Shown here: piece after piece, positions 1 to 64,000 of the stretch | Layout: the number at the start of each line of letters is the position of its first letter | Numbering within the stretch: position 1 is the stretch's first letter | Origin: Paraphysomonas bandaiensis | Taxonomy: Eukaryota > Protista > Chrysophyceae | NCBI GenBank assembly: GCA_965644295.1 | Contig: CBFFRP010000253.1 | Coordinates: 106,223-170,222, forward strand | DNA: 64,000 nt | Direction: 5' to 3' | Program-made: the position numbers and the translations under genes | The notes under the pieces: model-generated | What the model saw: only the letters and a program-made list of their open reading frames with translations | What the model was told of the DNA's origin: nothing | The model's database searches: none

Positions 1-3000
1 ATTACTGAACCGAGACAGTACTCCCACTGCATAGGCAATATCCGGCCTCGTGTTCATCGATAGATATAGTAATGCACCTATCAGCGGCCGATATGGGAAG
101 TTATCTACTATAAGCTGTTCCTCCTCGGTATGCTCATGCCGCGCCCCTTTTGCCACTAAATCCATTGCTTCCGCCGGTAGAGGACTCTTCCGTACCTTTC
201 GCGGTGGCCCAAGATACTTTTCAAACTTTTCTAAGATCTTAGCCGCATATACTGATTGGTCAAGACGAATATACTCTGGCGTTCTTGTGACTCGAACATT
301 CAGAAAATGTTCCATCTCGCCCATATCCTTCATATCAAACCGGGCACACAGTTGAGCTTTAATATCCTTCACTATGTTGACATCACGACCTAACACTAGG
401 ATATCATCCACATATATCGTTAATAATATCAATTCATCGCCCTTATACTGATAATACAAACACGGGTCTAATACACATGGTTTAAAATGCATAGATCGTA
501 TGAATTTATCCAATGTTTTCCACCACGACCGCGGGGAACTCCGAAGCCCGTATAACGACTTCTTCAACTTAAAGCAGTACCCCTCAGGCAGCTGAAAGTC
601 CGGAGTTGCCTTCATATATACATCCCCCTCTATATCTGCATATAGAAATGCGTTAGACACATCCAGTTGATGAATTACCATGTTCATCACGAAAGCTATG
701 GCGATTAACAGTCGCACTGTTACCCCCTTAACAACGGGTGCGAAATGGTTCGCCCAACCACTCGACTGCTGTCCACAACCGATTGCTACAAGACGAGCCT
801 TATATCGGCGGACCTCTCCCTCCTTATCGTACTTCTTTCCATAGACGTACTTGGAGTGCAGTGGGACGACTCCGTCCGGTATACGAGTCACCTCCATGGT
901 ATCTCGCTTCGCCAAACCCTCTCGCTCTACACGGCGAGCTCGTCTCCACTCCCTGTGCTCGGCACTCTCCAAGGACTCACGATGTGTCTGAGGCACTGTC
1001 GACTCTTCCGCTGACATCCACACTGAGTCTGCCTCCTGTAAAAGGTCACTCACATCACTCTCATCACTCAAATGATGGATTTGTCCTAACACCGACACAT
1101 TCGTTACCGTCCTTGGAGTTCTTGCGCGTTTGCCGTGCGGATGATTCTCGGCAGGGGTCCCTTCCCCCGAAGGTAATGCTGAGTCAGCCTGGGGCTGCAC
1201 CTGCCCACTTTCCGACTGCTGTGGCACCACTCCGCTGATACCGCCGTCACGGTTGTCAGTAACTCTGGCCCTAACCACCCTCTGCGCAAGATCCTCTGTC
1301 ATCTTCTTGATGTCAGCAATATGAATAGGAGTTTTATCCTCCACTTGAACCTGGTTACCAGTAACCAACGACCGGTATCCCACAATAAGTCCCTTCCTTA
1401 TCACCACTCTGTTAGTCTTGTATAGCAGACCACCATCCTCATGGTGCTTTCCGATAAGATACTCAAACTCACCCGGTTGACGAGCCTCGGGATCTATAGC
1501 CACTTGAGCCTCCTCCAGCTCTCTATAATAATCCTGAGACCTCTCAGGTACCGATTCATCAAATAATACATGTACAGAGTGTACTACGGTGTCCCCCACT
1601 AGCACCTTGTATCCTTTTCGATCAGCTGGATACCCTATGAAATAACCTGTCATTGCTTTGTCCTCCCAGTCCTTCCTCCTGTCGGCCTTGGGTGTTAGCA
1701 CATATGCTTTGCACCCCCATTTCCGTAGCCACGATAGGCTGGGAACGCTCCCCCTGGGACACACTCATATGGAGACATCCATCCTTGCCACGTCCGAGTT
1801 GGCATTCGTCGCACAATGTAACATGCAGTTTGATAAGCATCAAACCAGAACGACTTTGGAAGTCCAGATGCCGTCAACATCGTCAGTGTCATCTCCCCAA
1901 TTGTTCGGAATTTCCTCTCAGACACCGCGTTGAGCTCTGGCGTGTCTCGTGTTGTATGTGACACCCGAGTCCCATATCGCTGCAACAGATACTCTCTTAT
2001 CTGCTGACTAATAAGTTCGGATCCTCCATCGGCATGATACTCCACTATACGGTTCCACCCCTCGTACTTCACTAAGTGGACCTCGCACAAGTGTCGTAGA
2101 CATTTGAACACCTCCTCTCCGCTTCGAGTCCTCAATCCATATTCCCATATCATCTTTGTTGCTAAGTCCGTAAATAGGAGCACGTACTTATACCCTTGTC
2201 TGGATTCACAATTGAGGTAGACTGAGATGTCCGCTGTCACTCGTTCCAGAAACCTGACTGCGCTTAGCTCTTCGTTGTCCCGTGATTTGAACGAATGCCT
2301 GGTTATCTTCGCCTTGGCACACCATTTACACAGGGGTTTCTTGCAACTCTTCTCCTTTGCCTTCGAAAGGTGATGTCGTTGTAGTCCTGATCCTCTGAAT
2401 AACATGTGTCGGTGAGCTTCTAATAACTTCGATTTCGAGACATGTCCAGTACGCTCATGTAAGCGATCCAACGCATCTTGTCCTGTATTATCCGACAAAT
2501 TTACCTCCTCCATCTGATTGCACATAGACACATTTGGCAGATTTAACACCTCCATCAAGTCCACATACGGCATTCCTCCATGCTCATCGTACTCTCCAGT
2601 CAACACCTCGTTTCCAGAGTCCAATTCCACGATTTTAGGCTTTCGAAGCAGTTGTAATCCGTATCCCATTGATCTCAGCATTCCTCCTGACACAATGTTC
2701 TTCACCGCTTCTTCACTAACTCTGATGTCTCTCCATTCCCCGAATGTACCAGTTCCCTGTGTCTCCAATTGAGAACCCTTTCTAGTTAGTTGGATTGCCC
2801 CAAACTCAGGAGTAAATGACTCCAGTGCAATTTTATCCTTTACTATAAACAGTCTTTTACTTGCACAACTGTCCAGATATACACGAGGTTCTTCCGACGT
2901 ATCCACCGATAGCAAAACCTCTTCTCCAAACATATTCGCTTCATCATCCGACGACTCTCCGTCGTTGACGTATTTCTTCCATTCTGTCTCGAATTTCCTG

Positions 3001-3968
3001 TTCGATTTTCGAGGATTCTCATTATCCGGGTTTTTTATGTTCTTCCGTTTTTTCGACTTGCACTGTCGGGCTTTATGACTAAAATCTCCACAGATATGAC
3101 AACCAGTATAATCCTTTGATCCTGGCTGCTGCACACTCTTCGAAGCCTTTTCCTTTGTCTTCCCTTTTCTTTTGAACTTATCCATTTTTCTTTGTCGTTC
3201 CTTAGCATAACAATTCGCTGCTACATGTCCCTTCTTCCGACAAAATGAACAAACCACTGGCTCCTTCGACGCCGTAAAATTGATCTCTTCAGATTTGTCT
3301 CCCTTTAGTTTCTTCAGCTGCGTCATAGCCTCGTCATACTCTTCACAAGCCTCTTTCACCGAATCAAATGTAGTTGTTGCTTTAGGCATCATCGCTACCG
3401 ACATCCATAAATCATGTAATTCCTCTATCTGCAGCGCTGCTTTTATCTTTGCTAATTTACTTGCCTCTGTCTGCGGTTGTCCCAATTTTATGAGCTTCTG
3501 GATTATACCGTTCAGTCGATCTACCCCAACAGACACCTTTTCCCCCGGCCTTATTTTGAACGAATGGTATTCTGCCGTAGTCTTCTCCAATACAGTCCCA
3601 ATCTCGCCTCTGAACCTATCAACCAGTGTCTGAAGGAGCTCACTGGATAACACCTCCTTAGCAGGATCATCAGCAGGTAAAATTGCCTTCCCCTCCAAAT
3701 ATTGATTGGCTACCTCCAACACATCAGGGTCATGCTCGCAAGCCTCCCAAATAGTACTAACACAGGTATCATTACGCTCTCTCCATGACTCTAAATTCCT
3801 TCCTCCGGCTGGCGGGTCCTCCAAGCCAAGATGGTTTCGGTTTTTCTTCATTAGATGCATCTTGATTTTTCTCGCTGAATAGTCTGCTTGGTTCTTGTCA
3901 AACCGTAGCTTCTTGTCATCTTCCCCATCCCTACAACTAGCATTCGCTACCATAACAGAAGTTGACAT
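1..3968 (-). CDS. Copia gag-pol polyprotein (partial; 1-nt deletion frameshift in the G run at 1750-1754)
   Basis: CSFCRKKGHVAANC and CHICGDFSHKARQC knuckles, YLDSCAS protease, LHERTGH...CKWC integrase zinc finger, ADGGSE and NAVSERK integrase core, YVDD RT motif. Five G where copy 2 has six. Confidence 0.93.
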
Positions 3969-3985
3969 TATTTGCTAAGGTTTAC

Positions 3986-4245
3986 TATTCTCAACTGATA
4001 AGATGAAATTATAAACATTACATGATAAAGAACCTAAGTTGTGTTCGATGTGTTCAACACCATTCATTTACTACTATAGTGTACAAACCACACACTCAGT
4101 GATCGTATCCTGTATAGTCATCCACTTCTACTTCAGTTTCATACTACATAATATAATGTACTAATTACATATATATCTTTCGATCCTTGCATCTCACATA
4201 ATACTGCACTCAATTGCAAGTATATAGAATCTTCAGATCTCAACA
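3986..4245 (-). repeat. 5' LTR of family A copy 1 (U5 boundary uncertain: 3996 if it ends in CA, 3953 if it ends at the PBS-like site)
   Basis: Matches 56508-56767 and 61516-61775. PBS-like TGGTAGCGA at 3952-3944. Confidence 0.9.
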
Positions 4246-4507
4246 TATAGTATAAAATATAAAAGGTCATTATTAATGTAACGGTTGGTTACGTAAGTAA
4301 ATATGAAGAGCTATATAGTATATGATTTATATAACTATTGCAGGAATTAAGTTATACCACATATACTCACTACTCACACTTGCATAAGTATTATCCTATT
4401 TACATCCAGTTCTAACAGAACACTAATACCAATTCCTTAAGATAAGAAACAACATTTCGAGTATGTTTTCCTATCATAACCGTAGTTATCATATCACACG
4501 CAGCATA

Positions 4508-6364
4508 CTACATGACTTCACGGTTCGTCATATACATGGACGGATACAAATCCGAAGCCCCATGCCACCCACCAATCTCAGTCCCACTATCTGTACTGCT
4601 ATACGCTCGTCTAGAAGGAAGATAGTTAGGCGGATGAAGAGCTTGTTTGAGAAGTGTATTAGCATATTGGTATGAATTTCCGCTTGCATATGTGTTGCTA
4701 TCGATCATTGAAAGAGGAGAATTGTATAATGATACGACACGATTGACGTAGAAAAAATTGTGAACGATAGTGTAGGCTCCAACCAGGAGAACAGACATAA
4801 GGTATATACAAGTTAAAACAGCCCCGGGGCCATAGGAAATAACTGCTGATGTGATTAAGTAAGGCACACAAGCCATCCCTCCAGCTCCGCCCAATCGACC
4901 CAGTACAGCTGACTGGGCATCCCTACACACACCGGTTAATTAATAATACAAGGCTCAGGAGCTCACTTACATAGTGTACCCATAGTCGTTGGCAATGGAG
5001 AGGGTAAGAGAAACTGTGGTGCTAATACCAAACCCAAGTAAACCTATTCCAATACACAGAGCTGCCGCAGAATCCATACCCCATATTGCTAGCAGCAGCG
5101 CAGACGCAAGAATAAAAAGTAAATATATCCTCAATAGGCAACTGGTAGAAGTGTTAAGTGACAGCGGCACTGACACTGCACACCCAAGAGCTCCACAGAA
5201 AAAGTACACGCCCATCGCGAGCCTCACAGGCATTTGAGGGACAGAAATAAGTACGAGGTAGGCAGGTATCCAGCAGGTCACAGTAGAAGCCAAAGACCCG
5301 TGCAGGAACAGCAAACCGGCCAGGAGATGCCTGGCGGAAGGTGGAAGTACGTGAATTGATGCACCAGTAGGAAACCTCTGAGCGCTCTTAAGTATTCTTG
5401 ACGTAGCATATGCAAGGGTACGGTTAATGGTAGGCTCATATGAAGGGTCTTCTCGGTCTCCACGACTAACAGCGCAGTACTCAGTAGCATTCAGGATACT
5501 TGGTACCACCTCTTCGGGGTGCATATCCATAGCCCGACTATTAGTGCCCCCACTGCCATTGTCTAAAGCAACTTCCAATGTGAAGAGTTCAGTTGACAGA
5601 AGAGCATCATCCATCACAACGTTATCCAGGTCACTACTATCGATGCTTTCATTGCGGTGCATTTCTAAGAGATGTCGCCGCTCTTCAAGGATAGACACTG
5701 GACTACTCTGGGGGCTATCAACGGATCTTCCGTACCCGTTAGGAATGCGATCAAATGTTATCCACCGAACATAAAGAAACTCGCCAATAAGCCCAATAAA
5801 ACAACTCATGCTTAATAAACCAATCAAGAAATATGTTCGGGTTACTCCACAACTCGTCATAGAGAGAGCAGGGAACACAGCCGCCAGCGCGAATAGGCCG
5901 GATTTGGCCTGCATCCAAGGCTGCACGCGCTGACCCCACATCTCTGCCAGAGCCAGAGTAGAAAAATTATCAACCGCACCAACTCCAAGAAATTGAATAA
6001 AGTACAGATAATTCAATATGGGAATTGAGGTGATAACAACCATAGCAAAGGCGGACCACGCAGATATACTGATAAATATACATGTCAATACAGTCTTCGA
6101 CCATTCAAACTTTTCTGCAGATATTAATTTAGCTGATATACATATTCCACAGAAGTATCCGATCCCGGCAAACGCAAATCGTGCTGCTCGTGACTCTATC
6201 GAAATGTGTGTATCATTTAACTGTAGAGAGAATGCAATGCCCAGTGCGGATACTATACTCCCACATCCTACCTGGGCACCATAGATTGATAGAGAGGCAC
6301 ATATTCTACCCAGATCATCCCATCCGATAAGACATCCGATCGCTTTAGGACCATATGAGGACAT
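4508..6364 (-). CDS. Major facilitator superfamily transporter (MFSD4/FucP-like), 2 exons, intron 4923-4970
   Basis: Two blocks of hydrophobic helices separated by a long hydrophilic loop; GVGAVDN...EMWG..VQPWMQ resembles MFSD4-type motifs. A 48-nt GTAAGT...TAG intron joins the two ORFs in frame. Confidence 0.75.
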
Positions 6365-6564
6365 GTGTTATCTATATGAAAGATGGATGGGCCCTCTACA
6401 TAGAGAACAATGCTATGAGGTAGTGTGAAGAGGGTATCGTGCTGTTAGAGATTGAGTTAAAGTGATCTGCTGCATAAAATATCCAGACTCAAAAACACAT
6501 GAGTCAGTTGAACAACTACACACCCATATACAGTACATACTACCCAACCGTCAAAATACACACG

Positions 6565-7073
6565 TACATACATACATACATACATACATACATACATACA
6601 TACATACATACATACATACATACATACATACATACATACATACATACATACATACATACGTACATACATACATACATACATACATACATACATACATACA
6701 TACATACATACATACATACATACATACATACATACATACATACATACATACATACATACATACATACATACATACATACATACATACATACATACATACA
6801 TACATACATACATACATACATACATACATACATACATACATACATACATACATACATACATACATACATACATACATACATACATACATACATACATACA
6901 TACATACATACATACATACATACATACATACATACATACATACATACATACATACATACATACATACATACGTACATACATACATACATACATACATACA
7001 TACATACATACATACATACATACATACATACATACATACATACGTACATACATACATACGTACATACATACAT
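6565..7073 (+). repeat. (TACA)n microsatellite, about 510 bp, in a divergent promoter spacer
   Basis: Directly visible; four TACG variant units. Confidence 0.99.
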
Positions 7074-7228
7074 GCATCAGTCCACGTTGAGGACATGTTC
7101 TGGAAATGGTTTCTCAGTGGACTGTTTAGGACATTTGTGGCATTGGTATCCACGAATGCTAAATGCAATCGTGTCATAATATCAGACGTAAGTATTGCTG
7201 CATTTGATTCAATTCATACATAGTAATA

Positions 7229-7626
7229 ATGGTAAGTAACCCTGTCCGATGATGGTGTGTGTCATTCTCACTGCTTGATTCTGTTAGTCTAAAGGATTCG
7301 ACCCCAACAAATCCGCTATTAGTGGCGACAGCATGGGTGCCTTCATTATGGGTAGGGTGACGGGAGACCTTCTTGAGGTCCCTGGTATCGGCCCGACTGC
7401 CGTAAATAATTTACGACTAGAAGGAATAACTACTACGTATCAGCTGTTCGGGAAGTTCCTAATGTTGAAGGGAGAAAGAATGTCCTGTGCGGAACACTGT
7501 GACGCATTTTGGAATTGGCTCAATTCAATCGGAATCAATTCACATCGCTCAGGGATTGTTCGATGTGTTGCTGAGAAATTGGATACTATGTTTCCGGGAG
7601 TGTATGATGCCAATCAATTCCGTTAA
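7229..7626 (+). CDS. Barrier-to-autointegration factor (BAF)-like small HhH DNA-binding protein; ATG-only first coding exon, intron 7232-7287
   Basis: ATG|GTAAGT...TTAG|TCT gives MSKGFDPNKS in frame with ORF 7333-7626. VPGIG...GITTTYQLFGKFLMLK...FWNWL parallels BAF LAGIG...GFDKAYVVLGQFLVLK...FREWL. Confidence 0.72.
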
Positions 7627-9120
7627 AATTGCTGTATTCTGTTAGTAAATATAGAGAATCTTGCATACAATGTATTACTCTTTGTTTACGACATAGTGCA
7701 TTGCGGACGAACTTGGAATAAAAAATTAAAATATAGAAACACATCAAAATTGTGTAGCGTGAGCTTATGACACTGTTTATGATTTAACCTACTCTACTGT
7801 ATAAAAGAGTAGTATTAGACGATACGTGTAAGTTACATGTACATAACGTTTGAGTACTTTTTCCAGATCAACACTGAAGTAAATGATATATGAAGCCTTG
7901 GACCGCTATTATTCATAACACTGTTTTCGAAAAGGCAGTCATGAAGATGCCAGGAGGATTAAAAGACTCACTTACCAAGTTCAAAACGACAACACCGCGC
8001 AACAGGCAATAAAAGCGAGCACGTCTTAACAAGCAAACTTGATACCGCACCATGAAGCACATGCATGCCACAACCAATAAGGTTGATAATTATTAGAAGC
8101 ATTATTATTAGAGTTAAGGTTGCTATGTTAGAGCTACCTTTCTTACGCATGTTTCGTCGCCTCTGGAATAAATTACAGTTGAGCAAGCTATGTTGGCAGC
8201 TAATGTAAGTGTAGTATCAATTAATAGAGACAACAAGTAATAATTGCAATCATATTTTACTACAACCTACGCCAATTTATTATTACGCAGCCCTGAGTTT
8301 AAATGTTGCTCTCCATGAATCTTGATGAGTTTTCTAATTACTTATCCAAAGTCTGAGTAAATACACATATAACGTTTAGTCACTACATTAAGTGCTTTTA
8401 CATTACGATCAAACGACAACCAACACAAGCACTACATGATTATGACTACGAATTATCTTTGTTTTCTTCTTCTGGGGACTGCTTTAGTAGCACCCCTGTT
8501 TCGCTTCTAGTCCCAAAGTGAGCTCATGTTCTTCGCAATAACACACACATACGCACCGGTAACAACAGCGGGATTTTCACAGAACTCTTCTTTCCTAGAT
8601 TCAGTTACATTTTAAGAAGTAATAGCCTCAATCAATTCAAAGTCTCGTTGCACCATGTTTAGTGCGTCTTGTAGCTGGCAACGTTGCAGTAGAGTGCACC
8701 TAAATCTCAGCAAGCTTGCAATAGAAGAGAGGCGCATCTTGCTTGCTCTAAAGTGGAGTAAAGAAGTAACAATTCCTCAAACACTTGCTGATCTTCCCAT
8801 AGCGAATCAAGCTCTCAAACAATAGTGTGGGCATAGTGAGGGCATTGTAAGGCTCACTGAACTCACTGTGAGGTTATGCGCTAGTAAGAATTCTACAATG
8901 ACACTTGAAAACCCCGAGTTTTTTAGTCTAGAAAACCTATTTCTTTAGAAAAAAAATCGCGATATATCGCGAATGGTCTGCCTCCTCCATACACAACAGC
9001 AGGTAGCTTATACAGAGTACTAGAGTACACTCGTAAGAACTAGACTCAGCTGTACTGTATATATATATATATGTATGTCTATATTAGCCAGTGTCATTAT
9101 ATCATCCTTATATACTAAAC

Positions 9121-9819
9121 ATGTCATCTCAATTACCTGAACCATATCGAAGATCTGTTTCTATTTATGGATCACATACAGAAGGCATGCCACTGCCCTT
9201 CTATCGCCAGACTCCTCTCCCTATCCCTCCTGAAGAGGTCCCTCCATATCCTGCTGCTGCATTTGAAGGATGTGGATGGAAGACTATACAAGGAGTGGCT
9301 ATAGGTATATACTATAGCCTCTGTATATATCATACTCACATACACACGTATATATAACATACACATACATATATATAATAACACCTGTATTAATATTTTT
9401 GCCTATCCCTTCATATATAAGTATGTGAGTAATTGTTGCTGTGTGCCATAGGGGCGATTGCTGGGGCGGGGTTTGGGCTTATTATGTCAGCATTAGGAGG
9501 CGACACAAGTGGTGTTCGGATATGGAAAGGTAAAGAAGTTCCGCAAGCTCCACTCAGAGAGCAGTTGCGAGCGGGAGTCAAATGGACCGGGGGTAGAATG
9601 AAAACACTAGCGGGACAGTTTGCGGTTATCTCAGCGCTCTTCGGGGGTGTCGAGTGTGTCATAGAAAAGTACAGAGCTAAGCATGATGTTTGGAATTCAG
9701 TAGCATCTGGTTGTATAGTAGGTGGGACACTTGGTGCGCCTTCTGGGCCGACTGGGGCCTGTGCTGGTTGTCTTGGCTTTGCTGGATTCTCGCTCTTGGC
9801 TGATAAATTAATGGAATAA
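9121..9819 (+). CDS. TIM22: Mitochondrial inner-membrane translocase, Tim17/22/23 family, most like Tim22; intron 9305-9451
   Basis: FEGCGWK, FAVISALFGGVECVIEKYRAKHDVWNSVASGC and GCLGFAGFS; GxxxG-rich transmembrane helices. Confidence 0.85.
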
Positions 9820-10321
9820 AATTTTATATGTCAATACATGGATTAAATGTTACATATATCACTACGATGTTGCTTCTGGATAAATATGAATACTTGGTCC
9901 AGGACAATAACATGCTAGCATGTAATTTGGTCTATATAACAAGCAGTGCGGCAAGTATAGTAGAGCCGTAACTGTCCCATTCTGTTAGCGTTTTAGAAGT
10001 GATTGTCGTGATTGTGCATTCAGTTCGACATGATAATACAGATTTGGTAATAACCAAACATAATACTCAAGTGGTTGTTATGGGCGACCTCATCAAAAAC
10101 TTAAGAATCTTAGCGTACTAAATAGTTCTTGTTAAAATCGGATAATTCAGTATAGATGTCATTGCCCAGAGCAGTTCTCAAAGTAAAGCATTAAGCATTA
10201 GTACTAGTATTACTTAAGAATATTCAATATTGAGCAACGTAAAATTGAGCAAAAAATAAATTTTCTTCAGTACAGTTCGTAAAAACTTTGAGTTTAGTTG
10301 AATAACTATATCCTTTTTTAA

Positions 10322-11125
10322 CTATAACCGTACTTTAGTAACCAAGTCTTCAACGATAGTTGTTTTCTGAAATCCCAGTCAAAACGCATTGATGCTGATG
10401 CATCTATTAGGAACAAAAAGTCCACTGGGTTCTGCCTCAACCCAACAGTTTCTTGGATGCTTGCATATACCGCTTCAGGATTGCCTGCACGGTTGATTTG
10501 CCCCCTACATTAATGGAGACTCCCTTTGCAACCTTCAGGGCGATGAGGGGCAAGATCAATCGCAGGGCAACTGCATCTCGAGCAGGCAGATACATGACCC
10601 GCTTTTAGAGCAGAGTAACTTGAGCTTGCCTCATCACAGGCTGAGACGATTTCAATGACGAAGCAGAAGTTGTAAGGCGGTGCATTGAATTTCTTGAGAT
10701 TATCGGCTGCACTCGTCAGAGTATGCTGGCTACTATTGTCACCACCATCTGTCAGAATCGCCAATACCCAAGGGCGAGAGTGGTTTGCAGTGGAAAGTTG
10801 CTGTTAGACTGAAACAGAAGTAGAATCCCAGAGATGAGTGCCATTACTCTCTCTCGTTAGTCATTCTGCAGCACAGACCGAGACCGATCATCGCCATATC
10901 CTTCGAACCCAGAGTGACAATAGGCTTGTATTGAGTGTGGAATCCAGCCACAGAGCTTCGATCAATAGCTTTCATTGTTGAGTAGAGGAATTGTGCCGTA
11001 TTTTGAATTGCCACTGCAATCCTTGAAGTCGATGACACGCCCTGAGAAGTTATTCCGGGAGATGATCTTTTTCCGGGAGGAGCAGGTGCTGGGCTGTGTT
11101 TGTCTTGTGACTCACAAGCACCCAT
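10322..11125 (-). pseudogene. Disrupted vWA-domain gene with an N-terminal MGAC acylation motif
   Basis: vWA motifs GTHLWDS, ILTDGGDNSS and VDFLFLIDASASM are present across frames. Frameshift at the (GA)n tract near 10850, in-frame TAA at 10804-10806, further frame changes downstream. Confidence 0.65.
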
Positions 11126-11440
11126 TGCTACGAGTTTAGCTTAGTTCAGCTTAGTTTATTGGGTGTTTGTTGATTCTTGTCTTTGGTGAGTGAAAATTCC
11201 TGTTCTGCACTTCCGGATTGTTCCTGTATAAACATATCTTCAATCGGCAGATTTCAGTTTACTACAATCTATCTGGTGTTTGGTGATATATATCCGAATA
11301 CAGACAGTGTCACAGTATACTCTGGAGGTACAAAATCAGGTGTTTTCACTCTAGAAAGTAAAAATATTGTTTTTTTAATATTATGATATCACTATATTTC
11401 TGTGCAGAGGCCTGCAGCAGTAACACTGCGATATACTAGA

Positions 11441-11541
11441 AGTACATACAGCAGTACATACAGCAGTACAGAAGACACACAGCAACACAGCAGTACATAC
11501 AGCAGTATATACCAGCATATAGCAGTGTCCATATACAGCAG
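11441..11541 (+). repeat. Degenerate 12-bp minisatellite (AGTACATACAGC) in a divergent promoter spacer
   Basis: Directly visible; contains TACAGCAG four times. Confidence 0.85.
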
Positions 11542-11641
11542 CACATGCATCTACGTATCTCACTCATACCATACACAATCACTTCACTTAACTAACCCAC
11601 TCAACCAACCAACCAACCAAACCAAACACACATACATACAA

Positions 11642-13912
11642 ATGAATGATCCTAAATCTACTCTATTAAACTTCATATCCACTTACTGTACAAAACATAA
11701 GGATGCATTCATCTGTGATGGTACATCCAAACAAATCATTGAAACAAACTATCACTATTTCACTGTGAATGTAATGAAACAATTAATAGATTGTGCATTA
11801 CATGAAAGGGATAAACAAGTGAATAAAGGGTTAGATGATAGTCAATTAATGGGCTCATGGGGGGTGCTAATCGATGAGTTTAAAGAGGTGACGTTAATGA
11901 AACGACAACAAGCAGCGGAATTATTACAAAGAATGTGTGCAATTGCTATGAATAGTCCACAGGATTTACAAGAATATATACATGATTTAAGAAAAAAGAA
12001 TGCATTAGATTCTGTTTTAGTTGATTTGATTAATTCCTCACGAGAGGACTGTGATAAAACTGAAGGCAATGATGCGATCAAGGCGGTGTTTCGACTGCTA
12101 TGTGATGCAGTGGCACCAGAGACGAAGTACTATGCATCTTGTGCTGAAGAGTCAACTGCATCCACTACCACTGGTTCAGGAGGCTCAGAGAAGGTTGAAG
12201 CCAGGAGTGTGCATAGTGAAGGTGCAGAGCCAGACCAAGATGCCCTCGTGGCGGCAGGACAGCTGCTAAAGGAGCTTTTGTCGCGTTGCGCTGGTGATGC
12301 TTCTCGTCTTAAGGTAGAGCTGGAGAGCCGCATGGGGTGAGTTTCTGTCAATTTAGTACATTGTTTGTGTATGTATTCTAATGTCCTGCTAAGGGTAAAC
12401 TATACTGGTCCACTGCGGGTAGATGGTCCCGCTTTTAAGAGAGTTCTCGAGGACAACATTGCCGCGTGCAAGCAAGCAAGTTACACCAACAAGTTGAAGG
12501 TATTTGAGTTTGCATTGGAAGTGGTGAGTCGACCCAGCCCAGACCCTGTGTCCGTCAATCCTACCTCTTCATTTTCCACTCACCACGCCCCCAAATTTGT
12601 CGACAATGCATCAATCCTAGGAATAGGGGGTGATATACATGTTTCGTTGGTAGATGAAACAGGGGACTATGTAGATGCAGTGGATGCCGCGGACGCCCTT
12701 CGATTTGCAGCTACTGGGGCTGGACCAGCCTCCTCAAAGTATGCGAAGGCTAGCAAGAAAAAGAAGAGCGTGAAAACAGGAGTGAAGCGGGCTGTAGGAG
12801 GAATCGCAGAAGCTTTAGGAAGGCACCTGGAAGAACATGGCTGGGCTGTAGGAGATCATGTAATTCCCGAAGACATAGTCCGCCGTGTGCGAATCGAATG
12901 CAATCTTTTCCAGGATCACTATGAACAGAGTGAGATATGGGTAGGGAAACAGGCAGATGTGGGCGCCCAGCTGTCAGTACCAAGTGTAAGAGGGGACCGT
13001 GTGTTATGGATGTGTGGCGGTCACACCAGTACTGCTCCGGAGGGTGTTTCTCGCACGGTGCGAACTATTGGAGAAGTCGAACCCTGTCGGCTAGAAGTGA
13101 AGGCAGCCGCTCCCATCAAACGATTTGCGGCAATGAAGGAACTGGTGGCCAGTGTGGATAAGCTGGTTTTCGAAATGAAAGAGAAATGTCAAAGTCTTGC
13201 GGGTATATATGAACGGTCTGATGCTATGCTAGCAATATACCCTGGAGAAGGTGCTCGATTCGCCCGACATATAGACAACACTACTAGAGATGGGCGCAGG
13301 CTTACGGTACTGGTGTATCTGAATCCAGAATGGAAGCGAGAAGAAGGGGGGGCTCTGAGACTATTTTCTCCTCAATCTCTTTCTCATGATACTGACTCGA
13401 AGGCTGATACAGAAAAGTCTGGAGGAGATGGTCGTGTGAAAGCTGTGGACGTGTTTCCCGAAGGGGGGAGAGTGGCCATGTTCTACTCAGCGGACGTACC
13501 CCATGAAGTACTCCCGACATTTGGTCAGCGCCACGCACTGACGATATGGTACTACGATTCTGATGAACGCCGTAAAGCTGTTGAGGAGGCTCGCGAGGCT
13601 GGTAAAGGAGAAAGTGCTGCGAAGGCAGGAGTGGAAGCACAGTCTGCTGCTAAGGCATTCATTGCCGAGTTAATGGGGGGAGATGAGGTGGGTGAGGACG
13701 GTGGAGATCCGTCCCAGGAAGAGCTGGATGCTCTTGCTAGGCGTGTGGAAACCTTGGATGAAGATGTGCTCGGAATGGTTGCGTCTATCACAGGTGCTCC
13801 GTCCGTAGATTCTTTCCGGAATGGCTTTCCCATGCTGAGTGTTAGTGACCTGAAGCAAATGAGAGCGTTGTTCAGAAGAATGGGCTTGGGCTCGTACTCT
13901 GTAGACTCTTAA
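11642..13912 (+). CDS. EGLN/PHD-like 2OG-Fe(II) prolyl hydroxylase with a long N-terminal extension; intron 12337-12393
   Basis: AIYPGEGARFARHIDN..DGRRLTVLVYLN, PHEVLP and RHALTIWYYD give the HxD...H triad and 2OG-binding Arg. Start codon uncertain. Confidence 0.85.
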
Positions 13913-14565
13913 GCAGTGATTCGCTGTTGTGCGAATAATTCTTGAAATAGTACATAACATTAATATCTGACACATTGGTTGTGAATATGAAGATGCATTA
14001 TAATTTTAATTATCACACAAGTAGTTGACAATGTTTTTATATGAAATTTTCTGTCAAAATAGGTACCGATGGACCTTTCGATCTACCTATACCTGGAGCT
14101 TATAGGGACTTCACACCTAGTGGGTATCTATTTTCTATCTATATAGGTATTCTGATAAATACCACCCATAGGTACCACACATCATACATAATAGAGTTGC
14201 CGCAGCTTCTACCTATATGCTATATGTCAGCTTTGCAGGGCGTCTGTTATGGATAATGGATATTCAATAGTTACCTAACAATTACAGCCCAGTAACGAGC
14301 TATTCTAAATCAATGGTGATTTTGACAAAGAAAAAATAGTATTTAATTTTATAATGTACTCAACTCCAGTAAGTAAACTTAATGACACTTCATTTTAAAT
14401 AGGGTAACAATTAGTATGAATTCCAGTATAATTATTCATCACCACACGGTGTACATTTCACAACAAAATACTCTATAATATACCGTCAAATGCATTAGCA
14501 ATAGGTACTAACAACACAGGAAAGTACACCTTCTGACAAAAAGAACACGAAGATCGACGCTTTAT

Positions 14566-15885
14566 TCAAGAAGATAATACCGTAGGTTGAGGAATTGTGG
14601 TGAGTGCAGGTGTAGGGATCGTGACTTCGCACCTCTCCTCAGATACCACCGCCACTTCCTTTGTCTCTGCATATTTGGCATATTCGTCTGACACATAGTA
14701 GAAGCGCCGCAGTTGTTCCTCTACCGACAAAGGTAGACCTGGATCCGAGGGTGTAGAAGTATCTTCATCTTGCGTCATCTCTGGCGGAGAGTATGGGTCA
14801 CATATGTCAAGGCTCACCTCTCTCAGGTTAGGACGAAAAGGGGGTTGCACCACCATGTTCTCTACTTGAGAATACGAAAAACCGCTTCCAAGAAACCAAT
14901 CACTGTTACATAACCTGGCGTAGTTGTTTTCCCCATGCCCAAGACGGTGAGTCTGTCGAACGTCCAATAGACCAGATATCACCCGTACACAAGCGTCCGA
15001 TAAATGCCCATTAACTGGGGATGCCTCAGGCACAGGTACTCGTAGCTTGTCGTTTAATAAACCTCTTTCTCGGCAGGACCCAAATGACATCAGGTTGCGC
15101 TGGACAGGGACAGTGCTGGAAATAGCCACAGTGGAAGCTTTAACAGGCTTCTCTCGCGCAAGCTTATCCTCTGCATACCGTATGAAGTCCAATGGCACAT
15201 GCTTGGAGAAGGGTCGCTGGCCATATACCATCTCGTATGCCACAACGCCAAGACTCCAAAAGTCAGAAGCACATCCGTGAGTGTGAGACTTAGTAAACAC
15301 CTCAGGGGCTAAGTACTGTCGTGTCCCACTGGCCATGTGGCAAATAACATCATGATCCTGCGCCACAATTTTGGGCTCTCCAACATACGACACTCCAAAA
15401 TCCGTCAGAAGAGCATAACCATACTCGTCAAACATGATATTCTCCGGCTTTACATCACGATGAAGAATACCTTTGCTGTGGATATGATGAAGAGCTGAAC
15501 TGATACAAACCACTACAAAAGCAACTCGATCCTCAGTGAATGGCTCTCGTCGGCGCAAATGATATCTGAGATCTCCACCAGTGCACAGGTCAAGAGCCAT
15601 GTAGCAGTACTGAGCATCATGAAAGGCGGAGTTGAGTCCCACAACAAACTGATGTCTTCCCACACTCTTCAGTGCTCTCAGCTCCGATAAAATCAAACTT
15701 AAACCATGCTTATGAGTGAGAAGTTGCCGTATGTTGATTTCTTTCATAGCAAACCAGTCCTTCGACTGGAGGTGCATCACAGACGAGACTTTACCGAACC
15801 CGCCCTTACCGATCGTGTAGGAGAACAGGAACTTCTCTCTGCTGTGTGTGTTAGTGGAGTGTAGTTTAGTTGGAGAGGAGCCCAT
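14566..15885 (-). CDS. AGC-group Ser/Thr kinase (STK32/YANK-like), probable N-myristoylation (MGSSPT)
   Basis: GKGGFGKV, AMK, HRDVKPEN, DFG, GTRQYLAPE, DFWSLG and the PPFRP AGC tail. Confidence 0.9.
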   Translation of the reverse strand: MGSSPTKLHSTNTHSREKFLFSYTIGKGGFGKVSSVMHLQSKDWFAMKEINIRQLLTHKHGLSLILSELRALKSVGRHQFVVGLNSAFHDAQYCYMALDLCTGGDLRYHLRRREPFTEDRVAFVVVCISSALHHIHSKGILHRDVKPENIMFDEYGYALLTDFGVSYVGEPKIVAQDHDVICHMASGTRQYLAPEVFTKSHTHGCASDFWSLGVVAYEMVYGQRPFSKHVPLDFIRYAEDKLAREKPVKASTVAISSTVPVQRNLMSFGSCRERGLLNDKLRVPVPEASPVNGHLSDACVRVISGLLDVRQTHRLGHGENNYARLCNSDWFLGSGFSYSQVENMVVQPPFRPNLREVSLDICDPYSPPEMTQDEDTSTPSDPGLPLSVEEQLRRFYYVSDEYAKYAETKEVAVVSEERCEVTIPTPALTTIPQPTVLSS

Positions 15886-16234
15886 GCTATGAGTGTGTAT
15901 ATGAGACACGTCTGATATTATGATCCACATACACATACATACACACGATACCACACACCCCTCACATGATCATAGAGGGGAAGGTGTGCCAATATACACA
16001 CACACTGGACTACAGACATCCACATCCACAGACACACAGGCCACTAGCCTCCAACATATAGACACACACCCCTCCACATACATACATACATATAGACACA
16101 GAGGCCCCCAATTCACATACTCGAAGATCCACCCACACCCACATACACACACACATACACACAGAGGCCCCTAAAGATACACACCTAACAATACATATGT
16201 ATACAGACACACATTGCCCTACCCCTACACATAC

Positions 16235-16235
<1 letters not shown>

Positions 16236-16265
<30 letters not shown>

Positions 16266-16355
16266 CATACATACATACATACATACATACATACATACAT
16301 ACATACATACATACATACATACATACATACATACATACATACATACATACATACA
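16236..16355 (+). repeat. (TACA)n microsatellite, about 120 bp, in a divergent promoter spacer
   Basis: Directly visible. Confidence 0.99.
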
Positions 16356-16423
16356 TGCATATACAGTAACTGATCAGTGTTCATATGACTATCTCACTCT
16401 CTCCTCTTCATTTAATCACTCAT

Positions 16424-17251
16424 ATGGCAACAGAATTCTCTCGTCTCTATCGTGAACTCTGTCATACCGGTCCTAACACTCCTGTCTATGACTTACAATT
16501 CACAAAAGAACGTAAACAAGTCCTTCAATCACTCGGATATGAAATCAAATCAGCTCCTATGAAATACACTGTCTCTAAACATCATGGTAAAGGGGCAAGA
16601 AGACGTAAACATGAAGCACATTTAAAAGCTATTTCAAATAATGATACAAATGATCGTAAAAAACAATTGAAGATACGACAACTGACACGACAGACACAAG
16701 AAGTCAATGAATTAACCAATAAGATCCAAGCATTAATAGCTGATAATAAATATATATCACAAAATTTATGGTCAAAATATGATAAAATATATGGACAATC
16801 AATGGAACCTTATGAGAAGTCTCATTCTGCACCTAGTGGAACATCTACACGATCACCAATGAGATCAAGTGCTGTAATGAAACGTACTCCAGCTGTATGT
16901 CGTGGTGATTATTCGAAAAGCAAATGGAGTAAAGAGGAGCGTGATCGTCTTAATACTATATACAGAGAGTTTCGTAAACCATTATCTAAAAGTCGTGCTG
17001 CATGGGAGAATTATTACATAGAGTTCGCCAATATATTCCGTGTGTTTTTTAGTAATAGGACGGAAGAAGAGGTAGTAGAGAAGATTAAAGATATGTACGC
17101 TCGGCGTCAGTTTGAAGAGGTAGGAGAGAAAAAGTATTGGGCTAAAGTAGGGGCCACAAGCCCAGTGAGAAAGCAGAAGGTTGTAAGCGAGAGACACACA
17201 AAGACACTCCCCCCTGTTACCTCCACGGCGAAACTGAAATCTTTACACTGA
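16424..17251 (+). CDS. Basic coiled-coil protein with a Myb/SANT-like C-terminal domain
   Basis: Intronless ORF; SKWSKEERDRL...W...F.NRTEEEV resembles a Myb/SANT repeat. Confidence 0.55.
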   Translation: MATEFSRLYRELCHTGPNTPVYDLQFTKERKQVLQSLGYEIKSAPMKYTVSKHHGKGARRRKHEAHLKAISNNDTNDRKKQLKIRQLTRQTQEVNELTNKIQALIADNKYISQNLWSKYDKIYGQSMEPYEKSHSAPSGTSTRSPMRSSAVMKRTPAVCRGDYSKSKWSKEERDRLNTIYREFRKPLSKSRAAWENYYIEFANIFRVFFSNRTEEEVVEKIKDMYARRQFEEVGEKKYWAKVGATSPVRKQKVVSERHTKTLPPVTSTAKLKSLH

Positions 17252-17347
17252 TGCCTGCTATAGCTATTTTGTATATATTATCTTTGTTTTGTTGTATATT
17301 TATCACACAAAGCCTATGCAATGCATGGTGATTTGCATGGAGAATGG

Positions 17348-17459
17348 TGTTGTAATAGGTCATGTAAGATGTTTTCGTACAATGCTGTATCACCGAGTGC
17401 TTTTGTTGTAATAGGTCATGTAAGATGTTTTCGTACAATGCTGTATCACCGAGTGCTTT
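17348..17459. repeat. Perfect 56-bp tandem duplication
   Basis: TGTTGTAATAGG...GAGTGCTTT occurs at 17348 and 17404. Confidence 0.95.
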
Positions 17460-17676
17460 GAAAGTGTTGTCAGGGTTATATTTTGCTCATTGCTCACATA
17501 TGTGTGACGAAAGTTTTGAATTCGTTAGGTATCTCTTTCGAGATATTTCTGCCAGCTGCATTACAGTTTGTTGTGTTTCTTACACTTGGACTGTACACAG
17601 CTTTGTGCATTTATCACATCATATACTCATATACATGGTATGCTATTCAATACATAGTACATAGACCGTGCACATT

Positions 17677-18000
17677 CCCTCAACAAAGTCGGACTCGCAC
17701 TTTTTCGTGGTGTAAGTATCGGAGATAATTCTCCAGGAAACTAACGTGAGCCGCATATACATTCAGCAACTGCTTGTGTGGTACAAGGGGCACAAATAAG
17801 TGTCACTTGTGTACTTGTGTAGACGTCTTTTTGGGCCCTGACGAATAGATAGGCATTCAGAACTGGGCCGACCTCACGTGCATCCAGGGTACTGGGCTGC
17901 CTGCTGAAGGCAAGCATCCGGGCTGCTAACCTTAAGAACTCAAATATGGGGACAGGAAGTAATAATTACAATTATAATTGTCAACAACCTGCGTCAATTA
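17677..18000. repeat. Degenerate interspersed repeat (transposon remnant)
   Basis: 17677-17860 aligns by eye with 43232-43450. 17945-18000 aligns with 36750-36805 (reverse) and 8228-8280. Confidence 0.7.
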
Positions 18001-18278
18001 ATTGACAATACGTACTAGATGGGCCTGAGAACTACGAAATACGCAACAATATCTCCATTTCCAATATCTTCAATTCGAAAAATATCATTACAGTTTTACA
18101 ATATAGTTAACAAGCAAATAACTATTTACTGCAGCGCAAGATCTGCGTAAATAGTTACGACATTTCTACGTACACATTTAATAGTCCCTACTTAGCGAAT
18201 GACACATATGTTCAGAGACATATCAAGGAGTCATAACCCTAATCTTACCATAGAAGTATATTTACAATATGTAACCAA

Positions 18279-20421
18279 TCATACCGACATCGGGCTGGAG
18301 TTTGAATTCATCTTATCTCCCGACGGACTTGAAGGCTTCAACACACTTTTATGAGATGCCAGGATAATCGCATTGTAGAACGACTTAAATTCGCTGAAAT
18401 CGATGCGACCATCCTTGTTAGTGTCAATTGCAGAAAACATGTCTTTAACACTAATAGCACTTCCATCAGCGTCACTCATCACGAGTAACGGGCCAGTCCC
18501 GTCATGCAGCATACAATTCACCACCAGGTCTAATTCCCCCTCTGATATAAATCCATCTTCGTCCATATCAAACACAGTGAAATATAAACGGGCGGCTTCC
18601 ATTTCTTCCTCCTCGTTATCATAACACCTCAGAGCGGCCAAAGCCATGAGAACTTCTTTCACATCCACCCGACCGTCCCCATTACAGTCAAAGACAGCGA
18701 AAACCTTACTATTGGCAAGAATATCCAGCTGCGCTGACTTCACCAGAGTACAGAATTCCTCATATCCAAGGGAGCCTTGTCGAAGAAGACGTACCGAGTT
18801 TTTGTCACTACTTTTCTCCTCGCCCACCACTTTCCCATCCTCTTCCGCACTACGATATATCTCCTTTACCAGTAACTCCTTCAGGCCCAAAAGTCGACTA
18901 GAGAAATCTGCAGATACACGCTGTATGTCCTCATCTGAGGCGCTTCCTCTGGAACGAAGAAAGGGAAGGACGTGTTGAAACCCCTCTTTCCTTTCCTTGT
19001 GAATCTCCATTGCTCCGTTAGCAAGAAAGTACTTTTTGAGGCGTCCCCTAAGTGCTAAATGTTTGATACGGTGCAAGTAGGCTTCACCGAGGTGTTTCTC
19101 AGGAGCACAGTGTGTAATCCACGGGTGAGAGAGTACCTCATCTAGGTCCATCCGCTGCGTGGGATCTTTAACAAGCATTTTGCGAACAAGATCCTTGGCG
19201 GACTCTGATACCCCCTCCCACGTAGGGCCTGCCATGGCATAGTATGTAGAATCTGTGATCTGTCTCCTGTACCTGCAAAATATCATCAGACATTACACTT
19301 CTAGATTTAATAGTTTTAAATTCTATTAACACCAAAACGCACTCACTTTCTCCCAGTGTGGAACGGCGCGTATCCTGCCAGCATACTGTAGAGTACACAC
19401 CCAGCTTGCCATACGTCACTTTTAGTAGAGTATTGGTGTCTCAATATGCTTTCTGGCGCAAACCAGCCCTCAGTGCCGACTAAGAGCCCTGTCTCCAATA
19501 TGCCACTACCGTCACTTGGAAGCGCAGCCATGAACCCGAAATCTATTATCTTAATCCCACCGCCCTCCCCAGGAGTAGTATGCATCAGGTTGTCCAGCTT
19601 GAGATCACGGTGAACGAACCCTTTACGATGGATGCTCCGTAACGCTAGCATAGCATTTCGAAAGGAATGAGAAAGATCTTTCTCAGATATACTCGAACGC
19701 ATAGACATACGCTGAAGCCAATCGCCACCACGTAACATTTCCATTACGATTACTGGATATGGCTGACAAAACTCAGGATTCTTCCCAGGAACTGTTGTAT
19801 TCGTATATATATCAGCACTTTAAACATATTTTTATTTAATACTTACTTAACCCACTTGCTGTATCCTTGAACACCCCAATCAGTTGAACTGCACCCTCCA
19901 CACCTTCCAGTGCAGTCATCAACATAATCTCATGTGCAATATCCACACTTCCCGGGGGTTGCTTAGTGTACCCAAAAAATTTCTATTCGTACATAATTAA
20001 AAGCAACATTAGAAGATATGCATACATATATCAATCCCTATATATTATATCATACCTATACACATCATGCCTATATATCCTATCTACATACCATCTATAC
20101 GTGCATGCCATCTATACGTAGATACCATCTATACGTGCATGCCATCTATACGTAGATACCATCTATACGTGCATGCCATCTATACGTGCATGCCATACAC
20201 ATAACATCACGCTTATCTCTACATGTATATCATATACATACCATAGCAACTGTCGACCCATCTGTTCGATGTTTAGCAGCATATACTTTCCCCCTATATA
20301 TACATATATCAATACAGATGGTTATGTATAGAGAGTATAGAGATTACCATCCACCCTCTTGTAACATATCTTCTACAATATAATCCTCATATTTGAGTTG
20401 ATGAGGTGATGATGATGTCAT
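18279..20421 (-). CDS. Ca2+-regulated protein kinase with C-terminal EF hands (CCaMK/CDPK-like), 5 exons
   Basis: Exons 20421-20348, 20293-20242, 19982-19847, 19791-19347 and 19272-18279 splice in frame. VAMK, HRDLKLDN, DFG, APE; EF loops DCNGDGRVDVKE, DMDEDGFISEGE and DTNKDGRIDFSE. Confidence 0.9.
20091..20194. repeat. Intronic 17-bp minisatellite with two unit variants (order ABABAA)
   Basis: A = CCATCTATACGTGCATG, B = CCATCTATACGTAGATA. Confidence 0.9.
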
Positions 20422-20699
20422 TGTGAATTAAGGAATTAATAGATTGAGATTATATGAATAGAAGGGGTGTGTATATGAGATGATTGTAATAATAATGAAG
20501 AGGTGAGTGATACATACATACACATACATACATATATATGTATATGTATACTACTGCTGCTGTACTATACACAGAGAGGATTTAGAAAAGAATATTATTT
20601 TGATTGAACTCCTATGCACACTATACCATATGGAAGAGTACGTACTTGTGAAAGGAAAGATCTTCAGTCTACAGTAGTGTATACAGCAGTATACGTACG

Positions 20700-21107
20700 T
20701 ACATACATACATACATACATACATACATACATACATACATACATACATACATACATACATACATACATACATACATACATACCTACATACATACATACAT
20801 ATATACATACATACATACATACATACATACATACATACATACATACATACATACATACATACATACATACATACATACATACATACCTACATACATACAT
20901 ACATACCTACATACATACATACATACATACATACATACATACATACATACATACATACATACATACATACATACATACATACATACATACATACATACAT
21001 ACATACATACATACATACATACATACATACATACATACATACATACATACATACATACATACATACATACATACATACATACATACATACATACATACAT
21101 ACATACA
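20700..21107 (+). repeat. (TACA)n microsatellite, about 410 bp, in a divergent promoter spacer
   Basis: Directly visible; TACC and TATA variant units. Confidence 0.99.
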
Positions 21108-21355
21108 TTCAAGTATCATCTAGATCATCTTCATATATCTCTCTTCCAATACACTTCATATATTTGAACTTCTACCAATCATCTTCCTTCCTTCACATAC
21201 TTCACACACTCTCTTCTATCTTCCCTATCAACACACTCTCCCATAACATAAAGGCCCATACATACATACATACATACATATGCGTGGATCCTCCTAACCG
21301 TCTAATCTCATATCGATTTTATTTTTTTTGTTCTATTAATTTTTTTTATTTCAGT

Positions 21356-22204
21356 ATGAGAGTATTGACTCTTGTGTATGTATGTACTGTCATTAATAGC
21401 ACTGGTTTACTATATCTATGCAATGCATATGAAAATGGAATAAGAGGCATTGAATCACATGGAAACTGGAGGAATAAATTAATGCAAGCCAGATATGGTA
21501 ATAAGCGTGATTTAGATGACACTATTGCTGGAAATCAGTATACTGTAATGAGGAAAGACAAAAATGACAAAAATAAGGACAAAAATGGTAAAAATAAGGA
21601 CAAAAATAAGGACAAAGGGAAAGAAAAGGACAAAGGGAAAAATAAGGACAAAGATAAAGGGAAAGATAAAGGTAAGAAGAAACATCCAACAGCATCCCCT
21701 ACTCCTGTTCCTCCAACTATCGACCTATCTTCTCAGTCCTGTGCGTTATATTGTGATGGAATCTCTGCGTCATGCACTGCAGAAGACGGGTGCTGTGACT
21801 CCGGATACACTCCATGTGATGCCTTCGAATTCGACGAGGAAGGTCTTTTTCACTGCGGAAAAGATGACACTTTCCTCGGTGACTGCGTCGAGCATGATGT
21901 CATTGTGCATGCTGTCAGCGGTGGGTACTTGTTGCTCTTCTATTTTCCTGTCATTGACTAACTGGTGCTTATTACAGCACCTGAGTGTTCACTGTTTTGT
22001 GATGGCACTTCCACAGCTGTTGGGTGCGGAAAGGGGGATCACTGCTGCCCTGAAGGCTTTCTATTATGCAATTCAAGGGACCTTGTTGAACCAGATGTAA
22101 ATCAACAGGGATTCCATTCAGAGCTATACAGGTGTGCTCGATTGGAGACGTTTTCTCCTACGGGCAGGTGTACTGGCCTCCCAATTTCTGATAACCCCAC
22201 TTGA
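21356..22204 (+). CDS. Putative secreted protein: signal peptide, KD/KG-rich tract, Pro/Thr linker, two Cys-rich modules; intron 21921-21977
   Basis: Hydrophobic N-terminus; repeats CALYCDG...GCCDSGYTPC and CSLFCDG...HCCPEGFLLC; the 57-nt intron joins the ORFs in frame. Confidence 0.65.
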
Positions 22205-23077
22205 GTAAGAGGCGGATTGGCTATCCGACCGTTGTTTCTTTACTTGTCAGAACTGAATTGAATATTAAGCATATTTATACAACTGAAGAATATCTGAGTT
22301 GCGTACATATTTAGCGATTGACATATATATGTTTAAGACGTGGTAGTACAATGAATAAGAATAATATTACAACCTACTACACTTAATTGGAAAGTAGACT
22401 TCTGTGTCAAGCATAACAGAACGTTGTCGTAGGAAATCGATGTTTAAGTTGTCCTCCTAATTAAATATCGACTGTTAACTCTTAATGACCAGTAGTTGGA
22501 ATAGAAATAGCGCTTCTGTAGTCACGTATATAGGGCATGTGAAATGCCCAGTGGCCATAGGTAGCACAAGAGCATATTTGCATCAAATATCAAATCTACC
22601 TGCTACTCTATCACGCCATATATGATCATGATGGGTCTTTCATTCATTAAATTTGATGTGATGAAAAATTCGAATTATTTAGATGAAGTTGAATCTAGAT
22701 ACCTTTTACGATTGTGTAGATAGTGCATAGCGCATAGTGCAGGACAGCAGAATGTATGCGGGCAACTCATTGATGTCCCCAAGAATAGCACTAGGGGTGT
22801 GAATTAAAACTAGAACAAAATATCACTTACTGAAAGGGGAAAGAAGTTTAGAAGAGAAAGTCACAGCCCTCATATCACATGATACTTAAAACATGCACAC
22901 CCAATGCTTCATATTTCATCGCCTAGAGTTCATGTATGAGGTTTGCATGTAAACCTGCACATACAGTACAGTGTATCGACTTTTGTACAATATTTTAAAA
23001 AAATATAATCTATTTATATATTACGTAAAACATATGACACTCTATAAGTATATAAAGAAATAGCTATTCACAATAAC

Positions 23078-26000
23078 TTAGTCAGCCAAGCATGATGCTT
23101 TCCTGCTCGAATCAATATACCACGCCGCTATACAGCTCATATGTGCCGAGCTACAGTCACAGCTAACGCTCAAGGGTGATGCCGTAGTATTCACATCAAA
23201 AGATATCGAGTCTGTGAAATACAGACTGTTGATCACAATTACGCAATACCCACAAACGGAATGCCTGCAAAGCAATCAGACTTAGCCTCTGGTGAGATCT
23301 CGATAAAAACTTACTTGGAATGTAACGGGTTCAACTCCACAATTTCAATTACGACATCTCCATTATCTCGGCCCTGTACCGCAGTCAGAAAAGGTATGAG
23401 TAATACAGCACAGCAAACGGTATTAAAGTACCGGTGGAGCGAGTAGAAGATCATCAGTCCACATCATTACGTCACTACATGGGATAGGCTCCGTTTCGTA
23501 AACACTATGGCCCCAGAGTACTTTCTACTCACAAATAATTACACAAAAACAATTAAAAGCGAAGCAATACATATACACCAAGAACATGGGTGTAAGATAC
23601 CAGATAGTAGAAATGCATAGAAGAGTCGGGGCTACGATAAGAAAGATTACTCAGTCGTAAGCCGGAAACCTTCATGAAGCGCCTGCAAGAATGCATCCTG
23701 TACAAATAATAGTCCGCTACCACCTCTTGGGTTGCCATTCCACCACACTCACTCAGTCCCACCGTGTTTCGAATATCTCGCTGCCGTTGACCCTGAGGCT
23801 GTATCATCCATCCTGTTATTAAGCAGTCCTATTTAATAGCACATACCTTAAAGACAGCTGCTAATCCTCTGGATCTCCATAGCCAACCCCTGCCAAGACT
23901 CTCAGAACTTTTCTTGGTCATAGAAGTGCGAGGGGGAACGACCCCAATCATCGCAAGTTGTTTTCCAATGAAACTCAATCGTTTCAATTTTACGATACAC
24001 TTCAGAGCCTCATCAGGTGCCCCTAAGGTCGTCAACTGCCACATATTGATAAGATGTGACACTGCAAAAGCGGAAATAGAATAAGCAAATTGTACATCAG
24101 ACATCATGTACCTCGCAAAGAAGGCCACTGAACTCAGAATAGCTGATCGATGAGTCGCATAATATAGCGTCCGCGACTCCCTATAAAGAAAGCATATAAG
24201 TAAATACAAAGTTAAAAAGGTATTTAATAACCTGCAGTTGCCGGCAAAGGTCAGACACACTCTGTCGCAAATACGAACTATCACCCGCACAGCGAGTAAG
24301 AGTGTCAACCACTGCCTGAACATGACCCCCAACGTCAACAACAGAGTACTCCTGAGACTTCGTCTTTTCTTCTTTTCCCTTCCCCTCTATCTCAATTCCG
24401 TTATCGCGCGCGATTTGACGTGCTTGATCTCGCAATAGGCAGAAATATCTATGTAATAAAATGAGTTAGTCAATACAAGAAGCACAAATAAGACAAATAA
24501 ACAACACACCTCACAACTAGCATATGCCCACACGAAAGTAGGAGACATTCATAGCAATCCGGATACATACAAAATTTGAGATCCGTAAGGCGACTCTCCA
24601 GAGATGACAGCAGCATACTGAGAACCGACGAGTTCCCACAACTTAAAGACTGAAAATCATTCACAAAGATATCTTCCATATCACTGAACACAGCACGAGC
24701 TATTACATCAGCTGTCATCCATCTCACAAGAGCGAGATACTCTAGACATTTAGCTTTCTCATTCGCATCTAATAAGGCTGATGGTGTTGTCAAATGACAA
24801 GCAATCCTCGGGAAATAGAAGCATAAAAGTCGGCTGATGTCATTGCACAAACTAACCAGAAAGTTGATTGCGTCGCATATGCATGCCCTTTTCTTCATTC
24901 CGAGCGAATCACCATCACCACCAGCCAGTATAACCGGAATCAATTGACTCTCCATATCTGCAAGAATGAACTTGTACCTGTCAGCCATAGTGTAGATCGA
25001 AGCTACAATTTCCTTTCGAATGGATATATTCATATCTCGGATCCAGTACCTACTTTCCAAAGGAATGTGCCTATCTTTGATAGCTATCATCTTACTAAAG
25101 CAGCAAACGACATTGTATACTTTCTCCGGTGTTGGCCCCACAAAAAAAGCTCCATTCTTGGCTATAATTTCCCAGGGTACTGTACAGAGCGGTCCTTCCA
25201 TATCACAACTCTTACCTCTGAGGGCCTCAGTCACTTTTTTTCTCAAAACAGAGCACAAGCAAGACTGGAAAGTGTCAAGTATACTGCAACCGTCCACAGA
25301 ACGTAACAATGACATCGGTGCAATGCAGTTTATGTCCAACAGACCAAAAATGAAGCGAAGTGAGTCATCTATTTGATGATCGCGAGTAAAAATTACATGG
25401 CAAAGGCGAAGCAGATCCTCTTCTGGTCCATTCTCTTTCAGTTGGCGGATAGCAATGTCGATATTAGATAAAAGTTGGTTAAAGCGTACAGTCAATAGTC
25501 CGCCAATGATAGAAGCAAAATGGGGGAGCGCTGTCTGGAGGTAATCCAAACTGATCTGCTGACCTGACTGACTGCGACATGGCGATGTCATCGCCTCCCA
25601 TCCTACCAGCACTCTATCTTGTATATCCTGTATTAGAGAATTTATATTCGCTTCGACACAGTTAATATCATTGTATTCTTCGTGATGAGTCGATCTGTCA
25701 TCAATGCCATTGTGGCTCTTCGATACAGCCGACAGGATAGCATGCTTTAATGACGGTCGTTTCTTAAGAGATACATCACCACTACCTGACGAGGCAACTA
25801 GGAGCGCCCCATCCTCATCCTGTTTATTCCCTACCTTTTCGGAACATAAGAATAACACGTATGCAGTGTACATTAGAATCCTAAGCAAAAGCCCTATAGA
25901 TCCCCCTTCTTCCACTTCCCTTTTGTCAGCGACTGTATCAACAAGAATTGATTCCCTCATATTGTCATCAACTACTGTAGCAACAGCACACTCTGAACCT

Positions 26001-29000
26001 ACTGTAACAGTGCTGGGGCGAACAGAGTGACCAGGGTCAGTTGAAGAGAGAGAGGGTAAAGCAGACACGCAGTCATGGGCGACCACCGCTAAGTCACTTA
26101 AAATCGGGCGACTAGCATTTAGTAGTTTGGAATCAGGCTGCAACGCCACATTCTCTAGTTCCTGGCGTATCTTAAAAAGCGAGTATCTTTCGTTGATCAA
26201 TGCAACAAAGCTAAACAATGTATATTACACGCACATACGAAAACATACATCTGCAATGTGTACAACTGCCGTAGACTTTATATGTCATTCAGCATTGCAA
26301 AAAGAAATACTGTGGACAATATAAAACGCTCTATATAGGTTGCGTGCATTCCGCAACTCGGATTATGATGGCGCGAATGAAATGTGTTAAGTACCTCTCT
26401 GCTGGACAGGGGCCTACAAGGAAATCAATCGTCTTCGGCTTCCGCCCATCTGGAGTAATACTATGTAGCACTGCACTGACTACCACTGCAGACGACGACA
26501 CCACATCTGGATTGAAAACTTGTGTCCAAGGGATCAATATTACTCCATTGTCCACTATTTCACAGCTATCTTTGATATCAAAGTGAATCGGTTGGGAATT
26601 ATGGGTATTGAAGAAACTGTGAAACACATTTTCATACATATCTTGGATAGTGAGCAATAAAGGTACCGATTGCTGAAGCTTGTGTTGCGGCAATCATCCG
26701 TGACATGTTGCCCTGAATTGTGCAAGGTATGCTCTCCAAATCTGTTCACATAGGAATAACAAGTACATGCTCCAAGAACTAATGCACTTACAAACTATGT
26801 TTGGGTACAGAAGTATGCCAACATGATGCCTCTCGATAAGCCGCATACGGAGCTAGTCTTAGACCAATGTAAGTAGCGGAGCAGCAGAACAGACACTCCA
26901 AGGTAACTTCTTCTCTTGCACCTCGATGAAAAACTTGACGACAGAGCCAGGTGGAACCGCAAGCATTCGCCCTGTGTCACAATAAAATATTGTATTTCAC
27001 TATAAGTGGACACATACATTGATAAGGATGCTGTCATTGACACAGACCCATGACGGTGGCATACATGGTTGGCGTGGGCATCATTCGGAACGGATTGAGA
27101 TCGACGTCTTTTCATACGCAGGTGGGGCTTACGACGACTCTCTGTATAGATATATGATTACAAGGTGCCATTCATTAGCGATTGTCGTGACCTGACTCCT
27201 CGTGAAGCACTGTCACACCGATACATATCATCCCGTACCCCACATCGGCGTAATCTGTAAGCTTAAGTGACAAACAACTAATTTCTGAAACGTAATCCAC
27301 CTGTCTTGAAGTGCGACGGAGATTTAGGTGATTCGACGAGAGGGTACTCAATCATCCCAAAGGGAGCTTTATCAGCTATAGGAATGTAAGCTTCACCTAT
27401 GCACTGGGTATGCACTGGTGTAGAACGACTCCATACCTATGCAGCACATGAGTTCCACATAGTTTCGACGCAGAGTATTTCCACCTCCACATGAACATAT
27501 GCCCCAAAGGATAGCCCACTTTCATTCCCCCACACGTGATTTTCGGACCATTCCGCACCCGAAGCTACGCAAAGATGAGCTTTGGTCTTGTGTTGGCTCG
27601 CGACGACGGTTGCTCCACTGAAATCCACCAGCTGAGCAACACAATAGACGGGCAGGTTGTAAGAACAATGCACCAAGCCCTTTGCCCACCCCATTTGAAC
27701 CCTGCAGGTATAATTAAAATACGTCGTGCCCTAAGGTGAACTTACTGAACAGACTGCCTGGACGGCCCGACAACATGCCTTGAAGTTGTAAGAACGTTTA
27801 GTTGAATGGTAGCTTCTTCATCTACTTGATGAAATATGGCCTCCGTCGCCGGAAGTTTATGTGAATCATCATCGGCATGACTTCGAACGCTTCCCGCAGA
27901 GGGCGTCTCTGGGTTGCTGCTAGTTTCTTCCTTCCCCATGTTGTCCCGAGGGCTCGGAAATCCTTCCCTTTCGTCCAATGAACCGCCATCATAACCATGA
28001 TGGATCAGAGTAGGGCGTACGCTATAGGCATTGTATAGCAACTCTGGGATTAAAACTTCACACTCACCAAGAGTTCGCACATCGCCACCTCTACCCAGAA
28101 CATGTAGGCATACATGCATAGTGCTATTGCTCATACAGTATTCTGGGGATACAAAGAGCTGAAGAGTGCAAAATTCAAGCGGCGAGTTTCCATCATCGGC
28201 AGGACTGCTGCAGCGAAGCAAGCCCCAATCTTCTTGACCATTACTACACACTCGAACCACAACATGCTCTTTTTCATTCAGACTACCGACTGCCAAGTCT
28301 GAAACATGCACGGAGAGCACATAAGGACAAGGAAATTCGAAACTAGACTCCAACTGAAGGTGATCAATGTCACACAAGAATATCTCATATCTCTTTCTGA
28401 TTCTCTCATCAGAGTCAACAAGCGATACATCTGACGGTCTTTCATCCAGTTCCCATTGAAGGGTACCAGAGAGAGAGTTCAATAGCACCCTAGCAGGGTG
28501 AGTAAAAAGTGGACACTTGGAAGGGTCGTCTGGGTCAGTATCAACTCCAAAAGTCCACTGGGTGGCACTAGAAGCTACCATTCCAGGAAAATAAGCACGA
28601 GCTATTTGATCTAAACTAACCTCAGAACCAGTTCTAGCTCTACGCATAGACCTGAGGAAAGTCACATATTCCTGTTCACTCTCCCACTGAAAAAGAAACG
28701 TTCCGCCGTCTCTAGTGCACACTTCAGCACCGTAAGTCCGCTTTCTATGCTCATCTTGCCGCAGGAAGGATCGCGTGGACAAGTCTGAATACGCTGACGA
28801 GGTCCGTGATCGTCCTCCGTCCCCTTTCATTGCTTCCATCAGTAAGGAAGCAGGGGGGTCACACAGACTCTCTGTCCATGTTGATTCTAGCTGTTGAGGT
28901 GACAGCAGGTCACACACTCGCCTATGGAGAGGACGCAACCCGCAAGTTGCAATCGATTTAGGGGACACTCTCACAAAGCTATGAGAAGTATCCCCCGACA

Positions 29001-31588
29001 CCATCAATACACCTGTATATCACTATCATCAGCAAAAAAACGGCAAATGAGGAAGCGAGTACCTCTGTGACAAAGACCAGACGGGAATGGATACAGACGA
29101 CAAGCTGGGAAATAACTCTCGACGTGTTCGCCATGAATTCGAAAAATAGGTCTGTGATCCCGGACCATGGACCGGAAATCCAGCATTCCCCGAGATCGCC
29201 GCCGCTTTGGCGGGCAAGTAAGATGAGCCAAGTCCTGCATGGCGTCGTGTAAAATGCTTTTATCCAACATCAACGACGGTGATGAGCCCTTAATACTGTC
29301 AATCCTTCTCCTCAACCATGTACAAAGTCCAGGCAGGACAGGACCTTGCACATATGCCTCCTCAATCAACCGCCGCAAGTATATATCAGGCGGAAGTGGG
29401 GAGGGTTCGTCTTTTAGCAGAGCAACCAAAGGGCGCTCAGATTGGACAGGAAGTGTGTGACGAGACGACACGGAGAGGCTGAATAAGGAATATTCTTCTA
29501 GTTCTATCACCACGCCCACCCTGCCACATATATCACCATTTGTTTCATAAGCTCCTCCTACACCGGTCTTTGAAACGGCGAGTTTGGTTGACACTTTTCT
29601 ATAAAACATAGAAAACGCTTTCAAAAATATGGATACCGAAGAGCATTCATACGCACCTGTTTACACGCTCTCGTATCTGTGACTGAATCAGAAGGTCTGT
29701 AGTAGCCACACCAATTATATCTGGATCACATGTGCTCTGCTTATGACCGAGCAGTAACACACGTACTTCTTTCTGGGGCGCACACAGCAACGGAGCTATG
29801 AACTCGTGGTCTCGAAAGTATGCCTTGCATCTGTCAGGGTCGTCGTGTATCTCCACCTCTGCCCATCTGTCACCTGTCAGGTCCTGCGCACTGACATTGG
29901 AGTCGCCAGATACAGCAGTAGGTGTAAATGTGCTTGCTTTAGAAGACATTACTACTCCGTCTACTTCAACCTCCACGCGCACTCTCTCAGCGGCCTCCAG
30001 GATTCTTCCCACGACGTGTCGCACATCAACACGTAACACATACGGAAGAAAGTTAACGTTGCGACTCTGCCCTTTTACTACCTACAGGGGACGTAAGTTC
30101 CGTCAAAAACATGTAGTGCACTCACCATGTGTCTAAACCAGCACCGTGTACGAACCGCTGCACACACTTCCTTGTGCTCTTCCGAAATCTCAACGCGAGA
30201 CACAACCATGGCTTCTTCATCCATGAGAGATCGATATATATCCTGAAAGCAGGACGCATAATGGAACCCCTCCGTGTCAGTCATGCCATGGCGTACAGAC
30301 ACACTCCACTGATCCGCCCACTCATATCCATCGAGCAGCTCCACTGCTGCCAACGAATCTACTGAACTAACTCCAGCAATGTCTGACAAAGCAGGCCAGT
30401 CCGAAGAAGTTAAATTAAACCGACTCCATCTATTGCCCAACCTCTGGTTCTCACACACTATGGCTGTCACATAAACAACACCTTCCGTGTTACCTATAGA
30501 TGCCAAGTTACGCCTTCTAGACGAGTAAAACGTGGAAAATTTATGACTTGAGTACAGGCGAAGGGCCTGCAAGAAGATAGATCTGTCAGGTGGATGAAAA
30601 CAAAAGCCAGCGATTCAAACCTGCAGGGTGCTACTATCTACGGATGACACAGAGTTTCGACCCTCAGTACTGCGGCGCTGAGGCTTGCTGTAACCTGTAC
30701 ACAACACCTTTTCATAAAATCGCATTGACTCACGCAAACATTACAACCTATTGGCGTTCCGAGTCTTCCATATGACTCCAACAGTGCATATTCCGCAGGA
30801 CTAGGACGTCGCATTGTACGATACCAAAGACGTCTCCGGTAGACTTGACGCGGCGTAGGTCTGCTGGTACTTTTATTCATAAGATACTTGTCTATGACAC
30901 GATCACTTGTGGTTCCATAACTCCAACCTTCGCTGTCCATTTTGGTGTAGTACTTGTCTACCCGCCACTCCATTGTCCATAAGCATCCAGGAAGACACCC
31001 CAAAGCATCTAGTGACATATATTCCACAGCAGACCGAACCTTCTCGTCCGCAAAATCTGCTAATATAAAGTTCCGAGTTTTCCATCCGCCATGAAACATA
31101 TCATACTTCTGGTTTTCATATACACGACAAATCCCTGCACTGTTGACAGTTGGCGATAGTGATCGATGACCTCCAGACTTTCCAGAACACATAATCGATT
31201 CTTCATTCTTTATTCTAACAATACGAAACCATAAACGACGACGATATCGTTGTCTAGGTGTAGGATAAGCATTACTACAATTATTAATAAGTTTTTCACG
31301 TATTCTATCTTTGGATGTCCCATAACTCCATCCATTATCATCTTGTATAGTATAATCTCTATTGATCATCCATTCAGTAACCCATAGATACCCTATTGGA
31401 CAAGACATATCAGTTAATTTATGAAAAGAACCAGATATAAGTCCAGTTTCATCCGCATATTTTGGATGATCAGCTTGCCATCCAAATAAACCATAAATTT
31501 GATATTCAAACACTTCAATTTCTTGATTTCCTTCGGTATCAAAACATGGAAATGATGGTTTACGTATAGGAAAAGCAGATGATGTCAT
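23078..31588 (-). CDS. Large multi-exon membrane-trafficking-type protein: three DysF (dysferlin/Pex24p) domains, C2-like and PH-like segments, Sec6/MUN-like helical region, C-terminal C2-like segment
   Basis: Three copies of (Y/F/C)E.Q...W...G(W/F).Y...R.R.W.R. Several junctions splice in frame with about 50-55-nt introns. Domains other than DysF are judged by eye, and some 3' exon boundaries are unresolved. Confidence 0.65.
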
Positions 31589-31783
31589 ATGTGATAGTTA
31601 TGTATGCATTGGGGTGTGAATGATGGTATGATCTATGGATACACTGCTCGACTCTATATACACACCCTCCAAGAAGATAACACACGCTATAGATACACAT
31701 ACACACATCGAGAGAATTCAGTGTATGTATGTACAGCAGTACTCTTCCTACTGTACCTACATATATACAGTACCTACCTACAG

Positions 31784-32099
31784 TACATACATACATACAT
31801 ACATACATACATACATACATACATACATACATACATACATACATACATACATACATACATACATACATACATACATACATACATGCATACATACATACAT
31901 ACATACATACATACATACATACATACATACATACATACATACATACATACATACATACATACATACATACATACATACATACATACATACATACATACAT
32001 ACATACATACATACATACATACATACATACATACATACATACATACATACATACATACATACATACATACATACATACATACATACATACATACATACA

Positions 32100-32127
<28 letters not shown>
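31784..32127 (+). repeat. (TACA)n microsatellite, about 345 bp, in a divergent promoter spacer
   Basis: Directly visible; one TGCA variant unit. Confidence 0.99.
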
Positions 32128-32130
<3 letters not shown>

Positions 32131-32312
32131 GCAACAGTCTTCTCGATGGTGGATGTCTCGGATGATATCTTCGGTGTAGTATGTTATGCTGTATGCTGTA
32201 TATGATGCGTGTATAACATAGAGTGGATTCTTGTATGCATCTATGCATACTCTACATACATATTCTCCCAACACTTCTATCCAAACCTTATCTAATACAC
32301 AACTAGCAAACC

Positions 32313-33157
32313 ATGCCAGTTGACCCACATGCCCCCTTCGATCTCTCCTCTCTATACGAGTTCTGCAATCAGCCTGCTGTCCCTATTATCTCTGTCTTAT
32401 GCTATCTCCTGATATCTAATAAGATAACCTCTTATATACGTGATATACTGGGACTTAAACCGAAAGGTATTGTTATCCAATCAATTACCACACTACACAG
32501 CTTTGCATTGGCGGTGTATTCTGGATGGACGTGCTATCACAGCTGGAGAATTGTGTATCCTTATTATCAGGAGCACGGGTTCTATGATACATTCTGTGAC
32601 GCGGATGGCTCTCTATGGCGATTGGCTGGGTGGTGGATTACCCATTTCTACATATCAAAGTATTATGAATGTAGGTTTCTCTCATGTTTATAACTAATGT
32701 CTAGTTACTCTTATTTTCACGAGCAGTTATTGATACTTGGATTGTTGTGTTGAAAGGAAGAGATCCGATATTCCTCCAAGTATACCATCATGCTGGTGTC
32801 GTAATTCTTATGTGGGCGACGGTTGTCACCCAGTGTACTTCGGCTGGCATTGTCTTACTGTGCTTGAACTCCGCTATTCATACCGTGATGTACACCTACT
32901 ATACACTTGCAGCTTTCGGGTACCGTTCCCCTCTAAAGAATTACCTGACCATAGCACAAATGGTTCAATTTGTCACTGGAATCGGGTCGACTCTCTTCAT
33001 GCATTTTAAGGAAGGGTGTATAAATCAGTCGCAGCAGCTCACGCTTGCTGCAGTGCAGCTCTACGCTGTCGGGCTTATTATCCTCTTTGGAAAGTTTTAC
33101 ATCGACACATACACCTCGAAAGGGAAAAAGAAATCTTCTACAAAGAAGAAAGATTAA
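32313..33157 (+). CDS. GNS1/SUR4 (ELO) fatty-acid elongase with a variant QxxHH box; intron 32671-32726
   Basis: FYISKYYEFIDT, FLQVYHH, NSAIHTVMYTYY, TIAQMVQF and a C-terminal di-lysine (KKKD) ER-retrieval motif. Confidence 0.93.
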
Positions 33158-33593
33158 AACTTTAGTATGATGGTTGTAAAACGGGATTTTGAATTACACG
33201 TTGATTACTGGCTACCTTTATGCCCTGAAATTCTGTTTTGTATGCTTAATCTGACTTGAAATTGTAATAATCGACGAGTTTGTCAAATTTACATATCATT
33301 TCCGTTCAGATGATTTCGTACGCATATTGTCTACTCAGATGATATATGTGATGCTATTACAACTCGAGGTACATTTTTAAGGTACAATTCAAAATTTTCA
33401 TATTAGTAGTTACTGTTTCGTAGCTAACATTTCATCATAATCATATTTACTCTGCTACCTCCGAAGTTACAGAGTCATTTATCCAATGGAATCAAGGTAC
33501 ATTCACCACAGAACAAAGTGGTGAGGCAAGCACACTAAAGACTAGGTGGCAACATAAGTGCATACACTACAACACAATGCTTACAAAAACGTC

Positions 33594-34595
33594 CTAAAAA
33601 ATCTGAAGTATTAGCTTTCCGGTATTTTTTCCAGTCATTAAGCGGTCCATAACCTCCACGTAATTCTCCAAACCAACTTGTATATCTTCTTTGTATTTAA
33701 TTTTCCCTTCCAGAATAAGGGTCACATACTGTGGGAGAATTTCTGGCATACGTTCCACGTGATCGGAGCAAATAAATCCTTTGAGAGACACACGCCGATG
33801 TAAAAGCATGCTATAATTATGAATAACTGCGGTTTCAGAGTTGTACCCGGAGATGCAGCCGGCAAGGGCGACTCTGGCGAAATTCTTGAGACACCGAAAC
33901 ACAGCGTCAGTAATCGGTCCACCCGTCAAGTCTAGGTAGCAGTCAACACCAAACGGAGCCACCTGCGACAAACGATCGAATATGTTTTCTGTGCGGTAAT
34001 TAAGGGCGACGTCGATACCAAGGTCTTGTATCAGATAGCGTGCTTTCTCGTCTGAACCTACGATACCTATAACAATACCGCCACGCAGTTTGGCTAGCTG
34101 ACACGCAAGTGAGCCAACCGCGCCAGCCCCCGCGCCAATCACTACAGTTTCTCCTGGACGCACATCAAGAACGTCAAATACACTCACCCATGCAGTAACA
34201 CCAATTATAACAGAGAGGACAGAGAGATATGCAGTGAGCGGAAGGCCAGGAATTTCGTGCACCCGAGCCGTAGTCTGATCCGTTGCAGAAGTCACGAAAT
34301 AATCTTGTAAGTTTCCAAACCCCAAAATATATGCCCCAACAGGTAAAGATGGGTCATTACTCTGTTCTACAATACCAAGAGAGTTAGCACGCATTGGTTC
34401 ATTAAGGGGACTGGGCTCCCAGTATTGAGGAGTGTCTGACATCCACACCCTATGAGTGGGATCTATTGAAATATAGAGATTACGGACAAGGACTTCACCA
34501 GGACCAGGGATTGGTTTAGGGGTTACAATTAGTTTCATATCTTCATGAGTTACTGGACCTCTTGGGCGTCTAACTAACAACAAACGACGATTCAT
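33594..34595 (-). CDS. NADP-dependent alkenal/one oxidoreductase (prostaglandin reductase/CurA-like MDR family)
   Basis: LVRRPRG, VRNLYISIDP, GAGAGAVGS, GCISGYN and GKNTGKLI. Confidence 0.93.
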   Translation of the reverse strand: MNRRLLLVRRPRGPVTHEDMKLIVTPKPIPGPGEVLVRNLYISIDPTHRVWMSDTPQYWEPSPLNEPMRANSLGIVEQSNDPSLPVGAYILGFGNLQDYFVTSATDQTTARVHEIPGLPLTAYLSVLSVIIGVTAWVSVFDVLDVRPGETVVIGAGAGAVGSLACQLAKLRGGIVIGIVGSDEKARYLIQDLGIDVALNYRTENIFDRLSQVAPFGVDCYLDLTGGPITDAVFRCLKNFARVALAGCISGYNSETAVIHNYSMLLHRRVSLKGFICSDHVERMPEILPQYVTLILEGKIKYKEDIQVGLENYVEVMDRLMTGKNTGKLILQIF

Positions 34596-35375
34596 TTCTC
34601 AGTAATATTTCCAATAATTTGACGTAATACAACCACACAATATACACAAACAATGAAATGAATCAATATCAGTATGGTGTTAAAGATAGAAGGTACTATA
34701 TACTGATAATAAACTGGGTTTATGTATGTATTGGAGTATGTGGAATATGCTGTACATGATGCATTGAAAACTGTGCAACTACAGACTAGATACATATGCT
34801 CCTGTACAGTAGATATGGTCCCTGTTTCCTTACCACAAATTCATGAAAATTGCCATTTTTTGTATAAACTGTAGTAGAAATATATGGTTTCTGGAGAGTG
34901 GAATAGAGGATATGGATAAACTGAAAACATTGACTCTTAGAGATATTGAGTAATGCAGTTGTATGTATGTATCCTCGTACTCTGTGTATGTACAGTATAC
35001 AGTATACCATAGCATGTGAGTAGGATATATCTGTGTATGCTGCTGTATATATACATACACATGTCTACGAAAGTGGTATATAAAAACAAAAGCACATGAA
35101 ATTTAGGTTAAATAAATAGGGTGAATATAAAAAAAAACAGAATACACCAAAAGGAAATTGCCTATAAATATCGGGTTTTATGTACAGTAGTATATAGCAA
35201 TTCTTGCTGTAAACCGTCCACATACTGCATAAAGGATGCATCCATTGCCCCATGCATACATTCCTAGAAAATTAACTGTAGGTATATAAGCTCCAGTCAT
35301 TTATAGGAGTAAAGTATGCAAAGTAAATGAGAAGAATGTCCAGTGTATCTACTATCTGTTTCTCTGCATAACACA

Positions 35376-36198
35376 ATGCCATTAGTGCAATGCACAAGAT
35401 ATTGTCAAACTAAACCAAGAATATGTACAATACTAGGGTACATGTCGAGTACTACTCTATGCATGTCTTCGTATACGAACAAAGAGCAATTAGTTAGAGA
35501 GCATACTAGTGTATCATCAGTCCATGGCATAAAGGTAAAGTGCTCTGTACATTGACAGAATCTGATATGATTAAAGTGTTATATAGTTACACCTCGTGAC
35601 TAAAAACTCACCCATTTATTATTGTTCGGACGAGAGTCAACTTCCATTTCCGGACCCGTGGTGGGCATTTGCATGGCCTGGGGGCACTGCATTGAGCAGA
35701 TACATTCTTGATTCTCCTGACCATTTCAAAGGGAAAAGTGTTTGCGACATAGGTAGTGGATGTGGCTTATCCAGTCTTGCAGCGGCTGCAGTGGGAAGTC
35801 GAAAAGTAGTGGCTAATGATATCGACCCATTTGCATCTGCAGCACTCAGCCTCAATATTGGTCTCAATGATGACCGTGTGCCCAGAGATATAATTACGAG
35901 TATTGATACTAATATGATTACAGCGGACGAGGAATTTGCAAGAAATTATTTTAGCCTATTCGATATTATTTTATGTGGAGATATGTTATATGACCCTCTT
36001 TTTGCGACTCAATTAATAAAACGGGTGGCAGGTCATCCTGATGTTTTGTTTGGAGACCCTGGACGTGTGTGCTGCCCTCGTGATGTTGCAGACCGCGCAT
36101 TGGTTACTTATCCTTTTCAGGAGGATGGGTTTAATAGCGTGTCAGTTTTCCGTTTAAGTGACGATATTGTCACTGAGATTCATTCTCGTAAATTGTGA
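35376..36198 (+). CDS. ETFBKMT: ETF-beta lysine methyltransferase (METTL20)-like; intron 35535-35586
   Basis: DPWWAFAWPGGTALSRYILD, DIGSGCG, ANDIDP, GDMLYD and GDPGR. Start codon uncertain. Confidence 0.8.
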
Positions 36199-36531
36199 TG
36201 AATTTATAAATGGAAAGAGTAATGTAGAAAACGGGAATACTTTTTAATTAGGTGTATGTGGCTGAGTTTCTGTTGCATTCTCAGAGTTGTGTACAACTTG
36301 ATGGGTATGTAGGTACTGTACAAAAGATTTTGGCTATTGATGTACTTAAATATAATTTCATAACGTGACAAAAGCATTGATTTTCGTTAAGAGTGTAAAT
36401 AAGTTCATAACATTCATTACGACCTACGAAGTCCCATTGTTAATGATTCCAAACAATCCGAATCTTAAGAATGGAATAGGAATTAATTTGAGATTAGACA
36501 GGATGTGAGAAAGATGAATTTAACATAATAC

Positions 36532-36748
36532 TGTTAGAATATATAATATATCACCGTGCTGAGAGTGATGAAAGGATTGAGAGGATGATGAATCTGACAG
36601 TGGGTATACAGAGAAAATAATTCAGCGTGCGTATATCCAATATATATCGTCTAAGGATGTGGGGTATTTTGGTGCTCAGTATACCAAAATACAGAGTACA
36701 ATTGGTTTACAATTCACTCTTTATGAATACTGTATATTCTAATTAACA
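36532..36748 (+). repeat. Possible solo LTR of another family
   Basis: Begins TGTTAGAATAT and ends ATATTCTAATTAACA; internal 10-bp-stem hairpin at 36664-36692. No target-site duplication found. Confidence 0.35.
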
Positions 36749-37705
36749 TTTAATTAAAGTAGGTTGTAGTCAATTATAATTGCAATTATTATTTGCTGTC
36801 CCAATTTCTATTACTTCCATTCATTGATCAATTAATTAATGCATGCATATTTCAACTAATTTTGAATGTATGATGTCCCATTCAGAGGGCATGTCCTAGT
36901 AGTGTGCTAGTGTTGATTAAACTAAGCAATGTATAGTTCATTAGTATCCCGGCGTATTCTTTGTGTGTGGCACCAAGCAAGCTCCTGCTAGATACTATAG
37001 TTGCATAGTCCATACACGATTACGATGCCATGCTAGGTCTGTATTGAGTCATGCATAATCACAAGAAGCTCCGCGCAATTTTTGTTAGGGGTGCGATGGT
37101 GAACATATCTTTGGCTAGAATCCGCGTGAATTACATATACAAGTCATGCATAGCTATGAGATATCTCGTGAAATCTATATGAAGGCGAACAGAGATGGAG
37201 AAGTAGGGTGGGCGGGTAGGTAACTGCGTAAAATCAGCACCAAATCATGGTGATATAAGCGGTGTTTATACGCTATGGCCAAAGTGTGGGAAGAGGGCAC
37301 GTCCTGTCCAAATCCATCCATACCATTCCAACTGCTCATGCTAACCGTCCTGTTACTTAATACATGAGAAATAATATGCATTACAGAAAAATTAGGATTT
37401 TTATAGTTTTCTGAAATGAAGGGATGAAAAAACAGGGTTTTATAGCAGTCGATTTCCACAAAAGATGACTTTTATATATCGAGTGGTAGTTGCCATTTCA
37501 TATTTCAGTTTATCCCCTTAAGATACTTCTATGTAGCCAATGGGAAGTTCGTATTATTTTTGAGAATCGTATGTCAGTGTTCTACGTCTATTTTCATATA
37601 TAATTCATAGTATATAATGGACCATATATTCGACACCATGTAAGCGTACTCACTCTATAGGTATGTATGTATATATATGAAACTATAGGTGTGTATGTAC
37701 ACTAC

Positions 37706-37748
37706 ATACATACACATACATACATACATACATACATACATACATACA
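37706..37748 (+). repeat. Short (TACA)n tract upstream of the SNF2 gene
   Basis: Directly visible; followed by a (TA)n run. Confidence 0.9.
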
Positions 37749-37890
37749 CATAGAGTTATATATATATATATATATACGCTCTAGTTCTATAGATTTGAAT
37801 TATAGATCATACGAGGGTAATTGTAGTAAATAAATACACCTCAATTGACTAATTTCAATCCAATAGATCATAATATAAGGGTTATTTACC

Positions 37891-40800
37891 ATGTCCGATC
37901 CTTCAATTGATCATAATGAGAAGAAACTACATGCAACGGAGTCAGTTGGATATATACGCTCTATGAATGATATATCATGCAAATCAGAATCAAAGAATAC
38001 AGAGAATACAACAGAATTAAATTCTTATACAGATTCTTATAGTGGAAATATGGATTATATTAATTCGAAACAATCAGAGGTGTTACAAGGTCAGATTATG
38101 CAGTACAGGATCCTTTCTAAGAGATTTACTGATATGAAAGCATCATTACCAGTATCTACAAAAGAATCTGTATGGTATACACAAAAAGGGGTGGTATGTA
38201 TGGGTCCATCAAAAGCTGGTGAGGGTATGTTAGGTGTTAATGTTGGGGTAAGTGAGACTTTGTTTTGATTGTATGGGATTAATATTCTTTTGTTTTAATT
38301 GTATTGCAGGATGCAGGACCCTTTAGACAAATGGATGATCATCCACTTGCTCTCACAGTACCGTACATGCAACACCTACGTGAACGTATGAGTCACTCCT
38401 CAGTGAGTTCGGGTAGGGATAACGCAAGCCGGTTGTGGTTGCTCCAGCGCCAGCTAAGAGCAGACTTCATCAATACCAGTAAAACTGCCGTCCATACCAC
38501 TTTATATCCTCGTCTTTCTGCTTCAGCTACTGCTCCACCTGCCCATAAGATTCAACCACCGGATATGTACTATCGGGCAAAGAAACAGAATAAACGGGAG
38601 TGGAAACAGCTAGAGAAGGAAATCCGTAGAAAACGCATTGATCGTGATGATGCGCGCCGCAAAACGCATAACGCGTTCATGAAAGCTGTGCTGTCATATC
38701 GTGATGATTTCACCAGGTTCCATCGAGCAAAACGAAATGAAAGTGCAAAGGCTGCACGGGCGGTAAAGCAGTGGTTGGATACTCTCGAGGCCCGCAAGGA
38801 AAAGAAGGACAACAAAGCTGAGTCCAAGCGTATCCAGGCTCTTAAGGAAAATAACATGGAGGCGTACATCCAGCTTGTGCAAGAGACAAAGAACAGCAGA
38901 TTAAAGTACCTTTTGGCACAGACAGATGAGTATATAGCTACCATCAACCGTATGATTAAAGACGAAAGACAAGTCACCCCAGTGGACCAGGTATACTTTC
39001 ACAACGTACCTACATATTGCGTTGTATTGGTGTTGTGATAGATGCGTATTCTAACACGTTACTATATAGGATGATGCTGGCGAAGGTGTGGATAGTGTAG
39101 AAGCTGGAGACAAAGCCTCAAAGGTATCCAAAGACTACTACAAAGATACACATAGGTACAAAGAGAAAGTCACCCAGCCTCGCATGTTGCAAGGAGGAGA
39201 CCTGAAAGAGTATCAAATGACAGGGTTACAGTGGCTGGTCTCACTCTATAACAATAACCTCAACGGTATATTGGCAGACGAGATGGGTCTTGGCAAGACT
39301 ATTCAATCTCTTGCTCTTCTGGCGTATGTTATGGAATTTAAACACAATAACGGACCATTCCTTATTGTAGTCCCTTTGTCTACCCTGTCGAATTGGACCA
39401 ATGAGGCTGCGAAGTGGGTTCCTTCAATGATAAAGGTATGTGTGGTAGAGTTTGGTATGGCGTATAGGCCTTATTCTGTTGTTGTTAGGTGATATATCGA
39501 GGAACCCCTCCACAGCGCAAACAAATATATAGAGACGAGGTTGAGCCCGGCCAGTTCAACGCTCTTTTCACGACTTACGAGTATGTGATGAAAGACCGGT
39601 CTACTCTGAAACGGATCGTGTGGCAGTACATTATAGTTGATGAAGGACACAGGCTGAAGAACGCTAACAGTAAATTTGCCCAAATACTCGGCACGTCATA
39701 CCAGTCAAAGCATAGAATTCTTTTAACTGGCACACCACTTCAAAACAACCTACCTGAGCTCTGGTCACTCTTGAACTTTCTCCTGCCCTCAATCTTTAGC
39801 AGTGTGGAGACTTTTGATCAGTGGTTCAACCAGCCGTTTTCGCAGTTCAAATCCCAGGGTCCCTCGGCTGGTGATGATGAAAACGACATGGCCCAACTCA
39901 CCCACGAGGAGCGACTGTTGATTGTTAACAGGTATGATGCCTTCTGATACATGTTGTCAACTTATATCTTGCGCAGATTACATGAGGTGCTGAGGCCTTT
40001 CATGCTTCGGCGCATGAAGGCACAGGTCCTCGATCAGCTTCCAGAGAAAACAGAAACTATTCTGCGATGCGAAATGTCGGGGTGGCAGAAAAAACTGTAC
40101 AAGCTCATCCATCAACGTACTCTCTCAACTGTGAAGGATGCTGTAGGGAATGTGTCAAATGTATATGGAACAGGGTTAAATAACGTCATCATGCAATTGA
40201 GGAAAGTGTGTAACCACCCGTACCTCTTTCTTAACGACTGGCCAACGGATGATGACCTCGTTCGAGCTTCTGGGAAGTTCGAGCTCTTGGATCGCATGCT
40301 CCCCAAGTTAAAGGCAGCAGGGCATAGGGTCTTAATGTTTTCCCAAATGACTCAAGTGATGAGTATTCTAGAACATTTTTTTGAGCTACGCGGATACCCC
40401 TATTTGCGACTAGATGGTAGTACTGTAGCGGAGGAAAGAGAGAGGCGTATGTTTATGTTTAATGACCCAGATTCGCCTTTCTTCGTATTTCTGTTGTCTA
40501 CCAGGGCTGGGGGACTGGGGTTAAACCTTGCCACAGCAGACACGGTTATCCTCTTTGATAGTGATTGGAATCCAATGATGGATGCTCAGGCACAAGATAG
40601 AGCCCATCGTATTGGCCAGAAGAACGAGGTAAAGGTTTTCCGCTTGGTGACGAACTCCATGATAGAAGAGAAGATCCTCGCTCGGGCCACGGACAAGAGG
40701 AACTTAACAGGTTTGGTTGTGGAGGCAGGGAAGTTTAACCGATCCAAAGAGGGCGCGGAGAAGGATGGAGGGGACAGAAAGGCTCTCGTAGAGGCTCTTC

Positions 40801-42209
40801 TAAAGGAATATACTAATGGAAATGAATTTGAGGAAGACGGCGAAGCGGAGGAAGCGGCAGTTCCAGATGATGATCAGATCAACTATATGATGGCAACCAA
40901 CGACGGGGAAGCAGCCCTTTACCAGCAGATTGATAAAAGGCGTGAGGAAGAAAGGGAGGCGAAGGCAGCAGCACTAAACAAGACCACTAAGCGACCTGGT
41001 CGAACAGGTGCTTCTACTGCTCTACCTCCTCCTCTCATGGAGGAAAATGGGGTCCCCGCATGGGCCAGAGAGCAGTCGGCATGGTTGTCAAAACACCAGC
41101 AACTCTTCCTGATGTCCGAGCATGTTGAAAAGATGAATATTTCCGCTACTAGTGAAGGCTACACTCTTGCCGACGAGGAGGAAGAGTCGAATGTCGATAC
41201 CACATCCCAGGATGGAGACACAGGTGAGGGAGGGCGGGGAGCGATGCCATCCATGAGAAAGCGCAAGGCTGTTGTGTATGATGATGGGCTATCAGACGCA
41301 CAGTTTGTTGATTTTGTGGAACGTGGGGGACAGGTAAGGTCTACAGGCTCATATTATCATATTATATGCATATTGTATTCTACAACTTGCGTATACATGC
41401 TAATATATAGAGCAATGGTCTAAGACTGTATGCAGCCAGAAGATTTTGCAGCAGTCAAGCGAAAGGGTCCGAAATCGAGAGGGCCAGTCAATACTGGTGT
41501 AGGAGCTGCTATTACTCCAGAACTTTCCAAGAAACTACAAAAAATACTCAATGATGTTTCTAAGATAAAGACTGCAGATGGTTTCAAACGCTTCCATCTG
41601 TTCATAGACAAGCCGGACAAGAAATTATATCCTGATTACTACCAAATTATAGAGACTCCAATTGCCATCAAGACGATCCAATCATATCTCAAAAAGGGAT
41701 CTTACTTGACTCTTGGTGATTTTGAGCGGGACTTGGATCTCATGGTATCGAATGCGCGTGTGTATAATGAAGATGGCTCGCATGTACACACGGAGAGTGC
41801 TGCACTTAGAGAGGAAGTGATGCGGCGGGTAGAGGAGGTGATCCCGCAATCCGACGAACAGACCACGAAAGGGGGAAATACAGATTCCCAAGTGGATGGG
41901 TCGGCGAAGAAAAAACGAAAGCCTGGGCGACCTCCGAAGGCTGGCTCGACCTCTGATGCTGGGGTCGGTGGCCGGGGTATTGGGCTTAATGCGCCCCCGC
42001 AAATAGAGTCCACTAGAGCCCAAGCCCCGAGTCCAGCAACTCTCAGCACTGCATCCGGCATGGAATCGGATGACTCGGGAAACTCTCTTCGCATGACACT
42101 GCCCTCGAAACTATTCAAGCGACAGCAAGAGTACGGGGATGAGAGCGGAACAGGTGCCGTTGATCTGTCGGATTATAGAATACCAAAGCGACATAAATCT
42201 AGGAACTAG
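37891..42209 (+). CDS. SNF2: SWI/SNF ATPase, SNF2/BRM (SMARCA2/4-like), 6 exons
   Basis: QLQ-like [16 protein letters not shown] region, [27 protein letters not shown], SnAC-like region, bromodomain (YPDYY...NARVYN) and AT-hook KPGRPPK. Confidence 0.95.
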
Positions 42210-42632
42210 ATTCCTTATCATGTTGTGTAGATGTTACGTACGGAATAGTTTAGATCGTGGCGGGAGATGATCATTTTAGTAGTGCTGCAAAGATATTATT
42301 TTGTGAATAACTACTTGAACTTCCATCAATTTAGCTTTTTGATAACGACATTTCAGTCTAATAACAATACAGTCATATGTAGATATAGAGAAATTTGGCC
42401 GGATGAAAATTAGATATTTCTCTCCATGTTATACTTTATATTGCCGTGAAATTAAATAGTCCACAGCCCACGCTGTAAGTTTTGCAGTTAGAGATCAATT
42501 AAAAGTTGCTACACTGAATTATGACCGTTACTTGAAGAATATAACTGAGATTATAGGAACCATAGTCGTGAAACTGAAATATATTGACCGCATAAATCGT
42601 GATATCTCTAAGATTGTGTAAATATTATTGGT

Positions 42633-42991
42633 AGGTGAGATTATTAGAATATGGGTTATATTCTAGTACATTCAGTGTGTCACTTGAAGACAATGTACGA
42701 GAATACAGTGAAATATGGTGATGTACGAATGCTGTGATGATATTATTGAGAAACTGAAATAGTTTGATCTTTCAACATGTTTAGTAGCGAGAGGTTCACA
42801 TATATATGTAGGAGATTATGCGTGGAACAAAATGAGATTGTGTTGTTTGTCACATTTCATTTAAACGATATTAATTAATCTAAAATGAGATTGTGTTGTT
42901 TGTCACATTTCATTTAAACGATATTAGTTAATCTATCTAGTCTAATGACAAATTTATCTGAGATCTAGTTAAGAACGAGTAATTTCCAACA
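42633..42991 (+). repeat. Diverged solo LTR of copia family B with an internal 53-bp tandem duplication (42829-42934)
   Basis: Colinear with 61766-62067 (for example AAGACAATGTACGAGAATACAGTGAAATAT); ends CAACA; no PBS or gag follows. Confidence 0.88.
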
Positions 42992-43028
42992 GAGATGACA
43001 TGAATTTAGCGATTGGCAAATGATATTA

Positions 43029-43711
43029 GCAGTAGGCGTTTGAGAGTCATTACAATTTAATTAACTCGTGCTTAACTCTGAATACTATTGTAGTATTACA
43101 ATTAGCGCGGGTAATCTCAATCACATATCACACATTACTTATTACTTAATACTTATTAGTCCAAAAATGACTTGTTAGATACGAATTAGGGTGTTCGGAC
43201 GTACAATATTAATTAATTTATAATGGGGATGCCCTCAACAAAGTCGGACTTGCACCTTTTCGTAGTGTTATGGAGGATAAGTACCAGAGACATTTCTCCG
43301 GGAAATTAACATGAGTTGCATCATGCATAGTCAGCAGATACTTTTCTGCCCACTCATAGCCAAGTTCTTGTATGGTACAAAGGGACACTAATATAAGTGT
43401 CACTTGTGTAGACGTCTATGGGCCCTGAGCCTGACGAATAAACATGCATCCGGTTCATTGGGATGCCAGCTGAAGTCAAACACTCGGCTAAGTCAAAATC
43501 CTGAAGTCATCAGATGCCAGGTATATCAATATTCTGCTTGCTCATTGCTCACGGCGGTTGCTTTGAGTGATGCAAAAGTGGTTGCACTTTGGTGCTTGCG
43601 TTTGACACACAAGCAGCTTTCGTAGGGTGTACTAGAGTAGGATATCAGAGTTGAGCACTAGTTAATTAAATTGTAATGCTCAATTAGTACTGACTCTTAA
43701 ACGCCTACTGC
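43029..43711. mobile_element. Non-autonomous TIR element (MITE), Tc1/mariner-like TA target duplication
   Basis: TA|GCAGTAGGCGTTT...AAACGCCTACTGC|TA; imperfect TIRs of about 55-70 bp; no credible ORF. Confidence 0.8.
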
Positions 43712-43918
43712 TAACAATAAGTCATTCACTACTGATGTGCCTATATATATTGTGTCCCAAATACACGATATTGTGACTTGTTCGCGCATTTATTACGTGC
43801 AATGTGATATGGCAAAAAAAGAACACCCAATATCACATCAAAATTCCAGTTATATGCATCAAAATATTTCCACATACACCACTTAACCTCTAGTCATGCG
43901 TTTCCGTATTTCACGCAA

Positions 43919-46445
43919 TTAAGCATCCTCCTTGCAACTTGTCGAGCAATTCGGCATAGTAAACACTTTGTTAGGGTTTAAAATATTTTTCGGATCAAGG
44001 GTTGCCTTGATAGATCTCATCACTGCCATCTCTTCGGGTGTTCTATTCTTCTCAATTACATGTACCTTTTGTTGACCTATCCCATGCTCAGCAGATATAC
44101 TGCCTGCAAAATATATTACTATTAACAGTATCACCTCTTCACATTGGCTTTTACAAACCTTTTCGATGGACAACAGAACTTACAACCGCTTTATCTAAAG
44201 CCCTCTTCATGACAGAAGTTATACAGCTAACATAATACGCGACCACTGCACATATATATATGAGTCAATCGTACCTGAGCTTCATTTTTTCTCTGACTCA
44301 AGATATCTTTATCCTCAAAACCTCCCAGTAGACTGAATGATTACAAAGTTCAGTTTTCAAATTCGAATCAGGGAGGCATGGATACAAAATATGATACTAT
44401 ATATCAACGACAAAAATCAATGTCTTTGAATACGAAGCTACCTTAACAGAACATTGAGGTGCAAGTTTTGATCCCCAGCATGACCATAACAGTACACTCC
44501 AAAGACAGTATCCAGCGATTCATTGAGGTCAGTATTATGGCTGCACCCAGCGGGAACATCATGGCTACGCAGTACTGTGTAACCATCTGCCTTCAATAAC
44601 TCACACACATCATCGGCCAGTTTCAGCATATCCGTAAGAGGGACAGACACATCATACTTGAGTAAGAAAGGGCCTCTAAGAGATGTATTCCGAGATATAT
44701 GAGCGAGCGACGTAGGTATCAACTCTCGTATGGACCACGTTTCCTAATGCCACGAGGATATCACCAAACATATTATTGAAAGAAACCAAATCATACACTA
44801 TACGGAGTATGACCAAATCATATTCAATGACTTACCTGCTCCTGTGTTTTATCAGAACTTATCGTGGCATCAATGACCTGGCCAGACGACAAATATGGTT
44901 CAAACAGGCGCATCAACCTGTGCATACATACCACATTGATATTAACCATTTTGCGCGAGTCATCGTAAGAATAAACTTACCGATCTGATTCCGACTCACT
45001 ACACACGTTCGACGCTGTCTCTAGCAGTACATACAACCCCTGTGAGTTCGTGTCTCTCGGAAACATTGACGTGCTGAACCTATATCCGTGTATATATTTT
45101 TACATATTAACAGTGAAGTAAAGATTGGGAGACACGATGAATACCTGTTGACCAGGTTGGGATGAACCTCACGCACCGCAGATATCGCACTAGAATCCAT
45201 GAACTCAAAAGCCGAAAGAACTTCACTAAAATGTTTCTTTGTGGAAGACAACAAGGAGCACACGACGTCGAATGAAGAAACCTGATACACACGAGATAAA
45301 CATACAAAACACTACCGTGAAAACGGTCACCTTCGCCAGGACCACACTAGTGTACCTGGGAAGTGGGGCAAGACTAAGCGCTACTTTCGTAATAATTCCC
45401 AGAGTACCTTCAGAACCTAAACATCGGCAAGAATTGGTGTGATATACCACAGCGATGTTGGTGAGCTATTATACACAAGTCTACAACATATTGTATTCCT
45501 GAGCACTACATAGTACAATACAAGTGGCTAAGTGAATTGGGAGCATTGTATTCAATACAGAAATATCAGATGTAGCATACGGGTATAGAGCATAGACGCT
45601 ATACTCCATAAAATGTAGGGCAACGCAGATCCTACCAATGAACATGTGCTTCAGAGGATACCCACAGTTGTCTTTCCGTAATACTCGAAGCATATCCAAT
45701 ACAGTTCCATCTGCCAGCACAACCTCCAAACCTACAACGTTGACGCACAATTACTTGTGCAATTGCATTTTACAAGTCTAGCCCAAACATGTAGTCTTTG
45801 TACAAAGAAGTATACACACCTAGTACATTCTCATGCATGGAGCCATATCTTAGAAGCTTCAATCCACCCGCATTGGTAGCCACATTCCCACCGATAGCAC
45901 ATGACCCCTTTGCACCAAGATCTAACGGTATCATACATCCTTTTTCGGCAACAGCATCCATAAGATCTTGCAATATACATCCCGCATCACATACAATCAC
46001 CCCTACAAACATACAATCACCCCTACATATCAATTTATTTTATTACTTTTAACATACCACTAATTGCATCAATCTCATAAATTTTATTCATATGTTCAGT
46101 TGATATAATTAATTCATCATTTATACCAACTGAACCTCCTACTAAACTTGTATTACCACCTTGTGGGACGACTGCAATATTATGATCATAACAATACTTC
46201 ATCATACATGAAACTTCATGTGTTGATGATGGTAAACATACTATACTACCACCATGATAATGTTTGGTCCAATCTATTGTATATTTTTGTATATTATGAT
46301 TTAAAATTTGTTTGGATTTGAATAAAGTTTGTAATTGTTTAATATGATAATGTGATGGGGAATGATAGAAGGAGATGATTGGAATGATTCTTTGTATGAA
46401 GGATAAATGATGTGTAAGATAAGAACGATATGATGGTAGATACAT
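43919..46445 (-). CDS. D2HGDH: Mitochondrial D-2-hydroxyglutarate dehydrogenase (FAD-linked oxidase), multi-exon
   Basis: [72 protein letters not shown] and [11 protein letters not shown]. Start codon uncertain. Confidence 0.92.
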
Positions 46446-47133
46446 GGTGATATATATGTATATATTGTGAGAGTGAGAGTTCTATGAGTTCTATATAGAG
46501 ACTTAGTGGTAGTTAGCATCTTATTATTCGGAAATAAATTGAAGCAAATATTCTTTATATTATTGTAATACAACTATGGCTAGAATACAGATAATTGTTG
46601 TCTCAATATTAGAGGTATTTTGGAACAAAAATATACAGAGGATGCTGATATGTAGAGTTCTATATGGAGTATGCTGTATGTCTAGCCGTGTATGGCTGCT
46701 GTATGGCTGCTGTATGTTGTAAAGGTAGGATTGGTAAATGTACTAATGTATATGTACCTGCATACCATTCGTATAGGTACATATTGTACTCCTTAAGTAC
46801 TCTATATGTGTGCATGTACCTATAGAATGTACCCCATGACAAATAATCAGGACATACTCTGTAAGTACGTGAAGTAGAAGAATGAAGATGTATATTATTT
46901 GACGTAACATCAACTTCCTTCACCTATCCAGCAAATAACATACCTGTCTCATCAATTACTGAAATATGATTCGATATATTATTCAACCTTCTTTCATTCA
47001 ATAATAACGATATTATGATTGGATATTTTCTTCCAAGGAAAAGCACTTAAGTGAAAGCACTATATATCGGATGATATCACTATGAACTCAATCATATTAA
47101 CTTACAATACACTAATACACTGAATTATTCAAT

Positions 47134-48786
47134 ATGTTGACAACTATTCGATCTGGAAGAAATATAGACATACTCACATCTCTTATTCATCATCCACTTA
47201 GATGTGTATCTCCTTATCACACTCTTATTAGCTATAGACTATACTCAACTACTAAAAAACAAGTTGCTGTCCCTCAATGGATTATACAAAGATCTCGTTA
47301 TGGTCTAACTGATCGAACTGAATTAGCAGAAACATTTGCACGTAATTGTCATGATAAAATATTTAAACAAGCTCTAACTGATAATTTGGATCAATTACAC
47401 TCTGCTATATCACTCATAGCTAATATACATAGTAATGAAAACTCTCAAAAACGTATGATAAAAGCATTTATTTGTTTTGCTCAAGATTCTACTCTGAAGA
47501 ATCATCTGATTGAAGCGGGAGCGGTGTCAAGACTGTTTTCTGTAGTATATAATGGCTCAAGTTACCTCAGAGGGCATGCTGCTTTATGTATCTATCTTTT
47601 ATCTCAACCCACTAATGATAGTATGGCAGCCAACAATTATCACCCATTTCATCTCACTGAGACTCAGCAGACTGTTCTTGCTTCATCTTTGGTGAATATG
47701 ATGTTGTGTCTCAGCACGAGTGGTCCAGACCCCCTGCTTAAGCACGTCATGGGTGCACTGTGTACCATCGCTGAAGAAAATCCTTCTGTTCGTGTTCATA
47801 TGGTTTCTTCAGGGTTGGTTTGTAACTTGGTTCCACTGGTGTTACATGAAGATTTGGAAACTTCAACAACTGCTCTGCATCTTCTAGAGTGTATTTCACA
47901 TTTTCCAGGCTTATTGAACTCCTCGGCTCCACACTCTTCCCTCAGCGTATCTCTAGCGCTTTCACAACTGCTGACTCAAGGAAAGGAGGAGAATAGAGTT
48001 CAGAGTGATGAACGCATTCAGAGCATTTCTCATTGTATTACTCACCTCGCGTCAGACCCAGAGTGTGCTCGCAGTTTAATTCTCTCTGGTGCTTTGCGAA
48101 CCCTTCTACATAAAAAACATATATCTTCTGAAGCTCGGCCACACATACTACGTGCAGTATATGCTCTATCGTACAACCCGGACTGTGCGCGGAAGCTCTT
48201 CAATTACAACCAGTACGCAGTTATACGAGATATTCTTTTGTTTTGTGGAGATCCTGCGAGAGAATACGTTTTGCGAGAATTGCGTTCTCAGTTATGCTTT
48301 GCAGAAGATGAAGTACGGGCAAACACAGCCAATGTTGTACATAGTGACAAGTGGGGGGCTCACATAGTATCTGCACTGGAATTAGGATCGATTGACACGA
48401 AGGAATGTGCAGCTGGAGTTTTATTTGCACTTGTTGCAGAAAGTCAAGAGTTTTATCCTATCGTAACTAATACGGAATGTCTCGGGTTGATTGCATCAAC
48501 ATTGAACGCAAAATCAAACACTGTAGATACTCAAGTAAGTCTTCTGGGGACACTCAGTGTGATTTCAGGTCACGACGAATACATTTCAGTCATTGCAAGG
48601 CGGCCACTGGTTGAAGCTGTGTCATCTCTCTTTATGGACTCTACCTTTTCTTTTTCTGGTCGAGTTCACGCTGCAGTGTTCCTGGCTAATCTTCACTCTT
48701 CTTCGCACAATGGAAACCTAATCGCAGAAGATGTTTTTACTTCCTTGGTTTTGTTCTTAGAGGAAGACGCATATCATTGGGCATAG
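47134..48786 (+). CDS. Armadillo-repeat-like protein, possible mitochondrial presequence
   Basis: 550-aa intronless ORF with helical repeats such as LIEAGAVSRL, LILSGALRTL and KECAAGVLFAL; Arg/Ser-rich N-terminus. Confidence 0.65.
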   Translation: MLTTIRSGRNIDILTSLIHHPLRCVSPYHTLISYRLYSTTKKQVAVPQWIIQRSRYGLTDRTELAETFARNCHDKIFKQALTDNLDQLHSAISLIANIHSNENSQKRMIKAFICFAQDSTLKNHLIEAGAVSRLFSVVYNGSSYLRGHAALCIYLLSQPTNDSMAANNYHPFHLTETQQTVLASSLVNMMLCLSTSGPDPLLKHVMGALCTIAEENPSVRVHMVSSGLVCNLVPLVLHEDLETSTTALHLLECISHFPGLLNSSAPHSSLSVSLALSQLLTQGKEENRVQSDERIQSISHCITHLASDPECARSLILSGALRTLLHKKHISSEARPHILRAVYALSYNPDCARKLFNYNQYAVIRDILLFCGDPAREYVLRELRSQLCFAEDEVRANTANVVHSDKWGAHIVSALELGSIDTKECAAGVLFALVAESQEFYPIVTNTECLGLIASTLNAKSNTVDTQVSLLGTLSVISGHDEYISVIARRPLVEAVSSLFMDSTFSFSGRVHAAVFLANLHSSSHNGNLIAEDVFTSLVLFLEEDAYHWA

Positions 48787-50114
48787 ATTTACTTCTCTCT
48801 ATTGGCCACTATATCTCTTGTATTGATATTTTAAGTCATTTATTACACGTTTTTTTGCTACATGATATTTTGTGTGTGATACCACTATACTATTTGCTAT
48901 ATTTTAATATTATGTTTTGTTTTTTTGCCAGTCATCTTTTATAGCTACCAAGATTTAGCTATTCTATTGAAAGTAATAACGATTATTTTGAGGTTTAAAC
49001 CAACACTTGTAATACACATGTCTATGATCTATGAGTATTATATTTCCTCTACAAACAATTGTCTCTAGAAATTAGAATGGTATAATCCTATTGTGTCTAT
49101 ATTAAGGTGTCGGGTACGTCACAGCTGAATCAGAGGTGTGTGTCATGGACGTCACAATCGATAAAAGATCATGTAAATTTTATTTTAACTGGTCTTTCAG
49201 TGCGTTTTGTAACTGTCAATGGAATCAGTATGTTTAAATTAAATTTATTAGAGACAATAGTGTACACAATGCTCTTGCATCGCATAAATGCGCAGATTTT
49301 GCTGTCTATGTGGCTATTGGCATGAATATGGAGTCAGTTAGACTCCTGTTGAAATATATCACATCAGAAGAACTCTAGAATCAAAAGAACGTCAATAATG
49401 AGGCTTTCTGCAATATCATTATTAGTTCAGTTGGGCGATATGGGAGTGTCAATATATCACACTATATACTATCAGACAGTGCACACAGTGATCTAATAGC
49501 ACACTGCAGGACGAGATGACACTCTAATCAGTGTGTGTATTCGTTCATCATGCAGATACCATGATCGTGCATATCAATATATCTTACTAGTATAGATGCA
49601 ACTTATTTGTAGCTCATGTATATATATGTATATGAATATATATATGTATGTATGGCTGTATGCATATGAATGTGTCCATTAACAGATGCATCTATGAGTT
49701 GTCAGTTGAACTATATCCAATCATTTAATAGGAAAGTGTAAACAAGAGATTTTATTCGTTAACATAGTCACTTACACTATTGTATCCAATCATATAATAT
49801 AAACTAAAAAACAAGATATATGATTAGTTATTTTCTTCATGGACTGTATTTTTGTTGCACATATATATACATATATACACATATGCAACATGCTCCTCAC
49901 ATGCATGCAGCTCATGCAACTCATGCATTGCTTGATGACATAGAATGCAATATATTGCAACTATAATCCATCCTATCCATCCATAACACTTTATCTTCTA
50001 CTCCACATCATATCATAACCCCCTTATTCCCTTCAAAGGGGAACAAGCATCTCTATATATACATATATATCTATACACATATATATACACACTTATCTAT
50101 ACATATATTGCATA

Positions 50115-52440
50115 ATGTCTAATAAAAGTATAGAATTTAGTTCTTATATCATTCCAGATCATTATTTGGGACATTTTGATATGCTTCGACATAAGAGTCG
50201 TAATCACGCCTATGCAAATGCCATATCATACAGAGCTCATCGATATAGTGATGTATCAGACGGTCTATGGGTTGACTTGGGCTGTGGTAGTGGTTTATTA
50301 GGATGTTTAGTAGCAAAAAAATTGAAAAATAAAGTTGTTTCCTTTGAATGTGTTCCGGCTTTAGCTAAAATAGCAAGAGAAACGATACGTCGTAATCATC
50401 TTGAGGATTATGTTACTGTTTGGTTAACGCATACGAGTGAAATAGATTCCGAATTTATGATTCGCACATTTGGCACTAAAGCTGTGTGTGTGATATCTGA
50501 ATTACTGGATACTACACTGCTAGGTGAAGGGCTTTATGAAGGTTTAGAGCATGCTCGTAGGCATCTACTTTCACCCCCATCTCCATCGACTGATGCTCGC
50601 CTTGGAATGATTCCTCATGCCGCCAGGGTGTATGTCCAGGTAGATAGCAAATGCTGTAAACCTCTCTATCAAATTAAGTACTCGGTATATACAGGCCTAC
50701 TCAGGCGAATGTTTAAGTGGATACAGCCATCTCAATTATCTTTCATCTCTTGGACTTGAGAATATACCACACTCTGATAGGTGCACATTTTCCTCCGGCA
50801 GCACTGTTCAATGGGGCCCATTCCTTCGCGCTGGCGCACTGCCTGCCTCTGCGGCTGTAGAAGTATTGCACTTCAACTTCACTTCACTTGGCACTTCTGG
50901 GTCTGCTAGAGTTGATGTCGAAGTAACTGGAGAAGTTGATGCTTGGGTTGCTTTCTGGACTTGTTGTTGCGCATGTGACGCCTCTGGAAATTGTGCAACT
51001 GGCGATTATATCGGCTTCCATACTCAACCCTCTATAGCACCGGGGGATAATTCATGTGATCACTGGAGACAGGCAGTTTTTTTTCAGCCTAGGGCGAGTG
51101 ATACATGTATGAAATTCGCTGGGGAAGAACGCAGTGTAGTTAAGTTAATAGTAAGCCATGACCAAGATGATATATGGGTTACACCAGCCTCCACTGTGGA
51201 GAATGAAATTCACTCAGGGGTTACTAAAAGTGGTAAACGGCAGCGTGACAGTGATGAGTTCCCTAATATAGATGTTGGGCTGTCAAGCGATATGAATCTG
51301 ACCAATGTGAGGCCTGTTTGCACTTGCGGACTCCATGCCTGCTTCTCGTGTTTCCATATTCGCCACCTTAATTCCGCTCAGATGCATGCCCATATCGTTG
51401 GTCTAGAAAATACTATCAACTCGCTTTGTTCTGACCGTAACAACTGCGGTATGCCTGGTGGCTGCGTACTGCTGATAGGTGATAGTATTCTAGCTCCTGT
51501 ACTGGTCGCCCGAGCTATTCAAACTTATTACCGTGGTGAGAACACTCGCAGAAGCAATCGATGTGGATGGCGGGTAGTATGTCTTTTTTCTTCCAATGTA
51601 GCCATGCTGTGTGGTAAACGACTGCTTGAATGTAATATTTCTACACAGTTTAATTCTGATTTGGTGAAATGGGTGTGTATGGAGCATTATGATGGGGAAG
51701 ATAACGGTTGGATAGATGAGATATCTAAGGCTGTTGAGGGTGTGTGGGAAAACATATGTACGATTCATAGTGCTCCATACTTCTCCTCATTACACGACGA
51801 ATGGGCTGTTGAACATTTTCTCTTTCTTTGTAGTGCGTGGAGCCTTCTTAGAGAGCGAGTACTAGCAGATGATACCAACAATATTATTTATGAGTCTACT
51901 AGATTTATGAAAGTCATGCCGAGGGGCGGAGTGTATGAGTATGACATGTACGTGGATATGTATGTGGGTGTATTTACAAGCGAGTTCTTGTGGGCGGAAT
52001 ACACTGGTGAGATTAATGACGTCGAGGGTATAGATATGAGCGCAATTAATGAGCTGATGTCTAGCATACCAATCGAAAACACGCATGTAACTTCTATTCG
52101 TCTTTCGCAGTGGGGGGCGAGTGTTAGTGGGGCCACTTTAATTGGCACCATGTCGTTAAAAAATATTATAGAAAGTGGGGAGTGGAACGCTAGCGGACAA
52201 ATTTGTGTGCCATCATCTACTTCCGATCAATGCTTTCACGGAGTTGCACTATACACTACTATTAGGTACAGAACTGTAGATATTCATGAATTGTCTGGTG
52301 AGCCTGTTACCCATCCGGAGGATTTACAGGCGTTCAGGTGCTTCCAAGTACCAGCTCAAGTGCCTTCTGGCGAAAATTTTACGCTAAATGTATCTTGTGA
52401 AATTGGAGGTGATGGCTTCGTTGTTTCTATAATTAAATAA
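50115..52440 (+). CDS. PRMT7: Protein arginine methyltransferase 7-like (tandem PRMT modules); intron 50640-50694
   Basis: DMLRHKSRN, DLGCGSGLL, ELLDTTLLGEG double-E loop, DHWRQ, and the PVCTCGLH inter-module zinc site. Confidence 0.82.
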
Positions 52441-52800
52441 TCTATTGTATTTCTGTAAAACCACTTGTTGTAAGATAAATTCTTACATTGTATGTACATA
52501 AGTCAACATCACTTCTGAAACAACTCTATTTATTCTTGATTGCTATCAATAGTCAATAGCGTATAGCATGTATATCACGTTCATAGCAGCATAACAGCTA
52601 GACGCATCGATCAACATACTTTTGCAATTCTGAATTCAGTACCTATCATGCCAATAAAAAGATATAAGTTTCACATCTATCTACTGTAAGCAGAAAAGAT
52701 AAAAAGTCACAGTAATGTCCATAGTTAAATTCACATTAAGACTCTGTATTAAATATACATGCATGCTGCTCATAAGACCTCTAACAAGCAATACTATTGA

Positions 52801-53682
52801 CTAGCTTCTAACGTCCATTCCTTTTAACCCACCTCGTAAGCTATCTGTTCGTTTCTTTCCAAGTTTGCTTTTGTGTTTTCCTAGGGTCGCCCCTGGCATC
52901 GTAGAAGGCACGAATCCATCTCTGAGGCACACATGGTTGTTAGCAAGGGGTGTACAACTATATGATTTCTCCTGTAGGAAAGTAAGCACCGCAGAGGATT
53001 CAGCCCCTTCAAAGTCTCTTCGGGTTGTTTCAACAAGAATTACATCTATCTCAACTTCTTGAAAGTCCGTGCCTTGTAAAACCTGTAACTCTCCACCCTC
53101 CACATCTAGGACCCATATATCAATGTGGCGAATTTCTAATTTGCGCATAATGTCTTTAAAAGGGATACACTGTACTTCCCGTACACGATCAGAACTTCGT
53201 GTGAGATGATACATCTTATGAAATCTCCTTATAAACTCTGGTTCCATAAACTCTAATATACCATCCACTGGACTACCACCAATACGAAATAAATAATGTA
53301 AAGTACGTGATTCATTACATAATGCAGCATTAATATTTATAGAATGTGGACGATTAATTTGTAAAGCATTATAATGATGACTATTTCCTTCTATGTGTAT
53401 GGATGTCCAGTTAAATAGATGCTCAAACATATACGTAGTTGAGAAGAGGATTCCATCTAATGCACCTGATTCAATGATGAGTCCATCAATCATACCATAA
53501 AAGAAATTTTCATATAAAAGAATATCTTCCTTCATTTGTGCTTTATGAGAAGATGATCCTGATGATTTATAGAGAGGTGGAGTGAGAGTGAGAGAGGGAT
53601 TGTAATGACATCTAGAGGGTAGAGGGATAGAGGAGAGAGATGAGAGAAAAGAGAGAAAGAGAAGGTAGGGTAGAGATGACAT
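52801..53682 (-). CDS. FkbM-family (Methyltransf_21) methyltransferase with an N-terminal signal/anchor
   Basis: AQMKED, IESGALDG..STT, NAALC and IDIWVLDVEGGELQVL. True start is MSSLPYLL; the YIHT leader in the ORF track is microsatellite. Confidence 0.88.
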   Translation of the reverse strand: MSSLPYLLFLSFLSSLSSIPLPSRCHYNPSLTLTPPLYKSSGSSSHKAQMKEDILLYENFFYGMIDGLIIESGALDGILFSTTYMFEHLFNWTSIHIEGNSHHYNALQINRPHSININAALCNESRTLHYLFRIGGSPVDGILEFMEPEFIRRFHKMYHLTRSSDRVREVQCIPFKDIMRKLEIRHIDIWVLDVEGGELQVLQGTDFQEVEIDVILVETTRRDFEGAESSAVLTFLQEKSYSCTPLANNHVCLRDGFVPSTMPGATLGKHKSKLGKKRTDSLRGGLKGMDVRS

Positions 53683-53739
53683 GTGATGGATGATATTGTG
53701 AATATATGTGATACCAAGCCCCTCAGTTACTATATATAC

Positions 53740-53740
<1 letters not shown>

Positions 53741-53770
<30 letters not shown>

Positions 53771-54296
53771 TGTATGTATGTATGTATGTATGTATGTATG
53801 TATGTATGTATGTATGTATGTATGTATGTATGTATGTATGTATGTATGTATGTATGTATGTATGTATGTATGTATGTATGTATGTATGTATGTATGTATG
53901 TATGTATGTATGTATGTATGTATGTATGTATGTATGTATGTATGTATGTATGTATGTATGTATGTATGTATGTATGTATGTATGTATGTATGTATGTATG
54001 TATGTATGTATGTATGTATGTATGTATGTATGTATGTATGTATGTATGTATGTATGTATGTATGTATGTATGTATGTATGTATGTATGTATGTATGTATG
54101 TATGTATGTATGTATGTATGTATGTATGTATGTATGTATGTATGTATGTATGTATGTATGTATGTATGTATGTATGTATGTATGTATGTATGTATGTATG
54201 TATGTATGTATGTATGTATGTATGTATGTATGTATGTATGTATGTATGTATGTATGTATGTATGTATGTATGTATGTATGTATGTATGTATGTATG
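53741..54296 (-). repeat. (TACA)n microsatellite (TATG on the plus strand), about 555 bp, in a divergent promoter spacer
   Basis: Directly visible; essentially uninterrupted. Confidence 0.99.
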
Positions 54297-54488
54297 CATG
54301 TATGTGTATGGTGAACTGGTACGTGTATATATCACTCTGTTTATTATACTGTAATTCATTATTGACCACCATAGCATACAGTTACTTCACCATATTATAA
54401 CTGTATCTGGCTACCTCAACCCCTTTCTCACTATTCACACTCTTCTTAACCCCCCTAGACCTCTCATATACTCCTTCTGTGTGTCCCT

Positions 54489-55868
54489 ATGGAGCATCTA
54501 GTATTAGATCCAGCTATTAGAAACTGGGTGGTCTTACCCATGTTTTTTATCACTCTATTTGTTGGAATTGGACGTCATTATGTTCAACAATTAATTAAAT
54601 CAAATGATCCAGCTGAAGTGGATACTATCAGATATAAACAGACGGCAATGAGGGCACAGAGATTGAGAATGGCGGGGAATTATATAAGCCCTGATGCATA
54701 TGGGATGCGTAAAGCCTATCTAGCCAGCAAAGTATGTGACATTCATGATTATTTTTATAAGTTGTGCTGTAATCATGGTGTATATAGGAGGGATTACTGA
54801 AAGAGAAGGTTCCCGGACCTCCGAATCCTATGAGTAACCCGACCGCTATGTTCGACATGATGAAAGGCAACATGACATTTATGTTGCCGAATATGGTTAT
54901 GATGGCATTTGTGGGATATTTTTTTGCTGGATTTGTACTTGTTAAGGTGCGATGTGCTTTGTAGAAATTTATATGTGACGTGCCTATAGATGCCATTCCC
55001 GTTGCCATCGAATAGGTTCAAGATGATGTTTCAGGTACGGTGCATTGTGTTCTATGTATCATATCATTAATCTTGTGTTTCAGCGTGGCGTCGATCTAAG
55101 CACTTTAGATGTTTCTTATGTGAGTTCCTTATCCTGGTACTTTCTCGTCAATTTCGGATTGCGTGGAGTGTACCGCCTCTTGCTTGGGGAGAACTCCGAC
55201 CTTGCTGACGAAACCAAAATGATGCAAATGCAGGTTTGTACGATGCTGTTTATTCGCTAGTATTTGTGTGCTATACTGCATTTTTAGCGTTAGTTCGTCA
55301 TATGCTCATATAACATACGTATCAGCTCTATTGCTTTCTACATCATGTGGTGTCTCTATACGTACTATTTACCTCACGCAACAACCTACTATGATCTCTT
55401 TGTATATTACTATTGACGTGCTATGGACAGATGGGTGGTGGTATGGGTGGAGGAGGTATGGGCTTCGACGCCGCTAGTGCCTTCAGACATGAGAGGTAAA
55501 TATAGTTCGACAACATACTATGCATATTTGCTAAATTAGATTTGTACCTACATATCTGAGATCCTGTTGGATTAATTCTGTTTCTGCAGAGAGCTCTTGA
55601 AGCTGAATAAGCACGTGTTTACTGGGGATCAGGCGGAGAAAGATCTCCTCGGTGATAGACACCCTTCAGCTGCTTCTTCGTCGGGTCTTTTGGATCTTTC
55701 ATCGTAAGTGTCACATGACTCTTCCAGTGTGTACTGAAATGTGCAGTCTTCCTCCTGCGTGGTGTTCATATGGTAGTAATTATTATTTTTAGGATGACCT
55801 CTGAGCCTGCAGCTAAGTCCTCGAAGTCTGTGGGTAAGAGAGAGAAAAAATCGAAGAAAAGTGCATAG
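54489..55868 (+). CDS. EMC3: ER membrane protein complex subunit 3, multi-exon
   Basis: LVLDPAIRNWVVLP, GIGRHY, MMKGNM, GFVLVK/MPFPL..RFKMMFQ/RG and LDVSYVSSLSWYFLVNFGLRG. Confidence 0.93.
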
Positions 55869-56507
55869 AGTTTTTTGTAGCGAATAATAGCTTGCGTACT
55901 CGTTCAGTAAACAAGTGTATCCCTATTCCCAGCAAAACAAACATATTTAGTGAATTTAATTTAACACTTTCTGCAACCAGAACTATTTTATCATGTACCA
56001 GTATTGTTGTTACAGGGCACTCATATCGCCACCCGGATAATAACGCCGTTTACAACCCGATCAACGATTACCAACCACACAATTGATGCTCATCAATTTC
56101 TATAAACTTTGCATTAGCATGTGATGGGGATAGGCAATAAGCACATACCCATTAGATGTATCATGAACACTTATCCATCATTAATGATATGAGATATTAA
56201 CTATAATTTTAATAATTGAGTATCCACAACGTAAAAAGTTGATACTGATATACTGATTATCAATTAGCTGCTAGGTTCTAGGTATCGACGTATTCACAGC
56301 TACCTGTGCATTATATTGCGAAAGCTGCGTAAAAAGTATGTTTCGTCGTCACTAAAATAGAATTTCATTAGTTCAACGATGAGATACTAGGATCTCTACT
56401 TCTTCATTATTTAAGCCAAAAGCAATACCGATATTTCGAATTTGCTTTTCATTGACATTAACAATGGTAGGATCCAGCCCTCCTAGCATAAGCCAAAGGG
56501 TTGTTCT

Positions 56508-56767
56508 TGTTGAGATCTGAAGATTCTATATACTTGCAATTGAGTGCAGTATTATGTGAGATGCAAGGATCGAAAGATATATATGTAATTAGTACATTAT
56601 ATTATGTAGTATGAAACTGAAGTAGAAGTGGATGACTATACAGGATACGATCACTGAGTGTGTGGTTTGTACACTATAGTAGTAAATGAATGGTGTTGAA
56701 CACATCGAACACAACTTAGGTTCTTTATCATGTAATGTTTATAATTTCATCTTATCAGTTGAGAATA
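56508..56767 (+). repeat. 5' LTR of family A copy 2 (shared portion; may extend to 56800)
   Basis: Starts TGTTGAGA; identity with the 3' LTR ends after GTTGAGAATA. Confidence 0.93.
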
Positions 56768-56784
56768 GTAAACCTTAGCAAATA

Positions 56785-59700
56785 ATGTCAACTTCTGTTA
56801 TGGTAGCGAATGCTAGTTGTAGGGATGGGGAAGATGACAAGAAGCTACGGTTTGACAAGAACCAAGCAGACTATTCAGCGAGAAAAATCAAGATGCATCT
56901 AATGAAGAAAAACCGAAACCATCTTGGCTTGGAGGACCCGCCAGCCGGAGGAAGGAATTTAGAGTCATGGAGAGAGCGTAATGATACCTGTGTTAGTACT
57001 ATTTGGGAGGCTTGCGAGCATGACCCTGATGTGTTGGAGGTAGCCAATCAATATTTGGAGGGGAAGGCAATTTTACCTGCTGATGATCCTGCTAAGGAGG
57101 TGTTATCCAGTGAGCTCCTTCAGACACTGGTTGATAGGTTCAGAGGCGAGATTGGGACTGTATTGGAGAAGACTACGGCAGAATACCATTCGTTCAAAAT
57201 AAGGCCGGGGGAAAAGGTGTCTGTTGGGGTAGATCGACTGAACGGTATAATCCAGAAGCTCATAAAATTGGGACAACCGCAGACAGAGGCAAGTAAATTA
57301 GCAAAGATAAAAGCAGCGCTGCAGATAGAGGAATTACATGATTTATGGATGTCGGTAGCGATGATGCCTAAAGCAACAACTACATTTGATTCGGTGAAAG
57401 AGGCTTGTGAAGAGTATGACGAGGCTATGACGCAGCTGAAGAAACTAAAGGGAGACAAATCTGAAGAGATCAATTTTACGGCGTCGAAGGAGCCAGTGGT
57501 TTGTTCATTTTGTCGGAAGAAGGGACATGTAGCAGCGAATTGTTATGCTAAGGAACGACAAAGAAAAATGGATAAGTTCAAAAGAAAAGGGAAGACAAAG
57601 GAAAAGGCTTCGAAGAGTGTGCAGCAGCCAGGATCAAAGGATTATACTGGTTGTCATATCTGTGGAGATTTTAGTCATAAAGCCCGACAGTGCAAGTCGA
57701 AAAAACGGAAGAACATAAAAAACCCGGATAATGAGAATCCTCGAAAATCGAACAGGAAATTCGAGACAGAATGGAAGAAATACGTCAACGACGGAGAGTC
57801 GTCGGATGATGAAGCGAATATGTTTGGAGAAGAGGTTTTGCTATCGGTGGATACGTCGGAAGAACCTCGTGTATATCTGGACAGTTGTGCAAGTAAAAGA
57901 CTGTTTATAGTAAAGGATAAAATTGCACTGGAGTCATTTACTCCTGAGTTTGGGGCAATCCAACTAACTAGAAAGGGTTCTCAATTGGAGACACAGGGGG
58001 CTGGTACATTCGGGGAATGGAGAGACATCAGAGTTAGTGAAGAAGCGGTGAAGAACATTGTGTCAGGAGGAATGCTGAGATCAATGGGATACGGATTACA
58101 ACTGCTTCGAAAGCCTAAAATCGTGGAATTGGACTCTGGAAACGAGGTGTTGACTGGAGAGTACGATGAGCATGGAGGAATGCCGTATGTGGACTTGATG
58201 GAGGTGTTAAATCTGCCAAATGTGTCTATGTGCAATCAGATGGAGGAGGTAAATTTGTCGGATAATACAGGACAAGATGCGTTGGATCGCTTACATGAGC
58301 GTACTGGACATGTCTCGAAATCGAAGTTATTAGAAGCTCACCGACACATGTTATTCAGAGGATCAGGACTACAACGACATCACCTTTCGAAGGCAAAGGA
58401 GAAGAGTTGCAAGAAACCCCTGTGTAAATGGTGTGCCAAGGCGAAGATAACCAGGCATTCGTTCAAATCACGGGACAACGAAGAGCTAAGCGCAGTCAGG
58501 TTTCTGGAACGAGTGACAGCGGACATCTCAGTCTACCTCAATTGTGAATCCAGACAAGGGTATAAGTACGTGCTCCTATTTACGGACTTAGCAACAAAGA
58601 TGATATGGGAATATGGATTGAGGACTCGAAGCGGAGAGGAGGTGTTCAAATGTCTACGACACTTGTGCGAGGTCCACTTAGTGAAGTACGAGGGGTGGAA
58701 CCGTATAGTGGAGTATCATGCCGATGGAGGATCCGAACTTATTAGTCAGCAGATAAGAGAGTATCTGTTGCAGCGATATGGGACTCGGGTGTCACATACA
58801 ACACGAGACACGCCAGAGCTCAACGCGGTGTCTGAGAGGAAATTCCGAACAATTGGGGAGATGACACTGACGATGTTGACGGCATCTGGACTTCCAAAGT
58901 CGTTCTGGTTTGATGCTTATCAAACTGCATGTTACATTGTGCGACGAATGCCAACTCGGACGTGGCAAGGATGGATGTCTCCATATGAGTGTGTCCCAGG
59001 GGGGAGCGTTCCCAGCCTATCGTGGCTACGGAAATGGGGGTGCAAAGCATATGTGCTAACACCCAAGGCCGACAGGAGGAAGGACTGGGAGGACAAAGCA
59101 ATGACAGGTTATTTCATAGGGTATCCAGCTGATCGAAAAGGATACAAGGTGCTAGTGTGGGGGACACCGTAGTACACTCTGTACATGTATTATTTGATGA
59201 ATCGGTACCTGAGAGGTCTCAGGATTATTATAGAGAGCTGGAGGAGGCTCAAGTGGCTATAGATCCCGAGGCTCGTCAACCGGGTGAGTTTGAGTATCTT
59301 ATCGGAAAGCACCATGAGGATGGTGGTCTGCTATACAAGACTAACAGAGTGGTGATAAGGAAGGGACTTATTGTGGGATACCGGTCGTTGGTTACTGGTA
59401 ACCAGGTTCAAGTGGAGGATAAAACTCCTATTCATATTGCTGACATCAAGAAGATGACAGAGGATCTTGCGCAGAGGGTGGTTAGGGCCAGAGTTACTGA
59501 CAACCGTGACGGCGGTATCAGCGGAGTGGTGCCACAGCAGTCGGAAAGTGGGCAGGTGCAGCCCCAGGCTGACTCAGCATTACCTTCGGGGGAAGGGACC
59601 CCTGCCGAGAATCATCCGCACGGCAAACGCGCAAGAACTCCAAGGACGGTAACGAATGTGTCGGTGTTAGGACAAATCCATCATTTGAGTGATGAGAGTG

Positions 59701-61389
59701 ATGTGAGTGACCTTTTACAGGAGGCAGACTCAGTGTGGATGTCAGCGGAAGAGTCGACAGTGCCTCAGACACATCGTGAGTCCTTGGAGAGTGCCGAGCA
59801 CAGGGAGTGGAGACGAGCTCGCCGTGTAGAGCGAGAGGGTTTGGCGAAGCGAGATACCATGGAGGTGACTCGTATACCGGACGGAGTCGTCCCACTGCAC
59901 TCCAAGTACGTCTATGGAAAGAAGTACGATAAGGAGGGAGAGGTCCGCCGATATAAGGCTCGTCTTGTAGCAATCGGTTGTGGACAGCAGTCGAGTGGTT
60001 GGGCGAACCATTTCGCACCCGTTGTTAAGGGGGTAACAGTGCGACTGTTAATCGCCATAGCTTTCGTGATGAACATGGTAATTCATCAACTGGATGTGTC
60101 TAACGCATTTCTATATGCAGATATAGAGGGGGATGTATATATGAAGGCAACTCCGGACTTTCAGCTGCCTGAGGGGTACTGCTTTAAGTTGAAGAAGTCG
60201 TTATACGGGCTTCGGAGTTCCCCGCGGTCGTGGTGGAAAACATTGGATAAATTCATACGATCTATGCATTTTAAACCATGTGTATTAGACCCGTGTTTGT
60301 ATTATCAGTATAAGGGCGATGAATTGATATTATTAACGATATATGTGGATGATATCCTAGTGTTAGGTCGTGATGTCAACATAGTGAAGGATATTAAAGC
60401 TCAACTGTGTGCCCGGTTTGATATGAAGGATATGGGCGAGATGGAACATTTTCTGAATGTTCGAGTCACAACTTAGAACGCCAGAGTATATTCGTCTTGA
60501 CCAATCAGTATATGCGGCTAAGATCTTAGAAAAGTTTGAAAAGTATCTTGGGCCACCGCGAAAGGTACGGAAGAGTCCTCTACCGGCGGAAGCAATGGAT
60601 TTAGTGGCAAAAGGGGCGCGGCATGAGCATACCGAGGAGGAACAGCTTATAGTAGATAACTTCCCATATCGGCCGCTGATAGGTGCATTACTATATCTAT
60701 CGATGAACACGAGGCCGGATATTGCCTATGCAGTGGGAGTACTGTCTCGGTTCAGTAATAAGGTGAATATTGAAGTATGCAAGCTATTAACACATGTATG
60801 GCAATATATTCGTGGTTCTATTGACAAAGGGATTCAATATGGGAGTAGACGGTTCGACTTCCATATGTTTACTGACGCGGATTGGGCGGGAGATCAGCTC
60901 TCCAGGAAGTCCACGTCGGGGTACGTTGGGTTTGCAGCGGGAGGGCCTATAGTCTGGCAGTCCAAACTGCAGACGACAGTGGCAACGTCAAGCATGCAGT
61001 CTGAGTATCAGTGTATTTACTCGGGTCTCCAAGAAGTGCTATGGGTTCGGGGGGTGACGGGTGAGATTAAGTTGAGGCTCATCAAACCCACACCATTCTT
61101 CATCGACAGTCAGAGTGCCCAGGATTTGGCCGAAAACCCAGTGTTTCACAAGAAGTCGAAGCACATTGAGATTAAGTATCACATGGTGAGAGAGCACGCG
61201 GATCCCAATCAGTTCAATACGATTAAGTTAGTGCATGTGCATACATCGCAACAAGCAGCAGATATTTATACAAAGTCATTGGTTGGTTTATCATATATGG
61301 AGCAGAGAAAGAGAAATCTTGGAGAGAAAGTTAAGAGTTCCACTGAAGTGATTAATGAGGGACCAAGGGATAAAAGAAGGCGCAAGTAG
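56785..61389 (+). CDS. Copia gag-pol polyprotein (two indels: +GT at 59157-59158, +ACTT at 60471-60474; 1532 aa if both are removed)
   Basis: Same motifs as copy 1 plus YKARLVA, QLDVSNAFL, LKKSLYGL, YVDD and RNase H TDADWAG, SSMQSEY, KHIEIKYH, ADIYTK. Confidence 0.95.
56801..56809 (+). promoter_or_regulatory. Candidate primer-binding site of family A (TGGTAGCGA), inside gag
   Basis: Identical to the first 9 nt of the family B PBS; 16 nt downstream of the gag ATG (17 nt in family B). Confidence 0.6.
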
Positions 61390-61506
61390 GTACTGAGTTT
61401 TTTAGACACAGAGGTTTAGACTTAGAGATGAGTCTATTTTACTGTCAAGAATTTTTTTATCTCAGGCATTCAATAGCTGGGAGGCGTCATAGTACAGCAC
61501 TCAATT

Positions 61507-61515
61507 GAGGGGGAG
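61507..61515 (+). promoter_or_regulatory. Polypurine tract
   Basis: GAGGGGGAG immediately before the TG of the 3' LTR. Confidence 0.9.
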
Positions 61516-61775
61516 TGTTGAGATCTGAAGATTCTATATACTTGCAATTGAGTGCAGTATTATGTGAGATGCAAGGATCGAAAGATATATATGTAATTAG
61601 TACATTATATTATGTAGTATGAAACTGAAGTAGAAGTGGATGACTATACAGGATACGATCACTGAGTGTGTGGTTTGTACACTATAGTAGTAAATGAATG
61701 GTGTTGAACACATCGAACACAACTTAGGTTCTTTATCATGTAATGTTTATAATTTCATCTTATCAGTTGAGAATA
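61516..61775 (+). repeat. 3' LTR of family A copy 2; its last 10 bp are shared with the family B LTR start
   Basis: Direct repeat of 56508-56767. Confidence 0.95.
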
Positions 61776-62050
61776 TTAGAATATGGATCTTATTCTAGTA
61801 TATTCAGTATGTCACTTCAAGACAATGTACGAGAATACAGTGAAATATAGTGATGTACAAATGCTGTGATGATATTGAGAAACTGAAATAGTTTGATCGT
61901 TCAAGATATGTTCAGTAACGAGAGGTTCGCATATGTAGGATATTATGCAGGGATTATAATGAGTTAGTGTTGGTTATCACAACTTCGTGTAAACGATACT
62001 AATAAATCTATCTAGTCTTACGACAAATTCTCTCTGTGATCTAGTGTAAA

Positions 62051-64000
62051 ATGAGCGTTTCTCAACATGGTAGCGAGCGAGGAGGAGAGAAGGAGGATAG
62101 AGGAGTAGTGCCACAGTTTAATGAGAGCAATGTTGAACAATGGATTGAAGACTTCGAAACGTTCCTCATGAGGAAAGAGCAAAGTGAAGTAGCTGTGGAG
62201 CCACCACCGAAGGAGAGCGACTTCGGGGAACAGCCACTCACGTTAATGGAGGAGAAGTCTTACAGACAGGCTGTGAAGAAGTACTGGAAGGCGAATGCCA
62301 TAGCGTATTCGTACTGCAGAGAGGCAGTGCAATCATCTTCGAAGGCGCTTCAGAAATTCCATCTTCTACATAAAGGGTTCAAGGCTGATGGAAGTGGAAG
62401 CAACAGGTTTAAGGCGCATATTATGATTGATGAGTTGAAGAAGTGCTTTGCTGGAGGGAAGCAAAACAAGATCAGTGAGCTGTTGACTCAGTATGGCTCT
62501 TTCCGTATGCGTCCGGAGGAGACTGCGAAGGACTATATAATACGGTTTGAAATACTGCTGAAAGAGCTACAGGAGCAGCAGCAGGACATATCGGAGCTCT
62601 CAAAAATAACACGGTTACGAGAAGGTCTGTTGAATGAAGAATATGCTCCTCTGAATGTTGCTTTGTATTTGATGCCTGATGATGTTGATTATGCAACATT
62701 ATCAAGGAAGATAGAACGGTATGATGATACCATTCCTGGAAGGATTGCGTTAGAGCGGAAACGCAAGAAGGTGGAGGAGCTGAACTTCATTGAAAAGAGC
62801 AAACGGTCTCGAACGGAACGGGATAAGCGTAAGAAGGGCAACTGTAGATATTGCAGGAAAGAAGGAATTCCTCATAGCCATTCAACTGAACAGTGCAGGA
62901 GGAAGCAGAGGAAGAAGGATGGAGAGATATCAGGGCAGCGTCCTGGAAGTGCTGAATACACGGGATGCAGAAATTGCAAGTCTCTGGAACATCTTGCTGC
63001 TGATTGTCCAACGACGAAGAAAAAGCATTCTAGAAGAGGAGAGAAAGGGAAGAATCATGGTAGGAAGCCGGACAAAAGGCTGCTGACAGTAGAGAATATA
63101 CGGCGTGGAGAACCAGCAGATTTCTCTGATGAAGATGAAGCAAATATGATCGAGGATGTTATGAAATTGTCATGCAATATACATGAAACGAATATATGTA
63201 GTGTAAATGATGACATGCATTATACATATATTGACACCTGCTGTTCATCATCAATGTTCTTGATGAATGATGTGACCATGCTTGACACTCATATGAATAC
63301 ATCAAAGGTGATAAACGGCTCTAAGAAGGGATCAGAGATTCATATCACAAGTGTGGGTTCCCGTGGAGCATGGAGAGACATAGAAATTTCAGATCAGATC
63401 AATCGATGCCTGTGCTCCGGACGTAAGCTGAACGAAATGGGCTATCGATTCACGGTGTGGTATGGGATCCAAATTTATGACTGTAATACTGGTGAACTGG
63501 TACTGGAGGGACCCATGAAGAATGGAATGACTGCAGTTCCAACTCAGCAGCTGTTGGAGCTTCCAGATGTGTCTACACCGAGTAATTGTGAAGTAAATCT
63601 TAGCGATAGGACTGGTGAGGACGAGCTGGAGTTGCTGCATCGGAGAGCGGGTCACTTCAACAAACATGCGTTAGTGGAGGCACATAAGAGGATGCTCATC
63701 ATGGGTACAGGGTTGAAACGGAAACACCTCACAGCCAAGGTACACAAAAATCAGTGTTTGTGTGATGTGTGTGCCAGGTCTAAGATAACCCGAGTCAGCT
63801 TCCGAACGAAGGACGAGAATTCCGTTAGACCGAATTTTTCAGCAGATATCGCTGTGTACTTAAATTGTCCTGCTAGAGGAGGTGAGAGGTATGTGTTAAA
63901 GATAACGCATCATGCCAGCAAAATGTTCTGGGCGACGGGTTTAGTCCACAGAACTGGGGAAGCGGTCTTAGAAGTCTTCAAAGAGCTATTTAGAGGAGAT
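62051..64000 (+). CDS. Family B gag-pol (partial, 650 open codons; absent from the ORF track because there is no stop in the window)
   Basis: MSVSQHGSER...; CRNCKSLEHLAADC knuckle; YIDTCCS protease; LHRRAGH...CDVC integrase zinc finger; ADIAVYLNC. The ATG lies inside the LTR. Confidence 0.92.
   Translation, partial: MSVSQHGSERGGEKEDRGVVPQFNESNVEQWIEDFETFLMRKEQSEVAVEPPPKESDFGEQPLTLMEEKSYRQAVKKYWKANAIAYSYCREAVQSSSKALQKFHLLHKGFKADGSGSNRFKAHIMIDELKKCFAGGKQNKISELLTQYGSFRMRPEETAKDYIIRFEILLKELQEQQQDISELSKITRLREGLLNEEYAPLNVALYLMPDDVDYATLSRKIERYDDTIPGRIALERKRKKVEELNFIEKSKRSRTERDKRKKGNCRYCRKEGIPHSHSTEQCRRKQRKKDGEISGQRPGSAEYTGCRNCKSLEHLAADCPTTKKKHSRRGEKGKNHGRKPDKRLLTVENIRRGEPADFSDEDEANMIEDVMKLSCNIHETNICSVNDDMHYTYIDTCCSSSMFLMNDVTMLDTHMNTSKVINGSKKGSEIHITSVGSRGAWRDIEISDQINRCLCSGRKLNEMGYRFTVWYGIQIYDCNTGELVLEGPMKNGMTAVPTQQLLELPDVSTPSNCEVNLSDRTGEDELELLHRRAGHFNKHALVEAHKRMLIMGTGLKRKHLTAKVHKNQCLCDVCARSKITRVSFRTKDENSVRPNFSADIAVYLNCPARGGERYVLKITHHASKMFWATGLVHRTGEAVLEVFKELFRGD
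62068..62078 (+). promoter_or_regulatory. Primer-binding site of family B (TGGTAGCGAGC), initiator tRNA-Met type
   Basis: Directly follows CAACA. TGG-T-A implies CCA, A73 and U72, as in initiator tRNAs. Confidence 0.85.

Follow-up and report, generated by a model that had tools for sequence, protein, structure and literature searches.

Long (TACA)n arrays in the genome of the marine protist Paraphysomonas bandaiensis are genuine, very pure microsatellites, found at a minority of gene pairs arranged head to head, where they fill the untranscribed gap between the two transcription start sites. We give somewhat better than even odds (about 0.55) to the reading that the array is a promoter-gap spacer, expanded by slippage between diverging polymerases, where it might buffer torsion or serve as an open spacer. 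A spacer is preferred to the promoter itself because transcription starts just outside the arrays and most promoters have none. The sample is 264 kb with 10 arrays, and consists of the window (a 64,000-nt stretch of contig CBFFRP010000253.1, picked for showing the pattern) and an independent 200-kb contig, C1.

Arrays and flanking genes

The initial annotation listed five long arrays in the window, and all were recovered in place with TRF and a separate scan of our own. They are 121-565 bp long and 96-100% pure by unit, with 96-99% matches and 0-1% indels by TRF. TACA is, as had been stated, a strict pyrimidine-purine alternation (Y-R-Y-R), and the arrays are 75% A+T. In all five cases a minus-strand gene lies to the left and a plus-strand gene to the right:

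4970-6364, minus strand: 465-aa gene left of array 1, no Pfam match; ATG 6364, 192 bp from the array
6556-7077, plus strand: array 1, (TACA)n, ~130 units with 4 TACG variants (TRF, sequence, purity)
7288-7623, plus strand: BAF (barrier-to-autointegration factor) exon right of array 1, Pfam PF02961; first exon not fixed
14323-16141, minus strand: Ser/Thr kinase mRNA left of array 2, CDS 14566-15954, colinear with JGI transcript L029; ATG 15954, 275 bp left of the array
16229-16361, plus strand: array 2, (TACA)n, 30-33 perfect units (TRF, purity)
16397-17377, plus strand: mRNA right of array 2; ATG 16424 inside the transcript, 63 bp from the array
18093-20479, minus strand: CDPK-like gene (kinase and EF hands) left of array 3, 5 exons with GT..AG introns of 54-259 nt (Pfam, transcript); ATG 20421, 270 bp from the array, transcript extending to at least 20479
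20691-21108, plus strand: array 3, (TACA)n, ~104 units (TRF, purity)
21356-21958, plus strand: ORF right of array 3, no Pfam match; ATG 21356, 248 bp from the array
30641-31588, minus strand: Pex24p-like gene left of array 4 (Pfam); ATG 31588, 166 bp from the array
31754-32129, plus strand: array 4, (TACA)n, ~90 units (TRF, purity)
32705-33154, plus strand: ELO fatty-acid elongase exon right of array 4 (Pfam)
52717-53696, minus strand: FkbM-type methyltransferase mRNA left of array 5, 100% identical to JGI transcript L030; ATG 53682, 59 bp from the array
53741-54305, minus strand: array 5, TATG on the plus and TACA on the minus strand, 138-141 perfect units (TRF, purity)
54459-54797, plus strand: EMC3/TMCO1 exon right of array 5 (Pfam); ATG 54489, 184 bp from the array

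The flanking genes were recognized from codon-score ORFs, spliced or colinear transcripts, and Pfam hits (kinase, BAF, CDPK, Pex24p-like, ELO, FkbM methyltransferase and EMC3). To the right of arrays 1 and 4 the ATG falls in a small putative first exon and is not fixed; the ELO Pfam match begins at profile position 101, so earlier exons should lie nearer array 4. The eight ATGs that are fixed stand 59-275 bp from their arrays, in keeping with the distance of about 60-350 bp first proposed. A short (CATA)6 at 21257-21280 separates array 3 from the ORF on its right.

The arrays are abundant. Dividing 127.6k genome-wide 40-mer hits by ~98 hits per locus gives an estimate of ~1,300 loci, roughly 0.9% of the 62.5-Mb genome. 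At -1.09 kcal/mol per step their duplex is no outlier in stability, ranking just within the least stable ~6% of 200-bp windows, and this counts against the preferred reading.

Repeats of this kind could be a product of misassembly, or else the tail or insertion target of a mobile element directed to promoters; some retroelements do have microsatellite tails. However, all 20 flanks are unique and unrelated: an all-against-all BLAST of these flanks (400 bp each) returned just two low-complexity hits of 18-28 bp, and the shared flanking element expected of a transposon-borne satellite or retroelement tail was not found. Moreover, no transposon lies inside any array of the window or C1, the arrays are spanned within long contigs, and a DNA contig from another strain's run (X5) enters array 2 by 25 nt from the unique flank. 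Transposons that land in arrays would result from the arrays, not give rise to them. We find this explanation hardly credible. It should be noted that short-read contigs break at the arrays.

Restriction to divergent spacers in the sample

That the arrays are specific to divergent spacers, and central between the genes, had been proposed for the window; it is also true of C1. There, 5/5 arrays lie in divergent spacers, which constitute 17.6% of the intergenic bases (P=1.7e-4 by base share); the C1 gene calls come from a codon-score ORF caller, and a weak ORF of 70 codons (C1 78781-78990) forms one of the flanks. When the window and C1 are pooled, an array is present in 10/28 divergent, 0/28 convergent and 0/45 tandem spacers (Fisher tests: 7e-4 for divergent vs. 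convergent and 2e-5 for divergent vs. tandem). Genome-wide, the exclusivity is probably not absolute. With 10/10 arrays in divergent spacers, the arrays show the enrichment over other non-coding DNA that marks promoter-associated microsatellites. In the window itself none is found in the 7 convergent spacers (the initial annotation counted six, likewise free of arrays) or in the 8 tandem spacers, and the 3′ parts of tandem spacers are free of arrays in both the window and C1. The share of divergent spacers with an array is somewhere between a fifth and a third (genome-wide estimate ~20%). The bias is not accounted for by available space or by tolerance of insertions, since convergent spacers are longer than divergent ones (median 1370 vs. 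627 bp without arrays). Transposon debris, said to occupy several convergent spacers, was confirmed at 17667-17956 only, together with a spike in DNA depth.

Short, strictly alternating pyrimidine-purine tracts (mixtures of TA, CA and TG) are a general promoter feature in this genome. Alternating runs of at least 16 bp occur in 33/82 upstream regions without arrays vs. 4/91 downstream regions (P=4e-9). The earlier statement that short or degenerate TACA tracts occur at other promoters of the window is partly true. It stands for the following, whereas 11431-11521 is a different, period-12 repeat:

37698-37748, plus strand: (TACA)13 tract, then (TA)10, upstream of the SNF2-family gene starting near 37891
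9056-9078, 9337-9377, 35044-35064, 49615-49654, 49856-49887 and 50072-50092: mixed TA/CA alternating tracts

The (TACA)13 tract is the sole TACA tract longer than 40 bp in a same-strand (tandem) spacer.

If such tracts are the seeds, the arrays could be purely neutral: promoter seeds would run away in open chromatin, and the orientation bias would follow from the wider nucleosome-free region and the double seeds of divergent promoters. The purity of 96-100% fits rapid slippage turnover, the seeds are promoter-wide, and array lengths spread widely, from 121 to 1346 bp across the window and C1. Contigs of related organisms, in addition, are without TACA arrays, which suggests that the arrays are a young, lineage-specific expansion. 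Yet even per promoter (56 divergent vs. 45 tandem), 10 vs. 0 is still unlikely (about 0.003), and something beyond seed number is therefore needed. It would also be surprising if ~1,300 loci of several hundred bp beside core promoters had no effect at all. Strict neutrality is accordingly a serious candidate, but one that we would not bet on. A by-product of slippage in open chromatin, the fallback offered by the initial annotation itself, is fully viable. The neutral account shares ground with the preferred reading in how the arrays would have originated.

Transcript starts beside the arrays

Transcript contigs, which being assembled cannot give exact 5′ ends, place the starts outside arrays 2 and 5, at distances of 36, 45, and 88 bp (n=3), and none of them contains repeat units. 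The 5′ end of the kinase transcript (L029), at 16141, leaves 88 bp to array 2. On the other side of this array, RNA contigs of X8 and X13 begin at 16397 and 16411; the nearer start leaves 36 bp to the array, and neither contig has a loose end running into it; the array makes up 133 of the 255 bp separating the two observed transcript ends. For the methyltransferase transcript (L030) the 5′ end is at 53696, which leaves 45 bp to array 5; at the junction lies TATATATACA. Arrays 2 and 5 are thus upstream of the start and outside the transcript, as promoter-associated microsatellites are. The core promoters would then reside in the unique 36-90 bp adjoining the array. For 2/3 mapped starts an array edge or TATA-like junction occurs at about -36 to -45.

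The array had been proposed to be the promoter core. It would then be a multimeric factor-binding or TATA-like platform driving both genes, with length tuning the output. In favor of this, two mapped 5′ ends have the array edge upstream of them at 36 and 45 bp, a TATA-box-like distance, and TACATACA is two positions off TATAWAWR. So little unique sequence separates array and start that no part but the array could supply upstream elements. Finally, in trypanosomes Pol II initiation and the deposition of H2A.Z can be driven by GT-rich elements (PMC5579346). However, a TATA-like repeat should seed starts throughout its length, and 0/3 transcripts initiate inside an array; the third start is 88 bp off. 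A core element is also expected at most promoters of its class, and 18/28 divergent and 45/45 tandem spacers are array-free although their promoters are expressed. Genes without arrays are transcribed normally; the ADH gene transcripts end at 34646-34708. As only a minority of divergent promoters and no sampled tandem promoter carry one, the array is not a general promoter core, and the proposal in its original form is unlikely to be right.

A companion claim was that the nearer ATG belongs to the gene whose sense strand reads TACA and is ATG-free. This is compatible with the window but is seen at only 2/5 arrays in C1, and is not significant overall. The argument from an ATG-free strand loses its rationale, since the arrays are not part of the transcripts; in C1 the rule itself does not hold.

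The trypanosome comparison is instructive in both directions. Like the arrays, the GT-rich promoters that Trypanosoma brucei has at its divergent strand-switch regions are low-complexity, TG-containing sequences between divergent units, and they are tied to open or variant chromatin (PMC5579346). There, initiation takes place over the GT-rich regions and transcription is polycistronic, whereas here single-gene transcripts start outside perfect microsatellites. Initiation within the element, the hallmark of such dispersed promoters, was not seen, the RNA contigs stopping short of the arrays.

Proposed slippage and torsion in the divergent gap

We return to the promoter-gap spacer. The short alternating tracts of promoters would serve as seeds, and these would lengthen through replication or repair slippage, favored in nucleosome-free DNA under net negative superhelical stress. 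By the Liu-Wang twin-domain model, such stress is expected in the gap of diverging polymerases; it would cancel in tandem spacers and be positive in convergent ones. We infer that the distribution of the arrays matches the zone of net negative supercoiling that the model predicts. Once long, a strictly alternating tract may take up stress by flipping to the Z form or by opening bubbles, and may thereby buffer torsion and hold the shared gap open. How TG-type repeats can buffer torsion and select bubbles has been treated in physical terms (PMC8053131).

A stronger version has the arrays as selected "flipons" of bidirectional promoters: Z-form DNA or bubbles formed under divergent supercoiling would insulate the torsion of one gene from the other and keep the gap nucleosome-free, and length would set the buffering capacity. 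This we hold to be possible but doubtful. The arrays (121-1346 bp, 96-100% purity) have the uninterrupted pyrimidine-purine alternation of Z-DNA-forming flipons, at sufficient length. A search of the genome with the Pfam z-alpha profile gave no match, but neither did the controls. The arrays resemble Z-prone (TG/CA)n flipons in strict alternation, promoter location, and predicted response to negative supercoiling (PMC8053131; PMC2677879), and differ from them in alternating TA and CA steps and in that the Z form is here a prediction. Standard Z-propensity tables rank (TACA)n below CG and pure CA/TG as a Z-former, and it is more prone to bubbles.

Could the arrays instead mark replication origins or meiotic double-strand-break hotspots, with expansion following initiation or repair? 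Their composition (75% A+T) and their mean spacing, one per ~48 kb (62.5 Mb / ~1,300 loci), are compatible with this, ~48 kb being in the range of inter-origin distances of small eukaryotic genomes. Both fission-yeast origins and budding-yeast hotspots favor divergent promoters over convergent regions. The A+T-rich islands that serve as origins in fission yeast are likewise A+T-rich intergenic blocks, mostly between divergent genes and tens of kb apart, but they are not microsatellites. The spacing argument is loose; five arrays fall within 48 kb of the window, and skew analysis cannot part replication from transcription at divergent gene pairs. We consider this reading very improbable.

Promoter microsatellites and Z-prone tracts are already known, but they are usually scattered, varied, short, and hard to test. 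In budding yeast (Vinces et al., 2009, as discussed in PMC3899988), promoter tandem repeats and poly(dA:dT) tracts lie in nucleosome-free regions; the repeats are simple, located just upstream of starts as here, and length-unstable, and have been proposed to tune expression. The yeast repeats are short, varied, and present in all promoter types, whereas here a single tetranucleotide dominates, lengths run from hundreds of bp to >1 kb, and in our sample the placement is divergent-only.

Here, one tetranucleotide accounts for roughly 1,300 long, near-perfect arrays, found in the sample only where genes diverge. We found no publication on TACA arrays confined to divergent spacers, and to our knowledge neither the genome-wide scale nor the divergent-only placement of such alternating repeats has been described before. 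Since the sampled arrays keep to the gaps in which, by the twin-domain model, negative supercoiling should be greatest, the organism offers a natural genome-wide experiment on two questions: does transcription-generated torsion shape repeat evolution, and do alternating pyrimidine-purine repeats serve as torsion buffers or open-chromatin spacers? If the flipon reading were true, the arrays would be a microsatellite-based answer to divergent-gene coupling, undescribed in any eukaryote. On the practical side, the arrays flag bidirectional promoters for annotation.

Arrays between diverging genes

The long (TACA)n arrays that the initial annotation had located in the window were reproduced nearly to the base by a separate scan, and Tandem Repeats Finder agrees, reporting 96-99% matches and essentially no indels. 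Unit purity is 96-100%, and the rare variants (TACG or TACC, for example) each differ by one substitution. Window genes were called from codon-score ORFs, Pfam matches and transcripts, and at each of the five arrays a minus-strand gene lies to the left and a plus-strand gene to the right.

Long arrays in the window (Tandem Repeats Finder) and their neighbours, left (minus strand) and right (plus strand)
6556-7077, plus strand: array 1, period-4 TACA; left, uncharacterised 465-aa gene; right, BAF gene
16229-16361, plus strand: array 2, period-4 TACA; left, Ser/Thr kinase; right, expressed gene without assigned identity
20691-21108, plus strand: array 3, period-4 TACA; left, CDPK-like kinase; right, ORF without assigned identity
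31754-32129, plus strand: array 4, period-4 TACA; left, Pex24p-like gene; right, ELO elongase
53741-54305, plus strand reading TATG: array 5; left, FkbM methyltransferase; right, EMC3

For the start codons that could be fixed, the ATG lies 59-275 bp from the array, in broad agreement with the distances first given. RNA contigs show that the window genes have short GT..AG introns; by the same evidence the CDPK-like gene has five exons, and its ATG, at 20421, is 270 bp from array 3.

The arrays are abundant. The perfect 40-mer (TACA)10 occurs 127,597 times in the 62.5-Mb, 669-contig assembly (in which the window is C253:106223-170222). The window together with C1, an independent 200 kb of the same genome (contig C1, 1-200000) with five array loci of 127-1346 bp, makes a 264-kb sample in which each locus contributes about 98 such matches; the genome should thus hold roughly 1,300 loci, about 0.9% of its length. 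The 400-bp flanks of the ten sampled arrays have no sequence in common, and so the arrays are not borne by a mobile element. This rules out a transposon tail or passenger, and an origin as artefact or passenger of any kind is scarcely credible.

A genome-wide comparison of array enrichment by spacer orientation was a check that the initial annotation had proposed; here it rests on the 264 kb, in which all ten arrays are in divergent (head-to-head) spacers. In C1, where gene calls are ORF-based, coding segments were called from a codon-usage score, with long ORFs as its training set. All five arrays there have a minus-strand segment to their left and a plus-strand segment to their right; several of the flanking genes are supported by Pfam and one flank is weak. 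Merging segments into genes gave 28 divergent, 28 convergent (tail-to-tail) and 45 tandem (same-strand) spacers in the 264 kb, with an array in 10, 0 and 0 of them, respectively (Fisher tests of divergent spacers: P=7e-4 against convergent and P=2e-5 against tandem ones). The bias persists in C1 alone, where divergent spacers make up 17.6% of the intergenic non-array bases and hold 5/5 arrays (P=1.7e-4), and when promoters are counted singly (10 arrays at 56 divergent promoters vs. none at 45 tandem ones, probability about 0.003). Divergent spacers are the shortest of the three classes, so available room does not explain where the arrays sit, and accumulation in any long spacer is ruled out. 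When 120 kinase-gene coordinates were set against the listed arrays, both lists being sparse, no gene fell within 10 kb of an array. Genome-wide, the arrays are probably placed mostly, and not exclusively, in divergent gaps.

Transcription starts and the core promoter

Three start sites were mapped, all from assembled contigs. The kinase transcript L029, a JGI contig, is colinear with 16141-14323 and ends 88 bp from array 2. On the other side, spliced RNA contigs place the 5′-end of the right-hand gene at 16397 (sequencing run X8) or 16411 (run X13), 36 bp from the array, and neither run has a loose end near it. Array 2 makes up 133 of the 255 bp that separate the two transcript ends. A contig of a third run, X5, enters the array by 25 nt; introns are retained in that contig, which identifies X5 as DNA. 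At array 5, the end of the methyltransferase transcript (JGI contig L030) is at 53696, leaving 45 bp to the array; TATATATACA lies at the junction.

The initial annotation had proposed the arrays as a possible core of bidirectional promoters. The evidence speaks against this: starts lie outside the arrays and penetrance is partial. An array is present in 5/8 divergent spacers of the window and 5/20 of C1 (about 20% genome-wide by extrapolation). Most divergent promoters therefore have none, nor does any tandem promoter in the 264-kb sample, where the longest TACA tract spans 46-51 bp (37698-37748). The array-less divergent promoter of ADH is active normally, its transcripts ending at 34646-34708. 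From the partial penetrance, the outside starts and this working array-less promoter it follows that the arrays are spacers, not transcribed, in the middle of some bidirectional promoters, and that the core promoters lie within the unique 36-90 bp adjoining the arrays. That the repeat itself is a true promoter core is accordingly improbable. Further transcript ends were not forthcoming: a homologue search for an ARM-repeat gene of C1, exact-protein look-ups for five array-flanking genes and two metagenome scans using 5′ coding words gave no match; one array-less control gene (ADH) was recovered.

It had also been proposed that the nearer ATG belongs to the gene whose sense strand reads TACA and is ATG-free. 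This is apparently true in the window, but in C1 it applies to only 2/5 arrays. As the arrays lie outside the mRNAs, avoidance of upstream ATGs would have no purchase on them, and it was rejected as the cause of array orientation. The ATG-free strand idea is unsupported.

Alternating tracts and supercoiling

With the long arrays masked, we scanned for strict pyrimidine-purine alternation of at least 16 bp. Such runs, mixtures of TA, CA and TG steps frequently resembling TATATACACA, occur in 33/82 array-less upstream regions vs. 4/91 downstream regions (P=4e-9), bearing out the earlier remark that other promoters carry short or degenerate tracts. Among array-less upstream regions, 51% of the divergent and 30% of the tandem ones have a run. 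This suggests that alternating tracts are a normal promoter feature here and that (TACA)n is their expanded extreme, which points to how the arrays arose.

The 5′-end of the kinase transcript (16141) coincides with the edge of an alternating CA/TA tract of 24 bp (16140-16163), and a second such tract (16075-16094) lies within its 5′ UTR; short tracts, unlike the long arrays, can thus be transcribed. A word, ACAGCAGT (extended form TACAGCAGTA), is concentrated in divergent spacers, with 10 occurrences in 20.8 kb, compared with one in 39.6 kb of convergent spacers and three in 55.5 kb of tandem ones. The word adjoins the left edges of arrays 3 (20683-20690) and 4 (31733-31740), builds a period-12 repeat at 11431-11521, and is found at C1 17376-17395 and other sites. 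It is a candidate promoter motif.

In the twin-supercoiled-domain model of Liu and Wang, diverging polymerases build up negative stress in the gap between them, converging ones build up positive stress, and in a tandem spacer the contributions cancel. Arrays that are all divergent, with none tandem or convergent, are distributed as that model predicts net negative supercoiling to be. Both open chromatin and negative stress would favor strand separation and slippage, so that short alternating tracts may expand in divergent gaps. Once long, an alternating tract could take up negative stress via a B-to-Z transition or bubble formation. We prefer the combined reading, a supercoiling-linked spacer of the promoter gap with a possible structural role, and put its probability at about 0.55. 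Expansion without any such role, which would make the arrays a purely neutral by-product, is a rather unlikely alternative. By nearest-neighbor duplex stability the arrays are within the roughly 6% least stable windows, a low but not exceptional value, and exceptional DNA unwinding was dropped as a distinguishing property. A Pfam z-alpha search of the genome gave no match, but its controls were equally silent, so the blank result is uninformative.

Known systems, relatives and neighboring repeats

Among the closest known cases are the tandem repeats and poly(dA:dT) tracts of yeast promoters, Z-prone TG/CA promoter repeats, the GT-rich dispersed promoters at divergent strand-switch regions of trypanosomes (PMC5579346) and the A+T-rich origins of fission yeast. 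The (TACA)n arrays differ from all four in being made of one tetranucleotide motif, up to 1.3 kb long at about 1,300 loci, in being confined to divergent gaps in the sample, and in having initiation outside the repeat. That they mark replication origins or hotspots, as the likeness to fission yeast might suggest, is very improbable. In the literature on Paraphysomonas, stramenopiles and bidirectional promoters we found no description of the divergent-gap TACA pattern. In 52 kb of contigs from related organisms (50-65% protein identity) no TACA array occurs; short-read metagenome assemblies such as these would be interrupted at arrays, which makes the absence weak evidence. Three of the contigs (L031, L032 and L033) carry the closest homologues of two array-flanking genes, with divergent spacers free of TACA arrays, and one has a (CA)12 tract in place of the array.

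Of two transcripts from one JGI sample, L029 is 99.45% identical to the window (14323-16141) and L030 is 100% identical to it (52717-53696), and runs X5, X8 and X13 share an identical set of differences from the window. The JGI and X-run differences fit a second haplotype or a closely related strain.

Copia-type elements at opposite ends of the window (Pfam)
1695-3968, minus strand: copia-type element (integrase, zinc finger)
56785-59172, plus strand: copia-type element (integrase, zinc finger)

The two elements have near-identical Pfam profiles and opposite orientations. A second kinase copy (C253:103595-104518), with a score equal to that of the window kinase, is found 1.7 kb ahead of the window start and on the other strand. 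The paired elements and this copy jointly suggest an inverted duplication. Comparison of the promoter arrays of the two copies would reveal the rate of array change.

The convergent spacer between the gene pairs of arrays 2 and 3 (17667-17956) has a DNA contig depth of 30,000-90,000, vs. about 100 around it, and many alternative joints, indicating a repeat with a very high copy number, probably a small mobile element. Perfect tandem duplications occur at 17348-17459 (56 bp x 2) and 20088-20187 (34 bp x 2.9). The latter lies within a CDPK-gene intron of 259 nt (19983-20241), where small separate RNA-contig pieces are also found.
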